Positions 1-56,034 of a stretch of DNA of 56,034 bases are shown here, piece after piece. The number at the start of each line of letters is the position of its first letter. Position 1 is the stretch's first letter. The position numbers were made by a program, and so were the translations under genes. Location of the stretch: assembly GCA_905234925.1 (NCBI GenBank), contig CAJOJJ010000001.1, forward strand, positions 1-56,034, written 5' to 3'. The notes under the pieces are model-generated. The model saw nothing but the letters and a program-made list of their open reading frames with translations, had not been told where the DNA came from and searched no databases. The DNA comes from an uncultured Endomicrobiia bacterium (GTDB lineage: Bacteria > Elusimicrobiota > Endomicrobiia > Endomicrobiales > Endomicrobiaceae).

Positions 1-91
1 TTGAGATAAATTCATTTTTTGTCTTGGCAATCAAATCAAGAGCCTGTACACCTATTGACCCTGTAGAACCCAATATCGAGATATTTTTCAT
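1..91 (-). CDS. dxr: 1-deoxy-D-xylulose-5-phosphate reductoisomerase, first 30 codons only (gene continues past the left edge)
   Basis: Not in the ORF track. The reverse-strand ATG at 91..89 reads MKNISILGSTGSIGVQALDLIAKTKNEFIS. ILGSTGSIG is the Dxr NADPH-binding N-terminus, and dxr is the usual neighbour of uppS-cdsA. Confidence 0.7.
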   Translation of the reverse strand, partial: MKNISILGSTGSIGVQALDLIAKTKNEFIS

Positions 92-223
92 TTATTACAC
101 CTTAAATCAAATAAAGTCCGTATATTTTACAAAATTTTAAAAATTTTATAAAGAAAAAAAATCGAGCAGAGAAATTCAATACTTTCACTACCCGATTTTA
201 TTTAATGAAAATATTTATTTTAA

Positions 224-571
224 TTACTTATGTTCCTTTTCCAATACTTTAATTTTATTTTTTAATTCAATATTTTCTTTTTCTAATTTTAAAATTTTAT
301 TTTCCAATTGCAATATTTTAAAATCCTTTTTATCAAGTTTTGATTTTTTATTATTATAATCAGAATTTTCAATAAAATAATTATAGTCTATATCTAAAAC
401 AGAAGAAATTTTTTTAATGGAATCAAGAGACGGATTTCTCACTCCGCTTATCCAATTTGTAATCATAGCTTTTGTTATTCCGAGCCTATCTGCAAGTTCC
501 CTTTGATTAATATCTTTTTCAAGCATAATCTTCTTAAATTGTTTACCAAAAAAACTTCTTTTCTTTTTCAT
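224..571 (-). CDS. XRE-family helix-turn-helix transcriptional regulator with coiled-coil C-terminal tail
   Basis: 115 aa. INQRELADRLGITKAMITNWISGVRNPSLDSIKKISSVL is a classic HTH_3 motif. The C-terminus LQLENKILKLEKENIELKNKIKVLEKE is leucine-zipper-like. Confidence 0.8.
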   Translation of the reverse strand: MKKKRSFFGKQFKKIMLEKDINQRELADRLGITKAMITNWISGVRNPSLDSIKKISSVLDIDYNYFIENSDYNNKKSKLDKKDFKILQLENKILKLEKENIELKNKIKVLEKEHK

Positions 572-597
572 AAAGACTCCCTAAAACAACAAAAACC

Positions 598-626
598 TTG
601 ACTTTATCACTAAAATGTTGTAATAT
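598..626 (+). promoter_or_regulatory. candidate sigma70-type promoter facing the pilin-like gene, overlapping the XRE upstream region
   Basis: TTGACT (598-603), 17-nt spacer, TAATAT (621-626). Two 12-bp direct repeats TATTAATATATC at 624-635 and 644-655 overlap it. In AT-rich DNA, chance matches are common. Confidence 0.35.
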
Positions 627-806
627 TAATATATCTTAAGATGTATTAATATATCAAAAATTTTTAACAAAATATACAAGAATAAGCCGACCGGACTGCA
701 TTCATAGCAACAGTTTTGGGAATTAAACTGCAACATAGCAGCAACTTAATTTGACGATAAAATCATAGAACTTATAACTTATTTATCTCTCGGCTTATTA
801 TAGCAT

Positions 807-986
807 AAAAAATTGCCTTTGGCAATTTTTGGAAGATGGGAGGATTGGAAGAATAGAAAAAAAGGAATTTAATTAACATAGATTCCCGACCAACGGCTCT
901 TCGGGAATGACAAACGAAAGACAATGTAGAATGTACAATAAAATACAATTTATAAAAATGGATCCTGAATCAAGTTCAGGATGACA
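807..986. repeat. intergenic mosaic of repeat modules F, C, B, A and a B-like hairpin
   Basis: The modules are: F hairpin AAAAATTGCC-TTT-GGCAATTTTT (808-830); C octamers GGAAGATG GGAGGATT GGAAGAAT (831-856); B hairpin GATTCCCGACCAACGGCTCTTCGGGAATGACA (881-914); A heptamer-type ACAATGTAGAATGTACAATAAA (921-950); B-like hairpin ATCCTGAA-TCAAG-TTCAGGATGACA (960-986), directly before the pilin RBS. Confidence 0.85.
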
Positions 987-1000
987 AGAGGAGAAAATTT

Positions 1001-1636
1001 ATGAAAACATTAAACAACAAAAGACACCGGATTGCCACCGAAAAACAATGTGCAATGTATAATGTACAATGTACAATAAACGACAACGGCAATGAACGAC
1101 AATTAAAGACAACGTCGGCTCGCAATGACGACGAAACGGCAACGACGAGATGCCCGACAAAGACATTCGGGCATGACAGACGAGTCGGTTTTACCTTAGT
1201 AGAGTTGGTTATCACAATTGCTATTGTTATTATTTTGTCGGTGGTAAGTGTTCCGATTTACAGAGGATATATTGATAAGGCAAAAATGTCGGAGGGATAT
1301 GCGTTATTAGGAACTATTCTTTCAGCACAAAAAGCATATTTTTCAGAATATGGAAATTTCTTAGATGATTATCAAGGAAGCGGAGGAGTTTGTAAATTTA
1401 CTTCCAAAGATGAAGTTCTTGGAATAGATGCTCGTGGAAATAAGCATTTCACTCTTTTTTATTTTGATTATAGCGGAAATGCTTCATCAATTGGTAAATA
1501 TTTTTTTGAAGGTGATGTATTAATACCGAAAGACTTAACCACGAGTGGAAAAAATGTATTAAGAATGTATTACAACATAACAAGCGGAGCAACTGTTAAA
1601 GACATAGTTGCACAAGAAAATTGGTCTTTTGAGTAA
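1001..1636 (+). CDS. prepilin-type N-terminal cleavage/methylation domain protein (type IV pilin / pseudopilin-like) with an abnormally long 63-aa leader
   Basis: G|FTLVELVITIAIVIILSVVSVPIYRGYIDKAKMSEGY is the canonical prepilin cleavage/methylation motif plus hydrophobic helix. A strong RBS AGGAG lies 7 nt before the ATG at 1001. No ATG, GTG or TTG lies in frame between 1058 and the GFTL motif. Confidence 0.75.
   Translation: MKTLNNKRHRIATEKQCAMYNVQCTINDNGNERQLKTTSARNDDETATTRCPTKTFGHDRRVGFTLVELVITIAIVIILSVVSVPIYRGYIDKAKMSEGYALLGTILSAQKAYFSEYGNFLDDYQGSGGVCKFTSKDEVLGIDARGNKHFTLFYFDYSGNASSIGKYFFEGDVLIPKDLTTSGKNVLRMYYNITSGATVKDIVAQENWSFE
1025..1186 (+). repeat. repeat mosaic (modules A and B plus ACGACAA/CGGCAA filler) lying in frame inside the prepilin leader
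   Basis: CAATGTGCAATGTATAATGTACAATGTACAATAAAC (module A) and GATGCCCGACAAAGACATTCGGGCATGACAGA (module B variant). It is 162 bp = 54 codons with no stop, bounded by MKTLNNKR and GFTLVELV. Confidence 0.8.
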
Positions 1637-1768
1637 AAAGAATTTTTAGGAAATATTGATTGTAAAACGGTTATTTATAACAATTTATAATTAACGATAA
1701 AAAAGAAAGAACATAAATCAATTAATTTAAGGATACAGAAAAAACTGAAAAGTTTGTGACAAAATGAA

Positions 1769-1824
1769 GAAACTCGCAAACGCAGTGTACATAAGTTTTA
1801 ACGATACATAAGTTTGCGAGTTTC
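1769..1824. repeat. module G: 13-bp perfect inverted repeat around a GTACATAAGTTT-containing loop, between convergent genes
   Basis: GAAACTCGCAAAC (1769-1781) pairs with GTTTGCGAGTTTC (1812-1824). The loop carries GTGTACATAAGTTT and GATACATAAGTTT. A second copy lies at 38638-38693. Confidence 0.8.
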
Positions 1825-1856
1825 AATATTGTAGTCCAAAATTTACTGTTTTTTCG

Positions 1857-2639
1857 TTAGAAGATGTTTAAAATATAATAAAATATCGGAGCGGCGAAGA
1901 GGTAGGAGTCGAAGCGATCAAGCATTCCGCCGTGTCCGGGAAGAATATTACCCGAATCTTTTATATTGCAGTCTCTTTTGAATAAAGATTCCGCAAGGTC
2001 GGAAAACTGACCGACGAAAGAAATAACAAGCCCGTAAATTACTGCCTGATTATTTGTTATAACATCATGTAAAAATAAGTATCTGTATGCTATTGAAACA
2101 AGCACAGCCGTAACTACACCTGCCAAAGCCCCCTCAATGGTTTTTTTAGGGCTGATAATTGATGCCAGTTTATGGCTGCCGAATTTTTTACCGACGAAAT
2201 ATGCCCCAGTATCAAGCATCCAAACATTAACAAAAAGAAATATTATATAGTGCATTCCGTATTTCGGAATATCTCTTATAAGCACCATATGAAATAAAGA
2301 CCATGTTATAAAAAATGTTCCAAAACAAGTTACTGCTATTGATGCGGAAATATTTTCAATATTTTTTCTTGCCATTGCAAAGAAGAAAAATATAAATATT
2401 GCACAAATAATTATTTCATTAACATAAAAAGCAGTATTTAAAGCAAGATAAAATATCACTGCCGCAAGCACACCCAAAATTCCCATAGGTTTATATTTTT
2501 TTGTAACGGAAAAAAATTCCATAACGGAAAACAAAACAACTATAAAAAACATAGTTTGGAAAAATATTCCGCCATAAAATATACAGGCGAAGACTATCGG
2601 TATTCCGACAATTGCGGTTAGTATTCTTGGTAATAACAT
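1857..2639 (-). CDS. cdsA: phosphatidate cytidylyltransferase (CDP-diglyceride synthase)
   Basis: GKKFGSHKLASIISPKKTIEGALAG and SDLAESLFKRDCNIKDSGNILPGHGGMLDRFDS are CdsA signatures. The start is moved to the ATG at 2639 (RBS AAAGGAG); the ORF-track extension to 2705 only reads through repeat module E. Confidence 0.9.
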   Translation of the reverse strand: MLLPRILTAIVGIPIVFACIFYGGIFFQTMFFIVVLFSVMEFFSVTKKYKPMGILGVLAAVIFYLALNTAFYVNEIIICAIFIFFFFAMARKNIENISASIAVTCFGTFFITWSLFHMVLIRDIPKYGMHYIIFLFVNVWMLDTGAYFVGKKFGSHKLASIISPKKTIEGALAGVVTAVLVSIAYRYLFLHDVITNNQAVIYGLVISFVGQFSDLAESLFKRDCNIKDSGNILPGHGGMLDRFDSYLFAAPIFYYILNIF

Positions 2640-2651
2640 GGTAAACTCCTT

Positions 2652-2813
2652 TAGCTGAGAACGAAAAAACTCGTTTTTCTTGGCTGAGTCGTGGACTTCG
2701 TCCACTCAGCTGAGAGATGATAGTTTTCGGTATTTTTTACTTTGTAAAAAATCTTTTATTATCAAAAAAATTTGCAAAGCAAATTTCACAACAAACTTAT
2801 CAGCTTATAAGCT
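2652..2813. repeat. repeat modules E and F plus a CTTATAAG palindrome between uppS and cdsA
   Basis: Module E is TAGCTGAG...CTGAGTCGTGGACTTCGTCCACTCAGCTGAGAG (2652-2716) with a nested hairpin. The F hairpin AAATTTGC-AAA-GCAAATTT is at 2768-2786. A perfect palindrome AGCTTATAAGCT lies near 2801-2812. Confidence 0.8.
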
Positions 2814-2822
2814 AAGTAATTG

Positions 2823-3557
2823 CTATGCAATTTTTCCAAAGCGGCGTTCTCTTTTCTGGTAATCCTTAATTGCCTTTATAAATTCTTCTTCATTAAAATC
2901 CGGCCACAAAACATCCGTCACATAAATTTCCGAATATGCTATCTGCCATAACAAAAAATTGGAAATTCTTTTCTCTCCCGACGTTCTTATCAACAAATCC
3001 GGATCGGGAAGATTTTTAGTATATAAACAATTTGAAAAATCTTCTTCCGTAGGATTTTTTATTCCTTTATCAATTAAACTTTTGCAAGCTCTTAAAATCT
3101 CTTGTCGAGAACCGTAATTTAAAGCAATATTTAAAATAAGAGCTTTATTATTTTTAGTCTTTTCTATTGCATCTTGAATATCTTTTTGAAGCTCTGCGGA
3201 CATTCTCGATATATCACCTATAACATTGAGAGATATATCGTTCCGAAGCATATTATCAAGCTCTTGTTTTAAATACAGTTTCAAAAGTTTCATAAGTCCT
3301 GAAACTTCGTCCTCAGGACGCTGCCAATTCTCCGTAGAAAATGCGTAAAGGGTCAAAACCTGAATATCAAGCTTTCTTGCAAACTCAACTATTTTCTTAA
3401 CGGTTTTGACCCCATTAGTATGTCCGAATAATCTGGGCATCAATTTTTTCTTTGCCCATCTGCCGTTGCCGTCCATAATTATTGCAATATGTTTAGGCAA
3501 CTTTGATAAATCCAATTGTTCTATTGAAGCCACTTTTTTACTTCTGAGAAATTGCAT
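2823..3557 (-). CDS. uppS: undecaprenyl (isoprenyl) diphosphate synthase
   Basis: HIAIIMDGNGRWA and RTSGEKRISNFLLWQIAYSE are UppS signatures. It sits between frr and cdsA as in most bacteria. Confidence 0.92.
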   Translation of the reverse strand: MQFLRSKKVASIEQLDLSKLPKHIAIIMDGNGRWAKKKLMPRLFGHTNGVKTVKKIVEFARKLDIQVLTLYAFSTENWQRPEDEVSGLMKLLKLYLKQELDNMLRNDISLNVIGDISRMSAELQKDIQDAIEKTKNNKALILNIALNYGSRQEILRACKSLIDKGIKNPTEEDFSNCLYTKNLPDPDLLIRTSGEKRISNFLLWQIAYSEIYVTDVLWPDFNEEEFIKAIKDYQKRERRFGKIA

Positions 3558-3711
3558 TTACGGGGCAATTTGCTGCACATGCTCCGCAGTCAACACATTT
3601 ATCTGCTGCAATTTCGTATTTGTCGCCTGCTGCACTGATTGCCTCTACCGGGCAATTTGCTGCACAAGAACCACAACCTACACAAACTTCTTTGTCAATT
3701 GAATGAGCCAT
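3538..3711 (-). CDS. small 2x[4Fe-4S] ferredoxin (57 aa), missed by the ORF track
   Basis: Reverse-strand translation is MAHSIDKEVCVGCGSCAANCPVEAISAAGDKYEIAADKCVDCGACAANCPVNAISQK*, with two CxxCxxCxxxCP motifs. The RBS is GGAGGGAGAAA. It overlaps the uppS start by 20 nt. The 98-aa plus-strand ORF 3406..3702 is its Cys-rich antisense. Confidence 0.75.
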   Translation of the reverse strand: MAHSIDKEVCVGCGSCAANCPVEAISAAGDKYEIAADKCVDCGACAANCPVNAISQK

Positions 3712-3766
3712 TTTCTCCCTCCATGAGAAATTTATAACGACAATATATAATAAACTGCAACAACGA

Positions 3767-3796
3767 GATTCCCGACAGAAACACTCGGGAATGACA
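3767..3796. repeat. module B REP-like hairpin between frr and the ferredoxin gene
   Basis: GATTCCCGACAGAAACACTCGGGAATGACA, with stem TTCCCGA/TCGGGAA. It is preceded by degenerate A-type sequence and followed by a small CAGCAC-TGT-GTGCTG hairpin. Confidence 0.8.
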
Positions 3797-3845
3797 GCAC
3801 TGTGTGCTGTTTACATACCTCTATAACTCAGCATTTCTTGAATGC

Positions 3846-4406
3846 TTATATTTTCAAAAGGTCTTCTTCTTTTTGTTTAACCAAATCATCTACCTTAGCT
3901 ATATAAGAATCGGTTAATTTCTGAATATCCGTTTCATATTTTTTTCTGTCGTCTTCCGTGATAGCTTTGTCTTTTTCAAGCTTCTTAACTTCATCAACGA
4001 TACGTCTTCTTTCGTTTCTGATTGCTATCTTATAATCTTCAGACATTTTATGAACAACTTTTATAATTTCTCTTCTTCTTTCCTCAGTAAGAGCAGGAAT
4101 TGAAATTCTGATAATTCTGCCGTCATTTACCGGAGTAAGCCCCAAATCGGATTTCAATATTGCTTTTTCTATTGCTGCAAGCTGAGACAAATCCCAAGGT
4201 CTTATTTCCAATGTTCTTCCGTCGGGAACACTAACGCCAGCAACCTGATTTAATGCAAGCAAAGAACCGTAACTTTCAACCTTTATTCCGTCTAAAAGAG
4301 CCGCATTTGCTCTGCCCGTTCTGACGGTAGAAAAATCATGTTTCACTTTTTCTATAGTTTTCTTCATAGCTTCTTCGCCGGAAGCCAAAATTTCTTTAGG
4401 TAACAT
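3846..4406 (-). CDS. frr: ribosome recycling factor
   Basis: Full-length Frr-like sequence (ANAALLDGIKVESYGS..., PALTEERRREIIKVV). The ATG at 4406 follows GGAG by 7 nt; the TTG at 4418 in the ORF track is part of that RBS. Confidence 0.92.
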   Translation of the reverse strand: MLPKEILASGEEAMKKTIEKVKHDFSTVRTGRANAALLDGIKVESYGSLLALNQVAGVSVPDGRTLEIRPWDLSQLAAIEKAILKSDLGLTPVNDGRIIRISIPALTEERRREIIKVVHKMSEDYKIAIRNERRRIVDEVKKLEKDKAITEDDRKKYETDIQKLTDSYIAKVDDLVKQKEEDLLKI

Positions 4407-4416
4407 TGTTAACTCC

Positions 4417-4497
4417 AATTTATAATTTATACTTTACAATTTATAATTAACAGCTTTAACCTCGAGATTCCTGACAGATACATTCGGGAATGACAGA
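4417..4497. repeat. degenerate module A plus module B hairpin between pyrH and frr
   Basis: CAATTTATAATTTATACTTTACAATTTATAATTAAC is followed by GATTCCTGACAGATACATTCGGGAATGACAGA (4466-4497), which abuts the pyrH stop codon. Confidence 0.8.
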
Positions 4498-5190
4498 CTA
4501 ACAAATGGATGTGCCGATAGGTTCGCCGTCTAAAACTTTCTTCAAATTGCCTTTTTTATGGAAATCAAAAACATAAATTTCTATATTGTTTTCCATACAT
4601 AACAAGAAAGCGGAGATATCCATTATTTTTAAATTTTTATCTATCGCTTCCTTATAAGATACTTTATCATATTTTTTTGCAGCCGGATCTTTCTTGGGAT
4701 CTGCCGTATAAACACCGTCAACTTGTGTAGCTTTAAGAATAATATCGGCTTTTATCTCACAGGCTCTAAGTGCCGCAGTAGTATCCGTCGTAAAATACGG
4801 GTTACCGGTACCGCCCGCAAAAACTACAATATATCCGTTGCTTAAATATTCTATGGCTTTTGCCTGCGAAAAAATTTCACAAAAATTCGTTACGCCTGCG
4901 GCTGCCAAAACAACAGATTTTATTCCGTTAGCAATTAAAACTTCACTGATTGCAATAGCATTCATTACCGTTGCAAGCATACCCATTTTATCGGCGGAAG
5001 CTCTGTTTATTTCTTTTCCCGCTCCGCGCCATAAGTTGCCTGCACCGACAACAATAGAGAGTTCTACTTGTTCGGATAAAATATTTTTTATTTCATCCGC
5101 TATCGTTTGAATACTTTGTGTTGAGACGGATTTACCGTCTCCCGATAAAGTTTCGCCTGACAGCTTAAGTAAAACTCTCTTTTTTGTCAT
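4498..5190 (-). CDS. pyrH: UMP kinase
   Basis: RVLLKLSGE, VVGAGNLWRG and VVFAGGTGNPYFTTDTTAALRA are UMP kinase motifs. Context is tsf-pyrH-frr. Confidence 0.93.
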   Translation of the reverse strand: MTKKRVLLKLSGETLSGDGKSVSTQSIQTIADEIKNILSEQVELSIVVGAGNLWRGAGKEINRASADKMGMLATVMNAIAISEVLIANGIKSVVLAAAGVTNFCEIFSQAKAIEYLSNGYIVVFAGGTGNPYFTTDTTAALRACEIKADIILKATQVDGVYTADPKKDPAAKKYDKVSYKEAIDKNLKIMDISAFLLCMENNIEIYVFDFHKKGNLKKVLDGEPIGTSIC

Positions 5191-5202
5191 TTTATTATTA
5201 CC

Positions 5203-6045
5203 TTATTCGCCGATTTTGAATCTTGCAAACTGTTTTACAACTATATCTTTATTAACTTTAGCAATAACATTCTTGATATTTTCTTTTTCTTCTCTCATAT
5301 AAGGCTGTTCCATCAAACATATCTGAGAATAAAATTTATTTAATTTACCAAGAACTATTTTATCGATTATGTTGGCAGGTTTTCCCTCTTCCTGAAGCTG
5401 CTTAACATAAATTTCTTTTTCTTTGTCTATTTCTTCCTGAGGAACTTGATCTCTCGTGATATATGAGGGGCTTACCGCCGCAATCTGCATTGCAATTTCT
5501 TTTTCAAGATTTTTAAAATCATCGGAAGCTACAACATCTGCAGGAGCTTCAAAATTTACAAGTACACCCAAAGAATTGTTCATATGAATATAAGAGGCAA
5601 CTTCCCCCGTCGTAGAAAATTTTGCAGTTCTTTTCAAAACAATATTCTCACCGATTGTTCCGATAGCTTCTTTAATAACATCCTGAACAGTTCTTGTATC
5701 ATCAAATTTCTGCTCGGAAAGATTTTCCGTAGAAGAAGTTTTTGCAACAAAATCAGCCAAACTTTCAGCCAATGCTTTAAATTTGTCGGTTCTTGCAACA
5801 AAGTCTGTTTCACAGTTAAGCTCTACCAATACACCTTGCTTCTTATCGCCGCTGAGCTTTGCTACTACTACACCCTGCTTTGCGGATCTGTCTGCTCTTT
5901 TTACTGCCGAAGCGATACCTTTTTCTCTCAAGATTTTTACGGCCGCTTCTATATCGTTATTTGCTTCTTTCAATGCGTTGTTGCAGTCTTTTATTCCTGC
6001 ACCGGTCATTTCTCTTAATTTTGTTATAAGTTCAATTGCTGACAT
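5203..6045 (-). CDS. tsf: translation elongation factor Ts
   Basis: The N-terminal UBA-like LREMTGAGIKDCNNALKEANNDIEAAVKILREKG and the CETDFVART motif identify it. It lies downstream of rpsB. Confidence 0.93.
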   Translation of the reverse strand: MSAIELITKLREMTGAGIKDCNNALKEANNDIEAAVKILREKGIASAVKRADRSAKQGVVVAKLSGDKKQGVLVELNCETDFVARTDKFKALAESLADFVAKTSSTENLSEQKFDDTRTVQDVIKEAIGTIGENIVLKRTAKFSTTGEVASYIHMNNSLGVLVNFEAPADVVASDDFKNLEKEIAMQIAAVSPSYITRDQVPQEEIDKEKEIYVKQLQEEGKPANIIDKIVLGKLNKFYSQICLMEQPYMREEKENIKNVIAKVNKDIVVKQFARFKIGE

Positions 6046-6047
6046 TA

Positions 6048-6848
6048 TTATTCTCCTTTAACTTCTTCTGCTGCTTTTTCTTCTTTAACTTCGGTTTCTT
6101 CCGCTGCAGGTGCATCTTCTTTAACTTCAGCCTGAGCTTCCGTTGCACCGTCAGCCTGTTTATTTTCAATGCCTTTACCTTCAAGAATTGCATCTGCAAT
6201 AACGGAACAGAAAAGCTTTACTGCTCTGATTGCATCATCATTTCCCGGTATAGGATGATCTATTAAATCAGGATCGCAGTTGGTATCACAAACCGCAACT
6301 ACGGGAATTTTTAATTTTTTTGCTTCTGCCAAAGCTGTTGCTTCTTCAACAGGATCTATAATGAACATAACCTCGGGAAGTTTGTTCATTGCTTTCAAAC
6401 CTTCAAGAGATTTTTCAAGTTTAATTCTTTCTTTTTCTTTCTGAGATTGTTCTTTTTTGGAGAGAACTTGAAATATTCCGTTTTCTTTCATTGCTTCAAG
6501 TTCTTTTAATCTTGCGATAGATTTTTTTAAGGTTTCGAAATTTGTAAGAGTTCCGCCCAACCATCTTTCACAAACAAAATATGCTCCGCATCTTAAAGCT
6601 TCTTCTTTGATAGGACCTTGTGCCTGTTTCTTTGTTCCGACGAAAAGAACTTCTTTTCCTTCCGCAGCGTAGTCTCTTACAACTTTGTAAACTTTCTTAA
6701 GTTCTTTCAAAGTTTTCTGCAGATCGATAATGTGAATTTTGTTTCTGCTGCCGAAAATGAATTTTCCCATTTTCGGATTCCATCTTCTTGTCTGATGCCC
6801 GAAATGAACACCTGATTCCAACAATGACTTCATTGTTACGTTTGCCAT
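6048..6848 (-). CDS. rpsB: 30S ribosomal protein S2 with acidic C-terminal tail
   Basis: [28 protein letters not shown] and the [22 protein letters not shown] motifs identify it. Confidence 0.95.
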
Positions 6849-7020
6849 TTTACTACCCCTTTTTAGTTTTTTTGTCTCTTTTTTTCCGAGACACCTCCAC
6901 GAACTTCAAACCTCAAACCCTTGTTACGGGGACTTTTGACTAATCCGTTCGTGTGCGTATTTTATACGACTTATCAACAGTATATTTTATCAAAAAAAAA
7001 TTTGCTTTGCAAATATTTTA

Positions 7021-7593
7021 TCAGCGTTTACGCTTTTTCAGCGGAATCCAATAATAAACTCCTGCAATAGAATTTGCCGGAATAAATTTACCGTCTTCCG
7101 ACAAAGACAAATTTATTTTCTCTATTGGAAGATATTTAATTATTTCACCGTTATATTGTTCCGGAAGCGGTACATTTCTTGAAAGTTCGCAGTTCTCTTC
7201 AACAGCTTCTTCTTTTAAAAGTTTTTGAACAAAATTTTTTGCCTGATCCAAAGAATCCGCAGCAATTGCGGAAATTATTTGCACCGCATAATCGCCGAAA
7301 AGAGCTTTGTTCTTATCGTACTCTTCCTGCAGAACATTACCTATAGTTAAAATATAAGGGCTGACAGCTATCCATTTTTCCGGAGCATCCGTTTCAAAAG
7401 AAAAAAGCAGATTTTCTTTTGAAAATGTATCATAAACTACTGCCGGTCTGATAATTTTTTCGCAAACAAAACAAGCTTTCTGTAAAGTTTCTTCCACTTC
7501 TATGGGAAGTTCTTCAAGATTAAGAAGTTTTCTGACGATTCTTGATATTTCTCTGGTTCTGACATTAATTTTAAAATTTTTTATCTTTCGCAT
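7021..7593 (-). CDS. hypothetical protein (190 aa); weak resemblance to stand-alone methionine-synthase activation-domain-like proteins
   Basis: The start is moved to the ATG at 7593 (RBS CGGAG); the ORF-track N-terminus (7594..7767) is just translation of repeat modules. The family call rests only on overall pattern and is not verified. Confidence 0.5.
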   Translation of the reverse strand: MRKIKNFKINVRTREISRIVRKLLNLEELPIEVEETLQKACFVCEKIIRPAVVYDTFSKENLLFSFETDAPEKWIAVSPYILTIGNVLQEEYDKNKALFGDYAVQIISAIAADSLDQAKNFVQKLLKEEAVEENCELSRNVPLPEQYNGEIIKYLPIEKINLSLSEDGKFIPANSIAGVYYWIPLKKRKR

Positions 7594-7606
7594 ATTTACT
7601 CCGATT

Positions 7607-7767
7607 AAAAAAATCGCTTTGCAATTTTCCGGCTGAAAAGCTGAACAGCTGATAAGTTTAAGGTACTTTATACTATAGATTCCCGACCAACGGCTCTTCG
7701 GGAATGACAGACGAAACGGCAATGTACAATGTATAATGTACAATAAACGGCAACGACTGGACGGCAA
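7607..7767. repeat. intergenic mosaic F-E-B-A between ptsI and the downstream gene
   Basis: The modules are: F AAAATCGC-TTT-GCAATTTT (7607-7628); E GCTGAAAAGCTGAACAGCTGATAAG (7631-7656); B GATTCCCGACCAACGGCTCTTCGGGAATGACAG (7678-7710); A CAATGTACAATGTATAATGTACAATAAAC plus CGGCAACGAC filler (7717-7767). Confidence 0.85.
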
Positions 7768-7770
7768 TTT

Positions 7771-9507
7771 TTATATGTATTTAAATTTCTTCATTTCGGT
7801 TTCGATTTCCGCCATTGAACTGCATTCCAAAAGTTTTGTTACCAAAATTTTTGCTTTTTCTTTCGAAACACTTCTTATAATTTTTTTAACTTGAGGAATC
7901 TGTGCAGCCGACATACTGAATTCATCAAGTCCTAAACCGAGCAGAACAACCGTATATGACGGATCTCCCGCCATTTCTCCGCACATTCCGACATCTACAC
8001 CTGCCTGATGAGCACAATCGATTATCCATTTTAAAAGTCTCAATATTGCCGGATGCATGGGATTATACAAATGAGTAATATTGGCATTTACCCTGTCAAC
8101 AGCTATAGTATACTGTATCAAATCATTAGTTCCTATAGAGAGAAAATCTACTTCCCTTGCTATAAGATCCGTAATTAAGGCTGCAGACGGCACCTCTATC
8201 ATAGCTCCGACTTTAATATTCTCATTAAACAGTTTACCTTCAATTCTTAATTCTTCTTTAGCCTGTTCCAATATTTTGTTTGCCGCTTTAATTTCCGCAA
8301 CGCTTGAAATCATCGGATACATAATTTTAATATTTCCGCATACCGAAGCTCTTAAAATACCTTTTAATTGAATTTTAAATATTTCAGGGTATTTCAAACA
8401 AAATCTTATCGCTCTCAGCCCCATGAAAGGATTGGCTTCTCTGCCGACTTCCATAAATCCGAGTTTTGCTATTTTATCGCCGCCGAGATCCATAGTTCTG
8501 ATAATGACATCATACGGCATCATCATCTTGGCAATTTGAATATAATTTTGATAATGTTCCTCTTCAGTGGGCATGGAAGATCCTGTAAGATACATAAATT
8601 CGCTTCTGTATAATCCTATACCGTTGGCACCGTGCCTTAATACGGAACGAATTTCTTTGGGAGTTTCTATATTTGCGCCGAGCTGCACCTCCGTACCGTC
8701 GGTAGTTACGGCAGGTAAATCTTTAAACTGTTCGAGAGCTTTTCTGTTGGAAAATTGTATTTCATATTCTCTTTTATAATTATTTATGGTTTCTTCAGTC
8801 GGATCAAGAATAACTATGCCGTTATTTCCGTCTATTATTATGGGCATACCTTGTTTAACATGATAACTGACGTTTTTCAAACCTACAACGGCAGGTATTT
8901 CAAGGCTGCGTGCAACAAGTGCGGTGTGGGAAGTTTTCCCTCCCAAATCGGTAGCAAAACCTCCTACCATATTTTCTCTCATGGCAACCGTGTCGGACGG
9001 CATAATATTTTTGGCAACAACAATTGAATTTTCTTCCAAATCTGCAAGAGTTTTTTTTGACTTACCGAGAAGATGAGCCGTAACTTTTTTGGCAACATCT
9101 ATCATATCATTTTTTCTTTCTCTGAAATATTCGTCTTCTATTGCATCAAAAGATTTGGAAAATTTCTTTACTACGGTATATATTGCGAATTCAGCAGTGT
9201 TTCCCTGTTTTACACAGTCTATAACTTCTTTACCTATCATAGGGTCATTTAATATCAAAATATGTGCATCGGCAATCTTTGCATAGTTCTCGCCGAGCAT
9301 TTTATTAAGTTCTGCATAATTCCGTTCAAGGTCGGCTTTTGTCTGTCTGACGGCAATTCTCAGACGGGCAAATTCTCTGTTGATTTTATTTACGGGAACA
9401 TCTTTTTTTACGGCAACCAAATCATCCTCTTCCAAAATAAAAACCTTGCCTATGGCAACACCGGAAGAAGCCGCTATACCGTTGAGAATAATGTTTTTTT
9501 GTTTCAT
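7771..9507 (-). CDS. ptsI: phosphoenolpyruvate-protein phosphotransferase (PTS Enzyme I)
   Basis: 578 aa. GGKTSHTALVARSLEIPAVVG contains the active-site His. SIGTNDLIQY and the PEP-utilising C-terminal motifs are present. Confidence 0.93.
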   Translation of the reverse strand: MKQKNIILNGIAASSGVAIGKVFILEEDDLVAVKKDVPVNKINREFARLRIAVRQTKADLERNYAELNKMLGENYAKIADAHILILNDPMIGKEVIDCVKQGNTAEFAIYTVVKKFSKSFDAIEDEYFRERKNDMIDVAKKVTAHLLGKSKKTLADLEENSIVVAKNIMPSDTVAMRENMVGGFATDLGGKTSHTALVARSLEIPAVVGLKNVSYHVKQGMPIIIDGNNGIVILDPTEETINNYKREYEIQFSNRKALEQFKDLPAVTTDGTEVQLGANIETPKEIRSVLRHGANGIGLYRSEFMYLTGSSMPTEEEHYQNYIQIAKMMMPYDVIIRTMDLGGDKIAKLGFMEVGREANPFMGLRAIRFCLKYPEIFKIQLKGILRASVCGNIKIMYPMISSVAEIKAANKILEQAKEELRIEGKLFNENIKVGAMIEVPSAALITDLIAREVDFLSIGTNDLIQYTIAVDRVNANITHLYNPMHPAILRLLKWIIDCAHQAGVDVGMCGEMAGDPSYTVVLLGLGLDEFSMSAAQIPQVKKIIRSVSKEKAKILVTKLLECSSMAEIETEMKKFKYI

Positions 9508-9776
9508 TATTTTTCTTCTCCGAAACCGCCGGCAAAAAGCTCTGCCAGCGTATTAAGTGCCGCATCCTCATCGGCACCATTCGCCTGAATTGTAAGTTCC
9601 GTACCGCAGGCTGCCGCAAGCATCATTATTCCCATGATACTTTTGGCATCAATCGTAGCTTCATCTTTAATTATATTAATCGATGAAGAGAATTTCATTG
9701 CAGCCTGCACAATCAATGATGCCGGCCTTGCATGAAGACCGAGTTTGTTGACAATTGTTACTTTTTTCTCTTTCAT
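9507..9776 (-). CDS. ptsH: phosphocarrier protein HPr
   Basis: 89 aa. GLHARPAS carries His15 and DAKSIMGIM carries the regulatory Ser46. There is a 1-nt overlap with ptsI. Confidence 0.9.
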   Translation of the reverse strand: MKEKKVTIVNKLGLHARPASLIVQAAMKFSSSINIIKDEATIDAKSIMGIMMLAAACGTELTIQANGADEDAALNTLAELFAGGFGEEK

Positions 9777-9778
9777 AT

Positions 9779-10555
9779 TTATAACCCCAAATATCCTAAT
9801 ATAAAACTTAAAATTATTGCCAAGTAAAACATAACAACGGGTTTAATTCTTCCGAGGAAAAAACTGATTATCATTATAATTCCGAACATTACGGCATCCG
9901 GATAACTGAAACCTAATCTTTCCGGTTCCAAAGCAGGAACCATTCCGAAAATCTTAAAATAAAAAAATATGGATAAAACAACTACTATCAAGCCGATAAT
10001 TCTGAATATTTCAGCAATATATTTTATCTCAAGCTTGGAAATAAGCTTAATCATTTTCTCATCAACTCTGAAACTGACTATCAACGACCAATATCTGAAT
10101 GCCAAATGAACTATGTTATATAAAACTATAAAAAGAACCGGGGCTATCCAGAAATAATTTAGACTGAACATATTCATAGAAAGTATGGTAGTCAAAATAG
10201 CTATAAACGAAACAAACGGTCTCCATGTTCCCCAAAAGAAAGAATCCCCTACGGCAGCAACAGGACCTGCCATTAAAGATTTTATCATTTCCGGTTTCTT
10301 CAAATTCTGTTCTTTACCCGAGGCAATATTTGTTTCACTGTTGATAACCATAGCAATTATGATATTGACCATATAAGGATTGGTATTAAAAAAACCAAGA
10401 TGCCTCAAAAGAACTTCTTTTCTTTTTTCTTTATCAGGATACAAACCCTTTAAAACAGGATACAAAATATACAGAAAACCTATATTTTGCAGCCTTTCAA
10501 AATTCCATAATGCCTGTAAAAAAAATGTTCTTAAAAATACAAAATTTTTAGTCAT
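9779..10555 (-). CDS. PTS mannose/sorbose-family EIID component
   Basis: The N-terminus FFLQALWNFERLQNIGFLYILYP, FNTNPYM and GDSFFWGTWRP are EIID-Man patterns in a multi-TM protein. The ATG at 10555 is preferred over the TTG at 10576, which sits in a repeat hairpin. Confidence 0.8.
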   Translation of the reverse strand: MTKNFVFLRTFFLQALWNFERLQNIGFLYILYPVLKGLYPDKEKRKEVLLRHLGFFNTNPYMVNIIIAMVINSETNIASGKEQNLKKPEMIKSLMAGPVAAVGDSFFWGTWRPFVSFIAILTTILSMNMFSLNYFWIAPVLFIVLYNIVHLAFRYWSLIVSFRVDEKMIKLISKLEIKYIAEIFRIIGLIVVVLSIFFYFKIFGMVPALEPERLGFSYPDAVMFGIIMIISFFLGRIKPVVMFYLAIILSFILGYLGL

Positions 10556-10560
10556 ATTAT

Positions 10561-10655
10561 AAAAATTGCTCCGCAATTTTTAGCTGAGCCGCGAACTCCG
10601 TCCGCTCAGCTGAAGAGCTGATAAGTTTATTGTGAAAATCGTAAAGCGATTTTTG
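10561..10655. repeat. repeat modules F-E-F between EIIC and EIID
   Basis: F is AAAATTGC-TCC-GCAATTTT (10561-10581; on the coding strand its loop reads GGAG). E is TAGCTGAGC-CGCGAACTCCGTCC-GCTCAGCTGAAGAGCTGATAAG (10582-10628). A second F, GAAAATCG-TAAA-GCGATTTTT, is at 10634-10655. Confidence 0.85.
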
Positions 10656-10681
10656 TTATTATTAGTTTTTTTGAAAACTAT

Positions 10682-11335
10682 TCACCTTTTCAGCTTTTCA
10701 CCTGCCGTTTTTATAAACGGTATGCTTATCGAGCGGAAATTATAAAGTACCGCTCCGAAACCGAACACCGGAAGATAAAACCAAGCTTTCTTAAGTGCCA
10801 CATATATGTGTATAGGCAAATAAGAAAACAACTGCCTAAACAAAAGTCCTCCGATAAGTATTATAAAAAAATACATCAAAGATGATCTGATTATAAAGAA
10901 AAACAAGCCTGCATATATTCCCAGAGAGATTCTGTGTTCCTTACCGTCTTTGACGCCTTCTTCCACCCAATGCATAATATACGTATTGAATTTACGCCCG
11001 GAAATATCAACTTCTTTATATAAATAAGCAAACGGTATCGCAACGGCTAAAGCCAAAATTGCAGCTTCCTGCGAACCTTTGAAAAAATGACATGCCCAAA
11101 TAACTGCCGTGCTTGTCATTACGGTTAAATCCAACGGTACGGCAACACCCATGGGAATTTCGTTTATCCACATCATCTCAACTATTATACCGAGCCATAA
11201 CCCTGTATGAATATCGCCGAGCAGATATCCGAATAAAGGACCGCAGAAAATCGGGCGGGATATCATAAACTGACCGAACATTGTTATATCGGCACTTAAG
11301 ATTGCACCTATGACGGCAAAAATTATTAATTCCAT
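10682..11335 (-). CDS. PTS mannose/sorbose-family EIIC component
   Basis: 217-aa polytopic membrane protein. Its position directly upstream of EIID and its N-terminal pattern (ADITMFGQFMISRPIFCGPLFGYLLGD) fit EIIC-Man. Confidence 0.75.
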   Translation of the reverse strand: MELIIFAVIGAILSADITMFGQFMISRPIFCGPLFGYLLGDIHTGLWLGIIVEMMWINEIPMGVAVPLDLTVMTSTAVIWACHFFKGSQEAAILALAVAIPFAYLYKEVDISGRKFNTYIMHWVEEGVKDGKEHRISLGIYAGLFFFIIRSSLMYFFIILIGGLLFRQLFSYLPIHIYVALKKAWFYLPVFGFGAVLYNFRSISIPFIKTAGEKLKR

Positions 11336-11355
11336 TAAAAATGTCCCACATATTC

Positions 11356-11468
11356 AGGTTATTAGGTTATTAGGTTATAAGGTTATGAGTTTATTTTTAG
11401 TTTTTTGCTTTTATCTTTTATAACCTTATAAACTTATAATCTTATAACCTTTTAAGCTTATAACCTAC
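11356..11468. repeat. module D: long imperfect palindrome made of AGGTTATT / CTTATAAC octamers
   Basis: The left arm AGGTTATTAGGTTATTAGGTTATAAGGTTATGAG and right arm ATAACCTTATAAACTTATAATCTTATAACC flank a T-rich centre. It lies between the GH57 stop and the EIIC start. Confidence 0.85.
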
Positions 11469-11469
11469 A

Positions 11470-13521
11470 TTACATTTCAACTGTTGTATTTATCTTAAAA
11501 CCAAAATCTTCATTACTGTTCAAACTAAAATTATACACACTGACCACCGTCGTACCCTGATAAGTTTTTTCATAGCCGCTGTCTGATGTGGAAACAGTCT
11601 CTATCGGACATACCCACCAATAGCAATTTATCGAACTTGAAACGGATACATCAAGCTTAAGATTTTTATCTTTACATTTCCAAAATTTTTTATCTTTTAT
11701 TTCACCTGTATCGGCAATCGTTCTGTCCGAAAAAGCAAAAACCTGCTCAACACCGAACTTAAAATTCATAGCAATATCGGAAAGATTTTTTATTTTATAT
11801 TCAACTTCATAACCTGCGGATTTTAACGGTTTTATTATTTTAATTATTTTAACGGGCAAATGTTTATCATCGTACCATACGTGTCCGCATCTTGAAAGAG
11901 CCAAACCGTCTTTAACAATTTCCGCATCATATCTGCCCAATACAAAATCTCCGTCCTCTTTAAATTTCATTCCGTAAAGACTGTCGTAGACAGTATCCTT
12001 ATTAAAAAAATGATCAAGAAGAGACGATTTTCTGTACCAATCGTAAACCAAATGATTTTCAAGACCGAGTTCCTTAACTTTAACGGCATCCGTATGAATT
12101 GAGGTAAACTCTTTTGAGTCGGTAACGTTATTATTTTCAATAGCTTCTTTTAACTTCTTGTGATACCCTTCGTATCTTCTTGTAAGAACATTTGATAAAT
12201 TATAATTTTTATTCATTATATCAAATTCAAAAATACTTCCTCCGTTTTCGGCATCAACATAAATATTCTGATTTTCACTTTCATACAAAAATTCATCTAC
12301 GCTGTCACAATCAAAATCGTTTTTCATCCAAGAATTTTTCGGAGAGAATTTTTTGTTATATAAATTCTCCGCTTTCAATAAATGTTCATAAACGGCATTT
12401 CTTAAATGAGGCAGATACAACCCTCCGAACACGCCGTGCCAATATGCACAATTACACTGCCCGGCATAAAGCTCTTTCTGCATATCGGAAGATATATCAA
12501 TTTTTTTATTTTGGAACTTTGTACTTAACCTTACCATCTTTTTATGCATATTATTAACTTCATCATATTTACTTAAAAAGTTTCTCCAAAATCCTCCTCG
12601 TATAAAAGGCTTAAACTCGGGAGTAAATTCATTCTGCTTAACAAATCTGTCAAAATCGTTCTGAACGGACGACGGCAAAGACCACTCGCCCATTTCAAAA
12701 TAAGAATTCGTCTGCAAATATATTCTTCCGGCAGGTTTAAACGTATTTAAGACTTCGGAAAAAGTTGCCGTCTCAACTATGTCGGAATTCTCTTCAAGTG
12801 CCGTTAAAAATTTTTCAAGCCATTTGTTTTCATAAACGTGTTTATCCGTTCCCGGCCACATACCGAATTTTTCGCCGTCGTCAGCCATAACTACTGCTAT
12901 ATCCTTATCTTCGTTTGCAAGCTGCTTAAAATATTCCATACATACACTTACATCCTGAAAAGGAATCAAATATCTTAATCTTTGGCTTATTGGAAAAACG
13001 CTCAACGCCTTTCCTTCATCTTCAGTAGTATAATAACCTTTTAACTCATGTTCCTTTAAACCTGATGCCATAAAATGTACATCATCTAAAATCGTATATT
13101 TTATTCCCGCATTTGCAAAATCTTTTACAAGAGACGGTTCCCAAACTCTTTCCGCAACCCATGCGCCTTTCGGCTCGTAATCAAAAGTTTTTTTTATGAA
13201 ATCCGACAACTGCTTTATTTGTCCGTATCTGTCGGCAGACGGTATGACTGAAAGGATAGGTTCGTAATAACCGCCAGAAATCAACTCCAATCGTCCGGAA
13301 GAAATCATTTTCTTTACGGTTTTGATATATGCAGGATGAGACTGTACCATAAATTCCCACAACATACCGCTGGAATGAAGATTCCATTTAATTGATTTAT
13401 GTTTCAACATCACGTCGATAAAAGGTTTGTACGCAACTTTATAACCTTTTTCAAAAACCCATTTAAAATTCCCTATCGGTTGATGATTATGTATTCCTAA
13501 AACAAATTTAATCTTTTTCAT
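11470..13521 (-). CDS. glycoside hydrolase family 57 enzyme (alpha-amylase / 4-alpha-glucanotransferase type), cytoplasmic
   Basis: 683 aa. The N-terminus FVLGIHNHQPIGNF, GRLELISGGYYEPIL and WVAERVWEP are GH57 signatures. No signal peptide is present. Confidence 0.85.
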   Translation of the reverse strand: MKKIKFVLGIHNHQPIGNFKWVFEKGYKVAYKPFIDVMLKHKSIKWNLHSSGMLWEFMVQSHPAYIKTVKKMISSGRLELISGGYYEPILSVIPSADRYGQIKQLSDFIKKTFDYEPKGAWVAERVWEPSLVKDFANAGIKYTILDDVHFMASGLKEHELKGYYTTEDEGKALSVFPISQRLRYLIPFQDVSVCMEYFKQLANEDKDIAVVMADDGEKFGMWPGTDKHVYENKWLEKFLTALEENSDIVETATFSEVLNTFKPAGRIYLQTNSYFEMGEWSLPSSVQNDFDRFVKQNEFTPEFKPFIRGGFWRNFLSKYDEVNNMHKKMVRLSTKFQNKKIDISSDMQKELYAGQCNCAYWHGVFGGLYLPHLRNAVYEHLLKAENLYNKKFSPKNSWMKNDFDCDSVDEFLYESENQNIYVDAENGGSIFEFDIMNKNYNLSNVLTRRYEGYHKKLKEAIENNNVTDSKEFTSIHTDAVKVKELGLENHLVYDWYRKSSLLDHFFNKDTVYDSLYGMKFKEDGDFVLGRYDAEIVKDGLALSRCGHVWYDDKHLPVKIIKIIKPLKSAGYEVEYKIKNLSDIAMNFKFGVEQVFAFSDRTIADTGEIKDKKFWKCKDKNLKLDVSVSSSINCYWWVCPIETVSTSDSGYEKTYQGTTVVSVYNFSLNSNEDFGFKINTTVEM

Positions 13522-13532
13522 TTATATTTATC

Positions 13533-14042
13533 CTATTTTGCAGATATCCCGAGTAATTCTGCCTCTTTTTGTATATCAAAAACTATATTATATTTCTCAT
13601 CCTGAGGCAATGCGCGTGCTTCCAACTCCACACCAAAAGATAAAAGCCTCAAGAAAGATTCAACATCGTTTCTGTCTACCGACAAATTTGTCAACAACTG
13701 TTTTTTTCCGTGGCTGTAATGCATTCCTCCGACGTTGACGGACTGAAATTGTATGCCGTCGTTTAAAACTCTCACAACATCCTGAGGATTGGAAAATAAA
13801 ATCATAAGTCTGTCACTATCGTAAACACCGTTTGATAAATCATACGATGCATCTTTAATATTCTTTATAATAAGTTTAACGGAACCCGGAACTGCCATAG
13901 ACATCAATATTTGCTGCATTTCGTCTGCGGCAACTTCATCCGATACGACAAGAATTTTATCAATTTGAACAGTCTTTAACCAGCCCTGAACTATCTGACC
14001 ATGAATCAACCTATCGTCGATACGAACTACTTTTATACTCAC
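13533..14042 (-). CDS. PTS mannose/sorbose-family EIIB component
   Basis: VVRIDDRLIHGQIVQGW contains the phospho-His. The GTG at 14042 follows CAGGAG by 6 nt and gives the usual N-terminus; the TTG at 14060 in the ORF track is probably upstream of the real start. Confidence 0.85.
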   Translation of the reverse strand: MSIKVVRIDDRLIHGQIVQGWLKTVQIDKILVVSDEVAADEMQQILMSMAVPGSVKLIIKNIKDASYDLSNGVYDSDRLMILFSNPQDVVRVLNDGIQFQSVNVGGMHYSHGKKQLLTNLSVDRNDVESFLRLLSFGVELEARALPQDEKYNIVFDIQKEAELLGISAK

Positions 14043-14090
14043 ATCAAACTCCTGTTGCAAAATTTATAAACAAGATACTTTTATACTATA

Positions 14091-14125
14091 GATTCCCGTC
14101 CAACGGCTCTGCGGGAATGACAAAC
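14091..14125. repeat. module B REP-like hairpin between EIIA and EIIB
   Basis: GATTCCCGTCCAACGGCTCTGCGGGAATGACAAAC. The arm changes (GAC to GTC, TTCGGG to TGCGGG) keep the stem pairing relative to the copies at 881 and 7678. It has the same ACTTT(T)ATACTATA 5' flank as the 7678 copy. Confidence 0.85.
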
Positions 14126-14167
14126 TTTGTGAATTTTAACAATAATTTCTAAATGCTAATTGTATTT

Positions 14168-14584
14168 TCAGTTTTTCAATTTTTCTGCCATCAGTTGTTT
14201 GGCATTCACAATACTTTTCTGCCCGTCCGATATAACTTTATCCGCAAGTTCTTTTGCGGTTACAGCAATTTTACTTGTAAACACTGCAGAAAGCAGCATA
14301 GGCAAATTTACACCGGTCAAAATTTCCAAATTATATTTCTTTGTAAGCAAAAGTGCCGCATTGCAAGGAGTTCCGCCGAGCATATCGGTTAAAACGAGCG
14401 TTCCTTCTGGTTTATTTATTCTGCCGAGAATCTCGTCGATTTTAAGCTGCAAACTCTGAAGATTTTCATTTTTAATATCTTTATCTATACAAAACAAATT
14501 TTCCTGTTTGCCTGCAATAACTTCGGCAGTAGCAATAAGTTCCTTAGTTAAATTACAGTGAGAAATTATTAGAATATTTATCAT
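14168..14584 (-). CDS. PTS mannose/sorbose-family EIIA component
   Basis: 138 aa. The N-terminus MINILIISHCNLTKELIATAEVI carries the conserved His near position 9-10. It overlaps the yvcK stop by 4 nt. Confidence 0.8.
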   Translation of the reverse strand: MINILIISHCNLTKELIATAEVIAGKQENLFCIDKDIKNENLQSLQLKIDEILGRINKPEGTLVLTDMLGGTPCNAALLLTKKYNLEILTGVNLPMLLSAVFTSKIAVTAKELADKVISDGQKSIVNAKQLMAEKLKN

Positions 14585-15543
14585 TTCATACTCCTTAAAA
14601 AGCTGAAAATAGTTTTAGATAATTTGGTAAAATCATGATGTGCATACTGACTTTTTGAAACCAAGTCTTTCTTTATCAACTTAATATTTTTATTTCTCAT
14701 TTTATCGATTTTTACCGGTACCGAATTGTATATTTTATATCTTTCCTTAACTGATTTCGGTATCATTCCGTTATTTACTATTACGGCATCCAAAACATTG
14801 TCATAAGAATGTTTTATTATCGCATCGATATGATCGCCTAAAGTATAGTTCGATGTTTCACCGTCCTGCGTCATAATATTGGATATATAAATTTTAACGG
14901 CATTTGATTTTTTCAAAGCGGAAACAATACCGTCAAAAAGCAAATTAACTATTACCGAAGTATACAATGAACCTGGTCCGAATATCACGCAGTCTGCATC
15001 GATTATGGATTTTATTACATCTTTCGAAACTTTTGCATTTTTAGGTTCTATCTCGACGGTATCAATAGTATACTTACTTTTGGAAATATTCGTTTCGCCC
15101 TTAACTTTCTTTCCGTCGACAAGAGTTGCCTTAAGTTTGACATTATCCAGAGATACGGGAAGAACTTTTCCTTTTATTGCAAGCACATCGCTTGCGTTAA
15201 GAATTGCTTTATCAAAACCGCCGGAAACGGAAGTCAGTGCCGTCAAAAACAAATTGCCGAAAGAATGATTTGAAAGTCCTCCCTTTTTCGGGAATCTGTA
15301 TTGAAAGAGCCTTGTTATTAAATTTTCTTCCTCGGAAAGAGCCACCAAACAGTTTCTTATATCCCCGGGAGGAAGAACACCGAGTTCTTTTCTCAGTTTA
15401 CCGGAACTGCCTCCGTCGTCGGAAACAGTTACAACCGCAGTAATATCGCAATTATATTTCTTCAATCCTCTCAGCAGGGTAGACAATCCTGTTCCCCCGC
15501 CCAAAGCAGTAATCTTATATTTTTTATTTTTTTTATCCTGCAC
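14581..15543 (-). CDS. yvcK: YvcK/CofD-family gluconeogenesis factor (UPF0052)
   Basis: ITALGGGTGLSTLLRGLK, VTVSDDGGSSG and FGPGSLYTS motifs identify it. It is in its conserved position after rapZ. Confidence 0.88.
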   Translation of the reverse strand: MQDKKNKKYKITALGGGTGLSTLLRGLKKYNCDITAVVTVSDDGGSSGKLRKELGVLPPGDIRNCLVALSEEENLITRLFQYRFPKKGGLSNHSFGNLFLTALTSVSGGFDKAILNASDVLAIKGKVLPVSLDNVKLKATLVDGKKVKGETNISKSKYTIDTVEIEPKNAKVSKDVIKSIIDADCVIFGPGSLYTSVIVNLLFDGIVSALKKSNAVKIYISNIMTQDGETSNYTLGDHIDAIIKHSYDNVLDAVIVNNGMIPKSVKERYKIYNSVPVKIDKMRNKNIKLIKKDLVSKSQYAHHDFTKLSKTIFSFLRSMK

Positions 15544-16393
15544 GAAGAATATCCCTGTGGTAGAGTTTTACTTTAAATTTGTTTTTTGTAAAAAACTTTG
15601 CCAATTTTTCTGCCGTCGCTACGGAACGGTGTCTGCCGCCGGTACAGCCTACGGCAATCGTCAACTGGCTTTTTCCCTCTTTTATATAACCCGGAATCAA
15701 ATCTTTCAACAGTCGGGAAATTTTATCGAAAAACGGTTTGTATTCTTTCTGTTTTTCTATATATTTAACAACCTCAATATCTTTTCCCGTTTTTGTTTTA
15801 AGTCCGGAAACATAATTCGGGTTAGGCACAAAACGAACATCAAAAACCATATCGGCTTCAGCTGCAATTCCGTATTTGAATCCGAAAGACATTATCGATA
15901 ATAAAAGCTGTCTTTTATCGGAACTTAAACCTATAAGCCGTGCCAAAGTATTCTTAAGTTCACCTATTGTCATATTCGTGGTATCTATTTCCTGATCGGC
16001 AACTTTCTGAACAACTTTCAACATCTTACGCTCGGCCTTAATTCCGTCTTTCACGATAACACCCAGCGGGTGTCTGCGTCTTGTTTCAGAATATCTTTTT
16101 AATATTGTTCCGTCGTCGGCATTCAAGAAAAAAACCTCATTATCTATCTTTTCTTTCTTCAATTCCGCAAGGATGTCCGTTATTTTACTGATATTCTTTC
16201 CTGCCCGCACGTCAATACTAAGTGCAACATTTTTGTATTCGTTTCTGTTTTTCTTGTACAGCTTAATAAATTCCGAGACAAAATCCAAAGGCATATTATC
16301 GACGCAGACATAACCGAAATCTTCCAAGAGATTCAACACTTGGCTCTTTCCCGCACCCGATATACCTGAAATTATCAGAAATTTATTCTTCAT
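15533..16393 (-). CDS. rapZ: RNase adapter / nucleotide-binding protein RapZ (YvcJ)
   Basis: The Walker A ISGISGAGKS, LSIDVR, FVPNPNY and the C-terminal GCTGGRHRSV motif identify it. Confidence 0.9.
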   Translation of the reverse strand: MKNKFLIISGISGAGKSQVLNLLEDFGYVCVDNMPLDFVSEFIKLYKKNRNEYKNVALSIDVRAGKNISKITDILAELKKEKIDNEVFFLNADDGTILKRYSETRRRHPLGVIVKDGIKAERKMLKVVQKVADQEIDTTNMTIGELKNTLARLIGLSSDKRQLLLSIMSFGFKYGIAAEADMVFDVRFVPNPNYVSGLKTKTGKDIEVVKYIEKQKEYKPFFDKISRLLKDLIPGYIKEGKSQLTIAVGCTGGRHRSVATAEKLAKFFTKNKFKVKLYHRDILRAG

Positions 16394-17327
16394 TTTTATT
16401 TTTTATTTCTTGTATAAGTTTTTTGTTCATTTCAACAGCGGCAAAATATCCTCTGTTTTTCAATCTTTGATTGAGACTTGCCGTCTCAACGATAACAGCC
16501 AAGTTTCTTCCCGGTGCTACCGGCACGGTAATCTCGGGAACTTTAACGCCTAAAATATCGGTAAAATGCTCTCTGATTCCCAAACGCTCAACACCGTCGG
16601 CTTCGTTCCAGTGAACAAGATTTATGACAAGCTCAATTTTTGATTCGTCTAGAATATTTGCTATACCGAACATATTTCTTATGTCAATTACACCTACCCC
16701 TCTAAGCTCCATATGATGCTTTACTACACCTGTCGCTTTGCCCATCAAAACTCTTCCGGAACGTTTTTTTATTTCCACAATATCGTCGGAAACCAACATA
16801 TGCCCTCTTTTTACAAGTTCCAATGCACATTCGGATTTTCCGACTCCGGATTTACCTCTGATGAACACTCCCAGCCCGTACACATTGCACAGCACGCCGT
16901 GAACTTTCTGCATGGGAGCAAGCTTTTCGTCCAAATAAAAAAGAAGGTCTCCCAAAAGCTGTGCCGACGATAACGGCGTGCTTAAGAGAGGCACTTTCAA
17001 TCTATCAAAAACTTCCGACATTGATTTTAGCGGTTCAAATGACCTTGTAATAATACAGCACGGAACCTGCTTGGGCGAGAAAACTTTAGTCAACATTTCG
17101 CATTGTTTTTCATACGAAAGAGAAGTAAGGAAAGTATGCTCGGCAATGCCTATTATCTGTACCCTTTCATACGGTAAATGAGCAAAATAACCTGCGAATG
17201 CAAGCCCCGGTCTGTTGGTATCGGGAACGGTAATCTCCTTTCCCAAACCTCCGGAACCTGCAATTAACGTAAGTTTTAAATCTTCCGCTTTTTCGTCGAT
17301 TAAAGTGCCAACCGTTAAAACCGGCAT
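16383..17327 (-). CDS. hprK: HPr kinase/phosphorylase
   Basis: GVFIRGKSGVGKSECALELVKRGHMLVSDD contains the P-loop and signature. MELRGVGVIDI is also present. Confidence 0.92.
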   Translation of the reverse strand: MPVLTVGTLIDEKAEDLKLTLIAGSGGLGKEITVPDTNRPGLAFAGYFAHLPYERVQIIGIAEHTFLTSLSYEKQCEMLTKVFSPKQVPCCIITRSFEPLKSMSEVFDRLKVPLLSTPLSSAQLLGDLLFYLDEKLAPMQKVHGVLCNVYGLGVFIRGKSGVGKSECALELVKRGHMLVSDDIVEIKKRSGRVLMGKATGVVKHHMELRGVGVIDIRNMFGIANILDESKIELVINLVHWNEADGVERLGIREHFTDILGVKVPEITVPVAPGRNLAVIVETASLNQRLKNRGYFAAVEMNKKLIQEIKNKNEE

Positions 17328-17330
17328 TGT

Positions 17331-17789
17331 TTAATAGGCATCCTCTTGCTGAATTATTTTTACTACGTCTTCTTTAGTTTCGGCATCTTTTATTGCCTGT
17401 CTTAGGAATTTATCTTTGAAAAGTCTTGAAATTCTTGATAAAGCTTTTAAATGTTGTCCCGTAACTTCTACAGGTCCTACTAAAAGGAATATAATATAAA
17501 CAGGTTCCCCGTCTAAAGAATTGAATTCTATTCCTTTTTTGGATATACCCAAAACGCCTATCTGTTCGGATAAAACATCCGTTTTTCCGTGAGGAATTGC
17601 TACTCCCTGTCCGATACCGGTAGAGCCTAATTTTTCTCTTTCAAGAACTACATCGATAATCTCTTCGGTATTCTTGATTTTCTTTGAAGTTTTTAAAAGC
17701 TCTATCAACTCAACAATAGCATCTTTTTTGTTCTGAGCTTTTAAATCCACCGTAATGGCATCCTGGGATAAAAAATCCATAATGTTCAT
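17331..17789 (-). CDS. ptsN: PTS EIIA-Ntr-type (fructose-family EIIA) regulatory protein
   Basis: 152 aa. REKLGSTGIGQGVAIPHGK contains the active-site His. It lies between hpf and hprK/rapZ. Confidence 0.85.
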   Translation of the reverse strand: MNIMDFLSQDAITVDLKAQNKKDAIVELIELLKTSKKIKNTEEIIDVVLEREKLGSTGIGQGVAIPHGKTDVLSEQIGVLGISKKGIEFNSLDGEPVYIIFLLVGPVEVTGQHLKALSRISRLFKDKFLRQAIKDAETKEDVVKIIQQEDAY

Positions 17790-17824
17790 TTTTTGTAAAG
17801 CCTCCTGATTAGAGTGTTTATTTT

Positions 17825-18379
17825 TTAGTTATTAAATTCCGGTTCCAACATTACCAAAGAACCGCTGTCTTTTCTGTATAAAACATTTAATTTATCCGTA
17901 GAAGAATTTAAAAACATATAAACTCTGTAATTTAAAGAATCCATTTCGTTTATTGCTTCTTCTATCGATACGGGATGTATATCGAATCTCTTAATTTCGG
18001 AAATTTTAGTTCTGGAATCTTCCATTGTGTCATAAGAGAACACATCCGCTTTAATTTTTTTTGATTTAGATACTTTTAAATTTGCTTTTCTGTGAATTTT
18101 GGAAATTTCTTTTTCTTTTCTTAACTGTTTGGAAAGTTTGTCTACGGTCAAATCTATAGATGAATATAAATCTTCCGATTCTTCTTTAGCCCTGAAAGCT
18201 CTTCCGTCAATGTAAAAAGTTACTTCGGTAATCTGTCTGTTTTTTTCAACCGATAAAATAACATGTGCACCTACCGTGTCTCCATCGAAATACTTGCCGG
18301 CCTTTGAAACTTTTTGCCTGACATAAGAACCAATGGCATCCGTCAACTTCAAGTGTCTTGCAGTGATATTGATTTGCAT
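17825..18379 (-). CDS. hpf: ribosome hibernation-promoting factor, long form
   Basis: The N-terminus MQINITARHLKLTDAIGSYVRQK is the S30AE/HPF signature. The 184-aa length includes the C-terminal dimerisation domain (YRVYMFLN...). Confidence 0.9.
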   Translation of the reverse strand: MQINITARHLKLTDAIGSYVRQKVSKAGKYFDGDTVGAHVILSVEKNRQITEVTFYIDGRAFRAKEESEDLYSSIDLTVDKLSKQLRKEKEISKIHRKANLKVSKSKKIKADVFSYDTMEDSRTKISEIKRFDIHPVSIEEAINEMDSLNYRVYMFLNSSTDKLNVLYRKDSGSLVMLEPEFNN

Positions 18380-18407
18380 ACCGGGACTCCTTTTACATCA
18401 GTATTAA

Positions 18408-18436
18408 TTTATACCATTTTTTGCTTATAAAAGCAA
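18408..18436 (-). promoter_or_regulatory. candidate sigma70-type promoter with extended -10 in front of hpf
   Basis: The minus strand reads TTGCTT (18436-18431), 17-nt spacer, TGG TATAAA (-10 at 18413-18408). That is about 25 nt before the RBS AAAAGGAG and the ATG at 18379. Confidence 0.5.
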
Positions 18437-18487
18437 TCTTATTAAATAATTATAATCTATATTTAAAAAAATTACAACCCTTTTTTT

Positions 18488-18639
18488 AATGTACAATGTA
18501 CAATGTACAATGTATAATGTACAATAAACAGCAAAACGACTTTTAATTTCTAATTGCTAACCGATAATTTTAAATTTAACAATAACTTTCTTATGATTTT
18601 CTAAGCCTCTAATCTTCAAATTTGCCTTCGGAAATTTTT
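18488..18639. repeat. module A heptamer array followed by C-type and F-type modules
   Basis: AATGTAC AATGTAC AATGTAC AATGTAT AATGTAC AATAAAC (18488-18529) is the cleanest period-7 array in the window. It is followed by CCTCTAATCTTC and the hairpin AAATTTGCCTTCGGAAATTT (18606-18639). Confidence 0.9.
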
Positions 18640-18647
18640 ACTATAAA

Positions 18648-19559
18648 TTATACATTGCCGTTTTGTCTCCATCTTCTGTGAAACCAAAACCAGTAAGAAG
18701 GATATTTTTCTACGTATTTCCTTAAAATCTCATTATATTTAGTCATTATAACCTTAATATCTTCTTCTTCATTTCCGGTATAGGTAACGGGAATCTCTTC
18801 AAAAGTTGCGACATACCTTCCGTCGGGCTGTCTTACACAGAAACCTACAATGATAGGACTTTTGGCTCTTAAGGCGAAAACCGCAGGACCTTTGGGAGTA
18901 GAAACATCTCCGAAGAAAAACGGAGTATACACGCCTTGATCGCCCGCATGCTGGTCTGCCAAAATTGCAACAAATTCATTTCTTTTAAGCGCTTTCATTA
19001 CGCCTATCGGAGCCACATCCTTATATATCGTTTTATATCCTCTGTTGGATCTGATGCCGTTTATCATCTCGTCAAAATACGGATTCTCCTGTTTGGCAAC
19101 GATAACCGACAGCGGATATCTTTTAGCGAAAGATATTGCAAGCATTTCCCAATTACCGAAATGTGCGGAAAGCATTATCGCTCCTTTGCCAGCTTTTAAC
19201 GCATTTTCGACGAGATAAATATTTTCAAAATTCACAAAATTTTTCAGCTGACTATCGGACATTTTGCTTACAAAAATTATTTCAACCGCAGTACAGATAA
19301 ACTGCTTATAAATATCTTTTGCTGTTTTATTTATCTCTTCTTTCGTTTTATTCGGAAATGCTTTTGTCAAAGAACTTATAATATGTTTTTTTCTTATCGG
19401 AACAAATTTAAATGCCAAATCCGCCAGAAAAAAACCGAATTTCTTTGCCGTTTCCATCGAGAATAAATACAAGAAAGCCATCGTAACTTTCAAAGCATAA
19501 TATTCAGTAAGATGTTGTAATTTCTTATTCTTTTTCATTTTTAAGAAAAAACTTTGCAA
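18648..19559 (-). CDS. lipid A biosynthesis (lauroyl/myristoyl-type) acyltransferase family protein
   Basis: 303 aa with an N-terminal membrane anchor. SAHFGNWE is the HX4D/E acyltransferase box and the overall layout is LpxL/HtrB-like. The start may be the ATG at 19538. Confidence 0.75.
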   Translation of the reverse strand: MQSFFLKMKKNKKLQHLTEYYALKVTMAFLYLFSMETAKKFGFFLADLAFKFVPIRKKHIISSLTKAFPNKTKEEINKTAKDIYKQFICTAVEIIFVSKMSDSQLKNFVNFENIYLVENALKAGKGAIMLSAHFGNWEMLAISFAKRYPLSVIVAKQENPYFDEMINGIRSNRGYKTIYKDVAPIGVMKALKRNEFVAILADQHAGDQGVYTPFFFGDVSTPKGPAVFALRAKSPIIVGFCVRQPDGRYVATFEEIPVTYTGNEEEDIKVIMTKYNEILRKYVEKYPSYWFWFHRRWRQNGNV

Positions 19560-20706
19560 TAAAACTTCTTTTAATATCTATAGCCTTTTGAAGACATAAT
19601 TCATGACAGCAAAAACACGATATACATTTATCCCGTTTTATAACCGGATGTTTTGTCTCATCCTTAACAAAATATATGGTTTTTGCGGGACAATGTTTGA
19701 TACATTGCAGACAATTAATACATTTTTCTTCATTTATTACGGGAGCAACCCAAACCAGCTTACCCAAATATTTCGCTGCGAACCGAAAAATTCTTCTCGG
19801 CAGAAAATTTATCAATCTTTTTGTAACGGGCAATTCGACTTTTTTAAAATTAAACTTATCTATATTATCGCCGATACATGTAACATTTCTTAAATTTGTA
19901 TTACCGAGATTTTTTTCCTGCAACGGTTTAAGTAAAATATTATTTTTTAATTTGAAACCGAAATTACTTAAGAAAAACACATCCAGTGCGACAGTATCTT
20001 TTGATGCTGCGACTATATTAAAACTTCTCTTTTTACCGCTGAGGCTCGGACCGTTCCCCTCCAAACCTTCAATTCCGTCAACTACGGTAAACAGAAGTTT
20101 TTCTTTAACCATTCTGTATATTTCGCTTAAGAGATAAGAAAAATCGTAGGGCGTCGGTGCCAGTTTGTGATATTCCATTTTTCCTGTACCCGGAACAATT
20201 CCGTAAAAATTTTTTATTCCGCAGGAAAATCCCATCAGCGTATGCGTTTTAAGTTTTGGAATATTTATTACCGCATCGCAGTCTATAAGAGCTTTGGTTA
20301 TACAAACCTGTTTTATCGTCGGGTGCTGTACGGAAACTTCTATCGAACCGCATTTTTCAAAATTTACAAGTTCAACATTTTCTTCCTTTGCCATTGCAAG
20401 CATTCCGGTTTTTTCCCAAATATGATCGATACCGTTCAATAAATTTCCCGGACTGTCGCCTACAACAGGAATGGAACCTGCATGCTTTACAATCCTTACA
20501 ACCGCTCTGACTATTTCCGGATGCGTGGTAATTGCCTGTTCCGGAGAATAAGCACTTAACAAATTCGGCTTTATTAAAATTTTCTTATTAGGTTTTATTA
20601 TTTCACTTATATTACCTAAAGACTGCACGGCCTCATTAACAACATTAACAACATTATCTCTGTTATAATTGCTGCAATAATAAGCAGATATTATCGTTTT
20701 AAACAT
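19525..20706 (-). CDS. DUF362-domain protein with C-terminal 2x[4Fe-4S] ferredoxin domain
   Basis: The N-terminal KILIKPNLL...HPEIVRAVV pattern is typical of DUF362. The C-terminus has CINCLQCIKHCP and CISCFCCHELC cluster motifs. Confidence 0.7.
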   Translation of the reverse strand: MFKTIISAYYCSNYNRDNVVNVVNEAVQSLGNISEIIKPNKKILIKPNLLSAYSPEQAITTHPEIVRAVVRIVKHAGSIPVVGDSPGNLLNGIDHIWEKTGMLAMAKEENVELVNFEKCGSIEVSVQHPTIKQVCITKALIDCDAVINIPKLKTHTLMGFSCGIKNFYGIVPGTGKMEYHKLAPTPYDFSYLLSEIYRMVKEKLLFTVVDGIEGLEGNGPSLSGKKRSFNIVAASKDTVALDVFFLSNFGFKLKNNILLKPLQEKNLGNTNLRNVTCIGDNIDKFNFKKVELPVTKRLINFLPRRIFRFAAKYLGKLVWVAPVINEEKCINCLQCIKHCPAKTIYFVKDETKHPVIKRDKCISCFCCHELCLQKAIDIKRSFIAKFFLKNEKE

Positions 20707-20712
20707 TAAGCG

Positions 20713-23700
20713 CTAATTATCCTTTTTTGCAGATAAAATTTCATCTATTACTTTCTCGCTGTCTTTATTCATTCTGACGGCTATAATCTTTGATATGCCC
20801 TGCTGTTCCATCGTTACACCGTATAAAGTATCAGCCATTTCCATCGTTCTCTTGTTATGTGTAACGACCATAAATTGTGTATTTTGCGCAAATTCCCTTA
20901 TTATATTATTGTATCTTCCGACGTTTGCGTCGTCGAAAGGAGCATCAACTTCATCCAAAATACAGAACGGCGACGGTTTAACCATAAAGAACGAAAACAG
21001 AAGAGCCACTGCCGTAAAAGCTTTTTCTCCGCCGGAACACTGCATAATATTTTTAACCGTTTTTCCGGGAGGCTGAGCCTTAATATCCACACCGGATTCA
21101 AGTAAATTATTTTCGTCGGTCAAAATAAGATCGGCTTCTCCTCCGCCGAAAACTTTTTTATACAAAAGTTTGAAATGTTCCCTTACTTCATCAAAAGTTT
21201 TTTTAAAGTTCTCGACAGTTGTATCATTTATTTTTTTAATCGTTTCTTCCAAATCATTTTTTGCTTTTTCCAAATCTTTTTTCTGAGCTTGAATAAAATC
21301 ATATCTCTGTGTCAAAGTTTCATATTCTTCCTCGGCACTCCAGTTAATAGCACCGAAACTTTCTATTTTCTTTTTCAATCTTGCAATCTCTTCTTTGTCA
21401 ACTTCTACGCCTATATATTCATCTTTTATTTCTTCATAAGTTTTCCCGTAAGTTTCTACAATCTGTTTTTCCAATATCTCTTTTTGAGTATTGAAACTCG
21501 ACTGATCTTTCTGCAGATTATTTACTTCTTCATTCAGCTGATTAACTTTAATCCTCGTTTCGGCAAGAGCCGTTTCTTTTGTATCTATATCCGTTTGAAT
21601 TCTATCTCTGTCGGCAACAGCCAGCTGAAGCTCGGTTTCTTTTTGTACCATCATTTCACTGTTTTTTTGAATATTTGCCGTCTCACTTTCTTTCTTAGCC
21701 TGAATATTCTGCAACTCCGTTTCTATCTCGGCAATTCTGTTTGTTTTCTTTTCTATTTCGGAATTTAAATTGTTTATGCTTTCTATCAAATACTTTTCGC
21801 CCTGTTGTCTGTTCGTTAAATCCGTATTTCTTGAGGCATATTTATTGGAACTGTCAATATATGCACTGCTTGCCTCGTCTTCCTGAGGTTTATAAGCTTC
21901 TATTTCCTGTTCCGTCTTTGCAAGATCCTCGTTTAAAGCCACTGTTTCCGTTTCAATGTTGGAAAGCTGCATATCAATATCCGCAATTTTATTATTTACA
22001 TCGTCGAGTATACGTTGATTTTCTTCTTTTTCTTTCTGATATTTTTCTATTTCCAAAGCCGTATCGGAAATATCGGCTTTTCTTTCGGTAATTTTATCAC
22101 GGATAAGTTCTATTTGAGCCTGTGCTTCAAACTTGGATTTTTCGAGATTTCTGTTATCCAAACTTATGTTAAGCTTTGAATCTTCTTTTCCGTCTATTTC
22201 CTTATTTAAATTTTCAAGCTCTGCTTTCAGAGAATCTATTTCCTGCTGCATTTTTTTTATCTGGTCTTCTACAAGAACGGGCTTATCGGAAACACTTCTC
22301 GCACCGCCGGTAACAACTGCATTTGAATAAATATTATTGTTGTTTACAAATATTCCGTCGGAAACGAATTTACCTATTTTCTCATATTCGCCAAGACAGT
22401 TTAACATTTTGAACAGTTCTACGGCACCGTCCGTACTTTGATGTATTTGAATATCGTTTGAAATATTGTCCGATATTAAAAATGTCAAACGACACATATT
22501 ATTTTCATTTAAATATTTTATAGCTTCTTCGGCTTGCTGCATATTATCACAAATAAGATAATCAAGTTTCTCCCCTAACGCACTTGCGACAATATCTATT
22601 TTGTCCAAATCGGGAGAAATAATTTCCGCAACGGTATATTTTACACCGCCTAAAGCCTTAACGGCTTTTACCGCATTTGCTACGGGATTTTCGGCATCCA
22701 TTTCTTTAAGCGTATCAATTTTTGCCTCAAGCCCTGAAATTTTTCTGTTATATTCAAGATCTTTATCTTTCAAGCTTTCAATTTCCGTATCTATATTTAA
22801 TACTACCTGTCTGCTCGTTTCAAATTTAGCTTCTATCTCTTTAAGGGAATTCTCTGCCGCTTCAAGCTGAACGTTAAAGCCTTCTATCTCTTGGTTGGCC
22901 GGGGCAGTATCGTTATTAAGTCTGTCGATATTTCTCTGTGTAGACTCAACCGTTGCCTGAGCAACAGCTCGCTCTTCGATAACGGATGTTTTTGAATTTA
23001 TTAATGAATTTTTATTTTGATCTATATCGGAAAGTTTTGTTCTGATTTCATCTTCTTTAATTTCCAAATCTTCAATCTGCTGTTTTACGGCATTATATCT
23101 TGCTTCTTTTTCATCCAAATCGGCTTTCAATCTTGCAACTTCGGCTTCTATATCATCACTGCCGTCATTGCTCATTTTAGATTTATCATTTTCATATTGT
23201 GCTATTTTTGCCTTAGCTTCTTCTATATCGATTTTCAATCCGTCCTGTTCTTTAATCAAATCGGCATCTTTTTGATTTAGGTTGCCTATATTTGCATCGG
23301 CAACGGCACTTTCCGTCTTCAATTCCTGAAAATCGTTATTCAATGAAATATATTTTTCATTGTTTTCCGTTTGAGCAAGCCTTAAATCCTGAAGTTCTGC
23401 CTCCATTTGGTGCAGAGAAACATTTGCCGTCTCAAATTCTTTTATTTTAGGTTCAATATTCGTTTTTATTTTTTCCAGCTCTTCATAACCGCGTGCCAAA
23501 TTATTTACGACCTCGGCAATTTCATATTTTGCCAAATCTTCTTTATATTTTTTACATTGCTTGGCTTTTCTTGCCTGCTGGTCAAGCTGCTTTTTCTGAT
23601 CTTCAAAAATTTTTAAAGAATCCTCAAGTCTCGACATTTCCGAACCGACACTATCAAGCCTTCTTAAAGCATCTTCTTTTCTTACTTTATACTTTGCGAC

Positions 23701-24198
23701 GCCGGCTGCTTCCTCAAAAAACTCTCTTCTGGTTTCCGGGTTAGCCATAACAAGTTCTTCAACCTTGTTCTGTTCTATAATGGAATAACCGCCCGTACCG
23801 ATACCGGTATCAAGGAACAAATCTATCACATCTTTAAGCCTGCACTGAGTTTTGTTGATAAAATATTCGCTTTCTCCGCTTCTGAAAAGTTTTCTTGTTA
23901 TTGCCACTTCGGAATAATCAATAGGAATCATATTTTGAGAATTATCAAATGTCAGCGTTACCTCAGCCATACCTGCTTCCTTTCTGGCTTTAGTTCCGCC
24001 GAATATAACATCCTGCATAGCCTTGGTTCTCATAGACTTGGTTCTCTTTTCGCCGAGACACCAGCGTATTGCATCGGATATATTGGATTTTCCGCAGCCG
24101 TTCGGCCCGATAATCGCAGAAACTCCCTTATCAAAAGTTAAAACGGTTTTATCTGCGAAAGATTTAAAACCGTATAATTCCAATTTCTTTAAGTACAT
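20713..24198 (-). CDS. smc: chromosome segregation protein SMC
   Basis: The canonical N-terminus is MYLKKLELYGFKSFADKT...GPNGCGKSN. It has long coiled coils, a hinge, the C-terminal LSGGEKA-type motif (CSGGEKAFTAVALLF) and Walker B ILDEVDAPFD. The start is moved to the ATG at 24198. Confidence 0.93.
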   Translation of the reverse strand: MYLKKLELYGFKSFADKTVLTFDKGVSAIIGPNGCGKSNISDAIRWCLGEKRTKSMRTKAMQDVIFGGTKARKEAGMAEVTLTFDNSQNMIPIDYSEVAITRKLFRSGESEYFINKTQCRLKDVIDLFLDTGIGTGGYSIIEQNKVEELVMANPETRREFFEEAAGVAKYKVRKEDALRRLDSVGSEMSRLEDSLKIFEDQKKQLDQQARKAKQCKKYKEDLAKYEIAEVVNNLARGYEELEKIKTNIEPKIKEFETANVSLHQMEAELQDLRLAQTENNEKYISLNNDFQELKTESAVADANIGNLNQKDADLIKEQDGLKIDIEEAKAKIAQYENDKSKMSNDGSDDIEAEVARLKADLDEKEARYNAVKQQIEDLEIKEDEIRTKLSDIDQNKNSLINSKTSVIEERAVAQATVESTQRNIDRLNNDTAPANQEIEGFNVQLEAAENSLKEIEAKFETSRQVVLNIDTEIESLKDKDLEYNRKISGLEAKIDTLKEMDAENPVANAVKAVKALGGVKYTVAEIISPDLDKIDIVASALGEKLDYLICDNMQQAEEAIKYLNENNMCRLTFLISDNISNDIQIHQSTDGAVELFKMLNCLGEYEKIGKFVSDGIFVNNNNIYSNAVVTGGARSVSDKPVLVEDQIKKMQQEIDSLKAELENLNKEIDGKEDSKLNISLDNRNLEKSKFEAQAQIELIRDKITERKADISDTALEIEKYQKEKEENQRILDDVNNKIADIDMQLSNIETETVALNEDLAKTEQEIEAYKPQEDEASSAYIDSSNKYASRNTDLTNRQQGEKYLIESINNLNSEIEKKTNRIAEIETELQNIQAKKESETANIQKNSEMMVQKETELQLAVADRDRIQTDIDTKETALAETRIKVNQLNEEVNNLQKDQSSFNTQKEILEKQIVETYGKTYEEIKDEYIGVEVDKEEIARLKKKIESFGAINWSAEEEYETLTQRYDFIQAQKKDLEKAKNDLEETIKKINDTTVENFKKTFDEVREHFKLLYKKVFGGGEADLILTDENNLLESGVDIKAQPPGKTVKNIMQCSGGEKAFTAVALLFSFFMVKPSPFCILDEVDAPFDDANVGRYNNIIREFAQNTQFMVVTHNKRTMEMADTLYGVTMEQQGISKIIAVRMNKDSEKVIDEILSAKKDN

Positions 24199-24317
24199 TG
24201 ATTTTTCCCGAAGAAGTTTGTTTAGTAAGTCATTATTAAAAATTTTTCGGCGAGACACCGCCATATGCGGTTATCCCGCCGAAAAAATTATATATCGATT
24301 TTCTGTAAAACATTAAA

Positions 24318-24746
24318 TTAGGAAACTTTGCATTTCCTAATGTCGGAAATTTTTAATATCTTTCCGTCATTGCCTACAAGTCTTGCAACTATTTTGATGT
24401 CGCCGGGTTTGAAATAAGTCCAGTCATACCACCAATATCCTGAAGCGAATCTGCAAGGTTGCCATTCGCTGTCGTTAAAAGAAACTTCTACATAGCCGTC
24501 AAAAGATGCACCTATTCTTAAAACATAGCTGTCGCCGTAAACCGTTTCATTTTCAACAGGATAATCTACCAAAACATAAGAATTGTTATTAACAAATTCT
24601 TCAGCTTTTTTGTCGACAATCTGTTGTTTTACACAACTCTTTTTAGAGCAAGCTGCTTTTTTTACGGTCTTTGCTGCAACTGCTTTCTTCTTTACAACTT
24701 TTTTTTCCGTACTTACTGCTTTTTTTACTGCTTTTTTTGTAGCCAT
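24318..24746 (-). CDS. hypothetical protein: Lys/Ala/Val-rich histone-H1-like N-terminal tail plus beta-rich C-terminal domain
   Basis: The 142-aa N-terminus is MATKKAVKKAVSTEKKVVKKKAVAAKTVKKAA. The C-terminal ~90 aa is rich in aromatic and beta-strand pattern (WQPCRFASGYWWYDWTYFKPG). No family is recognised. Confidence 0.6.
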   Translation of the reverse strand: MATKKAVKKAVSTEKKVVKKKAVAAKTVKKAACSKKSCVKQQIVDKKAEEFVNNNSYVLVDYPVENETVYGDSYVLRIGASFDGYVEVSFNDSEWQPCRFASGYWWYDWTYFKPGDIKIVARLVGNDGKILKISDIRKCKVS

Positions 24747-24895
24747 TTTCTACACTCCAATTAAAAAATTATTTTTTCTAAATTTTTGTGTTCTTATATT
24801 ATACATAACTGAAAAGAATTTTGCAAGAAATTTTACTCTGATAACAAGGTACAAACTCCACTATAAAAACATTTATGAATGACATGCGGAACTTG

Positions 24896-25396
24896 TCATT
24901 TAACATCAATATGCTGCTTCTGATCTTTACCTGTGGCAACTTCTTTTCCGAAAAGTTCATAATAACTTACCTTTGGAATACCAAATGCACCATCTTTTGA
25001 CTCTATATAAACTTTTTCCAGGAAACAATCAACATTATTTATTTTAATAACGGCTTTTGCCTTATTTTCATACATATTTACCGTCATAGGCTTTTCTTTA
25101 ACTGCTTTTAAAACAAAATCAAAATTTTTGTTTTGTTCGTTATATGCAGCTTTATAACCATATGCTTTTTTATCAAAAGCACTCAACTCTTCTCTTTCTC
25201 CGTTTTTCTTTGCGTATAGTTTCCAATACGCATCAATAGGTTTTTCCTTATTTATTGCTCCGTTAATAACATTTGCATCATAACAAACAATATTGGCATT
25301 CTTACTCCTTTCAATAACAAACAATCTTTCTGCATCAGCAAAAAGATTTACTGCCGACATAAAAAATAAAACAGTCAATACAAACAATTTTTTCAT
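24896..25396 (-). CDS. secreted hypothetical protein (166 aa), possibly DUF4833-like
   Basis: The Sec signal peptide is MKKLFVLTVLFFMSAVNLFA. The motif LFVIERSKNANIVCYDAN recalls DUF4833 from memory only. Confidence 0.55.
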   Translation of the reverse strand: MKKLFVLTVLFFMSAVNLFADAERLFVIERSKNANIVCYDANVINGAINKEKPIDAYWKLYAKKNGEREELSAFDKKAYGYKAAYNEQNKNFDFVLKAVKEKPMTVNMYENKAKAVIKINNVDCFLEKVYIESKDGAFGIPKVSYYELFGKEVATGKDQKQHIDVK

Positions 25397-25401
25397 TTTT
25401 A

Positions 25402-25472
25402 CTCCTCCAATCTTCTAATCTTCCGGCATTCCGCCGTTTATTATACATTGTACATTATAAATTGTACATTAC
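25402..25472. repeat. modules C and A in reverse orientation
   Basis: CTCCTCCAATCTTCTAATCTTCC is the reverse complement of GGAAGATT-type octamers. TTATACATTGTACATTATAAATTGTACATT is the reverse complement of module A. Confidence 0.85.
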
Positions 25473-25478
25473 CTTACT

Positions 25479-28295
25479 TTATCTGCAGAGATAATAGTAC
25501 GGGCAACGATTACAATCAACATCATCATAACTTTCCGCTTTAAACGGTTCGTCGCCGTTAATTTCCGCAATTATATATTTCATTTGTTCTATTGCTTCCT
25601 CATAAACTTTCCGTTTATCTTGTTTCGGTCCGAACAATCCTTTCAAACTGCCCGTTCTTAAAGAATAAAGATAACAATTATCTGCCTGTCTGCCGAATTT
25701 TTGCTCATATAAATACTTATACAATATCAGCTGAAAAGATTTTATGTTTCCGGCAATAATTTCTCTGGTCCATCCGGTCTTGTTTTCAATATATTTTCTG
25801 CTGCTCAAAGGAGCATTAACCGTTCCAGTTTTATAATCTATTATTTCAACAGTTCCGTCCTCTCTTTCGTCTATTCTGTCTATCCTCGCTTCCAAGTTAT
25901 AATCCTTATCGTTTATGTTTATCGTGGAATTTAAAACGAGTTCTGAACCGATAATTTTCGTAAAAGGTCTTTTAAGTTCATTAACATAAAAATTTTCTAT
26001 TTTATGCCTTATAAGTTTTTTTAGGAGATAGTTTTTCCCCGTATTATTATTACTGAAATATTTTTCCAGATATTCATCAAGTTTTTTATAAAACATCTCC
26101 TTAAAAATTGTATCATTCAGTTTTTCTTTTGTCAACCCTTCGGAAAGAGTCTCTTTAAAAAATTCATGGATACAGTTCCCTATATCGATATTTTCGTACT
26201 CGTCATCATAGTCGGTCTGTTCTATAAGCCTTAAAACGAACTTATAATAGAACTTCAATTTGCATCTGAGATACGTATCTATATTTGTTGCGGAATAATG
26301 AAATTCCGAAAGATATTTCTTTATCTCGTCGGTTTTTGCATATTCGTTTTTTGTTCGTTTTTCGGAAGAACCTGCAATAAAAATATTTTTCACATCCATT
26401 GCAGAAAGAGATTTTTCTTTAAATTGCTTATTCCAAATAATCTCTTCCACAAACCTGCTTCTTACGGAATCATTATCCTTGGGATATATCAACGATACTT
26501 TCTTTGCGGAAGAAATTAAAGACATAAAATGATATTTTTGAATATCAACTTCTCTGCCGGAATAACCTATTCCCAAAGAAACGGAAATATCTTTCGGTAT
26601 AAGCGGGCTGACATCCGAAAGCGACGGCAGGACGGAATCGGTCATGGACAAAATAAAAACATTGTCGAAACTTAATCCTCTTGCTTCCATCAGCCCTAAA
26701 ACCTGAAGTCCTTTCAAAGGACTTCCTATAAGGCTGATGCTGCCCTTAAGCAGAACATCTTCAAGTATCGTCAATATTTCTTTGGAAGCAAATATCTCGT
26801 CGGCACAAATACAGTTGATAAACTGCCCCGCAATATCATAAATGATATTTAAAGCTCCTACGTTAAACGGATATGTATTTATCAAACTTTTTTCCGATAC
26901 GGTATCGGCAATATTTTTAATATAATTACCGAACTCTTTCATTGTAACAAAGCTGCCGAAATTTATTATAAACAACCGAAAAATATCGGCCATTATCTCT
27001 TTTACTCTGTCCGGAGAGACCGGCTTCCAATAAGCCGAAACTTTTTTTGAAATAATTCCGCACAAAGTTTCGTTATTTATTATTTCTTCAGGTGTGATAA
27101 ACATATATCTTTTAAACAGGGCATCATCGTTAAACCTGTCAAAATTTTTTACTATTTCGTGTACAATAATTCTTGTAACTTCGGGATTTCCTACAAATCT
27201 GATATTTTTAACAAGCGGATTGGATATTATCGAGATAATATCCTTAACATAATATTTATTGCCGCTTTTATTTTTTTGAGCCTGAATTAAAGAATTGATT
27301 AAAGAAAAAACCGTCGTCTTTTTGGCAGGATAACCGACCGCTATATTGATATCTTTGCATATGCCGTAAAGTTCGCTCATAACGGATTGAAGAATGGAAT
27401 TGTCCGGCACAATTACAACGGTATTTTTTCTTTCCTGTTCGGAAAGTTTAAGTATTAAATCTTTTACCAAACACGCCTGCGACTGTCCGTCGTAAGCCGC
27501 ATAAATATCCGTATTGTCGTTAAAGACATCTTTTACTTTAGCAACATTCGTAATATTAAAATCTCCGTAAAACTTTTTAATTGCAGTCCAGTTTTCGGAA
27601 TTACCTTTTAATATAACTTCCAGTTTACCGTCGTCGAAAATTTGTTTAAATAAATCCGTTTCGGATTTGTTTAAATAATACGGATTAAACAAAATTACTT
27701 TTTTATATTTATCAAAATATTTTAATACGCTCTTGTCGGCATTATAGTAGCTGTAGCCTCTTGTGGACTTTTTTGTTTCGTCAAGTTTTTTGTGAAACAA
27801 AATTCTTATCTCATGCAAATATTTTAAAAGTTCGTTTATATTTTCCGGCAGGTCATAACCTATATCGGCATTTGCTTTTAAATTTAACAGTTTGGAATTA
27901 TCTACTTTTTCCACGTCGAGAGAATTGATAAAATTCAGTATTTCATAACTCCACTGAAAAAATTCCGAAAAGTTGAATTGAGAAAACGCATTTTTGCCGA
28001 TACCTGTTTTTACTATTTCGTATATGGTATAAGCACTGTCGATATTTGAAATTTTTGAAATATTATTTTGTTTATCTATCTCGTTTATCAGTTCATCAAA
28101 TGTCAAAAATTTCGGCGGAATAAAAGATTTTTTTATTTTTTGGGAAAGTTCTCTTTTTATGAAAAGACTAGGTCTTTTAGACGGCATAACAACCGCAATT
28201 TCTTCAAAAGAAATGCCGTCACGACGCAACCCAAGAATATAATCTGCAGCATATGTTACAATATTGTCGTTAAGAGAAAGATTAAATACCGCCAC
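25479..28295 (-). CDS. AddB/RexB-like PD-(D/E)XK nuclease family protein with C-terminal iron-sulfur staple, no Walker A
   Basis: 938 aa. The nuclease motif is ARIDRIDEREDGTVEIIDYKTG ... QLILYKYL. The Cys pattern is an upstream Cys (YLRCKLKFYY) plus CNRCPYYYLC at the C-terminus, as in AddB. No P-loop occurs in the N-terminal inactivated-helicase region. Confidence 0.7.
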   Translation of the reverse strand: MAVFNLSLNDNIVTYAADYILGLRRDGISFEEIAVVMPSKRPSLFIKRELSQKIKKSFIPPKFLTFDELINEIDKQNNISKISNIDSAYTIYEIVKTGIGKNAFSQFNFSEFFQWSYEILNFINSLDVEKVDNSKLLNLKANADIGYDLPENINELLKYLHEIRILFHKKLDETKKSTRGYSYYNADKSVLKYFDKYKKVILFNPYYLNKSETDLFKQIFDDGKLEVILKGNSENWTAIKKFYGDFNITNVAKVKDVFNDNTDIYAAYDGQSQACLVKDLILKLSEQERKNTVVIVPDNSILQSVMSELYGICKDINIAVGYPAKKTTVFSLINSLIQAQKNKSGNKYYVKDIISIISNPLVKNIRFVGNPEVTRIIVHEIVKNFDRFNDDALFKRYMFITPEEIINNETLCGIISKKVSAYWKPVSPDRVKEIMADIFRLFIINFGSFVTMKEFGNYIKNIADTVSEKSLINTYPFNVGALNIIYDIAGQFINCICADEIFASKEILTILEDVLLKGSISLIGSPLKGLQVLGLMEARGLSFDNVFILSMTDSVLPSLSDVSPLIPKDISVSLGIGYSGREVDIQKYHFMSLISSAKKVSLIYPKDNDSVRSRFVEEIIWNKQFKEKSLSAMDVKNIFIAGSSEKRTKNEYAKTDEIKKYLSEFHYSATNIDTYLRCKLKFYYKFVLRLIEQTDYDDEYENIDIGNCIHEFFKETLSEGLTKEKLNDTIFKEMFYKKLDEYLEKYFSNNNTGKNYLLKKLIRHKIENFYVNELKRPFTKIIGSELVLNSTININDKDYNLEARIDRIDEREDGTVEIIDYKTGTVNAPLSSRKYIENKTGWTREIIAGNIKSFQLILYKYLYEQKFGRQADNCYLYSLRTGSLKGLFGPKQDKRKVYEEAIEQMKYIIAEINGDEPFKAESYDDVDCNRCPYYYLCR

Positions 28296-28393
28296 GAAAA
28301 ACTTACTCCTTAAAATAACGCAATTTTAACAAAGCCCTATTATACAATATTTATTTTAAAACGACAAGAAAGAAGAAAAATATCTAAAAAATA

Positions 28394-29900
28394 TTAAAAC
28401 AAGAAATTGATTATATTTATATAATCAACCATAGACTTTTCAGATGTAACAAAATATCCTGCATTGGGAAGGCTGAACAACAAAGAAATGTTTATAAAAA
28501 CAGAATAGAAAAACATTAAAATAAATAAAATATTAATCAAAGTTTTTTCTTTTTTATTTTTTATTCCGTTAAATATAAAATTATAAACTGCGACGGAAAT
28601 AATCATCATTATTGAAAGATACTCAAAGAAAAATCTGTTTACCATTCCCACAAAACTTGTTACAATCAAACTTATTAATGCCGCACAAAACATTACCGTT
28701 ATAAGGATAACGGAATTTTTATTTTCTTTATAAGATTTTTTTATAAAATACGGAACCGAAAGCAAAAATATTATTACAGGACTTGTCCATAAAATTCCGG
28801 CAATCCATTCATTACCAACGGAGTGCCCGGCTGCTTTTACCAAAGAAAAAACGGTATATCCGCTCATCTGAGGCAATGTGAATAAATTATTTACCAAACC
28901 CGTAATACAGTCTCTCAGATTAGGGACATATGTACCTATCATACAGCCGTTCAATTGATGCTTTAAGCCAAAATCAAAAACGGAATCAAACCTTAAATAA
29001 TTATATAATGATAAAAAAACACCTATTACTATACACGGTATTATAAAAATAAAGGCATGTTTTATTACAAACTTCAGTCTTTTTGTTTGAATATAACTTG
29101 TAAAACAAACCGCCATAAGAAACAGCGGGATAAATAATACATAATACGGACGAGCACCTACTGAAAGACTGAGCAGAAGCCCAAGCATAAAAACAAAAAA
29201 AACTGATTTTTGGCAGTTCTTTATATAGATGAAAAATATTAAAAAAGATGTCAACAATAAAACATTGGCAGTTATTATTGCAGATTCATATATGGAACTT
29301 CTTATCAACAAAAACGGGAGCCAGTTGCAAAAGCCTATAAAAAACACACATAAAAGGCTGTTCGGCTGTTCGGCTCAATTTAAAAGTCAAAAATAACGAC
29401 AACAAAAATGAAAAACATCCTAAAACAAAAACTAACAATTTATCGGATAAATATAATCCCGTAATCAAATTAAAAGGAAGATAAAACAGCAATACCGGAG
29501 TTATACCAAAATATAAATATATTTTGTTATTATATAAGCTTGTGTCTTGAAAAAAATTTTTAATAATATCATCAACATTTTCCGTCAAGAATACACCATA
29601 ATCCAAACAAAATCTTTTTTCTTTTAAGGAATCAACCAACATATTGTAATAGTTATAGCAGGAAGAAAATGATTTTATTCCTTGCGAGGTATCCAAGCTG
29701 TAATACATTTCATGTATAGGACACAAATAAATTTGTTCCGTAGGTAAAAAATTCTCTTTATGAAAAAAATTTGTTTCCAAAAACAAATAGCCTGCCATAA
29801 CAATAAATACGGCAAACATAAAAAATATTTTTGTATATCTTGGAAATATGATGGGCAAAAAAGAAAACAAAACTAAAAAAAGAATTAAAAGCGGCAGCAT
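28394..29900 (-). pseudogene. polytopic membrane protein (GT-C-like glycosyltransferase fold suspected) split by a +1 frameshift in a homopolymer
   Basis: ORFs 29286..29900 and 28394..29347 overlap and are both multi-TM. Removing one T from the coding-strand T6 run (plus-strand A6 at 29339-29344) joins them into one ~501-aa reading frame (...EQPFMCVF-IGFCNWLPF...). The family call is weak. Confidence 0.55.
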
Positions 29901-29950
29901 TTATTACCTTTTCAAACTTTATATTATCTAAAAAAACTACATAAAATTTT

Positions 29951-30646
29951 TTATGTACGGGATAAGCCGCCTAAAGCTTTCTTCTGTTCTTTTATTACTT
30001 GGACAATTCCTTTTTTAGCAGAATCAAGCATTTTATCAAGGTCTTTTCTGGAAAAAGTATGCCCTTCTGCCGTACCTTGCACTTCGACAAGTTCGCCGTT
30101 ATCAAGCATAACAACATTCATATCAATATCGGCAACATTATCTTCTTTTGCCGATAAATCCAGCACCATTTCATCGCCGACAAAACCTACGCTTATTGCG
30201 GCAAGATAACCTTTTAAAGGGAAAGTTTTAATTAATTTCTGTTCGTGAAGTTTCTTCAGTGCCAAAGCAAGTGCAATAAAACCACCGTTGATTGATGCGG
30301 TTCTTGTTCCTCCGTCGGCTCTTATAACATCACAATCTATGGTAATGGTTCTTTTACCTAATTTTTCTAAATCAACACAGGCTCTTAATGCTCTGCCTAT
30401 GAGACGAGAAATTTCCTGCGCTCTTCCGTTCTGCAATTTTTTTCTGGATATTCTTTCATTGCAGGATCTGGGCATCATGGAATATTCAGCCGTTACCCAG
30501 CCTTGCTCTTTTTTTTCCGCTTCAATGAAAGGAGGAACTTTTTCTTCTACGGTAGCTACACACAAAACTTTTGTTTCTCCCAACGAAAATATGCAGGAAC
30601 CCTCCGCATGCGGTAAGTAGTCTTTTTCTATTTTTATTTTTCTCAT
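29951..30646 (-). CDS. rph: ribonuclease PH
   Basis: LPHAEGSCIFSLGETKVLC, the RALRACVDL pattern and CDVIRADGGTRTASINGGFIAL are RNase PH motifs. Confidence 0.93.
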   Translation of the reverse strand: MRKIKIEKDYLPHAEGSCIFSLGETKVLCVATVEEKVPPFIEAEKKEQGWVTAEYSMMPRSCNERISRKKLQNGRAQEISRLIGRALRACVDLEKLGKRTITIDCDVIRADGGTRTASINGGFIALALALKKLHEQKLIKTFPLKGYLAAISVGFVGDEMVLDLSAKEDNVADIDMNVVMLDNGELVEVQGTAEGHTFSRKDLDKMLDSAKKGIVQVIKEQKKALGGLSRT

Positions 30647-30661
30647 TTATTTTCTCCTTTT

Positions 30662-31852
30662 TCAACTACGGTATGAGCCGTTGATTTTAACATAATCATA
30701 TGAAAAATCACAAGTATAATATTTTGCAAATTGTTTTCCTGCTTTAATATCTATCGTAATCTGACATTCTTTTTGTTGTAAAATTTTCTTTGCCTTTTTT
30801 TCATCAAATTTGACAGCCATGCCGTCTTTTGCCGTCATAATATCACCTATATAAATATCAACTCTGTCGGGATTAACTTTTACTCCTGCACGCCCGAGAG
30901 CTGCAAGAATCCTACCCCAATTTGCATCAGAACCGAAAAATGCCGTCTTGACAAGAGGAGAAGTTGCAATTGTCGATGCGATTTTTTCTGCATCTTCTCT
31001 TTTTTTTGCATTCTTAACGAAAATCTCAATCATTCTCGTTGCACCTTCGCCGTCACTCGCCATCATTTTTGCAAGTTTTAAAGTAACTTCATTTAATGCT
31101 TCCTGAAATATTTCCAAATCTTTTGCATCAAGTTTTCCGGTATCACTTTGACCGTTTGCCATAAGCAAAACCGTATCGTTTGTGGAAGTATCTCCATCAA
31201 CGGATATACAGTTATAAGACTGTCTCACTGCCACTTCCAAAACTCTTTGCAGTTGCTTTTGATATAATTGTGCATCGGTTAAAATAAACGACAACATTGT
31301 TGCATGCAAGCCCTGAAGATTGGGATGAATCATTCCCGCACCTTTTGTACATGCCCATATTTTTATTTCACCCGTTGATACTTTAATTTTCTTTGAAATA
31401 TATTTCGGATAAGTATCCGTAGTCATTATCGATGTTACTGCAGCAAGTTCGTCTTTCTTTTTTATCGTATCAACAAGTTTAGGAACAGCTTTAACCATTT
31501 TATCTACCGGAAGAAAATCCCCGATAACTCCCGTAGATGCTGCAAGAATATCCGTATCAGAAATTTTAAGATGTTTGGCAACTTCTTTACAGACTATAAG
31601 AGCATCTCTTTTACCTTGCTTTCCCGTGCAGGCATTGGCACAACCGGAATTGGCAACTATTGCCTGAAAAAGCCTGTACTTTTTTATTCTGTCTATATCA
31701 ATCAAAACCGGTGCAGATTTTACCAAACTTCCGGTAAACATACCTGCCACCGTGCAGGGACTATCCGAAAAAAACAATGCAAAATCATTTTTGTTTTTAT
31801 TTTTTGCTATACCGCTGTGAATTCCACCGCAATAAAAACCTTTAGGTAACAT
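30662..31852 (-). CDS. argJ: bifunctional ornithine acetyltransferase / N-acetylglutamate synthase
   Basis: PKGF..GG..SGIAKN is at the N-terminus. The autoprocessing region is KGAGMIHPNLQGLHATMLSFILTD (ATML). The start is moved to the ATG at 31852 (RBS AAAGGAG); the ORF-track extension reads through repeats. Confidence 0.92.
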   Translation of the reverse strand: MLPKGFYCGGIHSGIAKNKNKNDFALFFSDSPCTVAGMFTGSLVKSAPVLIDIDRIKKYRLFQAIVANSGCANACTGKQGKRDALIVCKEVAKHLKISDTDILAASTGVIGDFLPVDKMVKAVPKLVDTIKKKDELAAVTSIMTTDTYPKYISKKIKVSTGEIKIWACTKGAGMIHPNLQGLHATMLSFILTDAQLYQKQLQRVLEVAVRQSYNCISVDGDTSTNDTVLLMANGQSDTGKLDAKDLEIFQEALNEVTLKLAKMMASDGEGATRMIEIFVKNAKKREDAEKIASTIATSPLVKTAFFGSDANWGRILAALGRAGVKVNPDRVDIYIGDIMTAKDGMAVKFDEKKAKKILQQKECQITIDIKAGKQFAKYYTCDFSYDYVKINGSYRS

Positions 31853-31867
31853 TTTATTTTCTCCTTT

Positions 31868-31955
31868 GAAAATTTGCTTTGCAAATTTTAGCTGAAAAGC
31901 TGAGAAGCTGAAGAGCTGAAAAGTTTTCGGTAAAAAATTGTTTTGCAAATTTTTT
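31868..31955. repeat. repeat modules F-E-F upstream of argJ
   Basis: The modules are GAAAATTTGC-TTT-GCAAATTTTA (31868-31889), AGCTGAAA AGCTGAGA AGCTGAAG AGCTGAAA (31889-31924, period 8) and AAAAATTG-TTTT-GCAAATTTTT (31933-31955). Confidence 0.9.
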
Positions 31956-32064
31956 GTTTTTTACATGAATAGAATTGAATTCTAATTTTGATATTATACA
32001 TTATTTTTGATAAAAAAGCTAAGATTTTATTGAAAATATTTTCAATTATTTATATATTATATCT

Positions 32065-33408
32065 ATGAATAAAAATATTTTGGCTGTAATAGTTTCTTAT
32101 AATCCTGATAATTCAATAATTAAATTATATAATTCAATCAAAGAACAAGTTGATGAGTTAATAATTGTCGACAACGCATCAACGGAAGAAGAATCAAGAA
32201 AAATCTTAGAAGAGCTGTCTCAAAAATTGAAAATAATTTATAACAATAAAAATCTCGGTATTGCTACAGCATTAAATCAAGGTGCGAAATATGCAATAGA
32301 AAACGAATATAAATGGTTGTTGACTCTTGACCAAGACAGTGAATTTTTTCCCCACACTTACGAAACTTTGCTTGCTTCTTATAAAAATATGCCGGATAAA
32401 GACGATGTTATGCTGATTGCACCGAAATACAAAGAACGACAATGTATAATGTACAATGTACAATGTACAATAAAAGACAACGACAAAGAACGGCAATGTA
32501 CAATAAACGACAAAATGACAAAAGATTTGAAAATTAGAAAGGAAAGTAATGTTTTATGGAAAGAAGTTATATTAAATCTTACTTCAGGAAGTTTAATAAA
32601 GACTGAAAGTTTTAAGAAAATAGGATTTTTCGACGAGAAACTTTTTATAGATCAAGTTGATAACGATTATTGTTATCGTTTAAAAAAGGCAGGATACAAA
32701 ACAAAAATTGCACAGAATATTTTATTCCTGCACAAGCTCGGCAACTCAAAAAAGAAACTTTGGTTTATAATAACAAACCATTCACCGATAAGGAGATATT
32801 ATCTTGCAAGAAATTCGACCACAATGTTAAAAAGATATTTTTTCGTTGCTCCCTACACGACGGTAAGATACTTTTTGGGAGGAACAATTTTCGGTTGGAT
32901 AAAAATACTTTTATTTGAAAAAAATAAGTTTAAGAAGATTTTCTATGGGATAAAAGGAATGTTAGAGGAAGTATACAAACTTAATATCAAAAAAAACAAT
33001 ACTAAATCAATAAAAAAAATTATTCCTTTAAAAAATTTTTTAGGAAAAGAATTTATAGGATATTCAGGACAAGATGCAATAGATAAAATTTATAAAGAAA
33101 AACAAGGATATATAAAAAATGCTTTTTACAGAAAAGATATAGGATACATTACATTAGCTTGGGGAAATGAGGAAAGTGGATTGTGCCATATTATAAAAAG
33201 AAGAACTGAACAAAAAATTGATATTTCTATATTTTTATCCGATTTATCTGACATAATAATTAAAGGGAATTTATATAAAAACAAAAAAAGTTCTTCCAGA
33301 CGAAATATTTGGTATAATGGAAAAATCGTTATTATAGAAACAACATATTATGGAAAAAATTTAAATTGGATTGTATCGAGTTTTAACCAAAGAAAAGAAC
33401 CTAAATAA
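32065..33408 (+). CDS. family 2 glycosyltransferase (rhamnosyltransferase-like) fused to a ~120-aa C-terminal domain resembling BECR-fold (Barnase/EndoU/colicin-E5/RelE-like) nucleases
   Basis: The N-terminus ILAVIVSYNPDN...ELIIVDNAST...LLTLDQDS...FIDQVDNDYCYRLKKAGYK fits GT2. The C-terminus AIDKIYKEKQGYIKNAFYRKDIGYITLAWGNEESGLCHIIKRRTEQKID...WYNGKIVIIE...WIVSSFNQRK matches, from memory only, the PBECR-type motif. No stop codon separates the two parts. Confidence 0.75.
   Translation: MNKNILAVIVSYNPDNSIIKLYNSIKEQVDELIIVDNASTEEESRKILEELSQKLKIIYNNKNLGIATALNQGAKYAIENEYKWLLTLDQDSEFFPHTYETLLASYKNMPDKDDVMLIAPKYKERQCIMYNVQCTIKDNDKERQCTINDKMTKDLKIRKESNVLWKEVILNLTSGSLIKTESFKKIGFFDEKLFIDQVDNDYCYRLKKAGYKTKIAQNILFLHKLGNSKKKLWFIITNHSPIRRYYLARNSTTMLKRYFFVAPYTTVRYFLGGTIFGWIKILLFEKNKFKKIFYGIKGMLEEVYKLNIKKNNTKSIKKIIPLKNFLGKEFIGYSGQDAIDKIYKEKQGYIKNAFYRKDIGYITLAWGNEESGLCHIIKRRTEQKIDISIFLSDLSDIIIKGNLYKNKKSSSRRNIWYNGKIVIIETTYYGKNLNWIVSSFNQRKEPK
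32434..32523 (+). repeat. module A repeat inserted in frame inside the glycosyltransferase
   Basis: GAACGACAATGTATAATGTACAATGTACAATGTACAATAAAAGACAACGACAAAGAACGGCAATGTACAATAAACGACAAAATGACAAAAG is translated as ERQCIMYNVQCTIKDNDKERQCTINDKMTK. This is the same frame and near-identical peptide as in the pilin leader (EKQCAMYNVQCTINDNGNERQ). Confidence 0.85.
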
Positions 33409-33410
33409 GG

Positions 33411-33441
33411 TGGAATAATACGATGCGGTGTATTCCTTTTT
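33411..33441 (+). terminator. weak rho-independent terminator candidate after the glycosyltransferase gene
   Basis: GGAATA-(13 nt)-TATTCC is followed by TTTTT, 3 nt after the stop codon. The stem is short, so confidence is low. Confidence 0.35.
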
Positions 33442-33524
33442 GGATTAAGCACTATACTCATCTCTTAATCCCTTAATTAGGTTCTTGTATATATTATAAT
33501 TCAAATTTCCCAAAAAGTCAAGAT

Positions 33525-34451
33525 TTAAAACTTAAAAGATAAACTAATAAAGTGGGAGCCATACGACTCTTTAATCTTCAACGGCATTTCAAAAGCATAA
33601 TCGGCTGTCAATACGGTGTTATTGGAAAATTCAAAGCTGTATCCGAAACCGAAATCAAAAGCTTCTTCCCTGCCGCCTAATCTTATCGCCAATTTTCTGT
33701 TAAGAAGATAAGATTCTGCACCTAATTTAAGAGTAGTCTCATTATCTCTGAAGAGTATATCTGCCGCAATGGTAAAGTAAGGAATCTTTACGTAAGGCAG
33801 CATATCGTTATAATAACTTAAACCTAAAACATTTACGTTTTTAACTTCATCTTTTTCCAAATATCCGATATCTGCAGGAACAAGATATTTACTACTGTAA
33901 CCTATACCTATACCGTTGGAAAAAAGTGCCATAAAACCGATATCCGCAGTCATTGCACCCTTGGAACTTTCCAAATCTTTATCTTCTTCGTCAAACTTAG
34001 TTTCCTGCATTAAATATTTTGCATTGACACCGGCACTTAACTCTACAAAATCACTGTCTATTCTTAAAATATCATTCAATGTTCTTGCATAACCGACGTT
34101 AAAAGTATCTTCTCTTCTTAAGCCCGGCACAGCAGTTGATGACCACGCAAAAGATATCGCACCCCATTCCGGAGATATAGGATAAATATATCCGAAATAG
34201 TTTGCTGAAATTTCTACTCCGTCTACTCCTGCAAAAAGCCTTGAACCCATAAGGGTAACTTCCTGCTGATTTGCAAATGCTATACCTGAAATATTATACA
34301 AAGGGGCATTTGCATCATTACCGACTGCAGTATATGCTCCGCCCATACCTAATGCACGTACTCCCCAGTAGGTATCGACAAAAGCTGCTTGAACGCTCTG
34401 TACTGCTGCAAACATTATTAAGAGTGATGTTAATACTAATATTTTTTTCAT
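33525..34451 (-). CDS. outer-membrane beta-barrel protein, PorV / TraF_2 / UPF0164-like
   Basis: The signal peptide is MKKILVLTSLLIMFAAVQSVQA. The motif GVRALGMGGAYTAVGNDANAPLYNISGIA is typical of this barrel class. It has alternating beta pattern throughout and a C-terminal ...ISLSFKF (terminal Phe). Confidence 0.65.
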   Translation of the reverse strand: MKKILVLTSLLIMFAAVQSVQAAFVDTYWGVRALGMGGAYTAVGNDANAPLYNISGIAFANQQEVTLMGSRLFAGVDGVEISANYFGYIYPISPEWGAISFAWSSTAVPGLRREDTFNVGYARTLNDILRIDSDFVELSAGVNAKYLMQETKFDEEDKDLESSKGAMTADIGFMALFSNGIGIGYSSKYLVPADIGYLEKDEVKNVNVLGLSYYNDMLPYVKIPYFTIAADILFRDNETTLKLGAESYLLNRKLAIRLGGREEAFDFGFGYSFEFSNNTVLTADYAFEMPLKIKESYGSHFISLSFKF

Positions 34452-34575
34452 AATTTACTTTTTAACTACAGATTTCTCACACTCACTTCGTTCGGTTCGA
34501 AATGACAACCCTTTTTATTTGTCGTCTAAACGAGCTTCTGTCCGAAGAATTCTGTCTTTAACCTTAAGAAAAACT

Positions 34576-35820
34576 TTACCAAACAAATGCTATTGTACCG
34601 CTGATAATCTTACCTTTTTCTTTTACCTTAATCTGATAAACGTACGTTCCGCTCTCTGCCCAGTCTCCACTGTTGTTCGTATCTTTTCTACCTTTCCATA
34701 CGAAACCGTTCGTATCGCCGGCAGTCAATTCCGCAATCTTCTTACCGTTCAAGTTGTATATTTTAACTGTATCGCCCTCAACCAAATTACCGAATCTGAA
34801 GCCCTCATAAGTTCCGTTAGAAATTCTGGATTTAATTCTTACTCTCTTTGCAGGTCTGTAATCGCTGTCGTTCAAATTACTGCTTACCATTATCAAGTAA
34901 TATCCAAAATTTGATATATCACAGGATACGGTTTTATTTTCCGTATCTACACTTGTTACTTTTACATACTCCCAAGTGCTTCCATCCGCACTGTAAAGAA
35001 CATCAAACTTGGTTGCCGTACTTCCGGAAGAACCGTAAGAGAAAGTGGCATAACCTTGAGTATTTATATTAATACCTCCGGTTGTATAAACTTTATATGC
35101 CGTAAGCATTTTATTTTTATCGATATCGGACGTTGCAACCGTTTTAACAGCCTTAAGTGCTGCAGAGCGTGCATAACCCGAAACAGGGAAAAATGCCGCA
35201 AACAAATCATCCAAAGAAATTTCTTCTATTATTACACTTCCGCTGCCCGATACTGAACCCGGATCAAAAGTAACCGTCGTTCCCGAATATTCCTGATTAC
35301 CGTCACTATACTCTACAGTTCCACCATCGGAAGCATTAACTTCTGCCGTGGCTGAAGATGCAACAAGAGCTTCTATATATTCATCCGCAGAAACATTGCT
35401 GTCCGGATAATAAGCCTCTGTTGTAACTCCGGAATCGTTCACCGCAATAATTCTTATTTTATAATGTACGGAAGAGACGCTTTCCGCCAATTCCGGCAAA
35501 GCAATATAAAATTCATTGTTGTTATATATGGTTAATTCATCATCTAATGCGGTACGCACTGTGGAATCTTTATCGGTATAATACAAAACATTTGCCGTAG
35601 CAGAAGAGTACCCTTCTCTACCAAACTCTACGGAAATTTTAGGCTTTAATAATCTGGTCTCAGCAGAAATAGTTTTGATAGGAGTATGTGAAATTGTTAC
35701 TTTAGGGAAATAAACATAAGCTTTCAACGTAGCAAAAGTAGTATCTGCAAAGGCACAATTAACCATTGCTGATAAGAATACTAAACATAAAAATGATAAT
35801 AACAAAATCTTTTTATTCAT
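34576..35820 (-). CDS. secreted protein with FlgD-Ig / T9SS-type C-terminal sorting-domain-like tail
   Basis: It has a signal peptide. The N-terminus TFATLKAYVYFPKV resembles the start of the 298-aa paralog. The last ~75 aa, DTVKIYNLNGKKIAELTAGDTNGFVWKGRKDTNNSGDWAESGTYVYQIKVKEKGKIISGTIAFVW, match the FlgD_ig/Por_Secre_tail pattern. Confidence 0.65.
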   Translation of the reverse strand: MNKKILLLSFLCLVFLSAMVNCAFADTTFATLKAYVYFPKVTISHTPIKTISAETRLLKPKISVEFGREGYSSATANVLYYTDKDSTVRTALDDELTIYNNNEFYIALPELAESVSSVHYKIRIIAVNDSGVTTEAYYPDSNVSADEYIEALVASSATAEVNASDGGTVEYSDGNQEYSGTTVTFDPGSVSGSGSVIIEEISLDDLFAAFFPVSGYARSAALKAVKTVATSDIDKNKMLTAYKVYTTGGININTQGYATFSYGSSGSTATKFDVLYSADGSTWEYVKVTSVDTENKTVSCDISNFGYYLIMVSSNLNDSDYRPAKRVRIKSRISNGTYEGFRFGNLVEGDTVKIYNLNGKKIAELTAGDTNGFVWKGRKDTNNSGDWAESGTYVYQIKVKEKGKIISGTIAFVW

Positions 35821-35823
35821 ACT

Positions 35824-36588
35824 CTATTTTTTCTGCTCTGATACAAAGTTACCGTCTTTATCTACTTTAAACTTAATTTCTTTCTGTACTTCTTTTTCCA
35901 ACGCATTTATTTTAAATACGGCAATATATTTGCCTTTTAACAAACCGTCAACAGGAATCAAATTTTCTATAAATTCTCTGCTACTTTCACAATAAGTAGG
36001 TACCGTTTCAGGTATCTCTATTGTTTTTACTAAATTCTTCTTATTTTTATAATATAAATCTATACTTCCCGAATGTCTGATGTGAACATTACCTTTATTT
36101 TTTACAACCATTTTATACTGAATAGTTTTATTTAAAGTTTGAAGATCTATAGATTCAATATCAAAATCAACATTTTCCGTGCCAAGTACCGTAATATACA
36201 AAGGAACCGACATCAACATACTTATCATCTGTCCTGATGTTCTTTCGGTCTTAAACTCTACTCTGATAGCAACAGAACCTTTGAAATTTTCACCTATAAA
36301 AACTTTATACGGTATCTCTATTTTTTCACCTGCACGAACATCATATTCTTTTTTATCAAAAACCAAAATTTTTTCAGCATCAAGATCTTTATTTTCTGAG
36401 AAACAATTTCCCAACGATACTTTGATAAAAACTCTTATATCCGTATCATCCGTATTGTTTATCGTATATATTCCGTCATACTCCGCACCGGGACCACCAA
36501 AAACATTCGTTACGGGAGGGTGAAGAGAAACTGCATAAGAGCAAGTAGTTAAGAGAATAAAAAAAAGTGTAAATAATATTTTTTTCAT
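35824..36588 (-). CDS. secreted two-domain beta-sandwich protein (periplasmic chaperone-like)
   Basis: It has a signal peptide. Two ~110-aa halves each show an Ig-like strand pattern (IYTINNTDDTDIRVFIKV..., YKMVVKNKGNVHIRHSGSIDLY...). No named family is recognised; the chaperone idea is inference. Confidence 0.55.
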   Translation of the reverse strand: MKKILFTLFFILLTTCSYAVSLHPPVTNVFGGPGAEYDGIYTINNTDDTDIRVFIKVSLGNCFSENKDLDAEKILVFDKKEYDVRAGEKIEIPYKVFIGENFKGSVAIRVEFKTERTSGQMISMLMSVPLYITVLGTENVDFDIESIDLQTLNKTIQYKMVVKNKGNVHIRHSGSIDLYYKNKKNLVKTIEIPETVPTYCESSREFIENLIPVDGLLKGKYIAVFKINALEKEVQKEIKFKVDKDGNFVSEQKK

Positions 36589-36597
36589 AGTATTACT

Positions 36598-37374
36598 CTA
36601 GTTATCAACTTCATAAACAAAATTTATAGTATTTGTTCCAAAATGGTCATTGCTTACTACATTTGAAAAAGCTGCACAGAAAAAAACCACCGCATCATAC
36701 TGTTTAGGAATCCAGCAACTCCCCTGATACGGAGCACTTCCGTCAAAACCACACCAAATTCCCCAATAAGAAACTATTTTTGCATACAATATCTTTTTGG
36801 TGGAAAAATTATCATCACTGACATCCAAAAGCAACCTTGTTCCATAAGTTGCAGAGGGAACATTATCACTGATTGTTACAAAATCAGTATAAGAAGGAAG
36901 AGTCGTTGGCAATGCATAATCAGGCTGGGTAGTATATACCTTATATAACATAGGAGCATATCCGTATTCTCCTCCGCCTGAACCTGCCCTAACTAAACCA
37001 TTGTACTTTGCTCTCTGTACATTTTCTTCATATTCAGTTCTTGATGCAGTTACTTTGTAGACATAACTTCCAACACTAATGTTATTTCTGTTGTCAGTAT
37101 ACACATATACATTTGCAGCCGTATTCGCTGTACATGTTGCTTTTATAACCGCATAAACATCTGAAACTTTATACTGTGGAGAGGATAAGCCATAAGTTAT
37201 ATCACTTGAACCTAAATTCCAAGAAATCTCATCAACTTCAGTCTCTCCATGAGAAGTTCCATTAATTGGATAAGTTCCGCTAAATTTATAAAGTTTTACA
37301 TCAAATTCTACATCAGCTCTCGCAAAAGCCGTAAAAAACAAAATAAAAGTTAATAAAATAAAAATTTTTTTCAT
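36598..37374 (-). CDS. secreted subunit-like protein, paralog of 37505..38401
   Basis: The signal peptide is MKKIFILLTFILFFTAFARA. Blocks shared with the upstream gene are NVYVYTDNRNN / KIFMYTDNKNG, GSGGGEYGY / GAGGGVWIGYGEY and the C-terminal DAVVFFCAAFSNVVSNDHFGTNTINF / KAVIFFNVAYNNLVGGSRYGTEMIQF. Confidence 0.6.
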   Translation of the reverse strand: MKKIFILLTFILFFTAFARADVEFDVKLYKFSGTYPINGTSHGETEVDEISWNLGSSDITYGLSSPQYKVSDVYAVIKATCTANTAANVYVYTDNRNNISVGSYVYKVTASRTEYEENVQRAKYNGLVRAGSGGGEYGYAPMLYKVYTTQPDYALPTTLPSYTDFVTISDNVPSATYGTRLLLDVSDDNFSTKKILYAKIVSYWGIWCGFDGSAPYQGSCWIPKQYDAVVFFCAAFSNVVSNDHFGTNTINFVYEVDN

Positions 37375-37464
37375 ATAATCAAAATGTTTTAAAACTTCAA
37401 CTTAAAATACTTTTTAATTAAATTGTCCCTTCAAACAACTTGATTAAAAAGTAAACAAGCTACA

Positions 37465-37494
37465 GGATAGAGGATATGAAAATATCCTCTATCC
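37465..37494 (-). terminator. strong stem-loop directly after the first gene of the surface operon (partial terminator or mRNA-stabilising hairpin)
   Basis: GGATAGAGGATAT-GAAA-ATATCCTCTATCC has a 13-bp perfect stem and lies 10 nt downstream of the stop of 37505..38401. No clean U-run follows immediately (TGTAGCTTGTTTACTTTTT). Confidence 0.5.
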
Positions 37495-37504
37495 CTAAAA
37501 ATAT

Positions 37505-38401
37505 TTATTCTGTTACTGTTGCAAACTGAATCATTTCTGTTCCGTATCTTGAACCACCTACAAGGTTGTTATAAGCTACGTTAAAGAAAATAACAGCTTT
37601 TTCATTAGCAAACCAGTTGCTTGAAACACCGGCATATTCACCATATCCTATCCAAACTCCTCCGCCTGCACCGGATCTTCCGATAGCCCAGTTCTTAGAG
37701 GATTCTGTTTCAAGATTTGCGCTGCTTGCTACGTTATCTATGGTATCGTTGATATCTATCAAAGTTCTCTTTCCGTTACCGAAAAGGGTATCATCAGCAT
37801 ACAAATTAGGATATTCAGTTATTTTCTGAGTATTGTCATCTCCGTTCTGTGCTACGGAAGCTTTCATTACTCTAACTCTTACACCCTGGATATCTCCGTC
37901 AGTATATGCCGTAGTCTGAGAAGATTGTGCATCTTTCTTTACGAGAGCACCATAAGATACGTGAGTATGATCTGCTCCGCCATAAGTCATAACCTGAGTT
38001 CTCGGTATGAATGTTTTATAACCGTTTGTACCATTTTTGTTGTCTGTGTACATAAAAATCTTTGTTCCTGCGGCAACTGCAGCTAAATTCGATTCAACAA
38101 AAGCAATCTGTCCTGCCTTTGCATACTGTTCTGTTGCAGAACCTAAAACAATAGCATTACCATTTACATCTTGGTCAACAGCGAAATTAATTTCTGTTGC
38201 CTGTGTTCCACTATAACCATTAATGAAACTCTTGCTGGAATCATAGTTGAACAATGAAACATTGAACTGCAAATCAACTGCACCAAACACAGCATAAGCT
38301 TTAAGTTTTGCGTACGATGTAGCTGTGGTTGCTGCCCAAGAACTGCTGCCAAGCGTTGTTGCTAACGCTAAAGCCAAAACTAAACTTACGACTTTCTTCA
38401 T
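37505..38401 (-). CDS. secreted subunit-like protein (298 aa), first gene of the surface operon
   Basis: The signal peptide is MKKVVSLVLALALATTLGSSSWA. The mature protein is Gly/Asn/Thr/Ser/Tyr-rich and beta-rich, and paralogous to 36598..37374. The RBS is AAAAGGAG. Confidence 0.65.
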   Translation of the reverse strand: MKKVVSLVLALALATTLGSSSWAATTATSYAKLKAYAVFGAVDLQFNVSLFNYDSSKSFINGYSGTQATEINFAVDQDVNGNAIVLGSATEQYAKAGQIAFVESNLAAVAAGTKIFMYTDNKNGTNGYKTFIPRTQVMTYGGADHTHVSYGALVKKDAQSSQTTAYTDGDIQGVRVRVMKASVAQNGDDNTQKITEYPNLYADDTLFGNGKRTLIDINDTIDNVASSANLETESSKNWAIGRSGAGGGVWIGYGEYAGVSSNWFANEKAVIFFNVAYNNLVGGSRYGTEMIQFATVTE

Positions 38402-38456
38402 TTTTATTCTCCTTTTTTACGCATATTTTTTTTGCATTTTTTATTTTTGCTTTGAT

Positions 38457-38485
38457 ATGATATAAAATCTTCTGAAAATTGTCAA
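38457..38485 (-). promoter_or_regulatory. candidate sigma70-type promoter of the surface operon
   Basis: The minus strand reads TTGACA (38485-38480), 17-nt spacer, TATCAT (38462-38457), about 55 nt upstream of the ATG at 38401. Confidence 0.5.
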
Positions 38486-38585
38486 CAAAAAATGGGAATT
38501 TTCACATCTTTTTCACAATTAAAAAAATCGTCGAATACAATACTGGATTGCCACACTCGAGAAAAACATCTCTCTCAATGACGGT

Positions 38586-38693
38586 AAAAAATTGCGAAGC
38601 AATTTTTTAAAGGTTGCATAGTATGAGGCGAGACGAAGAGTTTACGAAACGCGGTGTACGTAGCTGTAAGGGGTACATAAGTTTCGGAAACTC
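38586..38693. repeat. module F hairpin and second copy of module G
   Basis: AAAAATTGC-GAA-GCAATTTTT is at 38586-38608. GAGTTTACGAAAC...GGTGTACGTAG...GGTACATAAGTTTCGGAAACTC is at 38638-38693, with arms that differ from the 1769 copy but still pair. Confidence 0.8.
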
Positions 38694-38720
38694 AAAGTCG
38701 CAGCCCATAATATGCGACCG

Positions 38721-39980
38721 CTATAACTCCGTAGGATCGACAATATAACCTTTTATTGCCGACGCAGCCGCCACCGCCGGACTTGCAAGATAAAGTTCGG
38801 ATTTCGTATGTCCCATTCTGCCGACAAAGTTTCTGTTGGTAGTGGAAACGCATTTTTCTCCGCTTGCAAGAATACCCATATGTCCGCCAAGACAAGGTCC
38901 GCAGGTAGGTGCGGAAATTATTGCACCGGCTTCTATAAATATTTTCATTAACCCCTCTTTTAAAGCATCCGCATAAACTTGAGGTGTTGCAGGAATTATA
39001 ATAACTCTGACATTAGGATTAACTTTTTTGCCCTTTAATATTGATGCTGCTGCACGCAAATCTTCAATTCTGCCGTTTGTGCAAGAACCGATAACAACCT
39101 GGTCGATATAAGTTTTCTTTAAACTCTTTGCAGCCTTAGCATTAGACGGCAAGAAAGGTAAAGAAACCTGAGGATAGATTTTTGAGCAGTCTATCTCCAT
39201 AACATCGGCATATTTTGCATCTTTATCGCTCTCGTAAACTTTAAACTTTCTTAAAGCTCTTTTGGAAACATAATCAAGAGTTATTTTATCGACGGGAAAT
39301 ATTCCTGATTTTCCCCCGGCCTCAATAGCCATATTTGCCATAGTGAGCCTGTCGGACATTTTTAAATATTTTATCGTTTCACCTGTAAATTCCATAGTCT
39401 GATACAATGCACCGTCAACACCGATTTTACCTATAATATAAAGAATTAAATCTTTACCGCTGACATATTTGTTCAGTTTGCCTTTTAAAACAAACTTTAT
39501 AGACTGAGGAACTTTCAGCCATACTTTGCCGGTTGCAAGAGAAGCACCGACATCCGTAGAACCTACACCCGTCGAGAAAGCACCCAAAGCACCGTAAGTA
39601 CATGTATGAGAATCCGCACCGATAACAACGTCGCCGGGAACAACTATACCCTTTTCGGGCAAAAGAGCGTGCTCTATACCGACATTGCCGCCCTCATAAT
39701 AATGTTTAATTTTCTGTTCCTTGGCAAATTCTCTGACAAACTTTACATTTTCGGCAGATTTTATATCTTTGTTGGGAGTGAAATGATCCATAACCAAAGC
39801 TATTTTATTTTTATCGAAAACTTTCTTTTTGCCCGTCTTTAAATATTCTTTTATCGCCAAAGGAGCGGTTACATCGTTGGATAAAGAAATATCAACTTTC
39901 GGTTCGATAAATTCGCCCGGTACTACAGCTTTTTTACCACAGTGTGCGGCTAATATTTTTTCGGTTATAGTTTGACCCAT
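38721..39980 (-). CDS. leuC: 3-isopropylmalate dehydratase large subunit (aconitase-family, short LeuC/HacA type)
   Basis: 419 aa. [31 protein letters not shown] and [11 protein letters not shown] are aconitase-family LeuC motifs. Confidence 0.88.
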
Positions 39981-39981
39981 T

Positions 39982-41529
39982 TTATTTTTTGCCTCCGAAT
40001 TGCATTATAACTATTTTGTTTACGGCATGAATATAAGCATTGATACTTGCTTCAACTATATCGGTTGACATACCTTTACCGATATATGTTGCTCCATCGT
40101 ATTTTACCTTAACATTCACTTCGCCCTGTGCATCTTCTCCGCCGGAAACTGCCCTTAAAGTGTAATCTTCCAAATCAACTTTTATGCCCGTTATTTTATC
40201 TATTGCTTTATATGCGGCATCAACAGGACCGGAACCGCAGGCTGCTTCCTGTATAACTTCTTTTTTATTTTTAACGGTTTTAACAAGCCTTATTGTTGCC
40301 GTCGGAATAACACCTACACCTGAAGTAACATTAACATAATCTACGGTAAATACTTCCTGTACACCGGAAACGGACTGTTCAACCAAAGAATTAATATCGT
40401 CGTCGAAAACACATTTTTTCTTATCGGCAAGAAGTTTAAACTTTGCAAATAAATCTTCCATTACGTTAGGTTCCAGTTTATAACCTAAATCTTTTAATCT
40501 CTTAAAGAAAGCATGACGTCCGGAATGTTTGCCGAGTACCAACATACTCTCGGGAACTCCTACATCCTGCGGAGACATAATTTCATAAGTTCTTTTATCT
40601 TTCAGCATACCGTCCTGATGAATACCCGACTCATGAGCAAAAGCATTTACGCCAACGATAGCTTTGTTAGGCTGAACAACAACACCCGTTAAATTGGAAA
40701 CAAGTCTGCTTGCCTTATAAATTTCTTTTGTCTTAATATTGTAGTTTACGGGATAAAACAAAGGTTTCGTTTTTATAGCCATTACTATTTCTTCAAGAGC
40801 GGCATTACCTGCTCTTTCCCCTATGCCGTTGATGGTACATTCTATCTGTCTTGCACCGTTTTCTATGGCTGCCAAAGAATTGGCAACGCCCAAGCCCAAA
40901 TCGTTATGACAGTGAACACTGATAACGGCTTTATCAATATTTTTTACTCTCTGTTTTATTGTTGCAATTAATTTACCGAATTCCGACGGAATAGAATATC
41001 CTACAGTATCGGGAATATTAACCGTCGTTGCACCAGCCTCTATAACGGCCTCAACTATTGAACATAAATATTCAACATCGCTTCTGCTGGCATCTTCCGC
41101 AGAAAATTCCACATCATCGCAAAAACTCTTTGCCAGTTTAACGGCATTAACCGCCATATCAAAAACCTGTTTTCTTGTCTTCTGCAATTTCTTCTCTATA
41201 TGTAAATCCGATGTTGCAATAAACGTATGGATTCTGGGCTTTTTGGAATATTTTATTGCGTTCCAACACGTTGTGATATCTTTTGTATTTGCTCTTGAAA
41301 GCCCGCAAATAACGGGACCTTTTACCTGCTGTGCTATGGATTTAACGGATTCAAAATCACCCTCGCTTGATATAGGGAAACCTGCCTCTATTATATCCAC
41401 ACTCATTGATGCCAGCTGCTGTGCAACAAGCAGCTTTTCCTGAAATGTCATACTGGCGCCGGGAGACTGTTCTCCGTCTCTTAAAGTTGTATCAAAAAAA
41501 ACTACGGTATCTTTTTTATTTTTAACCAT
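39982..41529 (-). CDS. leuA: 2-isopropylmalate synthase (LeuA/CimA family, with C-terminal regulatory domain)
   Basis: [34 protein letters not shown] and [13 protein letters not shown] are the signatures. The 515-aa length includes the LeuA dimer/regulatory domain. Confidence 0.9.
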
Positions 41530-41531
41530 TT

Positions 41532-42341
41532 TTATTTTTCCTCTTTATTTTCTTTTTTAAATTTTACCATTGCTTTTCTTATCTTATATCCTCTTACGAG
41601 GAGTACAACAAAACCTGATAGGATATATAGCAAGAATATTATAAAAATTGTATTCTGCGGATATGTGCATATCAACGCTACAAAAATTATTGCCAAGAAA
41701 AACACTTGTATGGATTTCGGTCTTGTCCATTTAATATGTTTGAAAGCTCCGTAAGGAACTGTCGATACCATCAAAAATGCAAGAATTAACATTATTACCG
41801 GCATTGCGTTGAAGAAAAACGGCATCTTCTTCATAAGCAAAGGAATAGTTTTAAAATTCAATACGGTTCCGTCAATAATTTCATAACTTAAAACGAAAGA
41901 TGCAATAAGCCCTGCCGATGCAGGAGTAGGAAGCCCGGAAAAAGTATCGCTGTGAGGCTTTGTTTTATCTACAGGTTCCATGGCTTTAACATTAAATTTG
42001 GCAAGTCTTGTAGCACTTGCAATTACAAAAATCACAGCTATTGCAATACCTACATTTCCCATAGAATTTAAAACAAGCTGATACATTAAAACTGCGGGAG
42101 CAACGCCGAAAGAAACCAAATCACACAATGAGTCAAACTCCATACCGAATTTGCTCATTGTCTTAGTAAGTCGTGCTACTCTTCCGTCACTCATATCAAA
42201 AAGTATTGCCAATATTATAAACCACGCAGCAGCATTAAGTTTATCTCCTATGGATAAAATTATTGAAATAAAACCTGCCGCTAAATTTCCTGCCGTAAAC
42301 ATACTGGGTAAAACATATAATCCTTTTTTTAAAGAAGGCAT
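41532..42341 (-). CDS. pssA: CDP-diacylglycerol--serine O-phosphatidyltransferase
   Basis: The CDP-alcohol phosphatidyltransferase motif is [34 protein letters not shown]. It is a multi-TM protein lying next to psd. Confidence 0.88.
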
Positions 42342-42356
42342 TTTTATTCTCCGATT

Positions 42357-42528
42357 AAAAATTTGTGAAACAAATTTTTAGAAGATTTGAAGATTGGATG
42401 ATTGGAAGATTGGAAGCTACATTGTAAAATTTGCTTCGCAAATTTTGTTATTTATAAAAATTCCTATTTTCCTCTGATCTTCTTATCTTCTACTCTTCTA
42501 ATCTTCCAAATTGCCATCGGCAATTTTA
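42357..42528. repeat. intergenic mosaic F-C-F-C(rev)-F filling the psd-pssA spacer
   Basis: The modules are: AAAAATTTG-TGAAA-CAAATTTTT (42357-42379); GAAGATTT GAAGATTG GATGATTG GAAGATTG GAAGCTAC (42380-42417, period 8); AAAATTTGC-TTC-GCAAATTTT (42424-42447); the reverse-complement C array (42461-42508); AAATTGCC-ATC-GGCAATTT (42507-42528). Confidence 0.9.
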
Positions 42529-43131
42529 TTTGATTGTGGCAAATATTGTAAGACCGGATGTAACTTTATCTCCGGGTTTAACTCTTAATTTAAAACCTGC
42601 AGGCATAATCAAATCTACCTGAGAGCTGAATTTTATTACGCCGATTTTACTTCCCTGCTCAATAACATCTCCCGGTTTAACCCAAGAAACACATCTTCTT
42701 GCAAGAACACCAGCAATCTGTTTAACTATATATGTACCGGTTTCATTTTCTATAGTTATTAAATTCTGTTCATTTTCAACATGAGCTTCGGGCAAATGTG
42801 CTTTTAAAAATTTGCCGGGCTTATGTTCTACGGATTTTACGGTTCCCGATATGGGGCTTCTTTGTAAATGAACATTGGCTACGGACATAAAAACTCTTAC
42901 TTCGCTCTGTCCGTTTTCATTTTCAATTACGTCCAAAACAGTTCCGTTGCAAGGCGACAAAATAAAATTATCGTCTCTGTTTACGGTTAAATGGGGATCT
43001 CTGAAAAACATTAAACATAACAGAGAACATAAATAAAAAAGTACCGATACCGGCGCAAATATAAAAGAACATATGATACCTGCTATTAAAAAACCTAAAA
43101 TAAACGGATAACCTTCTTTAACTATCGACAT
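42526..43131 (-). CDS. psd: phosphatidylserine decarboxylase proenzyme, short (archaetidylserine-decarboxylase-like) type
   Basis: ~200 aa with N-terminal TM helices and C-terminal GSKIGVIKFSSQVDLIMP, the position of the pyruvoyl-forming self-cleavage site. The start is moved to the ATG at 43131 (RBS GGAGGGG). Confidence 0.82.
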   Translation of the reverse strand: MSIVKEGYPFILGFLIAGIICSFIFAPVSVLFYLCSLLCLMFFRDPHLTVNRDDNFILSPCNGTVLDVIENENGQSEVRVFMSVANVHLQRSPISGTVKSVEHKPGKFLKAHLPEAHVENEQNLITIENETGTYIVKQIAGVLARRCVSWVKPGDVIEQGSKIGVIKFSSQVDLIMPAGFKLRVKPGDKVTSGLTIFATIK

Positions 43132-43198
43132 AAACCCCTCCGAATAAAAAATGATGGTTAAGTATTTTAGCAAATTATAAAGAAATTTGCAAAGAAAG

Positions 43199-43993
43199 CT
43201 ATAATTTCTTTATTTCGCTTTTCTTAAACGGCTTAGTATTATTCTCGCCTAATTCGATATTTATAACTTCTTTTATACAGTCAATTGATACAACTGTTCC
43301 CGCACCTTCCGGTGTAGAAACACGCGCACCGATTTTGGGAGCATCTTTTTTAAAGTCCACGTATGTTTCATATTCGTAAGCCAAACAACACATAAGTCTT
43401 CCGCAGCATCCCGACAATTTTGAAGTATTTAAAGATAAATCCTGATATTTCGCCATATCAATAGTTACGGAACTGAAATCTTTTAAAAACTGCTGGCAGC
43501 ACAAACATTTGCCGCAAGTTCCTACCCCGCCGACTATTTTGGATTCGTCTCTTACGCCTATCTGCACCATTTGAATTCTTTTTTTCAAAGAGTGTGCCAA
43601 ATCTTTTATCAGTTCTCTAAAGTCTACACGTGTATCGGAAGTGTAATAAATAAAAAGTTTTGTCCTGTCAAAAGTATATTGAACATAAGTCAACTTCATA
43701 TCAAGTTTATGTTCCTGAATTTTTTTTGAAACAACCACCCTTGCCTGTGCCGTTTTAACTTCATTGTTTTGAAGTCTGATTAAATCATTTTCCGTAGCTT
43801 TTCTCAAAATTCTTCCGATATACTCATCTTTAGGAAATTCGATATGTTTTTCTTTTTCACAAACCGTACCGAACTCTGTTCCGTGTTCCGTCTCAAGAAT
43901 AACTTTATCGTTCAAAGCATAATCATATTGTCCCGTCTGAGCATATACTTTATCTTTAATTCTTCTTACTAAAACTCCCACTACCATTGGCAT
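43199..43993 (-). CDS. yaaT: PSP1-domain protein (YaaT/RicT family)
   Basis: It has a PSP1 C-terminal domain pattern with the Cys cluster GTCGKCLCCQQF...CCGRLMCCLAYE. The conserved tmk-holB-yaaT order is kept. Confidence 0.85.
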   Translation of the reverse strand: MPMVVGVLVRRIKDKVYAQTGQYDYALNDKVILETEHGTEFGTVCEKEKHIEFPKDEYIGRILRKATENDLIRLQNNEVKTAQARVVVSKKIQEHKLDMKLTYVQYTFDRTKLFIYYTSDTRVDFRELIKDLAHSLKKRIQMVQIGVRDESKIVGGVGTCGKCLCCQQFLKDFSSVTIDMAKYQDLSLNTSKLSGCCGRLMCCLAYEYETYVDFKKDAPKIGARVSTPEGAGTVVSIDCIKEVINIELGENNTKPFKKSEIKKL

Positions 43994-44004
43994 ATTATTC
44001 TCCT

Positions 44005-44028
44005 TAAAAAATTGCTTCGCTATTTTTT
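44005..44028. repeat. module F hairpin immediately upstream of the yaaT RBS
   Basis: The coding strand reads AAAAAATAGC-GAA-GCAATTTTTT AAGGAG AATAAT ATG. Confidence 0.8.
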
Positions 44029-44047
44029 AGTTTATAAGATTATTGGG

Positions 44048-45004
44048 TTATTTGGCAATTTTATTATTAACATACATAAACAAATTGTCCATTACATTGG
44101 CCGGATTTGCATTAAGTTCAAGATACTTTTTGCTTTTCGACAAAGCTTCAATAATATCCGCATACTTTCCCGGATTTTTTCTGAAAGACACCATCGCATT
44201 TTCGGTAATTATCGTTATTGCCTCAAGTGCCGTCTCTCTGTCTTTTGCAGCCTGTTTACTCTTGGCAAGAATATCCGAAGCCGCTATTTTTTTACCGCTT
44301 AACTCCGTCCAAAAAGTAGAAAATTCATTCTGAGTGTTAACAATTAAATTTTCCGCTTTTTCGATGGAACCATCGGACATTAAAGCAATTTTTAAGGCAT
44401 TTTCCTGCGAAAGAGAATTATTTTCCTGCAGATATTTTGATATATCTTCAACGGACAATGGCTGAAAAAAAACCGTCTGTACTCTGGACAAAATAGTTAC
44501 CGGAATAGTTTCTTTATGTTTGGCAATAAGTATTATTATCGTATTTTCCGGAGGCTCTTCCAAAGTTTTTAAAAGGCAGTTAAATGCCTCTATCGTCATT
44601 TTTTCAGCAGGTTCTATAATAAAAACTTTCCATTTACCCTCTGTGGCTTTAAGATAAACTTTGTCCTGCATATACCTTATAACTTTTATACCGAGCTTAG
44701 CTTTGCCTTTTTCCGTTTCTTTATCGGCAAGTTCATCCTGTTTTTCAAAATTTATTATGTGTAAATCCGAATAACTTCCCTTATCGATATGTTCGCACGC
44801 AAGACAGTGCCCGCAGGAACCGCTGTCCGTTTGAGAATAATCGTTTATCTGACAGTTAAGAATTTTTGCAAATTCAATAGCCGTCAACATCTTCCCCGTT
44901 CCCTCTTCACCCATAAAAATATAAGCGTGCGGAATTTTATTATTTTTTATCTGTTCGGAAAGAATTTTCTTTGCCTTTCCCTGTGCAATTATTTTTTCAA
45001 ACAT
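44048..45004 (-). CDS. holB: DNA polymerase III delta-prime subunit
   Basis: HAYIFMGEEGTGK is a degenerate P-loop, CGHCLACEHI is the zinc module, and the sensor motif is PVTILSRVQTVFF. It lies after tmk. Confidence 0.85.
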   Translation of the reverse strand: MFEKIIAQGKAKKILSEQIKNNKIPHAYIFMGEEGTGKMLTAIEFAKILNCQINDYSQTDSGSCGHCLACEHIDKGSYSDLHIINFEKQDELADKETEKGKAKLGIKVIRYMQDKVYLKATEGKWKVFIIEPAEKMTIEAFNCLLKTLEEPPENTIIILIAKHKETIPVTILSRVQTVFFQPLSVEDISKYLQENNSLSQENALKIALMSDGSIEKAENLIVNTQNEFSTFWTELSGKKIAASDILAKSKQAAKDRETALEAITIITENAMVSFRKNPGKYADIIEALSKSKKYLELNANPANVMDNLFMYVNNKIAK

Positions 45005-45032
45005 TTATATTATATCCTATTATCCCTGTTTT

Positions 45033-45689
45033 TTATAAAAGGTTTTTCTTTTGTAAAAATTTATTTATAGCTTCAATTATATTTTTTTGCGTTTCTTCTA
45101 TACCGTTTTTCGTTTCTATTTTTTTAATTCTTGCAGGATATTTTTTCGCAAGCTCAAAAAAACCTTTTCTTACTTTATTGTGAAACTTTAAGCTTTCTTT
45201 TTCTATTCTGTCTCCGCCGGTCAATTTTCCTTTATTTACGGATTTAGCTCTTTTTATTCCCTCTTTCGGTTCAACATCAAGATAAAAAGTTATGTCCGGG
45301 CTTATTGCACATGATGCAATATCGTTAAGTTTTTTTATTATATTTTTGTCCAAATTTCTGGCATACCCTTGATAAGCAAGAGTAGAATCGGTAAATCTGT
45401 CGCATATAACAACATAACCTTTTTTTAAGTTAGGTTTAATAATTTCTTCCAAATGCTGCGCACGCGATGCCTCATATAACATCAATTCACATAAAGGAAC
45501 AACTTTAAAAGAAGGATTAAGTAAAATATTTCTTACCTTTTCGGCAACAACACTTCCGCCTGGTTCTCTGGTTAAAACAACCTTAAAACCTTTTTCCTCC
45601 AAATATTTTTTCAAAAGTTTGGATTGGGTTGTTTTGCCGCACCCCTCCCCGCCCTCAATGGTAATAAAAAAAGACTTATGCTTTTTCAT
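45033..45689 (-). CDS. tmk: thymidylate kinase
   Basis: FITIEGGEGCGKTTQ is the P-loop. TREPGG and DRFTDSTLAYQG are also present. Confidence 0.93.
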   Translation of the reverse strand: MKKHKSFFITIEGGEGCGKTTQSKLLKKYLEEKGFKVVLTREPGGSVVAEKVRNILLNPSFKVVPLCELMLYEASRAQHLEEIIKPNLKKGYVVICDRFTDSTLAYQGYARNLDKNIIKKLNDIASCAISPDITFYLDVEPKEGIKRAKSVNKGKLTGGDRIEKESLKFHNKVRKGFFELAKKYPARIKKIETKNGIEETQKNIIEAINKFLQKKNLL

Positions 45690-45725
45690 AAATATATTAT
45701 TTTATAAAATAATTTTAACCGTGTC

Positions 45726-45775
45726 AAAAAAATTGTAAAGCAATTTGGAAGATTGGAGGATTTGAGGATTGGAAA
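45726..45775. repeat. modules F and C in the tmk / nspC divergent spacer
   Basis: AAAAATTG-TAAA-GCAATTT is followed by GGAAGATT GGAGGATT TGAGGATT GGAAACGG (period 8). Confidence 0.85.
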
Positions 45776-45799
45776 CGGCGGAACAATATAAAATTTTTC

Positions 45800-45828
45800 T
45801 TGACACAAAAAGTGATATTTTATAAACT
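45800..45828 (+). promoter_or_regulatory. candidate sigma70-type promoter of the polyamine operon
   Basis: TTGACA (45800-45805) is followed by a TATAAACT region (45821-45828), giving a 15-17-nt spacer depending on the hexamer chosen. The TTG taken as a start by the ORF track is the first half of this -35 box. Confidence 0.4.
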
Positions 45829-45841
45829 TATTCAGTTGAAA

Positions 45842-46945
45842 ATGAAAATACAAACACCTTACTACTTAATAGAAGAAAAATCTCTTCTGAACAATATGAA
45901 AAAAATTGCATACGTGCAGAAAGCATCGGGTGCAAAGTTTGTGTTGGCATTGAAATGTTTTTCAACATGGTGCGTGTTTGATTTGATGTCAAAATATATG
46001 GACGGAACAACAAGCAGTTCCTTATACGAAGCAAAACTCGGTTACGAAAAATTCGGCAAAGAAGTTCATGCTTACAGCGTTGCTTACCCAAAGGAAGAGA
46101 TAACCGAACTTAAAAAATTCGCAGACAAAATAATTTTCAATTCCGTTTCTCAATTAAATAAATTTTATCCTTTGGTAAAAAATAAAAATTTAGGTTTAAG
46201 AATTAATCCGAAAATAAGTTACAGCCATTTCGATTTAGCTGACCCTGCAAGAAAATATTCAAGGCTAGGCGTCATAAACAAAAAAGAAATTTTAAAAAAT
46301 CTTGATAAGATTAACGGTGCTATGTTTCATTTCAACTGCGAAAACGAAGATGTCGATAACCTGGAAAAGTCGCTTGAATATATCGGCAAAAATTATAAAG
46401 AACTTTTAACAAAAATAGATTGGGTAAGTTTCGGCGGCGGTATATACTTTACGAAAAGCGGGTATAATTTAAAAAAATTTGCTAAAATATTAAAAGAATT
46501 TTCTCAAAGATACAGTGTACAGATTTATATGGAGCCGGGAGAAAGTTCCATAACTCAAAGCGCAAAACTTGTAACCACCGTTTTAGACATTGTAAAAAAC
46601 GAAAAACTTACTGCGATAGTGGATTCTTCGATAGAAGCACATATGCTTGATCTACTTACATATCATACTCCCGCAAAAATGACAAAACAAAAAAATGCGA
46701 AATACGAATATATTGTTGCAGGCAGAACTTGTTTGGCGGGAGATATTTTCGGCACTTATAAATTCAATAAAATTTTGAAACCCGGAGATACCGTAACTTT
46801 TGACGATGCCGCAGGATACAGCATGGTAAAAATGAACTGGTTCAACGGAGTACCTATGCCTGCAATAGTTGTAAAAAGATTAAACGGAAAAACGGAAGTT
46901 GTAAAAAAATTTACATATAAAGATTTTATCAACAATTTATCTTGA
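45842..46945 (+). CDS. nspC: carboxynorspermidine/carboxyspermidine decarboxylase
   Basis: The N-terminus is MKIQTPYYLIEEKSLLNN. It shows the PLP-dependent group IV decarboxylase layout (ALKCF, FGGGIYF, CLAGD) and lies next to the dehydrogenase partner. Confidence 0.85.
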   Translation: MKIQTPYYLIEEKSLLNNMKKIAYVQKASGAKFVLALKCFSTWCVFDLMSKYMDGTTSSSLYEAKLGYEKFGKEVHAYSVAYPKEEITELKKFADKIIFNSVSQLNKFYPLVKNKNLGLRINPKISYSHFDLADPARKYSRLGVINKKEILKNLDKINGAMFHFNCENEDVDNLEKSLEYIGKNYKELLTKIDWVSFGGGIYFTKSGYNLKKFAKILKEFSQRYSVQIYMEPGESSITQSAKLVTTVLDIVKNEKLTAIVDSSIEAHMLDLLTYHTPAKMTKQKNAKYEYIVAGRTCLAGDIFGTYKFNKILKPGDTVTFDDAAGYSMVKMNWFNGVPMPAIVVKRLNGKTEVVKKFTYKDFINNLS

Positions 46946-46961
46946 GGAGGATCTGCTTGAA

Positions 46962-48197
46962 ATGAAAAGAAACGTATTGGTTATCGGTGCAGGAGCCGTA
47001 GCACATGTAGTCTGCCACAAGTTGGCACAGAATAATGACCGCTTCGGCAAGATTTATTTGGGTTCCAGAACATTAAAGAGCTGCGACACAATTTTGGAAA
47101 GTATTAAAAGAAAGAAAAATTATAAAAATCCCGATAATGAAATAACGTCCAAGCAGATAGATGTTTTCAATATTGAAGCTTTGGTAAATTTAATAAAAGA
47201 ATTGAACGTTTCTATTGTAATAAATGTTGCAAGTGCATTTTGCAATATGTCAATTTTGGAAGCCTGCATTCAAACAGGCTCGGCATATATCGATACAGCC
47301 ATCCACGAAGACCCTAACAAAGTATGCGAAAATCCCCCCTGGTACGCAAATTACGAATGGAAAAGAAAAGACAGATGTGCCGAAAATAAAATCACGGCTA
47401 TTCTCGGATGCGGTTTCGACCCGGGTGTGGTAAATGCTTATTGTGCATTAGCCGTAAAACATCACTTTGATAAAATCGCAACGATAGATATTATGGACGT
47501 AAATGCAGGAAGCCACGGGAAATATTTTGCGACAAATTTTGACCCGGAAATAAACTTCAGAGAATTTCATAAAGTATGGACTTGGATAGATAACCAATGG
47601 GTAGAAAAACCCGTACACGCGGATAAACTGGTTTATGATTTTCCTGTAGTAGGCGAACAGCCCGTTTATCTAACGGGACACGACGAGCTTCATTCTCTGT
47701 CAAAAAACATAAAAGCAAAATCCATCAGATTTTGGATGGGGTTCAGCGACCACTATATTAATGTTTTTACCGTATTAAAAAATATCGGTTTATTGTCTGA
47801 AAAGCCCGTTAAAACGGCAGAAGGATTGGAGGTAGTTCCTCTAAAAGTTGTTAAAGCATGTCTGCCGAACCCGAAAACTTTGGCACCGAACTATACAGGC
47901 AAAACCTGTATCGGATGTTTGGTAAAAGGTAAAAAAGACGGAAAAAATAAAGAAATATTCATTTATAACATTTGCGACCATAAAGACTGCTATAATGAAG
48001 TGGAAGCACAGGCTATCAGCTACACGGCAGGGGTGCCTCCCGTTGTTGCTGCAATGCTTATTGCCGACGGAACTTGGGACACAAAAACTATGGTAAACGT
48101 TGAAGAATTAAACCCCGATCCGTTTATAGAATTGCTCGGCAAGAACGGACTTTCAACAGCCGTACTTGAAAATACACCTTCAAAAAAGTTTATTTAA
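46962..48197 (+). CDS. carboxynorspermidine synthase/dehydrogenase (saccharopine dehydrogenase family)
   Basis: The Rossmann N-terminus is VLVIGAGAVAHVVCHKLAQ. GFDPGVVNAY and the ~410-aa length are typical of the family. The RBS is GAGGAGG. Confidence 0.85.
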   Translation: MKRNVLVIGAGAVAHVVCHKLAQNNDRFGKIYLGSRTLKSCDTILESIKRKKNYKNPDNEITSKQIDVFNIEALVNLIKELNVSIVINVASAFCNMSILEACIQTGSAYIDTAIHEDPNKVCENPPWYANYEWKRKDRCAENKITAILGCGFDPGVVNAYCALAVKHHFDKIATIDIMDVNAGSHGKYFATNFDPEINFREFHKVWTWIDNQWVEKPVHADKLVYDFPVVGEQPVYLTGHDELHSLSKNIKAKSIRFWMGFSDHYINVFTVLKNIGLLSEKPVKTAEGLEVVPLKVVKACLPNPKTLAPNYTGKTCIGCLVKGKKDGKNKEIFIYNICDHKDCYNEVEAQAISYTAGVPPVVAAMLIADGTWDTKTMVNVEELNPDPFIELLGKNGLSTAVLENTPSKKFI

Positions 48198-48225
48198 TTT
48201 TAAAAATTTGCTAAAATTGAGGAAT

Positions 48226-49683
48226 ATGGATAAACAATTAAAGACACCAATTTTTGACACACTTTTGGCACATGCAAAAAGAAATGTTACATCATTTCAT
48301 ACTCCGGGTCATAAAAACGGAAAAGGCATTGACCCTGTTTTAAAAAAAGCTACAGGAGATGAAATTTATAAATTTGATGTGACGGTTTTCGACGAGGTAG
48401 ATTCTCTGCACGATCCCGTAGGACCTATAAAAAAAGCACAGGAATTAATGGCTGAGGTTTACGGCGTAAAACATTCTTTGTTTTTGGTAAACGGCACTTC
48501 CGTCGGAAATATTGCAATGTTTTTATCGGCGTGCGATCCGGGAGATTCAATAATAGTTTCCAGAAGTTCTCATAAGTCCATAATGGGCGGAATAATTCTT
48601 TCAGGTGTTTGGCCTATATGGCTGCAGCCTACAATAGACCAGAATTTGGACATAATATTTAACTCCACTTACGACGAGATAAAACAGGCTTTGGAAATGT
48701 ATCCGGAAGCAAGAGCCGTATTTTTAACAAGCCCCACTTATAACGGCGTAGCAACCGAAGTTAAAAAAATTGCGGATTTGTGCCACAGAAAAGGAAAAAT
48801 TCTTTTGGTTGATGAGGCACATGGACCTCATTTGAAATTTAATAACAAGTTGCCGATGTCCGCAGTGGATGCAGGAGCGGATTTATGTGTACAGTCTACG
48901 CATAAAATTCTTGCGGCTCTTTCGCAAGGTTCTGTACTTCACTACAATTCAAAGCTTATCGATTTAAACAGAGTTAAAAAAATAGTTTCAATGCTTCAGA
49001 CGACAAGTCCGCAGTATTTGACGCTTGCAAGCATCGATATGGCAAGAAAACAGGCTTTTCTGCACGGTAAAGAAATGTTTGATAAAGTAATAGAAGCTGC
49101 GGAATGGGCAAGAAAAGAAATTAATGAAAAAATCCCGAATATGAGATGTTTGACTAAAAACGATATTAAAGACAGAAATTTCGATTTGGACCTGACCAAG
49201 CTTACCATCAACGTTACAAAGACAGGGTTGTCCGGTTACGAAGTGGACGAAATCCTCGCAAAAAAGTATAATATTCAGGTAGATTGTTCCGATACTTTTA
49301 ACCTGATTGCCATCATGGGAATAGGTTCGGACATGGACGACGTAAAGAGACTTGTTGCCGCCTTAAAGGAAATAAGTAAAAATTATAAAGGTACACAAAA
49401 AAACTGGATACTGAAAATTCCTTCGCTTGCAACGGAAATGGTTATGACGCCGAGAGAAGTTTTTCTGTCACACGATATAAAGAAAATTCCTCTTGCAAAG
49501 TCTGTCGGTCATGTATCGGCACAAGTATTGACGCCGTATCCTCCGGGAATTCCGGTTGTTATTCCGGGTGAAAGAATTTCGAAAGAAATCTGCGACTATT
49601 TGGTAGAAATGGCATCTAAAGGAATAAGAATCAGCGGGCAGGAAGGCGACATACTTAAGATGGTAAAAGTATTTGCAAATTGA
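48226..49683 (+). CDS. Orn/Lys/Arg decarboxylase family PLP enzyme (biosynthetic arginine/ornithine decarboxylase type)
   Basis: FHTPGHKNG, VNGTSVGN and QSTHKIL (PLP-Lys) are the motifs. The start is moved to the ATG at 48226 (RBS GAGGA). Substrate is not assignable from sequence. Confidence 0.82.
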   Translation: MDKQLKTPIFDTLLAHAKRNVTSFHTPGHKNGKGIDPVLKKATGDEIYKFDVTVFDEVDSLHDPVGPIKKAQELMAEVYGVKHSLFLVNGTSVGNIAMFLSACDPGDSIIVSRSSHKSIMGGIILSGVWPIWLQPTIDQNLDIIFNSTYDEIKQALEMYPEARAVFLTSPTYNGVATEVKKIADLCHRKGKILLVDEAHGPHLKFNNKLPMSAVDAGADLCVQSTHKILAALSQGSVLHYNSKLIDLNRVKKIVSMLQTTSPQYLTLASIDMARKQAFLHGKEMFDKVIEAAEWARKEINEKIPNMRCLTKNDIKDRNFDLDLTKLTINVTKTGLSGYEVDEILAKKYNIQVDCSDTFNLIAIMGIGSDMDDVKRLVAALKEISKNYKGTQKNWILKIPSLATEMVMTPREVFLSHDIKKIPLAKSVGHVSAQVLTPYPPGIPVVIPGERISKEICDYLVEMASKGIRISGQEGDILKMVKVFAN

Positions 49684-49698
49684 AAAAACAGGTAATGC

Positions 49699-49834
49699 GG
49701 TTATAAGATATAAGGTTATAAGTTTAACGACAAAAAATATGAACGAATAAACTTATAAACCATTAAACAACTGATAACCCAATAACCTTATAAACTTATA
49801 AACTATAAGCTAAAAATTTGCTTTGCAAATTTTT
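49699..49834. repeat. module D imperfect palindrome followed by module F
   Basis: GGTTATAAGATATAAGGTTATAAGTTT ... AACCTTATAAACTTATAAACTATAAGC is at 49699-49810. AAAAATTTGC-TTT-GCAAATTTTT is at 49812-49834. Confidence 0.85.
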
Positions 49835-49850
49835 AATCGGAGAGAGTAAA

Positions 49851-50198
49851 ATGAACAAAAAGTTATTGGCAGGATTAAAAAAGACTTTGACTCAAAAAAA
49901 AGCTTCCATAACCAACAAGATTAACTCCAACAAATTAAACGAACATGAGCTTGAAAAAGGCGGAGATGAAATAGATAACGCCACACAAAGTACCGAGAGG
50001 GAACTTCAGTTTGAATTAAGCGGTATTGATACCAGAATGATACAAGATATCGACAATGCTTTGGCGAAAATAGAAAAAGGCAATTTCGGTTTATGTGAAT
50101 CCTGCGGCAAGGAAATTCCTCAGGCAAGATTAGAAGCAATTCCTTGGGGCAGATACTGCGTTCAGTGTCAGGAAGAAGCTGAAAGAAACTCAAAATAA
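49851..50198 (+). CDS. DksA/TraR-family C4-type zinc-finger protein
   Basis: CESCGKEIPQARLEAIPWGRYCVQCQ is the C4 finger, preceded by a coiled-coil region. The ATG at 49851 follows CGGAGAGAG. Confidence 0.8.
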   Translation: MNKKLLAGLKKTLTQKKASITNKINSNKLNEHELEKGGDEIDNATQSTERELQFELSGIDTRMIQDIDNALAKIEKGNFGLCESCGKEIPQARLEAIPWGRYCVQCQEEAERNSK

Positions 50199-50477
50199 TG
50201 TACGGAGAGCATTATTTTAATGTACATGTACAATGTATAATGTACAATAAACGACAAAAAAGCAGAAGATTAGAGGCGTGGAAGAGTAGAAGATTGGAAA
50301 CGACAGAAGGTCAGAGGGACAGAAGATCAGACGGCAAGAGAAAACAGGAATTTTAATAATAACAAAAATTGCAAAACAATTTTTACAGCTTTACATCCGA
50401 CCATTCGACTTTCAAAAGTGCAAAGCACTTTTTACTGTAAGCTAATAAAACGCCGAAAACATCTCAGCTCCTCAGCT
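50199..50477. repeat. largest intergenic mosaic: A, long C-type octamer array, two F hairpins, E remnant
   Basis: The modules are: AATGTACATGTACAATGTATAATGTACAATAAACGACAA (to 50257); about ten period-8 units (CAGAAGAT TAGAGGCG TGGAAGAG TAGAAGAT TGGAAACG ACAGAAGG TCAGAGGG ACAGAAGA TCAGACGG ...) to ~50345; AAAAATTGC-AAAA-CAATTTTT (50365-50385); AAAAGTGC-AAA-GCACTTTT (50414-50434); CTCAGCTCCTCAGCTGG (50463-50477). Confidence 0.9.
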
Positions 50478-50500
50478 GGAATAGTATAAAGGATAAAAAA

Positions 50501-50842
50501 ATGAGGTTTGTTTTACGTTCTAAAATTTTCCGTGCAACCGTAACGGAAGCCAATTTGGAATATCAGGGAAGCATTACGATTGATTCCGACTTGATTGATA
50601 AAGCAGGTTTGTGGATAGGCGAAAAAGTACTTGTCGTCAGCAATACTTCCGGAGCAAGGCTTGAAACTTACGTTATTCCGGGAAAAGCCGGTTCCGGAGT
50701 TATATGTATGAACGGAGCTGCCGCACACCTGATAAAGAAAGGCGAAATAGTAATAATTATGGGCTTTGAATTGTCGGACAAACCTATAAATGCAAAGTTC
50801 GTTTTCGTTGACGAAAACAATAAATGTATTAAACAAGTGTAA
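50501..50842 (+). CDS. panD: aspartate 1-decarboxylase proenzyme
   Basis: 113 aa. [22 protein letters not shown] carries the Gly-Ser self-processing site. Confidence 0.92.
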
Positions 50843-50864
50843 AATAAACAAAAGAGGTTCTTAT

Positions 50865-51806
50865 ATGTTGGATATGTTGCAGGCATATTTTTTAGAACTG
50901 AAAGAAATTAAGCCGGCATCCGAAGAAGAAATCGGAAAGCTTTGGGCCAAAATTCAAAAGCATGATAAAAAAGCCGTTAAAAGAATGGTAGAAATAAATT
51001 ATTGCCTTGTTATTCCCATTGCGAAAAAATTTATAAGACGAGGCGTTGATTTGATGGATTTGATTTCCGACGGAAATATCGGCTTAATGAAAGCCGTTGA
51101 AAAGTTCGATCCCGAAAAGAACATCAAATTCTCGACGTATGCTACATATTGGATAGAACAATACATCAGAAAATCCATTGAAGATAATTCTAAAACCGTC
51201 AGAATTCCGTCTTATATGTATGAAATTATAAGCAAATGGAAAAAAGTAAGAAACTCTTTAATGTCGAAATTAAACAAAGAGCCGACGGTCGAGCAGGTAG
51301 CTAAAGAGCTTAATATTCCGGTAGATAAAGCAGAAGAAATAAACTCTACTTTGTATTCTTTTGACAGCATTTCTTCTCTTGACACTGCAATGTTTGAAGA
51401 TTCCGATTCTTTAAAAAAAGATAATATTAAAGACAATTTGTCGAAAACCCCCGAATCCGTAACGGAAATTATAAGAACTTCAAAAAACGTACAACAGGCA
51501 ATCGATATGCTGCCTGAGAGAGAAGCCGAAATTATTAAAATGAGATTCGGAATAAATAATACACAGAATTTATCTTTGGAAGATATAGGAAGCTTGTATA
51601 AAGTTTCTAAGGAAAGAGTCCGCCAGTTGGAATTTAAGGCGTTGCAAAGATTAAAGTATATATTTTTAAAGTTAAAATATGTAGATGCTAAAACAGTGGA
51701 TACTTTATTATTGGATCAACGCGGTACAAGACCTGACAGAAGACAGCATGTACATTCCAATTTAAAAAACAGAAGAATGTCCGACAGGAGAAAAGCTTGG
51801 AACTGA
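50865..51806 (+). CDS. sigma-70 family RNA polymerase sigma factor (group 2/3-like) with a basic C-terminal extension
   Basis: Region 2 is DLISDGNIGLMKAVEKFDPEKNIKFSTYATYWIEQYIRKSI. Region 4.2 is SLEDIGSLYKVSKERVRQLEFKALQRLK. The start is moved to the ATG at 50865 (RBS AGAGG). Confidence 0.85.
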   Translation: MLDMLQAYFLELKEIKPASEEEIGKLWAKIQKHDKKAVKRMVEINYCLVIPIAKKFIRRGVDLMDLISDGNIGLMKAVEKFDPEKNIKFSTYATYWIEQYIRKSIEDNSKTVRIPSYMYEIISKWKKVRNSLMSKLNKEPTVEQVAKELNIPVDKAEEINSTLYSFDSISSLDTAMFEDSDSLKKDNIKDNLSKTPESVTEIIRTSKNVQQAIDMLPEREAEIIKMRFGINNTQNLSLEDIGSLYKVSKERVRQLEFKALQRLKYIFLKLKYVDAKTVDTLLLDQRGTRPDRRQHVHSNLKNRRMSDRRKAWN

Positions 51807-52321
51807 AAGATTTGATATCAAAAGCAGTCAGAGATATTCCTGATTTTCCTCAAAAAGGCGTAATATTTAAGGATATTACTCCGCTGCTTTCGGATATAAA
51901 TTTATACAATAAAATTATAGACGATTTCGTCGATAAATTTAAAAACAAAAATATAACAAAAGTTGCAGGCCTTGAAGCAAGAGGTTTTTTGTTCGGTATT
52001 TCCGTTGCACAAAAACTCAACGTTCCTTTTGTTCCTATAAGAAAAAAAGGAAAACTTCCGTACAAAACAGTTTCAGTTGAATACGAGTTGGAATACGGAA
52101 AAGCCGCCGTAGAGATGCATGAAGATGCCGTCAATGAAAAAGATAATGTTTTGATTGCAGATGATCTTCTTGCTACGGGCGGAACGGTAAGTGCCGCAAT
52201 AGAACTGATAAAAAAATTGAAAGGTTCCGTTGCCGGCTGCGCATTTGTTATTGAGCTTTTGTTCTTAAACGGTAAAGAAAAACTAAAAGACATCGACTAT
52301 TACTCGATAGTTAAATATTAA
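51797..52321 (+). CDS. apt: adenine phosphoribosyltransferase
   Basis: IPDFPQKGVIFKDITPLL and the PRPP-binding VLIADDLLATGGT identify it. The TTG start overlaps the sigma-factor stop by 10 nt. Confidence 0.9.
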   Translation: MELKDLISKAVRDIPDFPQKGVIFKDITPLLSDINLYNKIIDDFVDKFKNKNITKVAGLEARGFLFGISVAQKLNVPFVPIRKKGKLPYKTVSVEYELEYGKAAVEMHEDAVNEKDNVLIADDLLATGGTVSAAIELIKKLKGSVAGCAFVIELLFLNGKEKLKDIDYYSIVKY

Positions 52322-52327
52322 TCTGCA

Positions 52328-52368
52328 GTTTATTGTACATTATACATTGTACATTATAAATTGTCGTT
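52328..52368. repeat. module A in reverse orientation abutting the tRNA gene
   Basis: GTTTATTGTACATTATACATTGTACATTATAAATTGTCGTT is the reverse complement of the AATGTACAATGTATAATGTACAATAAAC consensus. Confidence 0.85.
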
Positions 52369-52372
52369 TGGT

Positions 52373-52446
52373 GCCCCGATAGCTCAACCGGATAGAGCAG
52401 ATCCGTCCTAAGGATAAGGTTGGAGGTTCAACTCCTCTTCGGGGCG
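52373..52446 (+). tRNA. tRNA-Arg (anticodon CCU)
   Basis: Hand-folded cloverleaf of 74 nt. Acceptor GCCCCGA/TCGGGGC; D arm GCTC-AACCGGATA-GAGC; anticodon stem GATCC/GGATA with loop GT-CCT-AA; 5-nt variable loop; T arm GGAGG-TTCAACT-CCTCT; discriminator G. No encoded CCA. Confidence 0.85.
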
Positions 52447-52498
52447 AGTAGGTAAGAAATTTATCCGTAAATATAAAATTATAAAAGAAGGATAAAAA

Positions 52499-54682
52499 AT
52501 GAAAAAAATACTTGTATCTGCCGCAATGTTTCTATTTTTCTTCAGCATGGTAAATGCTCAGGAAATCGTAAGGGAAAAAACTTTCAACTCAAATTTTGAC
52601 ACCACTGTAGATAAACTTGAAAAGAATTTGTCTAAGTACTACGGCAAAAATTTAGTAATCAGAACCAGTGTTTCTAACGGTAAAAAAGGCGGACATGCAA
52701 GCATTAATTGGGACACATCATATGATGAAAACGGAGAAAATCCGCAAAGAGATAAATTTAAGCTGTTTGTAAGAGAAAACGAAAAAAATTCAACAAGCGT
52801 AAAAATGTTCTATGACTTTGAATATACGTCAAACGGTTCTTATGTAAAACCTGACAGAGGGATGACGGCAGCACTGTATAATGATATGTGGACCGTTTTG
52901 GAAGCAGATTCCGTGAATGAAAAACAATTTAAGAAAGTTATTAACGGTAAAAATATAACTGCAGCCGACGGTAAGAAGAAAAAAGATAAAAAAAGCGACA
53001 AAAATAAATCTGCAGAAAAAAATACAAAATCGGATAAAAATAAAGAAACATTACAGCCCGTTGCAGCGATAAAAGCCGAAGATACGAAAAATTCAGCAGT
53101 TTCCAAAGAACCTAAAACGGAATCCGCAGAACCTGAAAAAGCTGAAATTTCCAAAGAACAAAAAACGGAAATTGTGTCGGATAAAGTACAAAAAGAACCC
53201 GTAAATGCAGCTGTTATCGACGAACCTAAAGAAGAATCGTTCGAAAAAACGGAAACAGAACTTAAAGCTGCCGGACCTGTTAAAACGGAGGTTATTGTTC
53301 CTGCAGTAGAAAAAGCAGAAACTTCAAAAGGAAAACAAAAAACAAACACTCCTCAAACTGAGCCTGTGGAAAGTATAGTACCTATTACTACGGAACCTGA
53401 AGAAGAAGTAAAAGAAGCTTTTGAAGCAGCAGAACAGGCAATAGAAAAAGCTCCGGTTATTTCACAAGCGGAACAGTCGGCTGAAGCTGCAGTTAAAGCA
53501 GAACAAATTATGGAAAAAGAAAAGATTTCCGAGTCCGCCGGCACCGTATCCTTAGGTGTTGCCGCTGCCGCATCCGTTCAGACTCAAAAAAATGAGGATG
53601 AAACCATAGATATTAAACAAAAAAAGTCTGAGGCTGCCGCTAAGAAGCAGAAAGAAAAAGAAGAGCGAAAAGCACAGAAACTTAAAGAAAAAGAAGAGTT
53701 AAAGAAACAGAAAGAAGAGCAGGCTGCCCAAAAACTAAAAGAAAAAGAAGAATTGGCTGCAAAGAAAGAACAGGAAAGGCAAGCCGTTCTTGCCGAAAAA
53801 ATGCAGAAACAGGAAGAAGCTAAAAAACTGAAAGAGGAACAGGCTGCGAAAAAACTTCAAGAAAAAGAAGAGTTAAAGAAACAGAAAGAAGAGTTGGCTG
53901 CAAAAAAACTGAAAGAAAAAGAAGAATTAAAGAAACAGAAAGAAGAACAAGCTGCCCAAAAACTGAAAGAAAAAGAAGAGTTGACTGCAAAGAAAGAACA
54001 GGAAAGGCAAGCCGTTCTTGCCGTAAAACTTCAGCAAAAAGAAGAAGCAAAAAAACAGAAAGAAGAGTTAGCTGCTCAGAAACAGAAAGAAAAAGAAGAT
54101 AAAATAAAAGAACAGGAAGAAGCCAAGAGACTAAGAGAAGAGGCAAAACAAAAAGAGAAAGAAGAATTGGCTGCAAAGAAACTGCAGGAAGAAGAAGATT
54201 TAAAGAAACAGAAAGAAGCAGAACTTGCCGCAATCAAGCAAAAAGAAGAAGAGGATGCAAGAAGGCAGGAAGCAGAAGTTGCCGCAGCAGACTTGCAAAG
54301 AAAGCAGCAAAAACAGAAAGAAAAAGAAAATTTGGAAAAATCCAAAAGCAGAACATATGATATTTCTTATTATAAAGTATATTCCACTATGTTGGAAAAT
54401 GTTTCCAAAAATGTTAAAGGTATAGAAACTGCTGATGAAGAAAACGGTATAATCGTTACGGATTGGACCTATTCCGGAAATGCTTTACAATCACATAAAG
54501 CAAAAAGAAGATTTAAAATTACGTTAAGATTTACCGAAATTTCCGAAAACAAGACAGGTGTTTCGGCACAAACGGAATTTGAAACATTCTTGATTGATTG
54601 GAAGAAGCAAGTTTTAAAAGATACATTCCTGACAGATTATTATAACTCTCTGTTTAATGATTTGGAGGAAGGGCTTAAATAA
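52499..54682 (+). CDS. secreted 727-aa protein: two related globular end domains separated by a long Lys/Glu/Ala-rich repeat (TolA-domain-II-like) spacer
   Basis: The signal peptide is MKKILVSAAMFLFFFSMVNA. The central ~400 aa are low complexity with 18-aa units A[QK]KL[KQ]EKEELKKQKEE[QL]A. The N- and C-terminal ~110-aa domains share the same pattern (…WDTSY…FKLFVRENE… versus …TDWTYSG…FKITLRFTE…). Confidence 0.7.
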   Translation: MKKILVSAAMFLFFFSMVNAQEIVREKTFNSNFDTTVDKLEKNLSKYYGKNLVIRTSVSNGKKGGHASINWDTSYDENGENPQRDKFKLFVRENEKNSTSVKMFYDFEYTSNGSYVKPDRGMTAALYNDMWTVLEADSVNEKQFKKVINGKNITAADGKKKKDKKSDKNKSAEKNTKSDKNKETLQPVAAIKAEDTKNSAVSKEPKTESAEPEKAEISKEQKTEIVSDKVQKEPVNAAVIDEPKEESFEKTETELKAAGPVKTEVIVPAVEKAETSKGKQKTNTPQTEPVESIVPITTEPEEEVKEAFEAAEQAIEKAPVISQAEQSAEAAVKAEQIMEKEKISESAGTVSLGVAAAASVQTQKNEDETIDIKQKKSEAAAKKQKEKEERKAQKLKEKEELKKQKEEQAAQKLKEKEELAAKKEQERQAVLAEKMQKQEEAKKLKEEQAAKKLQEKEELKKQKEELAAKKLKEKEELKKQKEEQAAQKLKEKEELTAKKEQERQAVLAVKLQQKEEAKKQKEELAAQKQKEKEDKIKEQEEAKRLREEAKQKEKEELAAKKLQEEEDLKKQKEAELAAIKQKEEEDARRQEAEVAAADLQRKQQKQKEKENLEKSKSRTYDISYYKVYSTMLENVSKNVKGIETADEENGIIVTDWTYSGNALQSHKAKRRFKITLRFTEISENKTGVSAQTEFETFLIDWKKQVLKDTFLTDYYNSLFNDLEEGLK
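53684..54139 (+). repeat. coding tandem duplication, 2 x 228 bp, itself built of 54-bp sub-repeats
   Basis: AAAGAAAAAGAAGAGTTAAAGAAACAGAAAGAAGAGCAGGCTGCCCAAAAACT... at 53684 recurs at 53912 with few substitutions. This includes the block GAACAGGAAAGGCAAGCCGTTCTTGCCG. Confidence 0.85.
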
Positions 54683-54763
54683 AAAAAACCTTGACAAAAA
54701 TCAGTTTATGGGCTATATATTCAGTGTCGGGCGGAATGGTCAATAAAAATCCTAATGGAAAAT

Positions 54764-56034
54764 TCACCATCGCCCGATTTTGTTTTTGCGTTTGCGGAAA
54801 AATCTGTTTTGTTTCGGTTTTGAATTATTAGGGCGGTTTGTACCTTGTGTTATAGTCAATTTTTGTTTCATTCTGGCATTTCTATCTTTTTCAACAAAAA
54901 TATCTTTCCCGTTAATATCCTGTTCCGTATAATAAAATAAAGTAGAAAATGTTGACGGCGTAGGCGTAAACACCTGTACCTGTTCGGGTGAAAACCGTAA
55001 ATTATTTTTTATAAAAGATAAAAGTTCTTTCATATCATTTAAAGAACATCCGGGATGATCTACCATAAAATAACAGGTTAAAAACTGGTTTAAAGGCTTA
55101 TTTATATACTCAAAATCGTTCATAAAATAAAGAAATGTATTTTGTTTCGGCTTTCCCATCATATCAAGAACATTATCGCTTGTATGCTCGGGTGCTATTT
55201 TTAACTGTCCTGAAATATTGTTCTCTGAAATAAATTTCAAATATTTTTCCCCGTTTTGTCTGTCGGCAATTATCAAATCGTGCCTCATTCCGGACGAAAC
55301 AAAAATCTTTTTAATTTTTTTATTCTTTGCGGCATCAGCCAATAAATCCATCTGTTTATCATGTGAAAAAACTATATTTGGACAAACTTCCGGATATAAA
55401 CATCTTTTGTTTTTACAGCTGCCCGTTTTGCCGAAAGCTTTACATGATATTTTATACATATTTCCTGTCGGTCCGCCAATATCGAAAATATAGCCCTTAA
55501 AATCCGTTTTTTCAACCAGTTTATTAACTTCTTTTATTATTGATTCTTTACTTCTTGAAATTACGCTTTTTCCCTGATGTACGGCAATAGCACAAAAATT
55601 ACATTCTCCGCAGCATCCTCTGTGAGAGACAACGGAAAAGTTTATAGTTTCTTGTGCTTTTACTGCTCCCTGCTTTGCGTAATAAGGATGAACTTCTCTT
55701 GCAAAATCCATATCATAAATTTTATCAAGTTCCTGTTCTGTCGGTAAATCCTGAGGCGGATTATGAATTAAATATCTTGTATCATGTTTTTGGCACAAAC
55801 CTTTGGAATTAACATAAGCGGAATTTTCATAAAAAGTTTTAAACATTTCCCTGAATTTACTTTTATCCTGCACACACTCCTCAAAAGACGGCATATTGAT
55901 ATAATCATTTTTAAAAGTTTTTGATATATAGCAGAGACCTTTTATATCACGATAATCTTTTCCGTCACGCAGTGCATAAGAAAGTTCCAGCATTGTTTTT
56001 TCTGCCATACCGTAAGCAAGAATATCCGCTTTTG
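54764..56034 (-). CDS. ygiQ: YgiQ-family (UPF0313) radical SAM protein, N-terminus beyond the right edge
   Basis: SHRGCCGECNFCAIAVHQG is the radical SAM cluster motif of the YgiQ family. It has a basic C-terminal tail. The reading frame stays open upstream of the ORF-track Met to position 56034 (…KADILAYGMAEKT…). Confidence 0.85.
   Translation of the reverse strand, partial: KADILAYGMAEKTMLELSYALRDGKDYRDIKGLCYISKTFKNDYINMPSFEECVQDKSKFREMFKTFYENSAYVNSKGLCQKHDTRYLIHNPPQDLPTEQELDKIYDMDFAREVHPYYAKQGAVKAQETINFSVVSHRGCCGECNFCAIAVHQGKSVISRSKESIIKEVNKLVEKTDFKGYIFDIGGPTGNMYKISCKAFGKTGSCKNKRCLYPEVCPNIVFSHDKQMDLLADAAKNKKIKKIFVSSGMRHDLIIADRQNGEKYLKFISENNISGQLKIAPEHTSDNVLDMMGKPKQNTFLYFMNDFEYINKPLNQFLTCYFMVDHPGCSLNDMKELLSFIKNNLRFSPEQVQVFTPTPSTFSTLFYYTEQDINGKDIFVEKDRNARMKQKLTITQGTNRPNNSKPKQNRFFRKRKNKIGRW

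What the first reader, a model, noticed from the sequence alone, without database searches (positions are those of the whole stretch)
807..52368. Window-wide vocabulary of intergenic repeat modules built from degenerate 7- and 8-mer arrays and hairpins (BIME-like mosaic)
Almost every spacer longer than ~60 bp is assembled from the same few modules in varying order and orientation.
- A: (AATGTAC)n ending AATAAAC, period 7. Positions 921, 1046, 7717, 18488, 32440, 50221; reversed at 25437 and 52328.
- B: hairpin GATTCCCGAC-N7-10-TCGGGAATGACA. Positions 881, 1149 (variant), 3767, 4466, 7678, 14091; all in the same plus-strand orientation.
- C: (GGAAGATT)n, period 8. Positions 831, 42380, 45746, 50262; reversed at 18606, 25402 and 42461.
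- D: (AGGTTATA)n arranged as long palindromes. Positions 11356 and 49699.
- E: (AGCTGAAA)n / AGCTGAG hairpins. Positions 2652, 7631, 10582, 31889, 50463.
- F: AAAATTTGC-nnn-GCAAATTTT hairpin, about 20 copies.
- G: positions 1769 and 38638.

Filler of ACGACAA/CGGCAA units joins A and B. Short arrays of imperfect heptamers or octamers as the building block of dispersed repeats are unusual. The closest known analogy is the mosaic REP/BIME organisation of enterobacteria, but the sequence content here is different. In the 7- and 8-mer arrays the reading frame rotates from unit to unit, so several frames of a module are stop-free, which may explain why copies are tolerated in coding DNA (see the separate findings).
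Basis: seen in the sequence. Interest (0 to 1): 0.7.

Follow-up and report, generated by a model that had tools for sequence, protein, structure and literature searches.

The report
Mosaic intergenic repeats in rumen Endomicrobia
The spacers of this rumen Endomicrobia contig really are built from a small set of fast-changing repeat modules, and one of them is a close look-alike of the Neisseria "NTS/dRS3" hairpin that a recently described single-strand DNA nuclease cuts, so this is a Neisseria-style intergenic mosaic in an unrelated phylum.

Summary
Every module (A-G) is at the stated coordinates and is far above shuffled expectation. Modules cover 35% of non-coding bases against 0.19% of coding bases, and 18 of 25 spacers of 60 bp or more hold at least one.

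It is not an assembly artefact. Two independent conspecific assemblies carry the same modules at 99.8-99.96% identity, and related rumen Endomicrobia MAGs share them.

Orthologous spacers in an 88%-identical relative are either short or filled with different modules, so turnover is fast. Arrays change by whole units.

Stop-free modules sit in frame inside a glycosyltransferase loop and a prepilin leader.

Module B is the key lead. Its reverse complement, TGTCAT-TCCCGA-loop-TCGGGA-ATC, matches the arms and critical flanks of the Neisseria NTS/dRS3 "Ssn-related motif". It shows compensatory stem changes. It also occurs, with hexamer filler, in prophages of a 52-54% GC Elusimicrobia lineage.

The heptamer and octamer arrays resemble the RS units of Neisseria mosaics and known heptamer repeat arrays. 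Some of the F hairpins recur at orthologous positions, perfectly at one site and degenerately at others; most look like ordinary transcript hairpins.

No Ssn gene was found in the sequence held.

Verdict: a new variant of a known kind, of moderate interest.

The parts
917..945 (+). A: short (AATGTAC)n array ending AATAAAA, 3' of B(881)
   Evidence: family D6
1040..1148 (+). A array (AATGTGC AATGTAT AATGTAC AATGTAC AATAAAC) plus hexamer filler (AACGRC)n. It lies in frame in the 5' extension of pilin-like ORF 1001-1636.
   Evidence: D7: 86% identical over 64 nt to 32434-32497
4417..4448 (+). Degenerate A-like heptamer array (AATTTAT)n between frr and pyrH
7710..7770 (+). Filler, A array and filler, downstream of B(7678)
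   Evidence: The spacer is only 26 bp in relative L008.
18488..18536 (+). A array of 5 units plus the AATAAAC end
   Evidence: Conspecific contigs L140 and L141 end or carry an N-gap here.
25436..25471 (-). A array in reverse orientation
   Evidence: The whole 82-bp spacer is 11 bp in L014.
32437..32522 (+). A, filler and A-end inserted in frame in a variable loop of the GT2 glycosyltransferase gene (32065-33408)
   Evidence: alignment A1: homologues lack it
50219..50260 (+). A array with the AATAAAC end, followed by C
52328..52364 (-). A array in reverse orientation, immediately upstream of tRNA-Arg (52372-52447)
881..912 (+). B hairpin, long-loop subfamily (loop CCAACGGCTCT). It is NTS/SRM-like on the minus strand.
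961..986 (+). B' hairpin GATCCTGAA-TCAAG-TTCAGGATGACA, with the same GAT...ATGAC flanks and a different stem
1149..1178 (+). B hairpin with a G:C pair at the covarying position. It is translated in the prepilin leader as CPTKTFGHDRR.
   Evidence: An identical copy sits in the orthologous pilin of L002.
3767..3796 (+). B hairpin with loop AGAAACAC
   Evidence: The same loop occurs in prophage copy L137_1887 with a C:G pair.
4466..4495 (+). B hairpin with one G-T wobble
7678..7709 (+). B hairpin, identical over 32 nt to the copy at 881
14091..14122 (+). B hairpin with one G-T wobble. The spacer is 107 bp here and 28 bp in L008.
831..858 (+). C: (GGAAGATT)n-type octamer array directly 3' of an F hairpin
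   Evidence: D5
18600..18617 (-). Weak C array next to F
25401..25424 (-). C array that runs into the GGAGG Shine-Dalgarno sequence of gene 24896-25396
42380..42419 (+). C array. It forms a long imperfect hairpin with 42470-42507.
   Evidence: z = -4.9
42470..42507 (-). Reverse C array, the partner arm of 42380-42419
   Evidence: The orthologous spacer in L014 holds an A array instead.
45751..45775 (+). C array 3' of an F hairpin
50262..50340 (+). C array followed by a related AGAAGGTC/AGAAGATC array
11351..11466 (.). D: (AGGTTATA)n arms forming a palindrome of about 115 bp
   Evidence: (z = -7.5). The spacer is 20 bp in L008 and 1-3 bp in L009 and L011.
49699..49808 (.). D palindrome, second copy
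   Evidence: (z = -5.2)
2652..2714 (.). E-type AGCTGAG-flanked GC-rich hairpins
2795..2815 (-). Octamer array CTTATCAG/CTTATAAG. A conspecific assembly carries two extra units (16 nt) here.
7631..7656 (+). E: (AGCTGAAA)n array 3' of an F hairpin
10582..10625 (+). E hairpin AGCTGAGC...GCTCAGCT plus AGCTGAAG units
   Evidence: (-20.7 kcal/mol, z = -4.7)
31889..31923 (+). E array lying between two F hairpins
50462..50478 (-). Short E-type AGCTGAGGAGCTGAG element
810..828 (.). F hairpin AAATTGCC-TTT-GGCAATTT
2768..2786 (.). F hairpin
6998..7016 (.). F hairpin just after the stop of gene 7021-7594. A degenerate counterpart exists in L008.
7610..7628 (.). F hairpin 15 nt upstream of the start codon at 7594
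10562..10580 (.). F hairpin with GGAG in its loop, upstream of the EIID start codon
10634..10654 (.). F hairpin, also present in degenerate form at the same spacer in L008
18618..18637 (.). F variant AAATTTGCC-TTC-GGAAATTT
31870..31888 (.). F hairpin 17 nt upstream of the argJ start codon. A perfect counterpart sits at the same place in L014.
31933..31953 (.). F hairpin
38588..38606 (.). F hairpin
42359..42377 (.). F hairpin 17 nt upstream of the start codon at 42341
42427..42445 (.). F hairpin at the centre of the C/reverse-C palindrome
42508..42526 (.). F hairpin abutting the stop codon of psd. It is the only F scored terminator-like by the simple scan.
44008..44026 (.). F hairpin 14 nt upstream of the start codon at 43993
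45732..45750 (.). F variant AAAATTGT-AAA-GCAATTT, followed by C
49814..49832 (.). F hairpin following the D palindrome
50364..50384 (.). F hairpin
50414..50432 (.). F-like hairpin AAAAGTGC-AAA-GCACTTTT
1769..1826 (+). G hairpin, copy 1
   Evidence: (z = -3.4)
38633..38695 (+). G hairpin, copy 2, with a compensated outer stem. It is absent from the orthologous spacer of L014.
   Evidence: (z = -4.8)

Best explanation
The window is a whole contig of a rumen Endomicrobiaceae genome (Ruminimicrobiellum-like). Its spacers carry a lineage-specific, fast-evolving intergenic mosaic of the Neisseria NIME type. There are three kinds of component.

1. **Module B, an oriented DNA hairpin repeat.**
   - On its reverse strand it reads TGTCAT-TCCCGA-loop-TCGGGA-ATC.
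   - This makes it a long-loop variant of the NTS/dRS3 'Ssn-related motif'. In Neisseria and other bacteria that motif is bound and cut, as single-stranded DNA only, by a small GIY-YIG nuclease (SsnA).
   - I infer that B is maintained and spread by such a hairpin-specific single-strand DNA enzyme.

2. **Simple tandem arrays.**
   - These are the heptamers (A), the hexamer filler, and the octamers (C, D, E).
   - They sit beside or between hairpins, like the RS units of Neisseria mosaics and the heptamer arrays known from other phyla.
   - They grow and shrink by whole units through replication slippage.
   - They are copied or lost as blocks by recombination.
   - They settle wherever they are tolerated: 3' ends of genes, spacers inside operons, a cleaved prepilin leader, a surface loop of a glycosyltransferase, and prophage spacers.

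3. **F hairpins.**
   - These are small stems clamped by A-tracts and T-tracts.
   - They recur at some orthologous positions and are probably ordinary transcript-end or 5'-UTR hairpins.
   - Octamer arrays tend to start directly 3' of them.

**Shown:** presence, enrichment, family relationships, turnover between relatives, unit-wise length change, in-frame insertions, B covariation, and B's similarity to NTS.

**Inferred:** the enzyme, the slippage and recombination mechanics, and the mostly neutral or selfish nature of the arrays.
For: **Enrichment and independent recovery**
- Shuffle controls.
- Recovery without the consensus sequences.

**Not an artefact, and not window-only**
- Conspecific contigs L140 and L141, from other samples, are 99.8-99.96% identical and include all modules.
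- The 21-mer A end occurs in 3 other rumen Endomicrobia MAGs, where B and E co-occur with it.

**Turnover in the 88%-identical relative (L008, L014)**
- The B, D and E-B-A spacers and the 25397-25478 spacer are 11-28 bp there.
- The pyrH-frr, frr-fdx and uppS-cdsA spacers are 156-267 bp there and full of A plus filler.
- Spacer 42342-42525 holds an A array instead of the F-C-F arrangement.
- More distant relatives L009 and L011 have none of A, B or C.

**Unit-wise change**
- A conspecific contig differs by a 16-nt insertion, exactly two octamers.

**In-frame copies**
- GT2 loop: alignment A1.
- A homologue carries C, filler and B' in the same loop.
- The pilin leader copy is conserved in L002.

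**Module B**
- 18 copies give 100% paired cells.
- Pair 4 is UA in 9 copies, CG in 7 and GC in 2.
- None of 500 shuffles reaches the observed covariation score.
- The arms match the NTS consensus at 9-12 of 13 and 8-11 of 12 positions.
- The invariant flanks are GTC 5' of the palindrome and C 3' of it. These are the positions PMC11893778 reports as critical for SsnA cleavage and binding.
- B with filler also fills the spacers of prophages on 230-270 kb contigs, one labelled 'uncultured Elusimicrobia bacterium', at 52-54% GC.

**Orientation**
- A and B always share orientation within a composite, but both orientations occur relative to the flanking genes.

**Literature**
- NIME definition and dynamics: PMC1797815.
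- Heptamer arrays in other phyla: PMC4679880 and PMC4692102.
Against: - No Ssn-type GIY-YIG gene, RAYT (REP-associated tyrosine transposase) or other transposase was found in the window or in the lineage sequence held, roughly 300 kb by my estimate. The GIY-YIG queries were written from memory and the sample is a small part of a genome, so this is inconclusive.
- The published SRM search pattern matches none of the B copies. Their loops are 8-11 nt against 0-5 nt, and an A closes the stem.
- The closest relative (L008, L014; 42 kb) has many A arrays but no B. A therefore does not need B nearby.
- In the prophages all B copies are in sense orientation. This could point to an RNA-level role.
- Only one unit-wise polymorphism was seen among conspecifics.
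Confidence: 0.55

Rival explanations
1. The modules are selected gene-expression signals rather than selfish or neutral repeats. Under this reading A is a portable promoter (TGTACA-N17-TATAAT), C is a ribosome-binding enhancer (GGAGG-like units), and B, F and E are RNA hairpins that end, stabilise or process transcripts.
For: - Every full A array contains TATAAT with TGTACA 17 nt upstream (sequence).
- C at 25401-25424 runs into the GGAGG of the next gene.
- Four F hairpins sit 14-17 nt upstream of start codons, directly 5' of the Shine-Dalgarno sequence.
- One F (31870) is perfectly conserved at its orthologous site.
- In the prophages all B copies are in sense orientation between late genes.
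- TAACTGA heptamer arrays have been proposed as translational elements (PMC4679880).
Against: - A lies antisense to the flanking genes in about 17 of 25 arrays. B is antisense in 7 of 12 chromosomal copies.
- Essential operons, rpsB-tsf-pyrH-frr and the PTS genes, carry quite different modules, or none, in an 88%-identical relative.
- Modules also sit inside coding sequence.
- The simple promoter scan is not above shuffles (78 against 64 +/- 7). Only one F scores as terminator-like.
Confidence: 0.2
2. The arrays are ordinary microsatellite-like expansions that arose independently at each locus by polymerase slippage, with heptamers favoured as proposed by Mrazek 2007. Under this reading there is no dispersal mechanism and no link to the hairpins.
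For: - A unit-wise length change is seen.
- (AATGTAY)3 alone occurs in more than 120 unrelated metagenome contigs of 20-65% GC.
- Heptamer over-representation is reported widely.
Against: - The arrays have a defined, conserved end. The exact 21-mer AATGTATAATGTACAATAAAC occurs 4 times in the window and in 3 other MAGs.
- Segments of 64 nt of A plus filler are 86% identical between distant loci (family D7).
- Composite order and relative orientation (B-filler-A and A-filler-B) recur.
- B copies are identical over 32 nt.
Confidence: 0.12
3. The palindromic units (D, C/reverse-C, G) are miniature inverted-repeat transposable elements, moved in trans by a transposase encoded elsewhere in the genome.
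For: - They form long inverted-repeat arms with strong folding (z = -4.9 to -7.5).
- They show clean presence or absence relative to orthologous spacers.
Against: - No target-site duplication is visible at the insertion boundaries.
- The arms are themselves tandem octamers of variable number.
- There is no transposase in the window.
- The copies differ in length and internal content.
Confidence: 0.08
4. The repeats are an assembly or binning artefact, such as chimeric joins or collapsed low-complexity reads.
For: Two conspecific assemblies break or carry an N-gap at the A array at 18488. This shows the arrays do disturb short-read assembly.
Against: - Three independent assemblies from different samples agree base for base over all other modules.
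- Related species carry the same families.
Confidence: 0.01

Closest known systems
Neisseria NTS/dRS3 hairpin repeats, the Ssn-related motifs (SRM) targeted by the single-domain GIY-YIG ssDNA nuclease SsnA (PMC11893778)
   Same: - The reverse strand of B reads (T/C)GTCAT-TCCCG...CGGGA-ATC, against NTS CGTCATTCCCGCG-MAV-GCGGGAATCYRG.
- The arms match at 9-12 of 13 and 8-11 of 12 positions.
- The invariant GTC 5' of the palindrome and C 3' of it are the positions reported as critical for cleavage and binding.
- B is oriented, multi-copy, intergenic and clustered.
- The stem subfamilies covary while the flanks stay fixed, as with NTS and NTSvar.
   Different: - The loops are 8-11 nt, not about 3 nt.
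- The stem closes with A-T rather than C-G.
- The published SRM pattern finds no copy.
- No ssn gene has been seen yet.
- The host phylum, Elusimicrobiota, is not mentioned in the paper's main text (0 occurrences; its supplements were not available).
- Copies also lie in prophages and inside a coding leader.
Neisseria intergenic mosaic elements (NIMEs): dRS3 hairpins separating families of 50-150-bp RS units (PMC1797815)
   Same: - Intergenic arrays alternate GC-richer hairpins with AT-richer repeat units of several families.
- The arrays sit at syntenic positions but vary in number and length between relatives.
- There is an association with a pilin locus.
- The prophage spacers in L142 show regular alternation of two hairpin types with short linkers.
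   Different: - The 'RS' units here are themselves tandem 6-, 7- and 8-mers.
- Most spacers hold one or two modules rather than long arrays.
- In 2007 NIMEs were described as not observed outside Neisseria.
Dispersed intergenic heptamer arrays: cyanobacterial STRR (short tandemly repeated repetitive sequences) and GGGGAYT, Xanthomonas GGGAATC, and TAACTGA in Beggiatoaceae, Cyanobacteria and Bacteroidetes (PMC4692102, PMC4679880)
   Same: - Short tandem heptamers of 2-6 or more units occur at many intergenic loci.
- Length and sequence vary between close relatives.
- Inverted pairs form hairpins.
- Copies are occasionally found inside ORFs.
- Function is unknown.
   Different: - The unit sequences differ.
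- Several array families (7-mer, 6-mer, three 8-mers) coexist here.
- The arrays are physically coupled to hairpin modules, with a fixed relative orientation and a defined array end.
REP/BIME of enterobacteria, with RAYT transposases
   Same: Both are extragenic hairpin repeats with a conserved short foot next to the stem, organised in a mosaic with linker motifs. Both have been proposed to be handled as single-stranded hairpins.
   Different: - There is no GTAG foot.
- There are no alternating inverted Y/Z pairs: all 7 window copies share one orientation.
- No RAYT was found.
- The linkers are tandem simple repeats.
Rickettsia palindromic elements, RPE (from my own knowledge: Ogata et al. 2000)
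   Same: Repeat copies are inserted in frame into protein-coding genes, at positions that tolerate extra residues.
   Different: RPEs are single palindromes of about 100-150 bp. Here the in-frame copies are stop-free tandem arrays plus a short hairpin.

Membership tests
NTS/dRS3-type Ssn-related motif (for module B) | Hairpin with an ATTCCC...GGGAAT-type palindromic core | tested here: met
   All 18 copies pair fully over 8 bp. The core is AT[T/C/G]CCCGA...TCGGG[A/G/C]AT.
NTS/dRS3-type Ssn-related motif (for module B) | Orientation-giving conserved flanks: GTC immediately 5' of the palindrome and C immediately 3' of it, on the NTS strand | tested here: met
   G7 and G33-A34-C35 are invariant columns on the forward strand. 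They correspond to C and GTC on the reverse strand. Their importance for SsnA is taken from PMC11893778.
NTS/dRS3-type Ssn-related motif (for module B) | Match to the published degenerate search pattern HGTCWYN(0-2)YYVSBRHN(0-5)WNVSBRGN(0-2)RNCYNB | tested here: not met
   There are 0 hits in the window and all relevant loci. Relaxing the loop to 12 nt or less and two stem positions recovers only some of the copies: 1 of the 7 window copies, 3 in L002, and 1-2 per prophage locus.
NTS/dRS3-type Ssn-related motif (for module B) | Many copies, enriched over shuffled sequence | tested here: met
   7 copies in the window against 0.74 expected. The genome-wide count cannot be tested here.
NTS/dRS3-type Ssn-related motif (for module B) | The genome encodes a single-domain cd10448 GIY-YIG nuclease (ssn), often flanked by the motif | tested here: inconclusive
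   None was found in the window by Pfam scans. None was found in the 0.94 Mb of sequence held, of which roughly 300 kb by my estimate is from this lineage, by motif search and tblastn with remembered GIY-YIG sequences. Only a small part of any one genome was available.
NTS/dRS3-type Ssn-related motif (for module B) | Bound and cut as single-stranded DNA by the cognate Ssn | not testable with these tools
   This needs a biochemical assay.
Neisseria intergenic mosaic elements (NIME) | Hairpin repeats separating repeat units from several families, arranged in intergenic arrays | tested here: met
   Window 810-1178 reads F-C-B-A-B'-A-filler-B. L142 spacers alternate two hairpin types with linkers.
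Neisseria intergenic mosaic elements (NIME) | Arrays at syntenic positions that differ in unit number and length between relatives | tested here: met
Neisseria intergenic mosaic elements (NIME) | Restricted to the genus Neisseria, with defined dRS3 (N8 loop) and RS families | tested here: not met
   The host is Elusimicrobiota. The loops are 8-11 nt within a longer stem, and the units are simple tandem repeats. This is an analogue, not a member.
REP/BIME | Imperfect palindrome of about 35 bp with a conserved 5' GTAG | tested here: not met
   The foot is TGTC/CGTC.
REP/BIME | Copies in alternating orientation (Y/Z) forming BIMEs or REPINs (REP doublets forming hairpins) | tested here: not met
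   All 7 window copies are on the + strand. No inverted pairs are present.
REP/BIME | An associated RAYT (Y1 transposase) gene | tested here: inconclusive
   None is present in the window. The rest of the genome was not available.
Dispersed heptamer simple-sequence arrays (STRR, TAACTGA or GGGAATC type) | Tandem heptamers, 2 or more units, at many intergenic loci of one genome | tested here: met
   9 A arrays: 32 hits against 0.41 expected. There is a lag-7 autocorrelation peak in non-coding DNA.
Dispersed heptamer simple-sequence arrays (STRR, TAACTGA or GGGAATC type) | Length and sequence variation between close relatives at the same spacers | tested here: met
   L008 compared with the window at pyrH-frr, frr-fdx and uppS-cdsA.
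MITE | Terminal inverted repeats plus a target-site duplication | tested here: not met
   Inverted arms are present in D and C/reverse-C. No duplication is visible at the boundaries against empty orthologous sites.
CRISPR array | Identical repeats separated by unique spacers, with cas genes nearby | tested here: not met
   The sequences between the hairpins are themselves repeats, and no cas genes are present.

The most novel reading that the evidence does not exclude
Elusimicrobiota, including rumen Endomicrobia and a 52-54% GC lineage with its prophages, run an Ssn-like system that handles single-stranded DNA hairpins. Its target hairpin is B and its relatives of the form GAT-stem-ATGAC. Repeated nicking and repair just upstream of the hairpin seeds stop-free 6-, 7- and 8-mer arrays. 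Together these build Neisseria-style intergenic mosaics that spread into prophages, operon spacers and tolerant protein loops, and may gate recombination or DNA uptake near pilin genes.
Probability: 0.3. Interest if true: 0.65.

Novelty: new variant of a known kind. Interest (0 to 1): 0.5.

Why it matters
- **Wider reach of mosaic repeats.** It would extend Neisseria-type intergenic mosaics, and the newly described Ssn hairpin targets, to an uncultured and little-studied phylum and its prophages.
- **A natural experiment.** It offers hairpin variants with long loops and covarying stems for defining what Ssn-type nucleases recognise.
- **A possible link between two repeat classes.** It ties two phenomena that have been described separately: oriented hairpin repeats and dispersed heptamer or octamer arrays.
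- **Practical effects on metagenomics.**
  - The modules break short-read assemblies.
  - They inflate ORFs. Examples are the false N-terminal extensions at 7021-7767 and 30662-31948, and the true in-frame insertions in the glycosyltransferase and the pilin.
  - They could serve as sensitive strain markers for rumen Endomicrobia.

Tried and rejected
- **Rfam.** The gathering-threshold scan of the window found only tRNA-Arg. The E-value scan of 600-8000 gave only chance-level hits. No known RNA family covers the modules.
- **Restriction-site decoy idea.** TGTACA, CAGCTG and TTATAA are at expected frequency in coding DNA, so this was rejected.
- **Promoter and terminator consensus scan.** Promoter-like sites are not above shuffles, and only one F passes the terminator rule. 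This gives no support for a general signal role.
- **Metagenome scan with (AATGTAY)3.** It returned more than 120 hits, mostly from unrelated taxa. The bare heptamer array is therefore not lineage-specific, and the scan added little.
- **Phage database search with A, filler and B.** blastn found no match. The A-end 21-mer is absent from viral contigs.
- **Search for an ssn or GIY-YIG gene.** A motif search and tblastn in all held sequence found nothing. The queries came from memory, so this is weak. Of 83 small candidate ORFs, a crude motif filter passed 6 and none of those resembled GIY-YIG; they were not run through Pfam.
- **Supplements of the Ssn paper.** They were not available.
- **Literature search for the A sequence.** No paper holds it.
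- **First contig look-up.** The look-up with the GH57 protein found nothing. The PtsI protein worked.
- **One wasted script call**.

Full report
**1. What the window is**

The window is AT-rich (about 35% GC) and densely packed with housekeeping genes. These include rpsB-tsf-pyrH-frr-fdx-uppS-cdsA, a PTS/HPr-kinase cluster, smc, argJ and leuA/leuC (Pfam). There is one tRNA-Arg.

The PtsI protein identifies the organism. Its best named relatives are Elusimicrobia, Endomicrobiaceae and 'Candidatus Ruminimicrobiellum' MAGs from rumen. A 21-mer from module A is found only in three rumen Endomicrobia/Elusimicrobia MAGs among 185,579 species genomes. The window is itself a whole 56,034-bp contig. 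The genus is discussed in PMC11257099. A term search of that paper turned up repeats only in the context of CRISPR detection.

**2. Checking the observation**

| Module | Observed | Expected |
|---|---|---|
| A | 32 | 0.41 |
| B, exact | 3 | 0.00 |
| B, generic GAT-stem-ATGAC hairpin | 7 | 0.74 |
| C | 15 | 1.4 |
| D | 21 | 1.1 |
| E | 12 | 1.3 |
| F | 15 | 2.8 |

- Tandem Repeats Finder (TRF) and the repeat finder recover the same families without being told the consensus sequences.
- Non-coding DNA has autocorrelation peaks at lags 7 and 8, while coding DNA shows only period 3.
- The D and C/reverse-C arrangements are long palindromes, with z = -7.5, -5.2 and -4.9.
- Modules cover 35% of the 4.9 kb of non-coding DNA but only 0.19% of coding DNA. 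18 of 25 spacers of 60 bp or more contain at least one.

- The filler is hexameric, (AACGRC)n.
- All B copies lie in the first 14 kb.
- E at 2652 and 10582 is a GC-rich hairpin flanked by AGCTGAG.

**3. Not an artefact, and not private to this contig**

Two contigs from other samples carry the identical PtsI. They align to window 7-18500 at 99.82% and 99.96% identity, with all modules in place. The only length differences are a 3-nt deletion and a 16-nt insertion in the uppS-cdsA spacer. The insertion is exactly two octamer units (CTTATCAG CTTATCAT). Both contigs stop or carry an N-gap at the A array at 18488. Loci from three other MAGs contain A together with B, E and filler, in the same relative orientation.

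**4. Turnover**

The closest other species (PtsI 88% identical; loci L008 and L014) is syntenic with window 1.8-43.9 kb.

| Spacer (window coordinates) | Window | Relative L008 or L014 |
|---|---|---|
| 14061-14167 (B) | 107 bp | 28 bp |
| 11336-11469 (D) | 134 bp | 20 bp |
| 7595-7770 (E-B-A) | 176 bp | 26 bp |
| 25397-25478 (A-C) | 82 bp | 11 bp |
| pyrH-frr | 79 bp | 267 bp, packed with A arrays and filler |
| frr-fdx | 133 bp | 231 bp, packed with A arrays and filler |
| uppS-cdsA | 117 bp as first mapped (182 bp, 2641-2822, after re-mapping the cdsA start) | 156 bp, packed with A arrays and filler |
| 42342-42525 | F-C-F-reverseC-F | a single A array |

Relatives at 73-80% PtsI identity have 1-14-bp junctions at these places and no A, B or C at all, though they do have F-type hairpins and one D-like array. 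The modules are therefore gained, lost and replaced on the timescale of species divergence.

**5. Copies inside genes**

The GT2 glycosyltransferase (32065-33408) carries A, filler and A-end in frame, in a loop that is short in all homologues (alignment A1). Its 72%-identical homologue P0122 carries a different set, C plus filler plus a B-like hairpin, in the same loop and also in frame.

The pilin-like ORF 1001-1636 reads through A, filler and B before the G|FTLVELV cleavage motif. The B-encoded segment CPTKTFGHDRR is retained in the orthologue from another MAG (L002). A leader that is cleaved off and a surface loop are both places where extra residues are harmless.

A, C and the filler have no stop codon in any frame. 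D and E do, and they were not seen in genes.

**6. Module B is an NTS/dRS3-like hairpin**

- Eighteen copies were aligned: 6 from the window, 6 from the rumen MAGs and 6 from the viral-contig (prophage) loci. They form an 8-bp stem in 100% of cells.
- Pair 4 is U-A in 9 copies, C-G in 7 and G-C in 2. The closing pair also changes on both sides in two copies: once to C-G and once to a U-G wobble. None of 500 shuffles reaches the observed covariation score.
- The flanks never vary: G before the stem and GACA after it.
- Read on the other strand this is TGTCAT-TCCCGA-loop-TCGGGA-ATC.
- The Neisseria Transformation Sequence is CGTCATTCCCGCG-MAV-GCGGGAATCYRG, with dRS3 (ATTCCC-N8-GGGAAT) as its core (PMC11893778).
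- The arms of B match it at 9-12 of 13 and 8-11 of 12 positions. The L007 copy matches at 12 of 13 and 11 of 12.
- That paper shows the small GIY-YIG nuclease SsnA binds and cuts NTS only as single-stranded DNA and only on that strand. The C just after the palindrome is most important for binding. The three bases before the palindrome are most important for cleavage. Those are exactly the invariant flanks of B.
- Other hairpins with the same flanks but different stems occur at window 961-986 and abundantly in L142 (GATGCCGAG...CTCGGCATGACG). This parallels NTS and NTSvar.
- The published degenerate SRM pattern finds none of these copies, because the loops are 8-11 nt and the stem closes with A-T.
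- No GIY-YIG gene was found in the sequence held. Membership is therefore likely but not proven.

**7. B and filler beyond the lineage**

- A viral-contig scan with the B pattern found four contigs of 42-54% GC.
- They encode genuine phage head, portal, terminase and sheath proteins.
- The portal of one contig is 100% identical to a protein on a 270-kb contig. It is 89% identical to a protein on a 233-kb contig labelled 'uncultured Elusimicrobia bacterium'. This contig is therefore a prophage of another Elusimicrobia lineage; the hosts of the other three were not examined.
- The spacers of the prophage locus examined (L142) are mosaics of B-type hairpins, a second hairpin type, short linkers and (ACGGCA/ACGACA)n filler.
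- The loops are identical to the window copies (AAAGACAT, AGAAACAC), but the covarying pair differs.
- The A-end 21-mer is absent from viral contigs.

**8. The arrays**

- A has a defined, conserved 3' end, a TATAAT-containing penultimate unit and a variable number of units.
- In all nine cases examined, a C, E or D array begins directly 3' of an F hairpin on the purine-rich strand (sequences).
- A and B always share orientation within a composite. Relative to neighbouring genes, both orientations occur: A is about 17 antisense to 8 sense, and B is 7 to 5 on chromosomes.
- Left of 45.7 kb, where GC skew is negative, 5 of 6 A arrays and all 7 B copies are on the + strand whatever the gene strand. 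This includes the two + genes. The equivalent holds for all arrays in L008 and L014.
- That pattern hints at a strand or replication-linked process, but the numbers are small.
- The bare heptamer array (AATGTAY)n is not lineage-specific. It occurs in more than 120 unrelated metagenome contigs, sometimes beside other 7-8-mer arrays.
- Dispersed intergenic heptamer arrays are documented in Cyanobacteria, Xanthomonas, Beggiatoaceae and Bacteroidetes, with unknown function and with slippage as the proposed origin (PMC4692102 and PMC4679880).

**9. F hairpins**

There are about 18 copies of A-tract, (T)TTGC, 3-nt loop, GCAA(A), T-tract. They fold at -5 to -9 kcal/mol.

- Orthologous recurrence is partial. 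31870 has a perfect counterpart in L014, while 2768, 6998 and 10634 have only degenerate counterparts in L008.
- F-type hairpins also occur in the distant relative L011.
- Four lie 14-17 nt before start codons, directly 5' of the Shine-Dalgarno sequence.
- Only one passes a simple terminator rule.

I read F as an ordinary lineage-typical transcript hairpin, either a weak terminator or a UTR stem, and not as a mobile module.

**10. Interpretation**

The best-supported picture is a NIME-like mosaic (definition and dynamics in PMC1797815). It is built from an SRM/NTS-like oriented hairpin plus simple tandem arrays. It is reshuffled by slippage and recombination, and it is tolerated wherever it does no harm.

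The main rival is selected expression signals. It is supported by the TGTACA-N17-TATAAT in A, the GGAGG-like units in C and the sense orientation of B in prophages. It is weakened by mixed orientations, by the absence of modules from orthologous essential operons, and by the copies inside genes.

Independent slippage at each locus cannot explain the conserved array end, the 64-nt A-plus-filler identities or the 32-nt identical B copies. A MITE reading lacks target-site duplications and a transposase. Assembly artefact is excluded.

**11. Novelty**

- B is a new, long-loop member of a recently described motif class, or at least a close analogue of it, in a phylum that the paper's main text does not mention (its supplements were not available).
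- Heptamer arrays are a known kind.
- New here is the combination: several 6-, 7- and 8-mer array families coupled to NTS-like hairpins in Elusimicrobiota and their prophages, with in-frame insertions.
- No paper in the library holds the A sequence.
- I rate it a new variant of a known kind, with interest 0.5.

Noticed in passing
window 45033-45800: Gene strand and GC skew both flip at about 45.7 kb. Genes to the left are on the minus strand with negative skew; genes to the right are on the plus strand with positive skew. The divergent pair is tmk and a PLP decarboxylase. No dnaA is present. This could be a replication origin or terminus, or just an operon boundary.
   Followed up: partly
window 32065-33408: The GT2 glycosyltransferase ORF continues into a C-terminal PBECR1 (barnase/EndoU/RelE-like nuclease) domain at aa 353-445. 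All homologues (279-308 aa) lack it. This may be a gene fusion or a lost stop codon.
   Followed up: partly
window 1001-1636; L002 3612-4130: A type IV pilin-like gene has a leader of about 60 aa that is encoded by modules A, filler and B, ahead of G|FTLVELV. The B-encoded CPTKTFGHDRR is conserved in another rumen MAG's orthologue. Three assemblies agree on the frame.
   Followed up: partly
window 1769-1826 and 38633-38695: Module G is a two-copy hairpin, 79% identical. The outer stem is fully compensated (AACTCGC...GCGAGTT against GTTTACG...CGGAAAC) and the inner GTGTAC...GTACATAAG is conserved. Copy 2 is absent from the orthologous spacer of L014. There is no Rfam match.
   Followed up: partly
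window 52499-54682: A 727-aa K/E-rich protein with nested 27-, 54- and 228-nt coding repeats. It accounts for families D1-D4 of the repeat finder and is unrelated to the intergenic modules.
   Followed up: no
window 28296-29950: Two hypothetical genes (28394-29347 and 29286-29900) lie between the PD-(D/E)XK nuclease gene and RNase PH. They are absent from the syntenic relative L014, where those two genes overlap.
   Followed up: no
window 18488-18500; L140 end; L141 N-gap: Independent short-read assemblies of the same species break exactly at the A array, so these arrays limit contig length in this lineage.
   Followed up: yes
window 7021-7767, 30662-31948, 1857-2705, 9779-10576: Mechanical ORFs run upstream through stop-free modules. 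The real starts are at 7594, 31852, 2640 and about 10555, judged from Shine-Dalgarno sequences and orthologue lengths. Automatic annotation will over-extend these genes.
   Followed up: partly
L034, L039, L062, L086 (unrelated metagenome contigs): (AATGTAY)n arrays there sit next to other 7-8-mer arrays such as (AATTCATA)n, (TAGGAATT)n and (TGTATAATC)n. This suggests that similar multi-family array mosaics exist in other, unidentified taxa.
   Followed up: no
L142 4036-4173, 6423-6888, 9727-10000, 13196-13346: Prophage late-gene spacers in a 52% GC Elusimicrobia genome are regular mosaics. They alternate two hairpin types (GATGCCGAG...CTCGGCATGACG and GATCCCCGAC...), AT-rich linkers and (ACGGCA)n filler. 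All are in sense orientation.
   Followed up: partly
window 18380-18470; L008 1340-1430; L011 1440-1496: A conserved sigma-70-type promoter for hpf (TTGCTT, spacer, TGGTATAAA) lies downstream of the variable module block. Ordinary promoters therefore exist and are distinct from module A.
   Followed up: no

Follow-up and report, generated by a model that had tools for sequence, protein, structure and literature searches.

How can a pilin gene accommodate 162 nt of repetitive DNA, in frame, within the part that encodes its leader peptide? The question is raised by a locus in the window, by which we mean the whole stretch of 56,034 nt that was analysed; its source is an uncultured rumen member of the ruminant clade of Endomicrobiaceae (Elusimicrobiota), a lineage in which pilins are the sole cell appendages encoded (PMC11257099). 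Positions are those of the window and refer to its + strand unless stated otherwise. The reading that we favour, with a probability of about 0.68, is that in-frame repeat DNA, akin to Rickettsia palindromic elements (RPEs), is tolerated in a cytoplasmic leader that is removed by prepilin peptidase; expression, cleavage and neutrality we infer from the sequence.

The prepilin gene and its insert

The pilin ORF (1001..1636, 636 nt, 211 aa) is preceded at a distance of 7 nt by the ribosome-binding site AGGAG (989..993), which is kept in the paralogous loci L084 and L086. According to the ORF and codon lists, the ATG at 1001 opens a leader of 63 residues, far beyond classic prepilin length, with the Gly−1 codon at 1187–1189 and the Phe+1 codon at 1190. 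An earlier note on this DNA had claimed the same ribosome-binding site, start codon, leader length and G|FTLVELV motif, and all are borne out, with the motif at 1187. The leader is hydrophilic with a net charge of +5, of which residues −6 to −1 contribute a net +1. No in-frame ATG, GTG or TTG occurs 3' of the ATG at 1055 up to the cleavage motif, in agreement with the claim that the mature pilin can be made only by way of the repeats; downstream alternative starts are ruled out by the codon list. Among the three + frames of segment 1025–1186 that of the ORF alone is free of stops (the others contain 2 and 4), and 6.6% of same-composition shuffles of the segment are open. Since the repeats lie in the sole stop-free frame, the prepilin must be translated from ATG 1001 through them. 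The segment is T-poor and has 47% G+C (window, 35%). Its deletion leaves MKTLNNKR-G, as had been predicted, a sequence similar to the short leaders found in 47 homologues, for example MKRKLKG and MNILKRSRG.

The leader begins with a native part, MKTLNNKR (1001..1024), that aligns with MKRLNKKR in L084 and L086 and with LNDKR in L082. Then follows the repeat mosaic of 162 nt or 54 codons (1025..1186, HRIATEKQCAMYNVQCTINDNGNERQLKTTSARNDDETATTRCPTKTFGHDRRV). Within it, the 5' arm of an imperfect hairpin, C (GGATTGCCACCGA, 1029..1041), pairs with 1114–1126, and the 3' arm is followed by a conserved GAC (1114..1129 together). In L084 and L086 nothing interrupts hairpin C; in the window its loop holds a nested A module (1047..1081), made of four AATGTRY heptamers and AATAAAC and belonging to family D6 (7 copies in the window), and, 3' of A, an ACG-rich filler (1082..1113) that is part of family D7 and has 86% identity to 32476–32497. 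Downstream of C lie a filler (GACGAAACGGCAACGACGA, 1130..1148), identical in L086 as judged by eye from printed alignments, and hairpin B* (1149..1177), in which an 8-bp stem (ATGCCCGA/TCGGGCAT) encloses a 9-nt loop and is followed by GAC. B* is predicted in both the MFE and the centroid folds and encodes CPTKTFGHD. The mosaic ends with the tail of the B module and a variable codon (AGA CGA GTC, 1178..1186), of which AGAC is conserved and the rest differs among paralogues. That the insert consists of recognisable repeat modules, as the earlier note had it, is confirmed by the recurrence of families D6, D7 and D14 within the window: 1040–1103 matches 32434–32497 at 86%, the heptamer module is found at 7 places (D6, D7) and 1141–1179 matches 3759–3797 at 85% (D14). 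The anatomy proposed there stands for A, the ACG filler and a B-type hairpin; hairpin C around A had been missed, and the B hairpin is the stem variant B*.

The remainder of the ORF (1187..1636) comprises the Gly−1 codon, a mature pilin of 148 aa (FTLVELVITIAIVIILSV...) and the stop codon. Class III signal peptides have Gly or Ala at −1, a hydrophobic residue at +1 and Glu at +5, with a leader of variable length (PMC10191384); this signature is present as G63|FTLVE in codons 1187–1204 (Gly −1, Phe +1, Glu +5), and the cleavage site is followed by the hydrophobic α1-N stretch FTLVELVITIAIVIILSVVSVPIY. The AF2 model (mean pLDDT 84.7) has the lollipop fold, with a helix at 66–117 and five strands at pLDDT >90, and the best Foldseek matches are the PAK pilin 1oqw (probability 0.99, with a weak E value of 6.7e-3) and the PAO1 pilus 8tum. 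In an alignment with 25 homologues the window pilin matches all of the 37 invariant columns. The full-length protein scores below the cut-offs of the motif models PF07963 N_methyl (17.6 vs 21.2) and TIGR02532 (13.9 vs 16.3), because of the repeat-built leaders of these pilins; most short-leader homologues have a precomputed PF07963 match. No prepilin peptidase gene was found within the 56,034-nt window.

DNA identical to the 636-nt ORF is present in three further metagenome assemblies, which come from different samples and assemblers, and two of these show no difference from the window over 4.3–4.6 kb. Among the four assemblies the leader shows neither sequence differences nor length polymorphism. 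Two assemblies differ by two units (16 nt) in an intergenic octamer array; the only other difference over 4.6 kb is one 3-nt deletion. The frameshift or stop that, according to the earlier note, might have come to light on resequencing is absent from the three independent assemblies.

Leaders of relatives and repeat modules elsewhere

A search for an empty orthologous site led to the closest CdsA orthologues (89%, 81% and 76% identity), which have no pilin between cdsA and dxr. Because the regulator–pilin cassette is absent from the cdsA–dxr interval of these nearest relatives, the comparison was restricted to paralogues, of which the genomes have dozens. The compared paralogues have in common the ribosome-binding site, the ATG and a MK(T/R)LN(N/K)KR start, and their leaders can be arranged in a series, every step of which is in frame: MDKNG in L081, addition of C in L084, of C and B* in L086, and of A in the window. 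L081 has no insert; its upstream region is homologous to positions ~560–915 of the window (by eye, unscored), and its mature part starts with 47 nt that, also by eye, do not differ from those of the window. The leader of L084 contains hairpin C only. That of L086, with C, filler and B*, shares 110 of 123 aligned nt with the window; the net gap in this alignment, 66 nt, is where the window has the A module. Missing from L086, the A module is present in L082, whose C[A] composite is 95% identical to that of the window (101/106 nt); L082 also has an additional in-frame insert of 60 nt and a mature part that is only 73–77% identical. The reading of the locus as an in-frame repeat insertion, advanced in the earlier note, is supported by this presence and absence of modules, in frame, among paralogues. 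Comparison of the nested A insert with the empty loop of L086 gave ambiguous junctions and no TIR, and neither a transposase nor a target-site duplication nor any other insertion mechanism was identified for the modules.

Two homologues, P0011 and P0106, have mature parts identical at 137 of 139 residues (our own count), with DNA 99.1% identical from the cleavage site on, and unrelated leaders. Such near-identical mature pilins with unrelated leaders indicate an exchange of 5' cassettes among pilin genes. The hairpin variants B* and C, which are largely specific to pilin leaders, may have arrived through such an exchange rather than by fresh insertion.

Long leaders (16–102 residues) were found in 72 of 119 homologues, and every one of the 72 has a net positive charge; residue −1 is G in 101 homologues and A in 18. 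The earlier note had weighed against itself the prospect of orthologues with equally long leaders free of repeats. Long leaders do exist among the relatives, but 70 of the 72 contain repeat-derived peptide modules, which occur in none of the 47 short leaders; judged from these homologues, the repeat-built leader is a feature of the family at large rather than an isolated event. A tblastn survey, independent of any gene caller, covered ~65 non-edge pilin loci in MAGs of the genome collection, nearly all of them from two MAGs: an in-frame ATG is missing only from L020, which has an in-frame GTG instead, and no out-of-frame pilin variant was found among them. A tree of mature domains, meant to date the insertion of B*, was star-like and uninformative. 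With the repeat-encoded peptide as sole query, a word-index search gave no candidates and an exhaustive HMMER search a single chance match to an unrelated repeat protein, while a JGI metagenome scan returned distant pilins only, none of them from this lineage.

Repeat modules are also common between genes unrelated to pili. The repertoire includes GAT-stem-loop-stem-ATGAC hairpins, (AATGTAC)n heptamer arrays, octamer arrays, AT-rich palindromes and ACG-rich fillers, and the families are dispersed and multi-copy, with D6, D7 and D14 in the window and more copies in related genomes. Both the window and L125 have hairpins or large arrays in the frr–fdx, pyrH–frr and uppS–cdsA gaps, whereas the orthologous gaps of L127 measure 10–74 nt and contain no hairpin or heptamer arrays, and the frr–fdx and pyrH–frr gaps of L128 measure 10 and 25 nt; because of this contrast we regard the modules as insertional. 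A second in-frame copy of A in the window (ERQCIMYNVQCTIKDNDKERQCTINDK, 32434..32514) lies in a rhamnosyltransferase gene, in which the TIGR01556 match spans positions 1–279 of the 281 of the profile. A clean, pure insertion was rejected in this case, as the TIGR01556 score falls slightly, from 185.1 to 177.2, upon deletion of the 27 repeat-encoded residues; the repeat probably replaces part of a native loop. A search by sequence found no PDB relative of the rhamnosyltransferase. Another in-frame copy lies in a methyltransferase gene (L035) that was judged RlmD/TrmA-like by eye.

The region upstream of the pilin contains a divergent gene for an XRE-type HTH regulator of 115 aa (224..571, − strand; Pfam HTH_3, E 9e-15), and the same pairing of HTH gene and pilin is found at L081, L084/L085 and L086. 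A tentative sigma-70-like promoter of the pilin, TTGACT-17-TAATAT (598..626), is a weak candidate, with 9/12 matches in a consensus scan and a score not above that of shuffles; it would give the pilin a 5' UTR of ~365 nt, and a similar TTGACT...TATAAT is found at the equivalent position in L081. For the HTH gene, a promoter-like site on the − strand (797..825), TTGCCA-17-TATAAT with TG before the second hexamer, matches at 11/12, and its element TGCTATAAT is also present in L081, L086 and L082. Within the pilin 5' UTR lies a non-coding repeat mosaic (808..985) with stops in all three frames. It consists of an AT-rich palindrome (808–830), an octamer array GGAAGATG/GGAGGATT/GGAAGAAT (831–854), a generic B hairpin (881–911), two A heptamers (923–943) and a hairpin D (961–985). 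An Rfam scan of positions 1–2000 found no family.

Possible origin and role of the leader repeats

Under the favoured reading, the 162 nt of repeat modules between the basic MKTLNNKR and Gly−1 of the class III signal peptide would encode residues that stay in the cytoplasm and are clipped off by prepilin peptidase, which cleaves after Gly or Ala on the cytoplasmic side (PMC10191384). Because the leader would be cytoplasmic and cleaved, the added hydrophilic residues should stay off the mature pilin. The leader would then be a permissive site, where stop-free in-frame repeats survive much as RPEs do in protein surface loops, and pilin 5' ends would rapidly gain, lose and swap modules through insertion, array slippage and recombination, the last with a crossover in the α1-N region. 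A prepilin leader of this kind would offer a natural safe harbour in which 20 to about 95 additional repeat-encoded residues are tolerated, and the naturally occurring leaders, whose lengths range from 3 to 102 residues at near-identical cleavage sites, could serve to probe the needs of prepilin peptidase and of SRP/Sec.

The module that fits neutrality least is B*. This stem variant has 16 of its 17 occurrences in pilin leaders, always 12 nt 5' of the F+1 codon, and its loop is 86% conserved, compared with 50% third-position identity in the adjacent 40 mature codons. Purely neutral junk fits B* poorly, because the hairpin is nearly confined to pilin leaders, keeps a fixed spacing and has a conserved loop. 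Covariation at stem position 3, where three Watson–Crick pair types occur and 60 of 62 family copies are paired, shows that the hairpin of the family is real.

The strongest alternative, though an unlikely one, is that the leader repeats are regulatory, either through phase variation, in which array slippage would shift the frame between the ATG and the mature part, or through B* as a cis element (an RNA hairpin, or an operator for the neighbouring HTH protein) that selects among dozens of paralogues. It would account for the leader specificity of B*, its fixed distance to the cleavage site and its conservation beyond that of neighbouring synonymous sites. Arrays whose units measure 7 or 8 nt, lengths not divisible by 3, do occur inside coding leaders, and heptamer number varies by locus (2–5 units), with the examined coding copies differing by whole three-unit sets (by eye); the octamer array that differs by two units does so between near-identical assemblies, and there is a precedent in pil1 of S. 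gallolyticus, where GCAGA repeats in the leader peptide switch pili on and off (PMC3894217). However, the window leader contains only four heptamers, a low number for efficient slippage, and lacks octamer arrays; it does not vary among the four assemblies, the ~65 loci include no out-of-frame pilin, and identical module types are frequent between non-pilus genes. About as unlikely is the proposal that leaders are exchangeable 5' control cassettes, in which B* and slippage-prone arrays would set which pilins are made and recombination in α1-N would move the cassettes. Were that proposal true, pilus variation would act on a part of the protein that is discarded, and an uncultured gut lineage would have a new way of varying its pili.

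It is improbable that the window pilin is a decaying or silent copy, in which the insert blocks targeting or cleavage and the frame is open merely because the insertion is young. With dozens of paralogues single copies may be dispensable, and irregular members of the family exist: in L008, a locus outside the ~65, the canonical start is missing and the gene opens immediately behind the stop codon of its upstream neighbour, and the start of L132 is atypical and non-basic. Yet the window copy has a full-length mature part with every invariant residue matched, a confident pilin model and an intact, conserved ribosome-binding site and ATG, and the 72 relatives with long, open, positively charged leaders, which come from many samples, would be unexpected for independent pseudogenes.

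We find it very hard to credit that the leader is a functional propeptide selected as protein, with CPTKTFGHD, for example, addressing a chaperone or a dedicated peptidase and the likeness to repeats being secondary. CPTxxxGHD is indeed encoded by B* in 51 of the 72 long leaders, at constant spacing to the cleavage site. Against selection on the peptide, third codon positions do not have an excess of the changes in the B* loop (in our reading of the sequences), the stem includes the rare glycine codon GGG (7% in the window), and stems covary as base pairs; moreover, non-coding copies of these sequences occur elsewhere, and near-identical pilins carry unrelated leaders. Finally, a chimeric 5' end produced by collapsed or misjoined repeats is barely conceivable and an assembly artefact is rejected, because the ORF is identical in the three other assemblies, two of them matching over more than 4 kb, even though these repeats do break assemblies, being the likely cause of the many contigs of related Endomicrobiaceae MAGs that stop exactly at pilin 5' ends.

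Comparison with known systems

Like the modules described here, the REP and BIME elements of enterobacteria and pseudomonads are imperfect palindromes with conserved flanks that form mosaics, lie mostly between genes in operons and vary in presence between close relatives. REPs are extragenic by definition, and to our knowledge BIMEs do not contain heptamer or octamer arrays. A further difference concerns the transposase: the only Y1 transposase seen here, adjacent to L086, is of the IS200 type (137.7 bits) and reaches 41.3 bits with the RAYT model (cut-off, 80), which gives the RAYT hypothesis no support from this gene. This gene is not flanked by hairpins, and within the window no Pfam match to a Y1 transposase was obtained for the pilin and the 20 of 52 ORFs that were scanned.

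In the opa genes of Neisseria, CTCTT repeats in the signal-peptide region switch a surface protein on and off. The opa and pil1 repeats resemble those of the window in being non-triplet tandem units within the leader-coding part of a gene for a surface structure; they differ in that the leader described here has an invariant length in four assemblies and the arrays are short and are also common in non-coding DNA. The long pilin leaders described so far have roughly 15–30 residues of gene-specific sequence, in contrast to the present leaders of 26–102 residues built from dispersed genomic repeats. What the present pilins share with T4b pilins and with the T4a major pilins of S. sanguinis is a leader that extends beyond the classic 6–7 residues and is, in those systems, cleaved after Gly or Ala (PMC10191384).

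RPEs, ERIC, BOX and the QMITE1 of Coxiella, all documented as in-frame insertions, are similar to the present modules as short multi-copy palindromic repeats that lie in frame in genes and leave them intact, have homologues free of the insert and encode a hydrophilic peptide (PMC10969869). The window shows the same combination of a dispersed multi-copy family, an open frame with homologues that lack modules (differences of 66 and 60 nt) and, in B*, a palindrome. The literature searched did not describe repeats of this kind from any signal or leader peptide. In contrast to the RPE unit of ~150 bp, the present inserts combine very short modules into mosaics, with tandem arrays that vary, and they are concentrated in one permissive site, a leader that would be cleaved off, and recur across a multigene family. 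If the favoured reading is true, selfish DNA within genes extends to the signal sequence.

A pilin gene with repeats in its open frame

Within the window (56,034 nt, 34.8% G+C), positions 1001..1636 of the + strand encode a protein of 211 aa, with AGGAG at 989-993, 7 nt upstream of the ATG. All factual statements of the earlier note are borne out. In the codon list, MKTLNNKR (1001-1024) is followed by an insert of 54 codons (1025-1186) and, from 1187, by the cleavage motif G|FTLVE (GGT TTT ACC TTA GTA GAG). No in-frame ATG, GTG or TTG follows an ATG at 1055, which itself has no Shine-Dalgarno sequence. The insert is 47% G+C and poor in T (23 of 162 nt). The ORF frame is its single open frame on the + strand, the other two carrying 2 and 4 stops; shuffles matched to its composition are open in 6.6% of trials.

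The product is a type IV pilin. Pilin and pseudopilin models of NCBIfam cover residues 59-126 and the Pfam N_methyl model covers residues 63-82, every score falling under its curated cut-off. In the mature part, 37 columns are invariant between this protein and 25 aligned homologues. An AlphaFold2 model built with 45 sequences contains a 52-residue helix and a five-stranded sheet at pLDDT above 90, with averages of 71-76 for leader residues 1-30 and about 49-54 for residues 31-60; the closest structures, with weak E-values, are PAK pilin (1oqw) and the PAO1 pilus (8tum).

Matches elsewhere in the window confirm that the insert is built of repeats, with 86% identity between 1040-1103 and 32434-32497 and 85% between 1141-1179 and 3759-3797. 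In module A, (AATGTAC/AATGTAT)n runs into AATAAACGACAA; the + strand of the window carries seven copies of this module and the - strand two, and copies of the hairpin module lie at 881, 3759, 4458, 7677 and 14090. Both modules had been recognised in the earlier note; its description lacked a third element, the imperfect hairpin C, which alignment with paralogues adds. The 5' arm (GGATTGCCACCGA, 1029-1041) and 3' arm (GTCGGCTCGCAAT-GAC, 1114-1129) of C enclose a loop that contains the nested A array (1047-1081) with its ACG-rich filler (1082-1113). Downstream lie another filler (1130-1148), B* (1149-1177; stem ATGCCCGA/TCGGGCAT, 9-nt loop), which is the pilin-leader stem variant of the B hairpin, and a 9-nt tail ending at 1186, all on the + strand. 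A further + strand mosaic in the 5' UTR (808-985), comprising a palindrome, an octamer array, a generic B hairpin, two heptamers and hairpin D, is non-coding, with stops in every frame.

The protein and its ORF DNA recur unchanged in three other assemblies (ERZ1667847, ERZ27234819 and ERZ28573574), which confirms the sequence; the repeat-bearing leader is not an artefact. Two of these show zero differences from the window across 4.3-4.6 kb, and the third (contig L087, 4.6 kb) differs solely by a 3-nt deletion and a 16-nt insertion, at window 2764-2766 and 2795, within the uppS-cdsA intergenic array. Because the insertion amounts to two octamer units (CTTATCAG CTTATCAT) between otherwise near-identical assemblies, the octamer arrays act as variable-number tandem repeats. 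The window leader is unchanged in all four assemblies; given that octamer arrays vary by whole units between near-identical strains, frame-switching is possible in array-bearing leaders.

The source organism belongs to the ruminant clade of Endomicrobiaceae, in which pilins are the sole cell appendages encoded (PMC11257099); its CdsA shares 76% identity with the Ca. Ruminimicrobiellum ovillum protein. Within the genome collection the pilin family occurs in three MAGs only, with dozens of paralogues each in CALGGE01 ('uncultured Elusimicrobia') and CAJOOL01 (rumen 'Endomicrobia') and one locus in Ca. Ruminimicrobiellum caprinum. In the window, an XRE-type HTH gene (224-571) stands divergently next to the pilin gene, and the pair is flanked by cdsA and the start of dxr (a by-eye reading of bases 1-90). 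Among the nearest relatives, cdsA directly adjoins dxr in L127, and the site at cdsA holds an ECF sigma/anti-sigma pair in L125 and alaS in L128, so that the HTH-pilin cassette as a whole is lineage-specific; none of the three has a true orthologue for an empty-site comparison. Three further loci (L081, L084/L085 and L086) have the pairing as well. The loci carrying it are unrelated to one another, and the divergent pair seems to move or duplicate as one unit. About 100 nt of the intergenic region are flanked by an 18-nt inverted repeat (AAGCCGA.../...TCGGCTT; 673-690 and 790-807), which has no match in Rfam and for which similar pairing is seen in the equivalent region of L081. Promoter-like sites on the + and - strands of this region predict 5' UTRs that would overlap in antisense.

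Leaders across the pilin family

Repeat-built leaders occur throughout the pilin family. Leader length is 3-15 residues in 47 of the 119 best homologues (for example, MKRKLKG|FTLVELV) and 16-102 residues in the other 72. Repeat-derived peptides are recognisable in 70 of the long leaders and in none of the short ones: CPTKTFGHD is encoded by B*, IATPTxSARND by C, KCTMYNVQCTTND by A, SSVIPE by another hairpin, and LKSLEAEELKSL and MYRCMEE by octamer arrays. Net charge is positive in all 72 long leaders (+1 to +10). Position -1 is occupied by G in 101 of the 119 and by A in 18, both being legitimate in prepilins (PMC10191384). In a tblastn-based sample of ~65 non-edge pilin loci, independent of gene calling, an in-frame ATG is present at every locus except L020, where there is an in-frame GTG only; many contigs stop precisely at pilin 5' ends. 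The pilin of L008 has neither the canonical MK start (MKxL) nor an RBS, and its repeat-filled frame (L008:2240-2500) opens directly after the stop codon of the gene before it; the copy may be silent or in decay.

Presence and absence of modules can be followed through L081, L084, L086, the window and L082, where every length difference is a multiple of three. The leader of L081 is MDKNG; its mature part looks the same as that of the window over the initial 47 nt, and its upstream region is recognisably homologous to window ~560-915 (by eye, unscored), including the generic B hairpin, which has a compensatory stem change. The L084 leader contains C alone (28 aa) and that of L086 contains C, filler and B* (41 aa), while the leader of the window has 63 aa and that of L082 has 102 aa. 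Window and L086 leaders are identical at 110 of 123 aligned nt, the window having a net 66 nt more, including A. The C[A] composite of L082 is identical to that of the window at 101 of 106 nt, compared with only 73-77% identity between the mature parts; L082 also has an extra 60-nt in-frame insert (palindrome and octamers) after codon 3, plus other hairpins. The RBS and start AGGAGAAAATTTATGAAAA..TTAAACAA.AAAAGA are common to the window, L084, L086 and L082 but not L081.

The pilins P0011 and P0106 have unrelated leaders (72 aa vs 52 aa) in front of mature parts identical at 137 of 139 residues by our count; at the DNA level they agree at 99.1% across 2,051 nt starting at the cleavage site, with mismatches clustered, by eye, in the initial ~45 nt of the mature part. 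This pattern fits a crossover within the conserved alpha1-N coding region. L131:1-560 and L132:1-300 represent two alleles of a single pilin gene that share 99.1% identity downstream of the cleavage site and are followed by the same AAA_14/DUF4143 gene; their leaders and upstream DNA are unrelated, and the usual basic MK start is absent from the L132 leader (MLDYLFPLFYNQHVIPCHSERSEESRR...).

Repeat modules outside pilin genes

Three orthologous gaps (frr-fdx, pyrH-frr and uppS-cdsA) were compared across the window, L125, L127 and L128. The window has a B hairpin in the first two and an octamer/palindrome mosaic in the third. In L125 (89% CdsA identity), very large heptamer/filler/octamer arrays occupy the gaps of the pyrH-frr-fdx-uppS-cdsA operon (2899-3166, 3727-3958 and 4844-5000), with up to ~nine heptamers in a run. 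The L127 gaps are 19-74 nt, free of hairpins and heptamer arrays, with a short octamer run in uppS-cdsA; those of L128 are 25 nt (frr-fdx), 10 nt (pyrH-frr) and 169 nt (uppS-cdsA, with its own repeats). By this comparison the modules are insertional and fast-evolving. At stem position 3, the hairpin family has T-A in 21 copies, C-G in 20, G-C in 19 and other combinations in 2, a clear covariation.

Module A is also found in frame in other proteins. The rhamnosyltransferase gene of the window (32065-33408, +; TIGR01556, 185 bits) contains A at 32434-32514, in the frame that the pilin leader also uses, and the profile is still spanned in full. An RlmD/TrmA-like (by eye) methyltransferase in L035, from the CALGGE MAG, has A in frame on the - strand (~4028-4054), opening an insert of ~35 residues (...EFSFYN[NVQCTMYNVQ]STINNKTPQPP...). 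The rhamnosyltransferase ORF runs on into a C-terminal PBECR1 nuclease-like domain (residues 353-445), which makes for an unusual fusion.

Nearly all repeat copies in the window have their T-poor strand on + whatever the direction of neighbouring genes (for example, at 823, 1025, 3759, 4458, 7628, 14055, 18488, 32434 and 50226), those at 25444 and 52336 being on -. Gene orientation and GC skew flip sign together at ~45-48 kb, which may mark a replication origin or terminus, and repeat orientation may follow the replication strand. A 727-aa ORF at 52499-54682 (+), with no Pfam match, holds a long degenerate 27/54-nt tandem repeat (53618-54340) rich in Lys/Glu codons (AAAGAAAAAGAAGAA...). An IS200-type Y1 transposase gene (L086:2713-3156) is 3 kb away from a pilin with a long leader and ~470 nt away from a mosaic of repeats; its score is under the RAYT cut-off, giving no evidence that it moves the hairpins.

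Proposed tolerance, site preference and known systems

The leader of class III signal peptides is hydrophilic and variable in length, with Gly or Ala last; it is kept in the cytoplasm by the positive-inside rule, and prepilin peptidase cuts at the cytoplasmic face (PMC10191384). Extra hydrophilic, net-positive residues between the N-terminus and Gly-1 would therefore not have to disturb targeting or the mature pilin, and in-frame, stop-free repeat DNA could thus persist in the leader. We infer that the repeats are translated, that the leader is cleaved and that the insert is neutral.

A purely neutral picture is at odds with several features of B* and C. Of 17 occurrences of the stem variant ATGCCCGA/TCGGGCAT, 16 are in pilin leaders, C is seen in pilin leaders only, and the generic stem variants ATTCCCGA and ATCCCCGA are located outside them. 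The distance from B* to the F+1 codon is exactly 12 nt in 13 loci, which come from two pilin-bearing MAGs, the ERZ28573574 metagenome and the window. The B* loop is 86% identical between copies, compared with 50% for third codon positions of the next 40 codons. Any one of three processes could account for this pattern: selection on the palindrome, short-patch conversion among leaders, or site-specific insertion. The mature domains form a star-like tree.

The full-text literature describes in-frame repeats in proteins, long leaders in T4b and S. sanguinis pilins, and leader-peptide repeat switches for sortase pili; full-text searches, which covered only a minority of subscription papers, turned up no account of prepilin leaders made from dispersed repeats, and this absence is weak evidence. 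We rate the leader insert as in-frame repeats resembling Rickettsia palindromic elements (RPE), with a distinctive site preference. RPE-like in-frame repeats are known, and what distinguishes the present case is the preference for the prepilin leader, which is open to testing. By analogy, the same logic of tolerance may apply to both: Rickettsia palindromic elements sit in frame in protein loops (PMC10969869), whereas here the repeats would lie in a segment that is discarded.

Follow-up and report, generated by a model that had tools for sequence, protein, structure and literature searches.

A conserved yet fast-evolving five-gene operon of the Endomicrobiaceae and its possible role as an usher-less fibre of the donor-strand type

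A five-gene operon hosted by a member of the Endomicrobiaceae (Elusimicrobiota) was found to be conserved yet fast-evolving, and it may encode an usher-less fibre of the donor-strand type, in which g2 would form the cap, g1 the shaft and the tail of g4 the anchor on g5. This reading was given a probability of about 0.5; we infer the polymerisation, and likewise the surface exposure and the export route of the operon proteins. The alternative of a surface layer (S-layer), which the first-pass annotation of this DNA had placed beside that of a fibre, was neither supported nor contradicted.

ORF reading of the window, that is, the whole stretch of 56,034 nucleotides analysed, reproduced exactly the five minus-strand genes and the protein sizes given in the first-pass annotation (Table 1). 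A signal peptide is visible in the sequence of each of the five proteins, all of which would be exported by Sec. The gene order, consisting of a g1-family gene, a strand-less relative, an optional g3, a g4-family gene and a g5-family gene, is kept in about 30 distinct operons of the Endomicrobiaceae, among them one in the complete genome CP009498.1 of the cultured Endomicrobium proavitum, whose g1 homolog is AKL97971.1, and these operons frequently lie two or three in tandem. The five genes form a conserved unit, and the synteny that had been suggested as a check was thus found. The operons occur in rumen and termite-gut Endomicrobia.

Table 1. Positions of the operon features in the window
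Feature	Coordinates	Strand	Basis
Perfect 11-bp inverted repeat, 3-nt loop, after leuC	38585..38609	-	sequence repeat
Sigma-70-type promoter TTGACA-17-TATCAT, upstream of g1	38457..38485	-	11/12 positions matched
g1, 298 aa: Sec signal peptide, N-terminal extension, beta-sandwich body	37505..38401	-	ORF and AF2 model
g1 residues 28-39 (TSYAKLKAYAVF), amphipathic N-terminal strand	38285..38320	-	pattern A(-4)-x-A/V(-2)-x-F(0)
14-bp stem-loop between g1 and g2	37464..37495	-	folding energy and conserved position
g2, 258 aa, g1 paralog	36598..37374	-	BLASTP vs g1
g3, 254 aa, exported, two Ig-like domains (PapD-like / WxLIP-like)	35824..36588	-	AF2 model and Foldseek
g4, 414 aa: signal peptide, N-terminal strand, variable middle, conserved C-terminal domain	34576..35820	-	family alignment
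g4 residues 26-38 (DTTFATLKAYVYF), N-terminal strand	35707..35745	-	A-x-V-x-F register as in g1
g4 residues ~318-414, FlgD-Ig / T9SS-type C-terminal beta-sandwich domain	34579..34869	-	profile matches
g5, 308 aa, outer-membrane beta-barrel	33525..34451	-	PorV/PorQ/PorP(SprF) models

The conservation of the unit does not extend evenly to its sequences. Relative to the nearest relative, the locus L084, identity reached 92-97% for the flanking genes, 89% for g5, 69% for g4 and 48% for g3, and fell to 31% or less for g1/g2. No DNA similarity to L084 was found across positions 38373-36510, and g1/g2, as judged from the sequence, have been replaced relative to this locus. The promoter lies inside a 146-bp stretch (38373-38518) that is 77% identical to L084, and the coding DNA directly past it has no similarity to that relative. 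Strong diversifying pressure or cassette replacement would thus act on g1 and g2, the distal parts, which would fit exposed adhesins or targets in phage/host interactions.

The proposed major polymerising subunit is g1, whose AF2 monomer model reached a pLDDT of 83 and a pTM of 0.79. The g1 family has no relative in Pfam, NCBIfam or PDB and counts only 49 representatives among 1.84 billion proteins; g1 and g2 would therefore belong to a new protein family, in agreement with the earlier impression that the two paralogs belong to no named one. The Foldseek search with the g1 model gave no significant PDB or viral match. Its best-ranked weak matches, TLP-1b, CanA, the Sulfolobus 0406 thread and FimA/FimI/FimG/HdaB, although non-significant (best E=0.055, TM 0.2-0.4), are all donor-strand-complemented filament subunits.

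The expression signals of the operon are concentrated around g1. The near-consensus promoter described in the first-pass annotation proved real (Table 1). The region shows no general enrichment of promoter-like sites, with 24 found against 20.3 expected, but this one lies in the stretch retained in L084. The inverted repeat further upstream is probably the leuC terminator and would hence mark the upstream boundary of the operon. Alone among the genes of the operon, g1 carries a strong Shine-Dalgarno sequence, AAAGGAGAA. The hairpin previously noticed after g1 was confirmed (dG -24.1 kcal/mol, z=-5.5), since none of 200 shuffles folded equally well, and a strong hairpin of differing sequence occupies the same place after the first gene in 12 of the 15 related operons tested, including that of E. 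proavitum. This stem-loop is proposed to act as an attenuator or as a stabiliser of the mRNA 3' end, lifting g1 above the downstream genes. Because g1 combines the sole strong ribosome-binding site with a stable hairpin behind it, this subunit is presumably made in excess.

The second element of the fibre reading is the N-terminal strand of g1, for which the role of donor strand is proposed. Three strand positions, namely -4 (A/S), -2 (A/V/I) and 0 (F), are conserved in 98-100% of the g1 family; the g4 family conserves positions -2 and 0 at 97-100%, and 33 of its 34 members have Ala or Ser at -4. An echo between the N-termini of g1 and g4 had been claimed earlier; it was not significant in pairwise comparison, but it stood at the family level, where hhalign aligned only the signal peptide and the N-terminal strand of the two families (probability 83%, E=1e-5). 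The strands of g1 and g4 also co-varied across 25 operons, with a mean BLOSUM score of 9.9 within operons against 4.1 across them (permutation p<=5e-5, kinship among operon subtypes being ignored). Moreover, the residues common to both strands are encoded by different synonymous codons, which indicates that the likeness is kept at the protein level. The N-terminal likeness of g1 and g4 is genuine, and its behaviour is that of a donor strand. The AF2 monomer model shows no secondary structure for the g1 strand segment, and the same absence was described for the strand of the TLP-1 protomer (PMC11494351). A body preceded by such an amphipathic strand (A-x-A/V-x-F) would allow g1 to polymerise head to tail into the shaft. 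The body of g4 is unrelated to that of g1, and g4 is proposed to be the base or terminator subunit: it would donate the strand to the last g1 and could not accept one, so that growth would end there.

The paralogy of g1 and g2, already noted in the first-pass annotation, was borne out by BLASTP (E=1e-11, 24% identity over 269 columns). The g1/g2 alignment revealed that mature g2 begins at the first core strand, without the N-terminal extension. With a g1-type body that would only accept a strand, g2 is proposed to be the distal subunit, either tip or cap. In 23 of about 28 related operons, slot 2 is occupied by a relative of 400-477 aa that also lacks the extension and carries an additional carbohydrate-binding-like N-terminal domain. 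This larger family consists of a domain of ~200 aa and a g1-like body starting past the strand (hhalign probability 93%, E=2.7e-7); its N-terminal domain matched Exop_C above the cut-off in one member and gave weak matches to CBM11, CBM30 and SGBP_B. In most sister operons this relative could serve as a tip adhesin. It counts against the fibre reading, however, that where an operon has two g1-type genes each of them bears the strand and a strand-less tip is missing, and that a comparative-genomics paper on the Endomicrobiaceae describes pilins as the sole appendages encoded (PMC11257099).

The AF2 model of g3 (pLDDT 88.6) agreed with the chaperone-like two-Ig fold that had been suggested for this protein, matching dozens of chaperone-usher chaperones in the PDB at probability 1.0 (CfaA, CsuC, FimC, Caf1M, DraB and PapD at ~1e-8). 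Nevertheless, its best match was not PapD but WxLIP (E=8e-13, probability 1.0), whose one-to-one binding to its partner relies on strand insertion. Since g3 is present in ~45% of the related operons and more than half of them lack it, the operon does not encode it as an obligatory chaperone, and this patchy presence also weighs against the fibre reading; based on its model, it remains a candidate chaperone or strand-donating partner that may cap or stabilise subunits before assembly, with supply in trans or dispensability being possible.

The one-to-one binding of WxLIP also suits a non-polymeric surface complex, a rather unlikely reading in which g5 anchors g4 by its C-terminal domain, and g1, g2 (or its larger relative) and g3, as accessory surface proteins, dock one-to-one for adhesion or glycan capture. 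The shared strand would then serve for docking or sorting instead of polymerisation, by beta-augmentation of one common partner, be it g5, g3 or an unlinked export factor. A conserved partner is conceivable given that all operons share one invariant strand face (A, A/V, F) and that g5 is similarly conserved (63-89% identity), and both the carbohydrate-binding-like domains in slot 2 and the non-significance of the g1 matches to filament subunits agree with such a complex. However, a polar polymer accounts better than a fixed complex for the set of strand-plus, strand-minus and strand-only proteins (g1, g2 and g4), the co-variation of the variable strand positions within operons is not required by a conserved partner, and the excess-expression signals of the first gene point to a subunit that is used repeatedly.

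At the other end of the proposed fibre stand g4 and g5, both of which scored below every curated family cut-off, a further point against the fibre reading. The C-terminal domain, the most conserved stretch of g4, matched CHU_C (21.8 bits) and Por_Secre_tail (19.6 bits). The sorting domain of FlgD-Ig/T9SS type claimed for g4 is therefore supported by its recurrence, with CHU_C and Por_Secre_tail matches in 33 of 35 family members, FlgD_ig in 27/35 (best 1.6e-8) and PorU in 20/35, but not by the level of its scores. The best-conserved gene of the operon, g5, has no Pfam match; it matched the PorV/PorQ model NF033709 (E=5e-10) and, end to end, the PorP/SprF model TIGR03519 (residues 1-308 against 1-292 of 292, E=4e-6), each below cut-off. 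The earlier assignment to PorV-type barrels with a terminal Phe stands in that PorV/PorQ was matched by 27 of 27 sampled homologs (PorP/SprF by 10/27) and that g5 ends in the beta-signal SLSFKF, although the scores do not reach family level. We propose that g5 is a barrel distantly related to PorV/PorQ/PorP(SprF) that acts as membrane anchor, and that the C-terminal domain of g4 is its docking module, which would hold the fibre in the outer membrane. A Peptidase_M6 protein adjoining the E. proavitum operon ends in a g4-type domain, so that the lineage makes wider use of this domain.

Barrels of the PorV type are members of the FadL-like class, and g5 could accordingly be a FadL/PorV-type channel that admits small substrates, hydrophobic or other, with g1-g4 feeding it as surface or periplasmic binding proteins. 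Weak matches to UPF0164 in three g5-family members and to OMP_b-brl in two point in this direction, and FadL proper is reported to be absent from the Endomicrobiaceae (PMC11257099), leaving a vacant role. Such an uptake device is nonetheless very improbable: nutrient binders would not be expected to diversify to such an extreme and to be replaced as cassettes, as g1/g2 are, beside near-identical housekeeping genes, known FadL systems give no role to a C-terminal sorting-type domain or a chaperone-like fold, and the presence of two to three tandem operons within a single genome speaks for variable surface structures.

The CHU_C, Por_Secre_tail, PorV/PorQ and PorP/SprF matches of g4 and g5, the last of full length in g5 itself, together with the M6 protein, would also agree with ordinary T9SS cargo, in which g4 is a surface protein with a type B C-terminal domain, g5 its PorP/SprF-like partner, g1-g3 unrelated neighbours or co-secreted accessory proteins, and the T9SS is encoded elsewhere in the genome. 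To our knowledge, descriptions of a T9SS come from Bacteroidota and their relatives and do not include Elusimicrobiota. In line with the first-pass annotation, Pfam reading of the ORFs of at least 150 aa in the window revealed no usher, secretin or T9SS core gene (a 727-aa ORF without Pfam match is an E/K-rich coiled-coil repeat protein), and no T9SS core gene was present in ~45 related loci read. Neighbouring pairs of cargo and PorP-like genes are the rule in Bacteroidota, and the system has been named 'the Bacteroidetes T9SS' (PMC9143113). Cargo status is quite unlikely, since the scores lie under the cut-offs and g1 and g2 lack a C-terminal sorting domain, yet are inseparable from g4-g5, g1 sharing the strand of g4.

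Chaperone-usher chaperones share the two-Ig fold of the g3 model, but their usher has no equivalent in the window; no outer-membrane translocon for the subunits was identified in the analysis, and it is unlikely that the 308-aa barrel passes folded subunits across the outer membrane. Anchoring by a C-terminal-domain protein that docks on a barrel of PorP/PorQ/PorV type has been described for the T9SS of Bacteroidota (PMC9143113), and the g4-g5 pair resembles this, although in another phylum and with scores below the family cut-offs. The earlier claim of an undescribed architecture is therefore too broad for this pair, which has a T9SS precedent, but it stands for the whole: the combination of strand-linked subunits, a type-IX-like tail and a small barrel appears undescribed for any pilus.

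The operon comprises five co-directional genes (g1 to g5) whose sizes and coordinates hold as initially reported in the first-pass annotation, together with the near-consensus promoter and the hairpin placed right after g1 (see the table). The g1-g2 and g4-g5 spacers measure 130 and 124 bp, those of g2-g3 and g3-g4 only 9 and 3 bp, and among the five genes g1 alone presents a strong Shine-Dalgarno sequence. A stable hairpin was also found directly 3' of the first gene in 12 of 15 related operons, including that of Endomicrobium proavitum (z from -4.3 to -6.9), with stem sequences that differ between operons. Judged by these expression signals, g1 would be marked as the abundant subunit. Upstream of the operon, the hairpin located 3' of leuC probably ends the preceding transcript. 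A phase-variation switch was considered and rejected, since the promoter has no convincing flanking inverted repeats and no recombinase lies nearby.

Coordinates of features in the window and in related loci
Feature	Sequence	Position	Strand	Properties
g1	window	37505-38401	minus	298 aa, Sec-type signal peptide
g2	window	36598-37374	minus	258 aa, Sec-type signal peptide
g3	window	35824-36588	minus	254 aa, Sec-type signal peptide
g4	window	34576-35820	minus	414 aa, Sec-type signal peptide
g5	window	33525-34451	minus	308 aa, Sec-type signal peptide
Promoter TTGACA-17-TATCAT	window	38485-38457	minus	11/12 positions match
Stem-loop in g1-g2 spacer	window	37464-37495		14-bp stem, dG -24.1 kcal/mol, z = -5.5
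Hairpin 3' of leuC	window	38585-38609		perfect, 11 bp, from inverted-repeat search
Glycosyltransferase-PBECR1 gene, convergent with g5	window	32065-33408	plus	447 aa
E/K-rich repeat protein	window	52499-54682	plus	727 aa, Sec signal
ORFs without Pfam match (four)	window	1001-1636	plus	about 200-320 aa
	window	7021-7767	minus
	window	28394-29900	minus
Tandem operons	L085	692-15556
GIY-YIG genes	L085	5300-5587		95-99 aa
	L089	674-961
	L129 (E. proavitum)	5057-5356
Peptidase_M6 protein	L129 (E. proavitum)	6472-9360		962 aa
Protein between g4-type and g5-type genes	L129 (E. proavitum)	14617-15078		153 aa, signal peptide

The remaining genes of the window are housekeeping ones (PTS, ribosomal genes, leuA/leuC, argJ, SMC, polyamine synthesis, and others), and a Pfam reading of the ORFs of 150 aa or more bore out that no usher, secretin, or T9SS core gene is found in it. 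A 727-aa ORF with no Pfam match was rejected as a hidden usher, as it encodes an E/K-rich coiled-coil repeat protein: two small globular ends enclose about 450 aa of repeats (KLKEKEEL...), probably a coiled coil, and the product could be a further envelope or surface protein. Four additional ORFs also had no Pfam match. The gene that converges on g5 codes for a protein in which a nuclease-like PBECR1 domain is joined to a Glycos_transf_2 domain; in the nearest relative locus (L084), the same position is occupied by a 279-aa glycosyltransferase without the PBECR1 extension. Lying next to a surface-protein operon, this gene might encode an enzyme that glycosylates the putative fibre.

The window was assigned to the ruminant clade of Endomicrobiaceae, Elusimicrobiota, following the taxonomy of PMC11257099. 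This sequence-based placement relies on a LeuC that shares 78% identity with its counterpart in Candidatus Endomicrobiellum pyrsonymphae, on g3 and g5 homologs labelled as Endomicrobiaceae, Elusimicrobia, or Candidatus Ruminimicrobium bovinum, and on three other ENA metagenome contigs harboring an identical g1 and the same operon. The endosymbiont E. pyrsonymphae was also the best genome match in a leuC synteny scan, in which the other 79 loci belonged to unrelated phyla, and it does not carry the operon at this site. In its locus (154-723 and 4256-5790), a DNA methyltransferase-like gene and a neighbour are found downstream of leuC, and a low-complexity Ser/Pro-rich ORF lies upstream. Such absence fits the loss of surface structures in an intracellular lineage.

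About 45 related loci were obtained by a metagenome scan with a g5 profile and by look-ups of g5 homologs, and their ORFs were sorted with local HMMs. The genes always ran in the order g1 family, then either a member of a 400-477 aa family or another g1-family member, an optional g3, g4 family, and g5 family. They form a conserved unit, in which g3 occurs in about 45% of the related operons. The gene set is also carried by the cultured E. proavitum Rsa215 (complete genome CP009498.1), where the order is g1-type (AKL97971.1/WP_052570475.1), g3-type, large type, g4-type, a 153-aa protein, and g5-type. Two or three operons often lie in tandem, as seen for complete copies in L085, L094, L100, L102, L104, L105, L116, and L119; the tandem g5 copies share 63-87% identity, and the distal genes differ greatly. 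A small GIY-YIG gene was observed between or just upstream of operons in both a rumen MAG and E. proavitum, which may be a coincidence or be tied to cassette turnover.

Comparison with L084, which shares the leuC...argJ synteny, revealed a divergence gradient. Amino acid identity was 95-97% for PssA, LeuA, LeuC, and ArgJ, 92% for RNase PH, 89% for g5, 69% for g4, 48% for g3, and at most 31% for g1/g2, the slot-2 (second-position) gene being a different one in L084. At the DNA level, similarity was 88% in leuC and 77% across the promoter, 5' UTR, and signal-peptide start; it was absent from 38373 to 36510 and returned in g3-g4 (71%) and g5 (84%). Because of this gradient and of the loss of DNA similarity, the distal genes are considered to make up a hypervariable cassette with a fixed location.

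As previously proposed, g1 and g2 are paralogous (E=1e-11) and fall outside named families: neither matched Pfam or NCBIfam, a member-by-member Pfam scan of the g1 family was empty as well, the g1-family profile had no match among PDB sequences, and the g1 structural model gave no significant Foldseek match to PDB or viral models. A phage or capsid origin of g1 was rejected because of the absence of matches to viral structures. In a word-seeded search of 5.8 billion proteins, g1 retrieved itself alone, and the family could only be reached with a full HMMER profile search, which gathered 49 proteins of about 240-300 aa from 1.84 billion representatives. Their alignment revealed a strand, K-x-A-x-A/V-x-F, immediately behind the signal peptide, the conserved motifs YTDN, Y-x-GLVR, and G-x-R-x-L-x-D, and a C-terminus reading DVIxFFGAxFxxVxGGDxYGTxTIxFxxxxE, whose final Glu is almost invariant. 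This residue (rarely Asp or Asn) stands five residues past a conserved Phe in nearly all g1-family members and in the larger slot-2 family, a fixed carboxylate that recalls, by analogy, the pilin C-termini anchored in chaperone clefts.

The AlphaFold2 monomer of g1, built from the family alignment, was confident and beta-rich (pLDDT 83, pTM 0.79), with no secondary structure in residues 19-45. Its best-ranked PDB matches, none of them significant, were TLP-1b, CanA, the Sulfolobus 0406 thread, and the pilins FimA, FimI, FimG, and HdaB, all of which are filament subunits polymerising by donor-strand complementation. The four top ranks, corresponding to the TLP-1, TasA, archaeal-thread, and CanA group, were weak (E 0.055-0.09, TM 0.18-0.32), as were the pilins (E 0.4-1.7), and the presence of donor-strand subunits among these predicted fold neighbours is a hint rather than a result. 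The CryoSeek authors described likewise weak fold matches for the TLP-1 protomer, whose N-terminal strand, which links one subunit to the next, likewise comes out disordered when the monomer is predicted (PMC11494351).

The g1-g2 alignment indicated that g2 is devoid of the N-terminal strand. The same was verified for the 400-477 aa family that occupies slot 2 in most sister operons, which consists of an N-terminal domain of about 200 aa and a g1-like body beginning past the strand (hhalign probability 93%, E=2.7e-7). The N-terminal domain presented galactose-binding-like and carbohydrate-binding-module matches, of which Exop_C passed its cut-off in one member, whereas CBM11, SGBP_B, and CBM30 matched weakly. 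With such carbohydrate-binding-like domains at the proposed tip, the products of sister operons may mediate adherence to plant fibre or to glycans of the host.

An N-terminal echo between g1 and g4 had also been noticed. Pairwise, this similarity is not significant, but at the family level the link is visible: in a profile comparison, the signal peptide and the strand align and nothing else does, the two families being otherwise unrelated. Mature proteins of both start with a strand in which A/S occupies -4, A/V/I occupies -2, and F occupies 0, separated by polar residues; these positions are 98-100% conserved in the g1 family, and g4-family conservation is 97-100% at -2 and 0, with Ala/Ser at -4 in 33 of 34 members. 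Moreover, the two strands resemble each other within an operon, as in the window (KLKAYAVF in the g1-family and TLKAYVYF in the g4-family protein), the third operon of L085 (IKSAFASF and VLSAFASF), L124 (EFTAEVSF and EFGAEVIF), and E. proavitum (FFKAELSF and TYKAEISF). Over 25 operons, the likeness score was 9.9 within and 4.1 across operons (permutation p<=5e-5), a contrast that includes the relatedness among operon subtypes. Recent gene conversion was rejected as the source of this likeness because the residues common to both strands are often encoded by different codons.

Initially read as two Ig-like halves, g3 is a candidate chaperone whose two-Ig fold was borne out by its model. The model (pLDDT 88.6) comprises two Ig-like domains, and its best PDB match in Foldseek was WxLIP of Enterococcus (E=8e-13), which ranks above the dozens of chaperone-usher chaperones that follow at about 1e-8 (CfaA, CsuC, FimC, Caf1M, DraB, SafB, and PapD), all with probability 1.0 and TM about 0.5. 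The PapD families (PF00345/PF02753) had no match in g3 or its 30 relatives; only marginal Ig/ASH-type matches were seen in the family, and WxLIP_HBD was found in 1 of 30 members (E=0.049). The 48 homologs are 43-56% identical to g3, whose C-terminus is a polar tail without a transmembrane helix. A lipoprotein nature was rejected, given a weak LPAM match with a Cys not conserved among homologs.

In the g4 family, the last ~100 residues are the most conserved. The FlgD-Ig/T9SS-type tail attributed to g4 was recovered family-wide, with CHU_C in 33 of 35 members (best E 6e-7), Por_Secre_tail in 33 (1.3e-5), FlgD_ig in 27 (1.6e-8), and PorU in 20 (5.5e-6), although g4 itself stays under the curated cut-offs (CHU_C PF13585, 21.8 against 27 bits; Por_Secre_tail TIGR04183, 19.6 against 23 bits). 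Homology of this domain is likely, because the E-values are significant in 33 of 35 members. In E. proavitum, a Peptidase_M6 protein encoded just upstream of the operon ends in a FlgD-Ig/T9SS-like domain of the same type; the lineage thus uses this domain in further proteins, a hint of a general pathway that requires it. The 153-aa protein of the same operon contains, past its signal peptide, only a short N-terminal piece and the g4-type domain, with which it might occupy the barrel or compete for it.

The gene best conserved in the operon is g5; among its 175 homologs, identity ranges from 63 to 89% for the 120 listed. The PorV-type barrel assignment is supported by PorV/PorQ (NF033709; E=5e-10, 39.5 bits), matched in 27 of 27 sampled homologs (best E=2.4e-11), and by an end-to-end alignment to PorP/SprF (TIGR03519; E=4e-6, 26.5 bits), but these scores are far under the cut-offs of 90 and 90.55 bits, and nothing was found in Pfam, with family members taken one by one, or in PDB sequences, with g5 alone or its family profile. 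PDB sequence searches with the g3- and g4-family profiles likewise gave nothing useful. A FadL-type uptake device seems very improbable. An ordinary T9SS cargo accompanied by a PorP-like partner would agree with the g4 tail next to such a barrel and with the binding of type B C-terminal-domain proteins to PorP-like barrels (PMC9143113). However, the g4 strand is common to co-encoded proteins without the C-terminal domain, a feature not described for T9SS cargo. To our knowledge, T9SS is not known in Elusimicrobiota, and none of its core components (SprA/Sov, GldK/L/M/N, PorU, PorV) was found in the 56 kb of the window or in stretches of up to 10 kb on either side of the matched gene in relatives. 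This alternative is considered improbable.

The reading we favour, with a probability of about 0.5, is that of an usher-less surface fibre, because of the strand/body pattern, the expression signals of g1, and the parallel between the g4 domain and g5. The body occurs without the strand in g2 or the large family, with the strand in g1, and the strand without the body in g4, a distribution that parallels, by analogy, the polarity rules of donor-strand fibres. In the proposed mechanism, g2 would be the tip, g1 would form the shaft by polymerising through its N-terminal donor strand, and g4 would act as terminator and anchor, seated on the barrel g5; g3 would serve, where present, as a chaperone or as a partner that donates a strand. 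A surface complex that is anchored but does not polymerise would share the g4 domain and the barrel and would leave the strand without a part in polymerisation; it is regarded as unlikely, yet as the most serious competitor of the fibre.

If the usher-less fibre model holds, a single fibre type would unite the donor-strand polymerisation of chaperone-usher pili, TasA, and archaeal threads with T9SS domain-on-barrel anchoring, so far found in separate systems. It would also mean that a T9SS-like module for anchoring exists beyond the Bacteroidota superphylum, with consequences for the origin of T9SS attachment complexes, and would offer a function for a conserved, multi-copy, hypervariable locus of rumen and termite-gut Endomicrobiaceae. 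A bolder proposal, put forward only tentatively, is a new class of Gram-negative fibre in which a shaft/tip family without known relatives polymerises by an N-terminal donor strand and a C-terminal T9SS-like domain fixes a terminator to a PorP/PorQ-like barrel, with no usher, no lipoprotein pilin, and possibly no T9SS. If true, either export across the outer membrane would follow a new route, or the C-terminal domain and the barrel would represent an ancestral module that stood alone before T9SS attachment complexes evolved from it. The locus would count as a variant of the donor-strand fibres, with a fair chance of proving a distinct class once its export route is known. Orphan environmental fibrils, TLP-1 among them, may be encoded by gene clusters of this type, and the presence of the operon in the cultured E. 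proavitum makes the model open to test.

Of the systems already described, chaperone-usher pili (Pap, Fim, Csu, CFA/I, Caf1) share Sec-exported beta-sandwich subunits with an amphipathic N-terminal extension, a putative distal subunit without it, which in sister operons bears an extra binding domain in a FimH/PapG-like layout, a last subunit that donates without accepting (PapH-like, a role that g4 would play here), a two-Ig protein of chaperone-like fold, and a major-subunit gene placed first and followed by a hairpin. However, no outer-membrane usher (about 800 aa, PF00577) was found in the operon, the window, or the ~45 related loci, including E. proavitum. Furthermore, no protein belongs by sequence to the pilin or PapD Pfam families, g1 is about twice the pilin size with a fold of no significant PDB match, the chaperone-like gene is optional, and anchoring would rely on a small barrel that seats a C-terminal domain. 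Donor-strand fibres that self-assemble (TLP-1a/b pond fibrils, TasA, Saci_0406 threads, CanA cannulae) need no usher, have an inter-subunit N-terminal strand disordered in monomer predictions (PMC11494351), and are the top-ranked weak neighbours of the g1 model, but these matches fall short of significance (E>=0.055), PDB sequences yielded nothing for the g1-family profile, and a dedicated tip, a terminator with a sorting-type domain, and a barrel anchor are not known for them.

Type V pili (FimA/Mfa1, Bacteroidota) are likewise encoded by five genes in one operon, among them those for the shaft, the anchor/terminator, and the tip; the shaft polymerises by strand exchange and the anchor stays in the outer membrane, as would occur here. 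Nevertheless, type V pilins are protease-matured lipoproteins that donate a C-terminal strand, whereas g1, g2, and g4 have signal-peptidase-I-type signals with A-x-A-type cleavage sites, no lipobox and no Cys at +1, and the strand is N-terminal; FimA/Mfa Pfam domains had no matches. In the WxL clusters of Firmicutes, a small protein, a larger one sharing its C-terminal domain, and a two-Ig partner binding by strand insertion (PMC10599100) parallel the g1 family, the larger family, and g3, for which WxLIP is the best structural match. These clusters, however, are Gram-positive and bind peptidoglycan; no WxL motif or Pfam match was found here, g3 does not have the C-terminal transmembrane helix required of DUF916-DUF3324 (WxLIP), and the g1 model matches no WxL chains.

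The T9SS type B/PorP-SprF, PorZ-PorQ, and PorU-PorV pairs of Bacteroidota resemble the g4-g5 end of the operon, since the gene of a FlgD-Ig/T9SS-type protein adjoins that of a ~300-aa PorP/PorQ/PorV-like barrel and the C-terminal domain and barrel are conserved while the passenger varies (PMC9143113); here, in contrast, the host belongs to Elusimicrobiota and all scores lie under the family cut-offs. A comparative study of Endomicrobiaceae reported pilins as the only appendages encoded (PMC11257099), and our literature searches found nothing relevant on T9SS in Elusimicrobia or secretion systems in E. proavitum and no paper describing this combination of parts. The g4-g5 pairing by itself parallels the described binding of type B domains to PorP-like barrels. 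The locus falls outside the chaperone-usher (no usher), T9SS-pair (cut-offs and phylum), type V (no lipoprotein pilins), and WxL memberships; by analogy, the closest functional parallel would be a chaperone-usher pilus as regards the polarity logic and a T9SS attachment pair as regards the anchoring.
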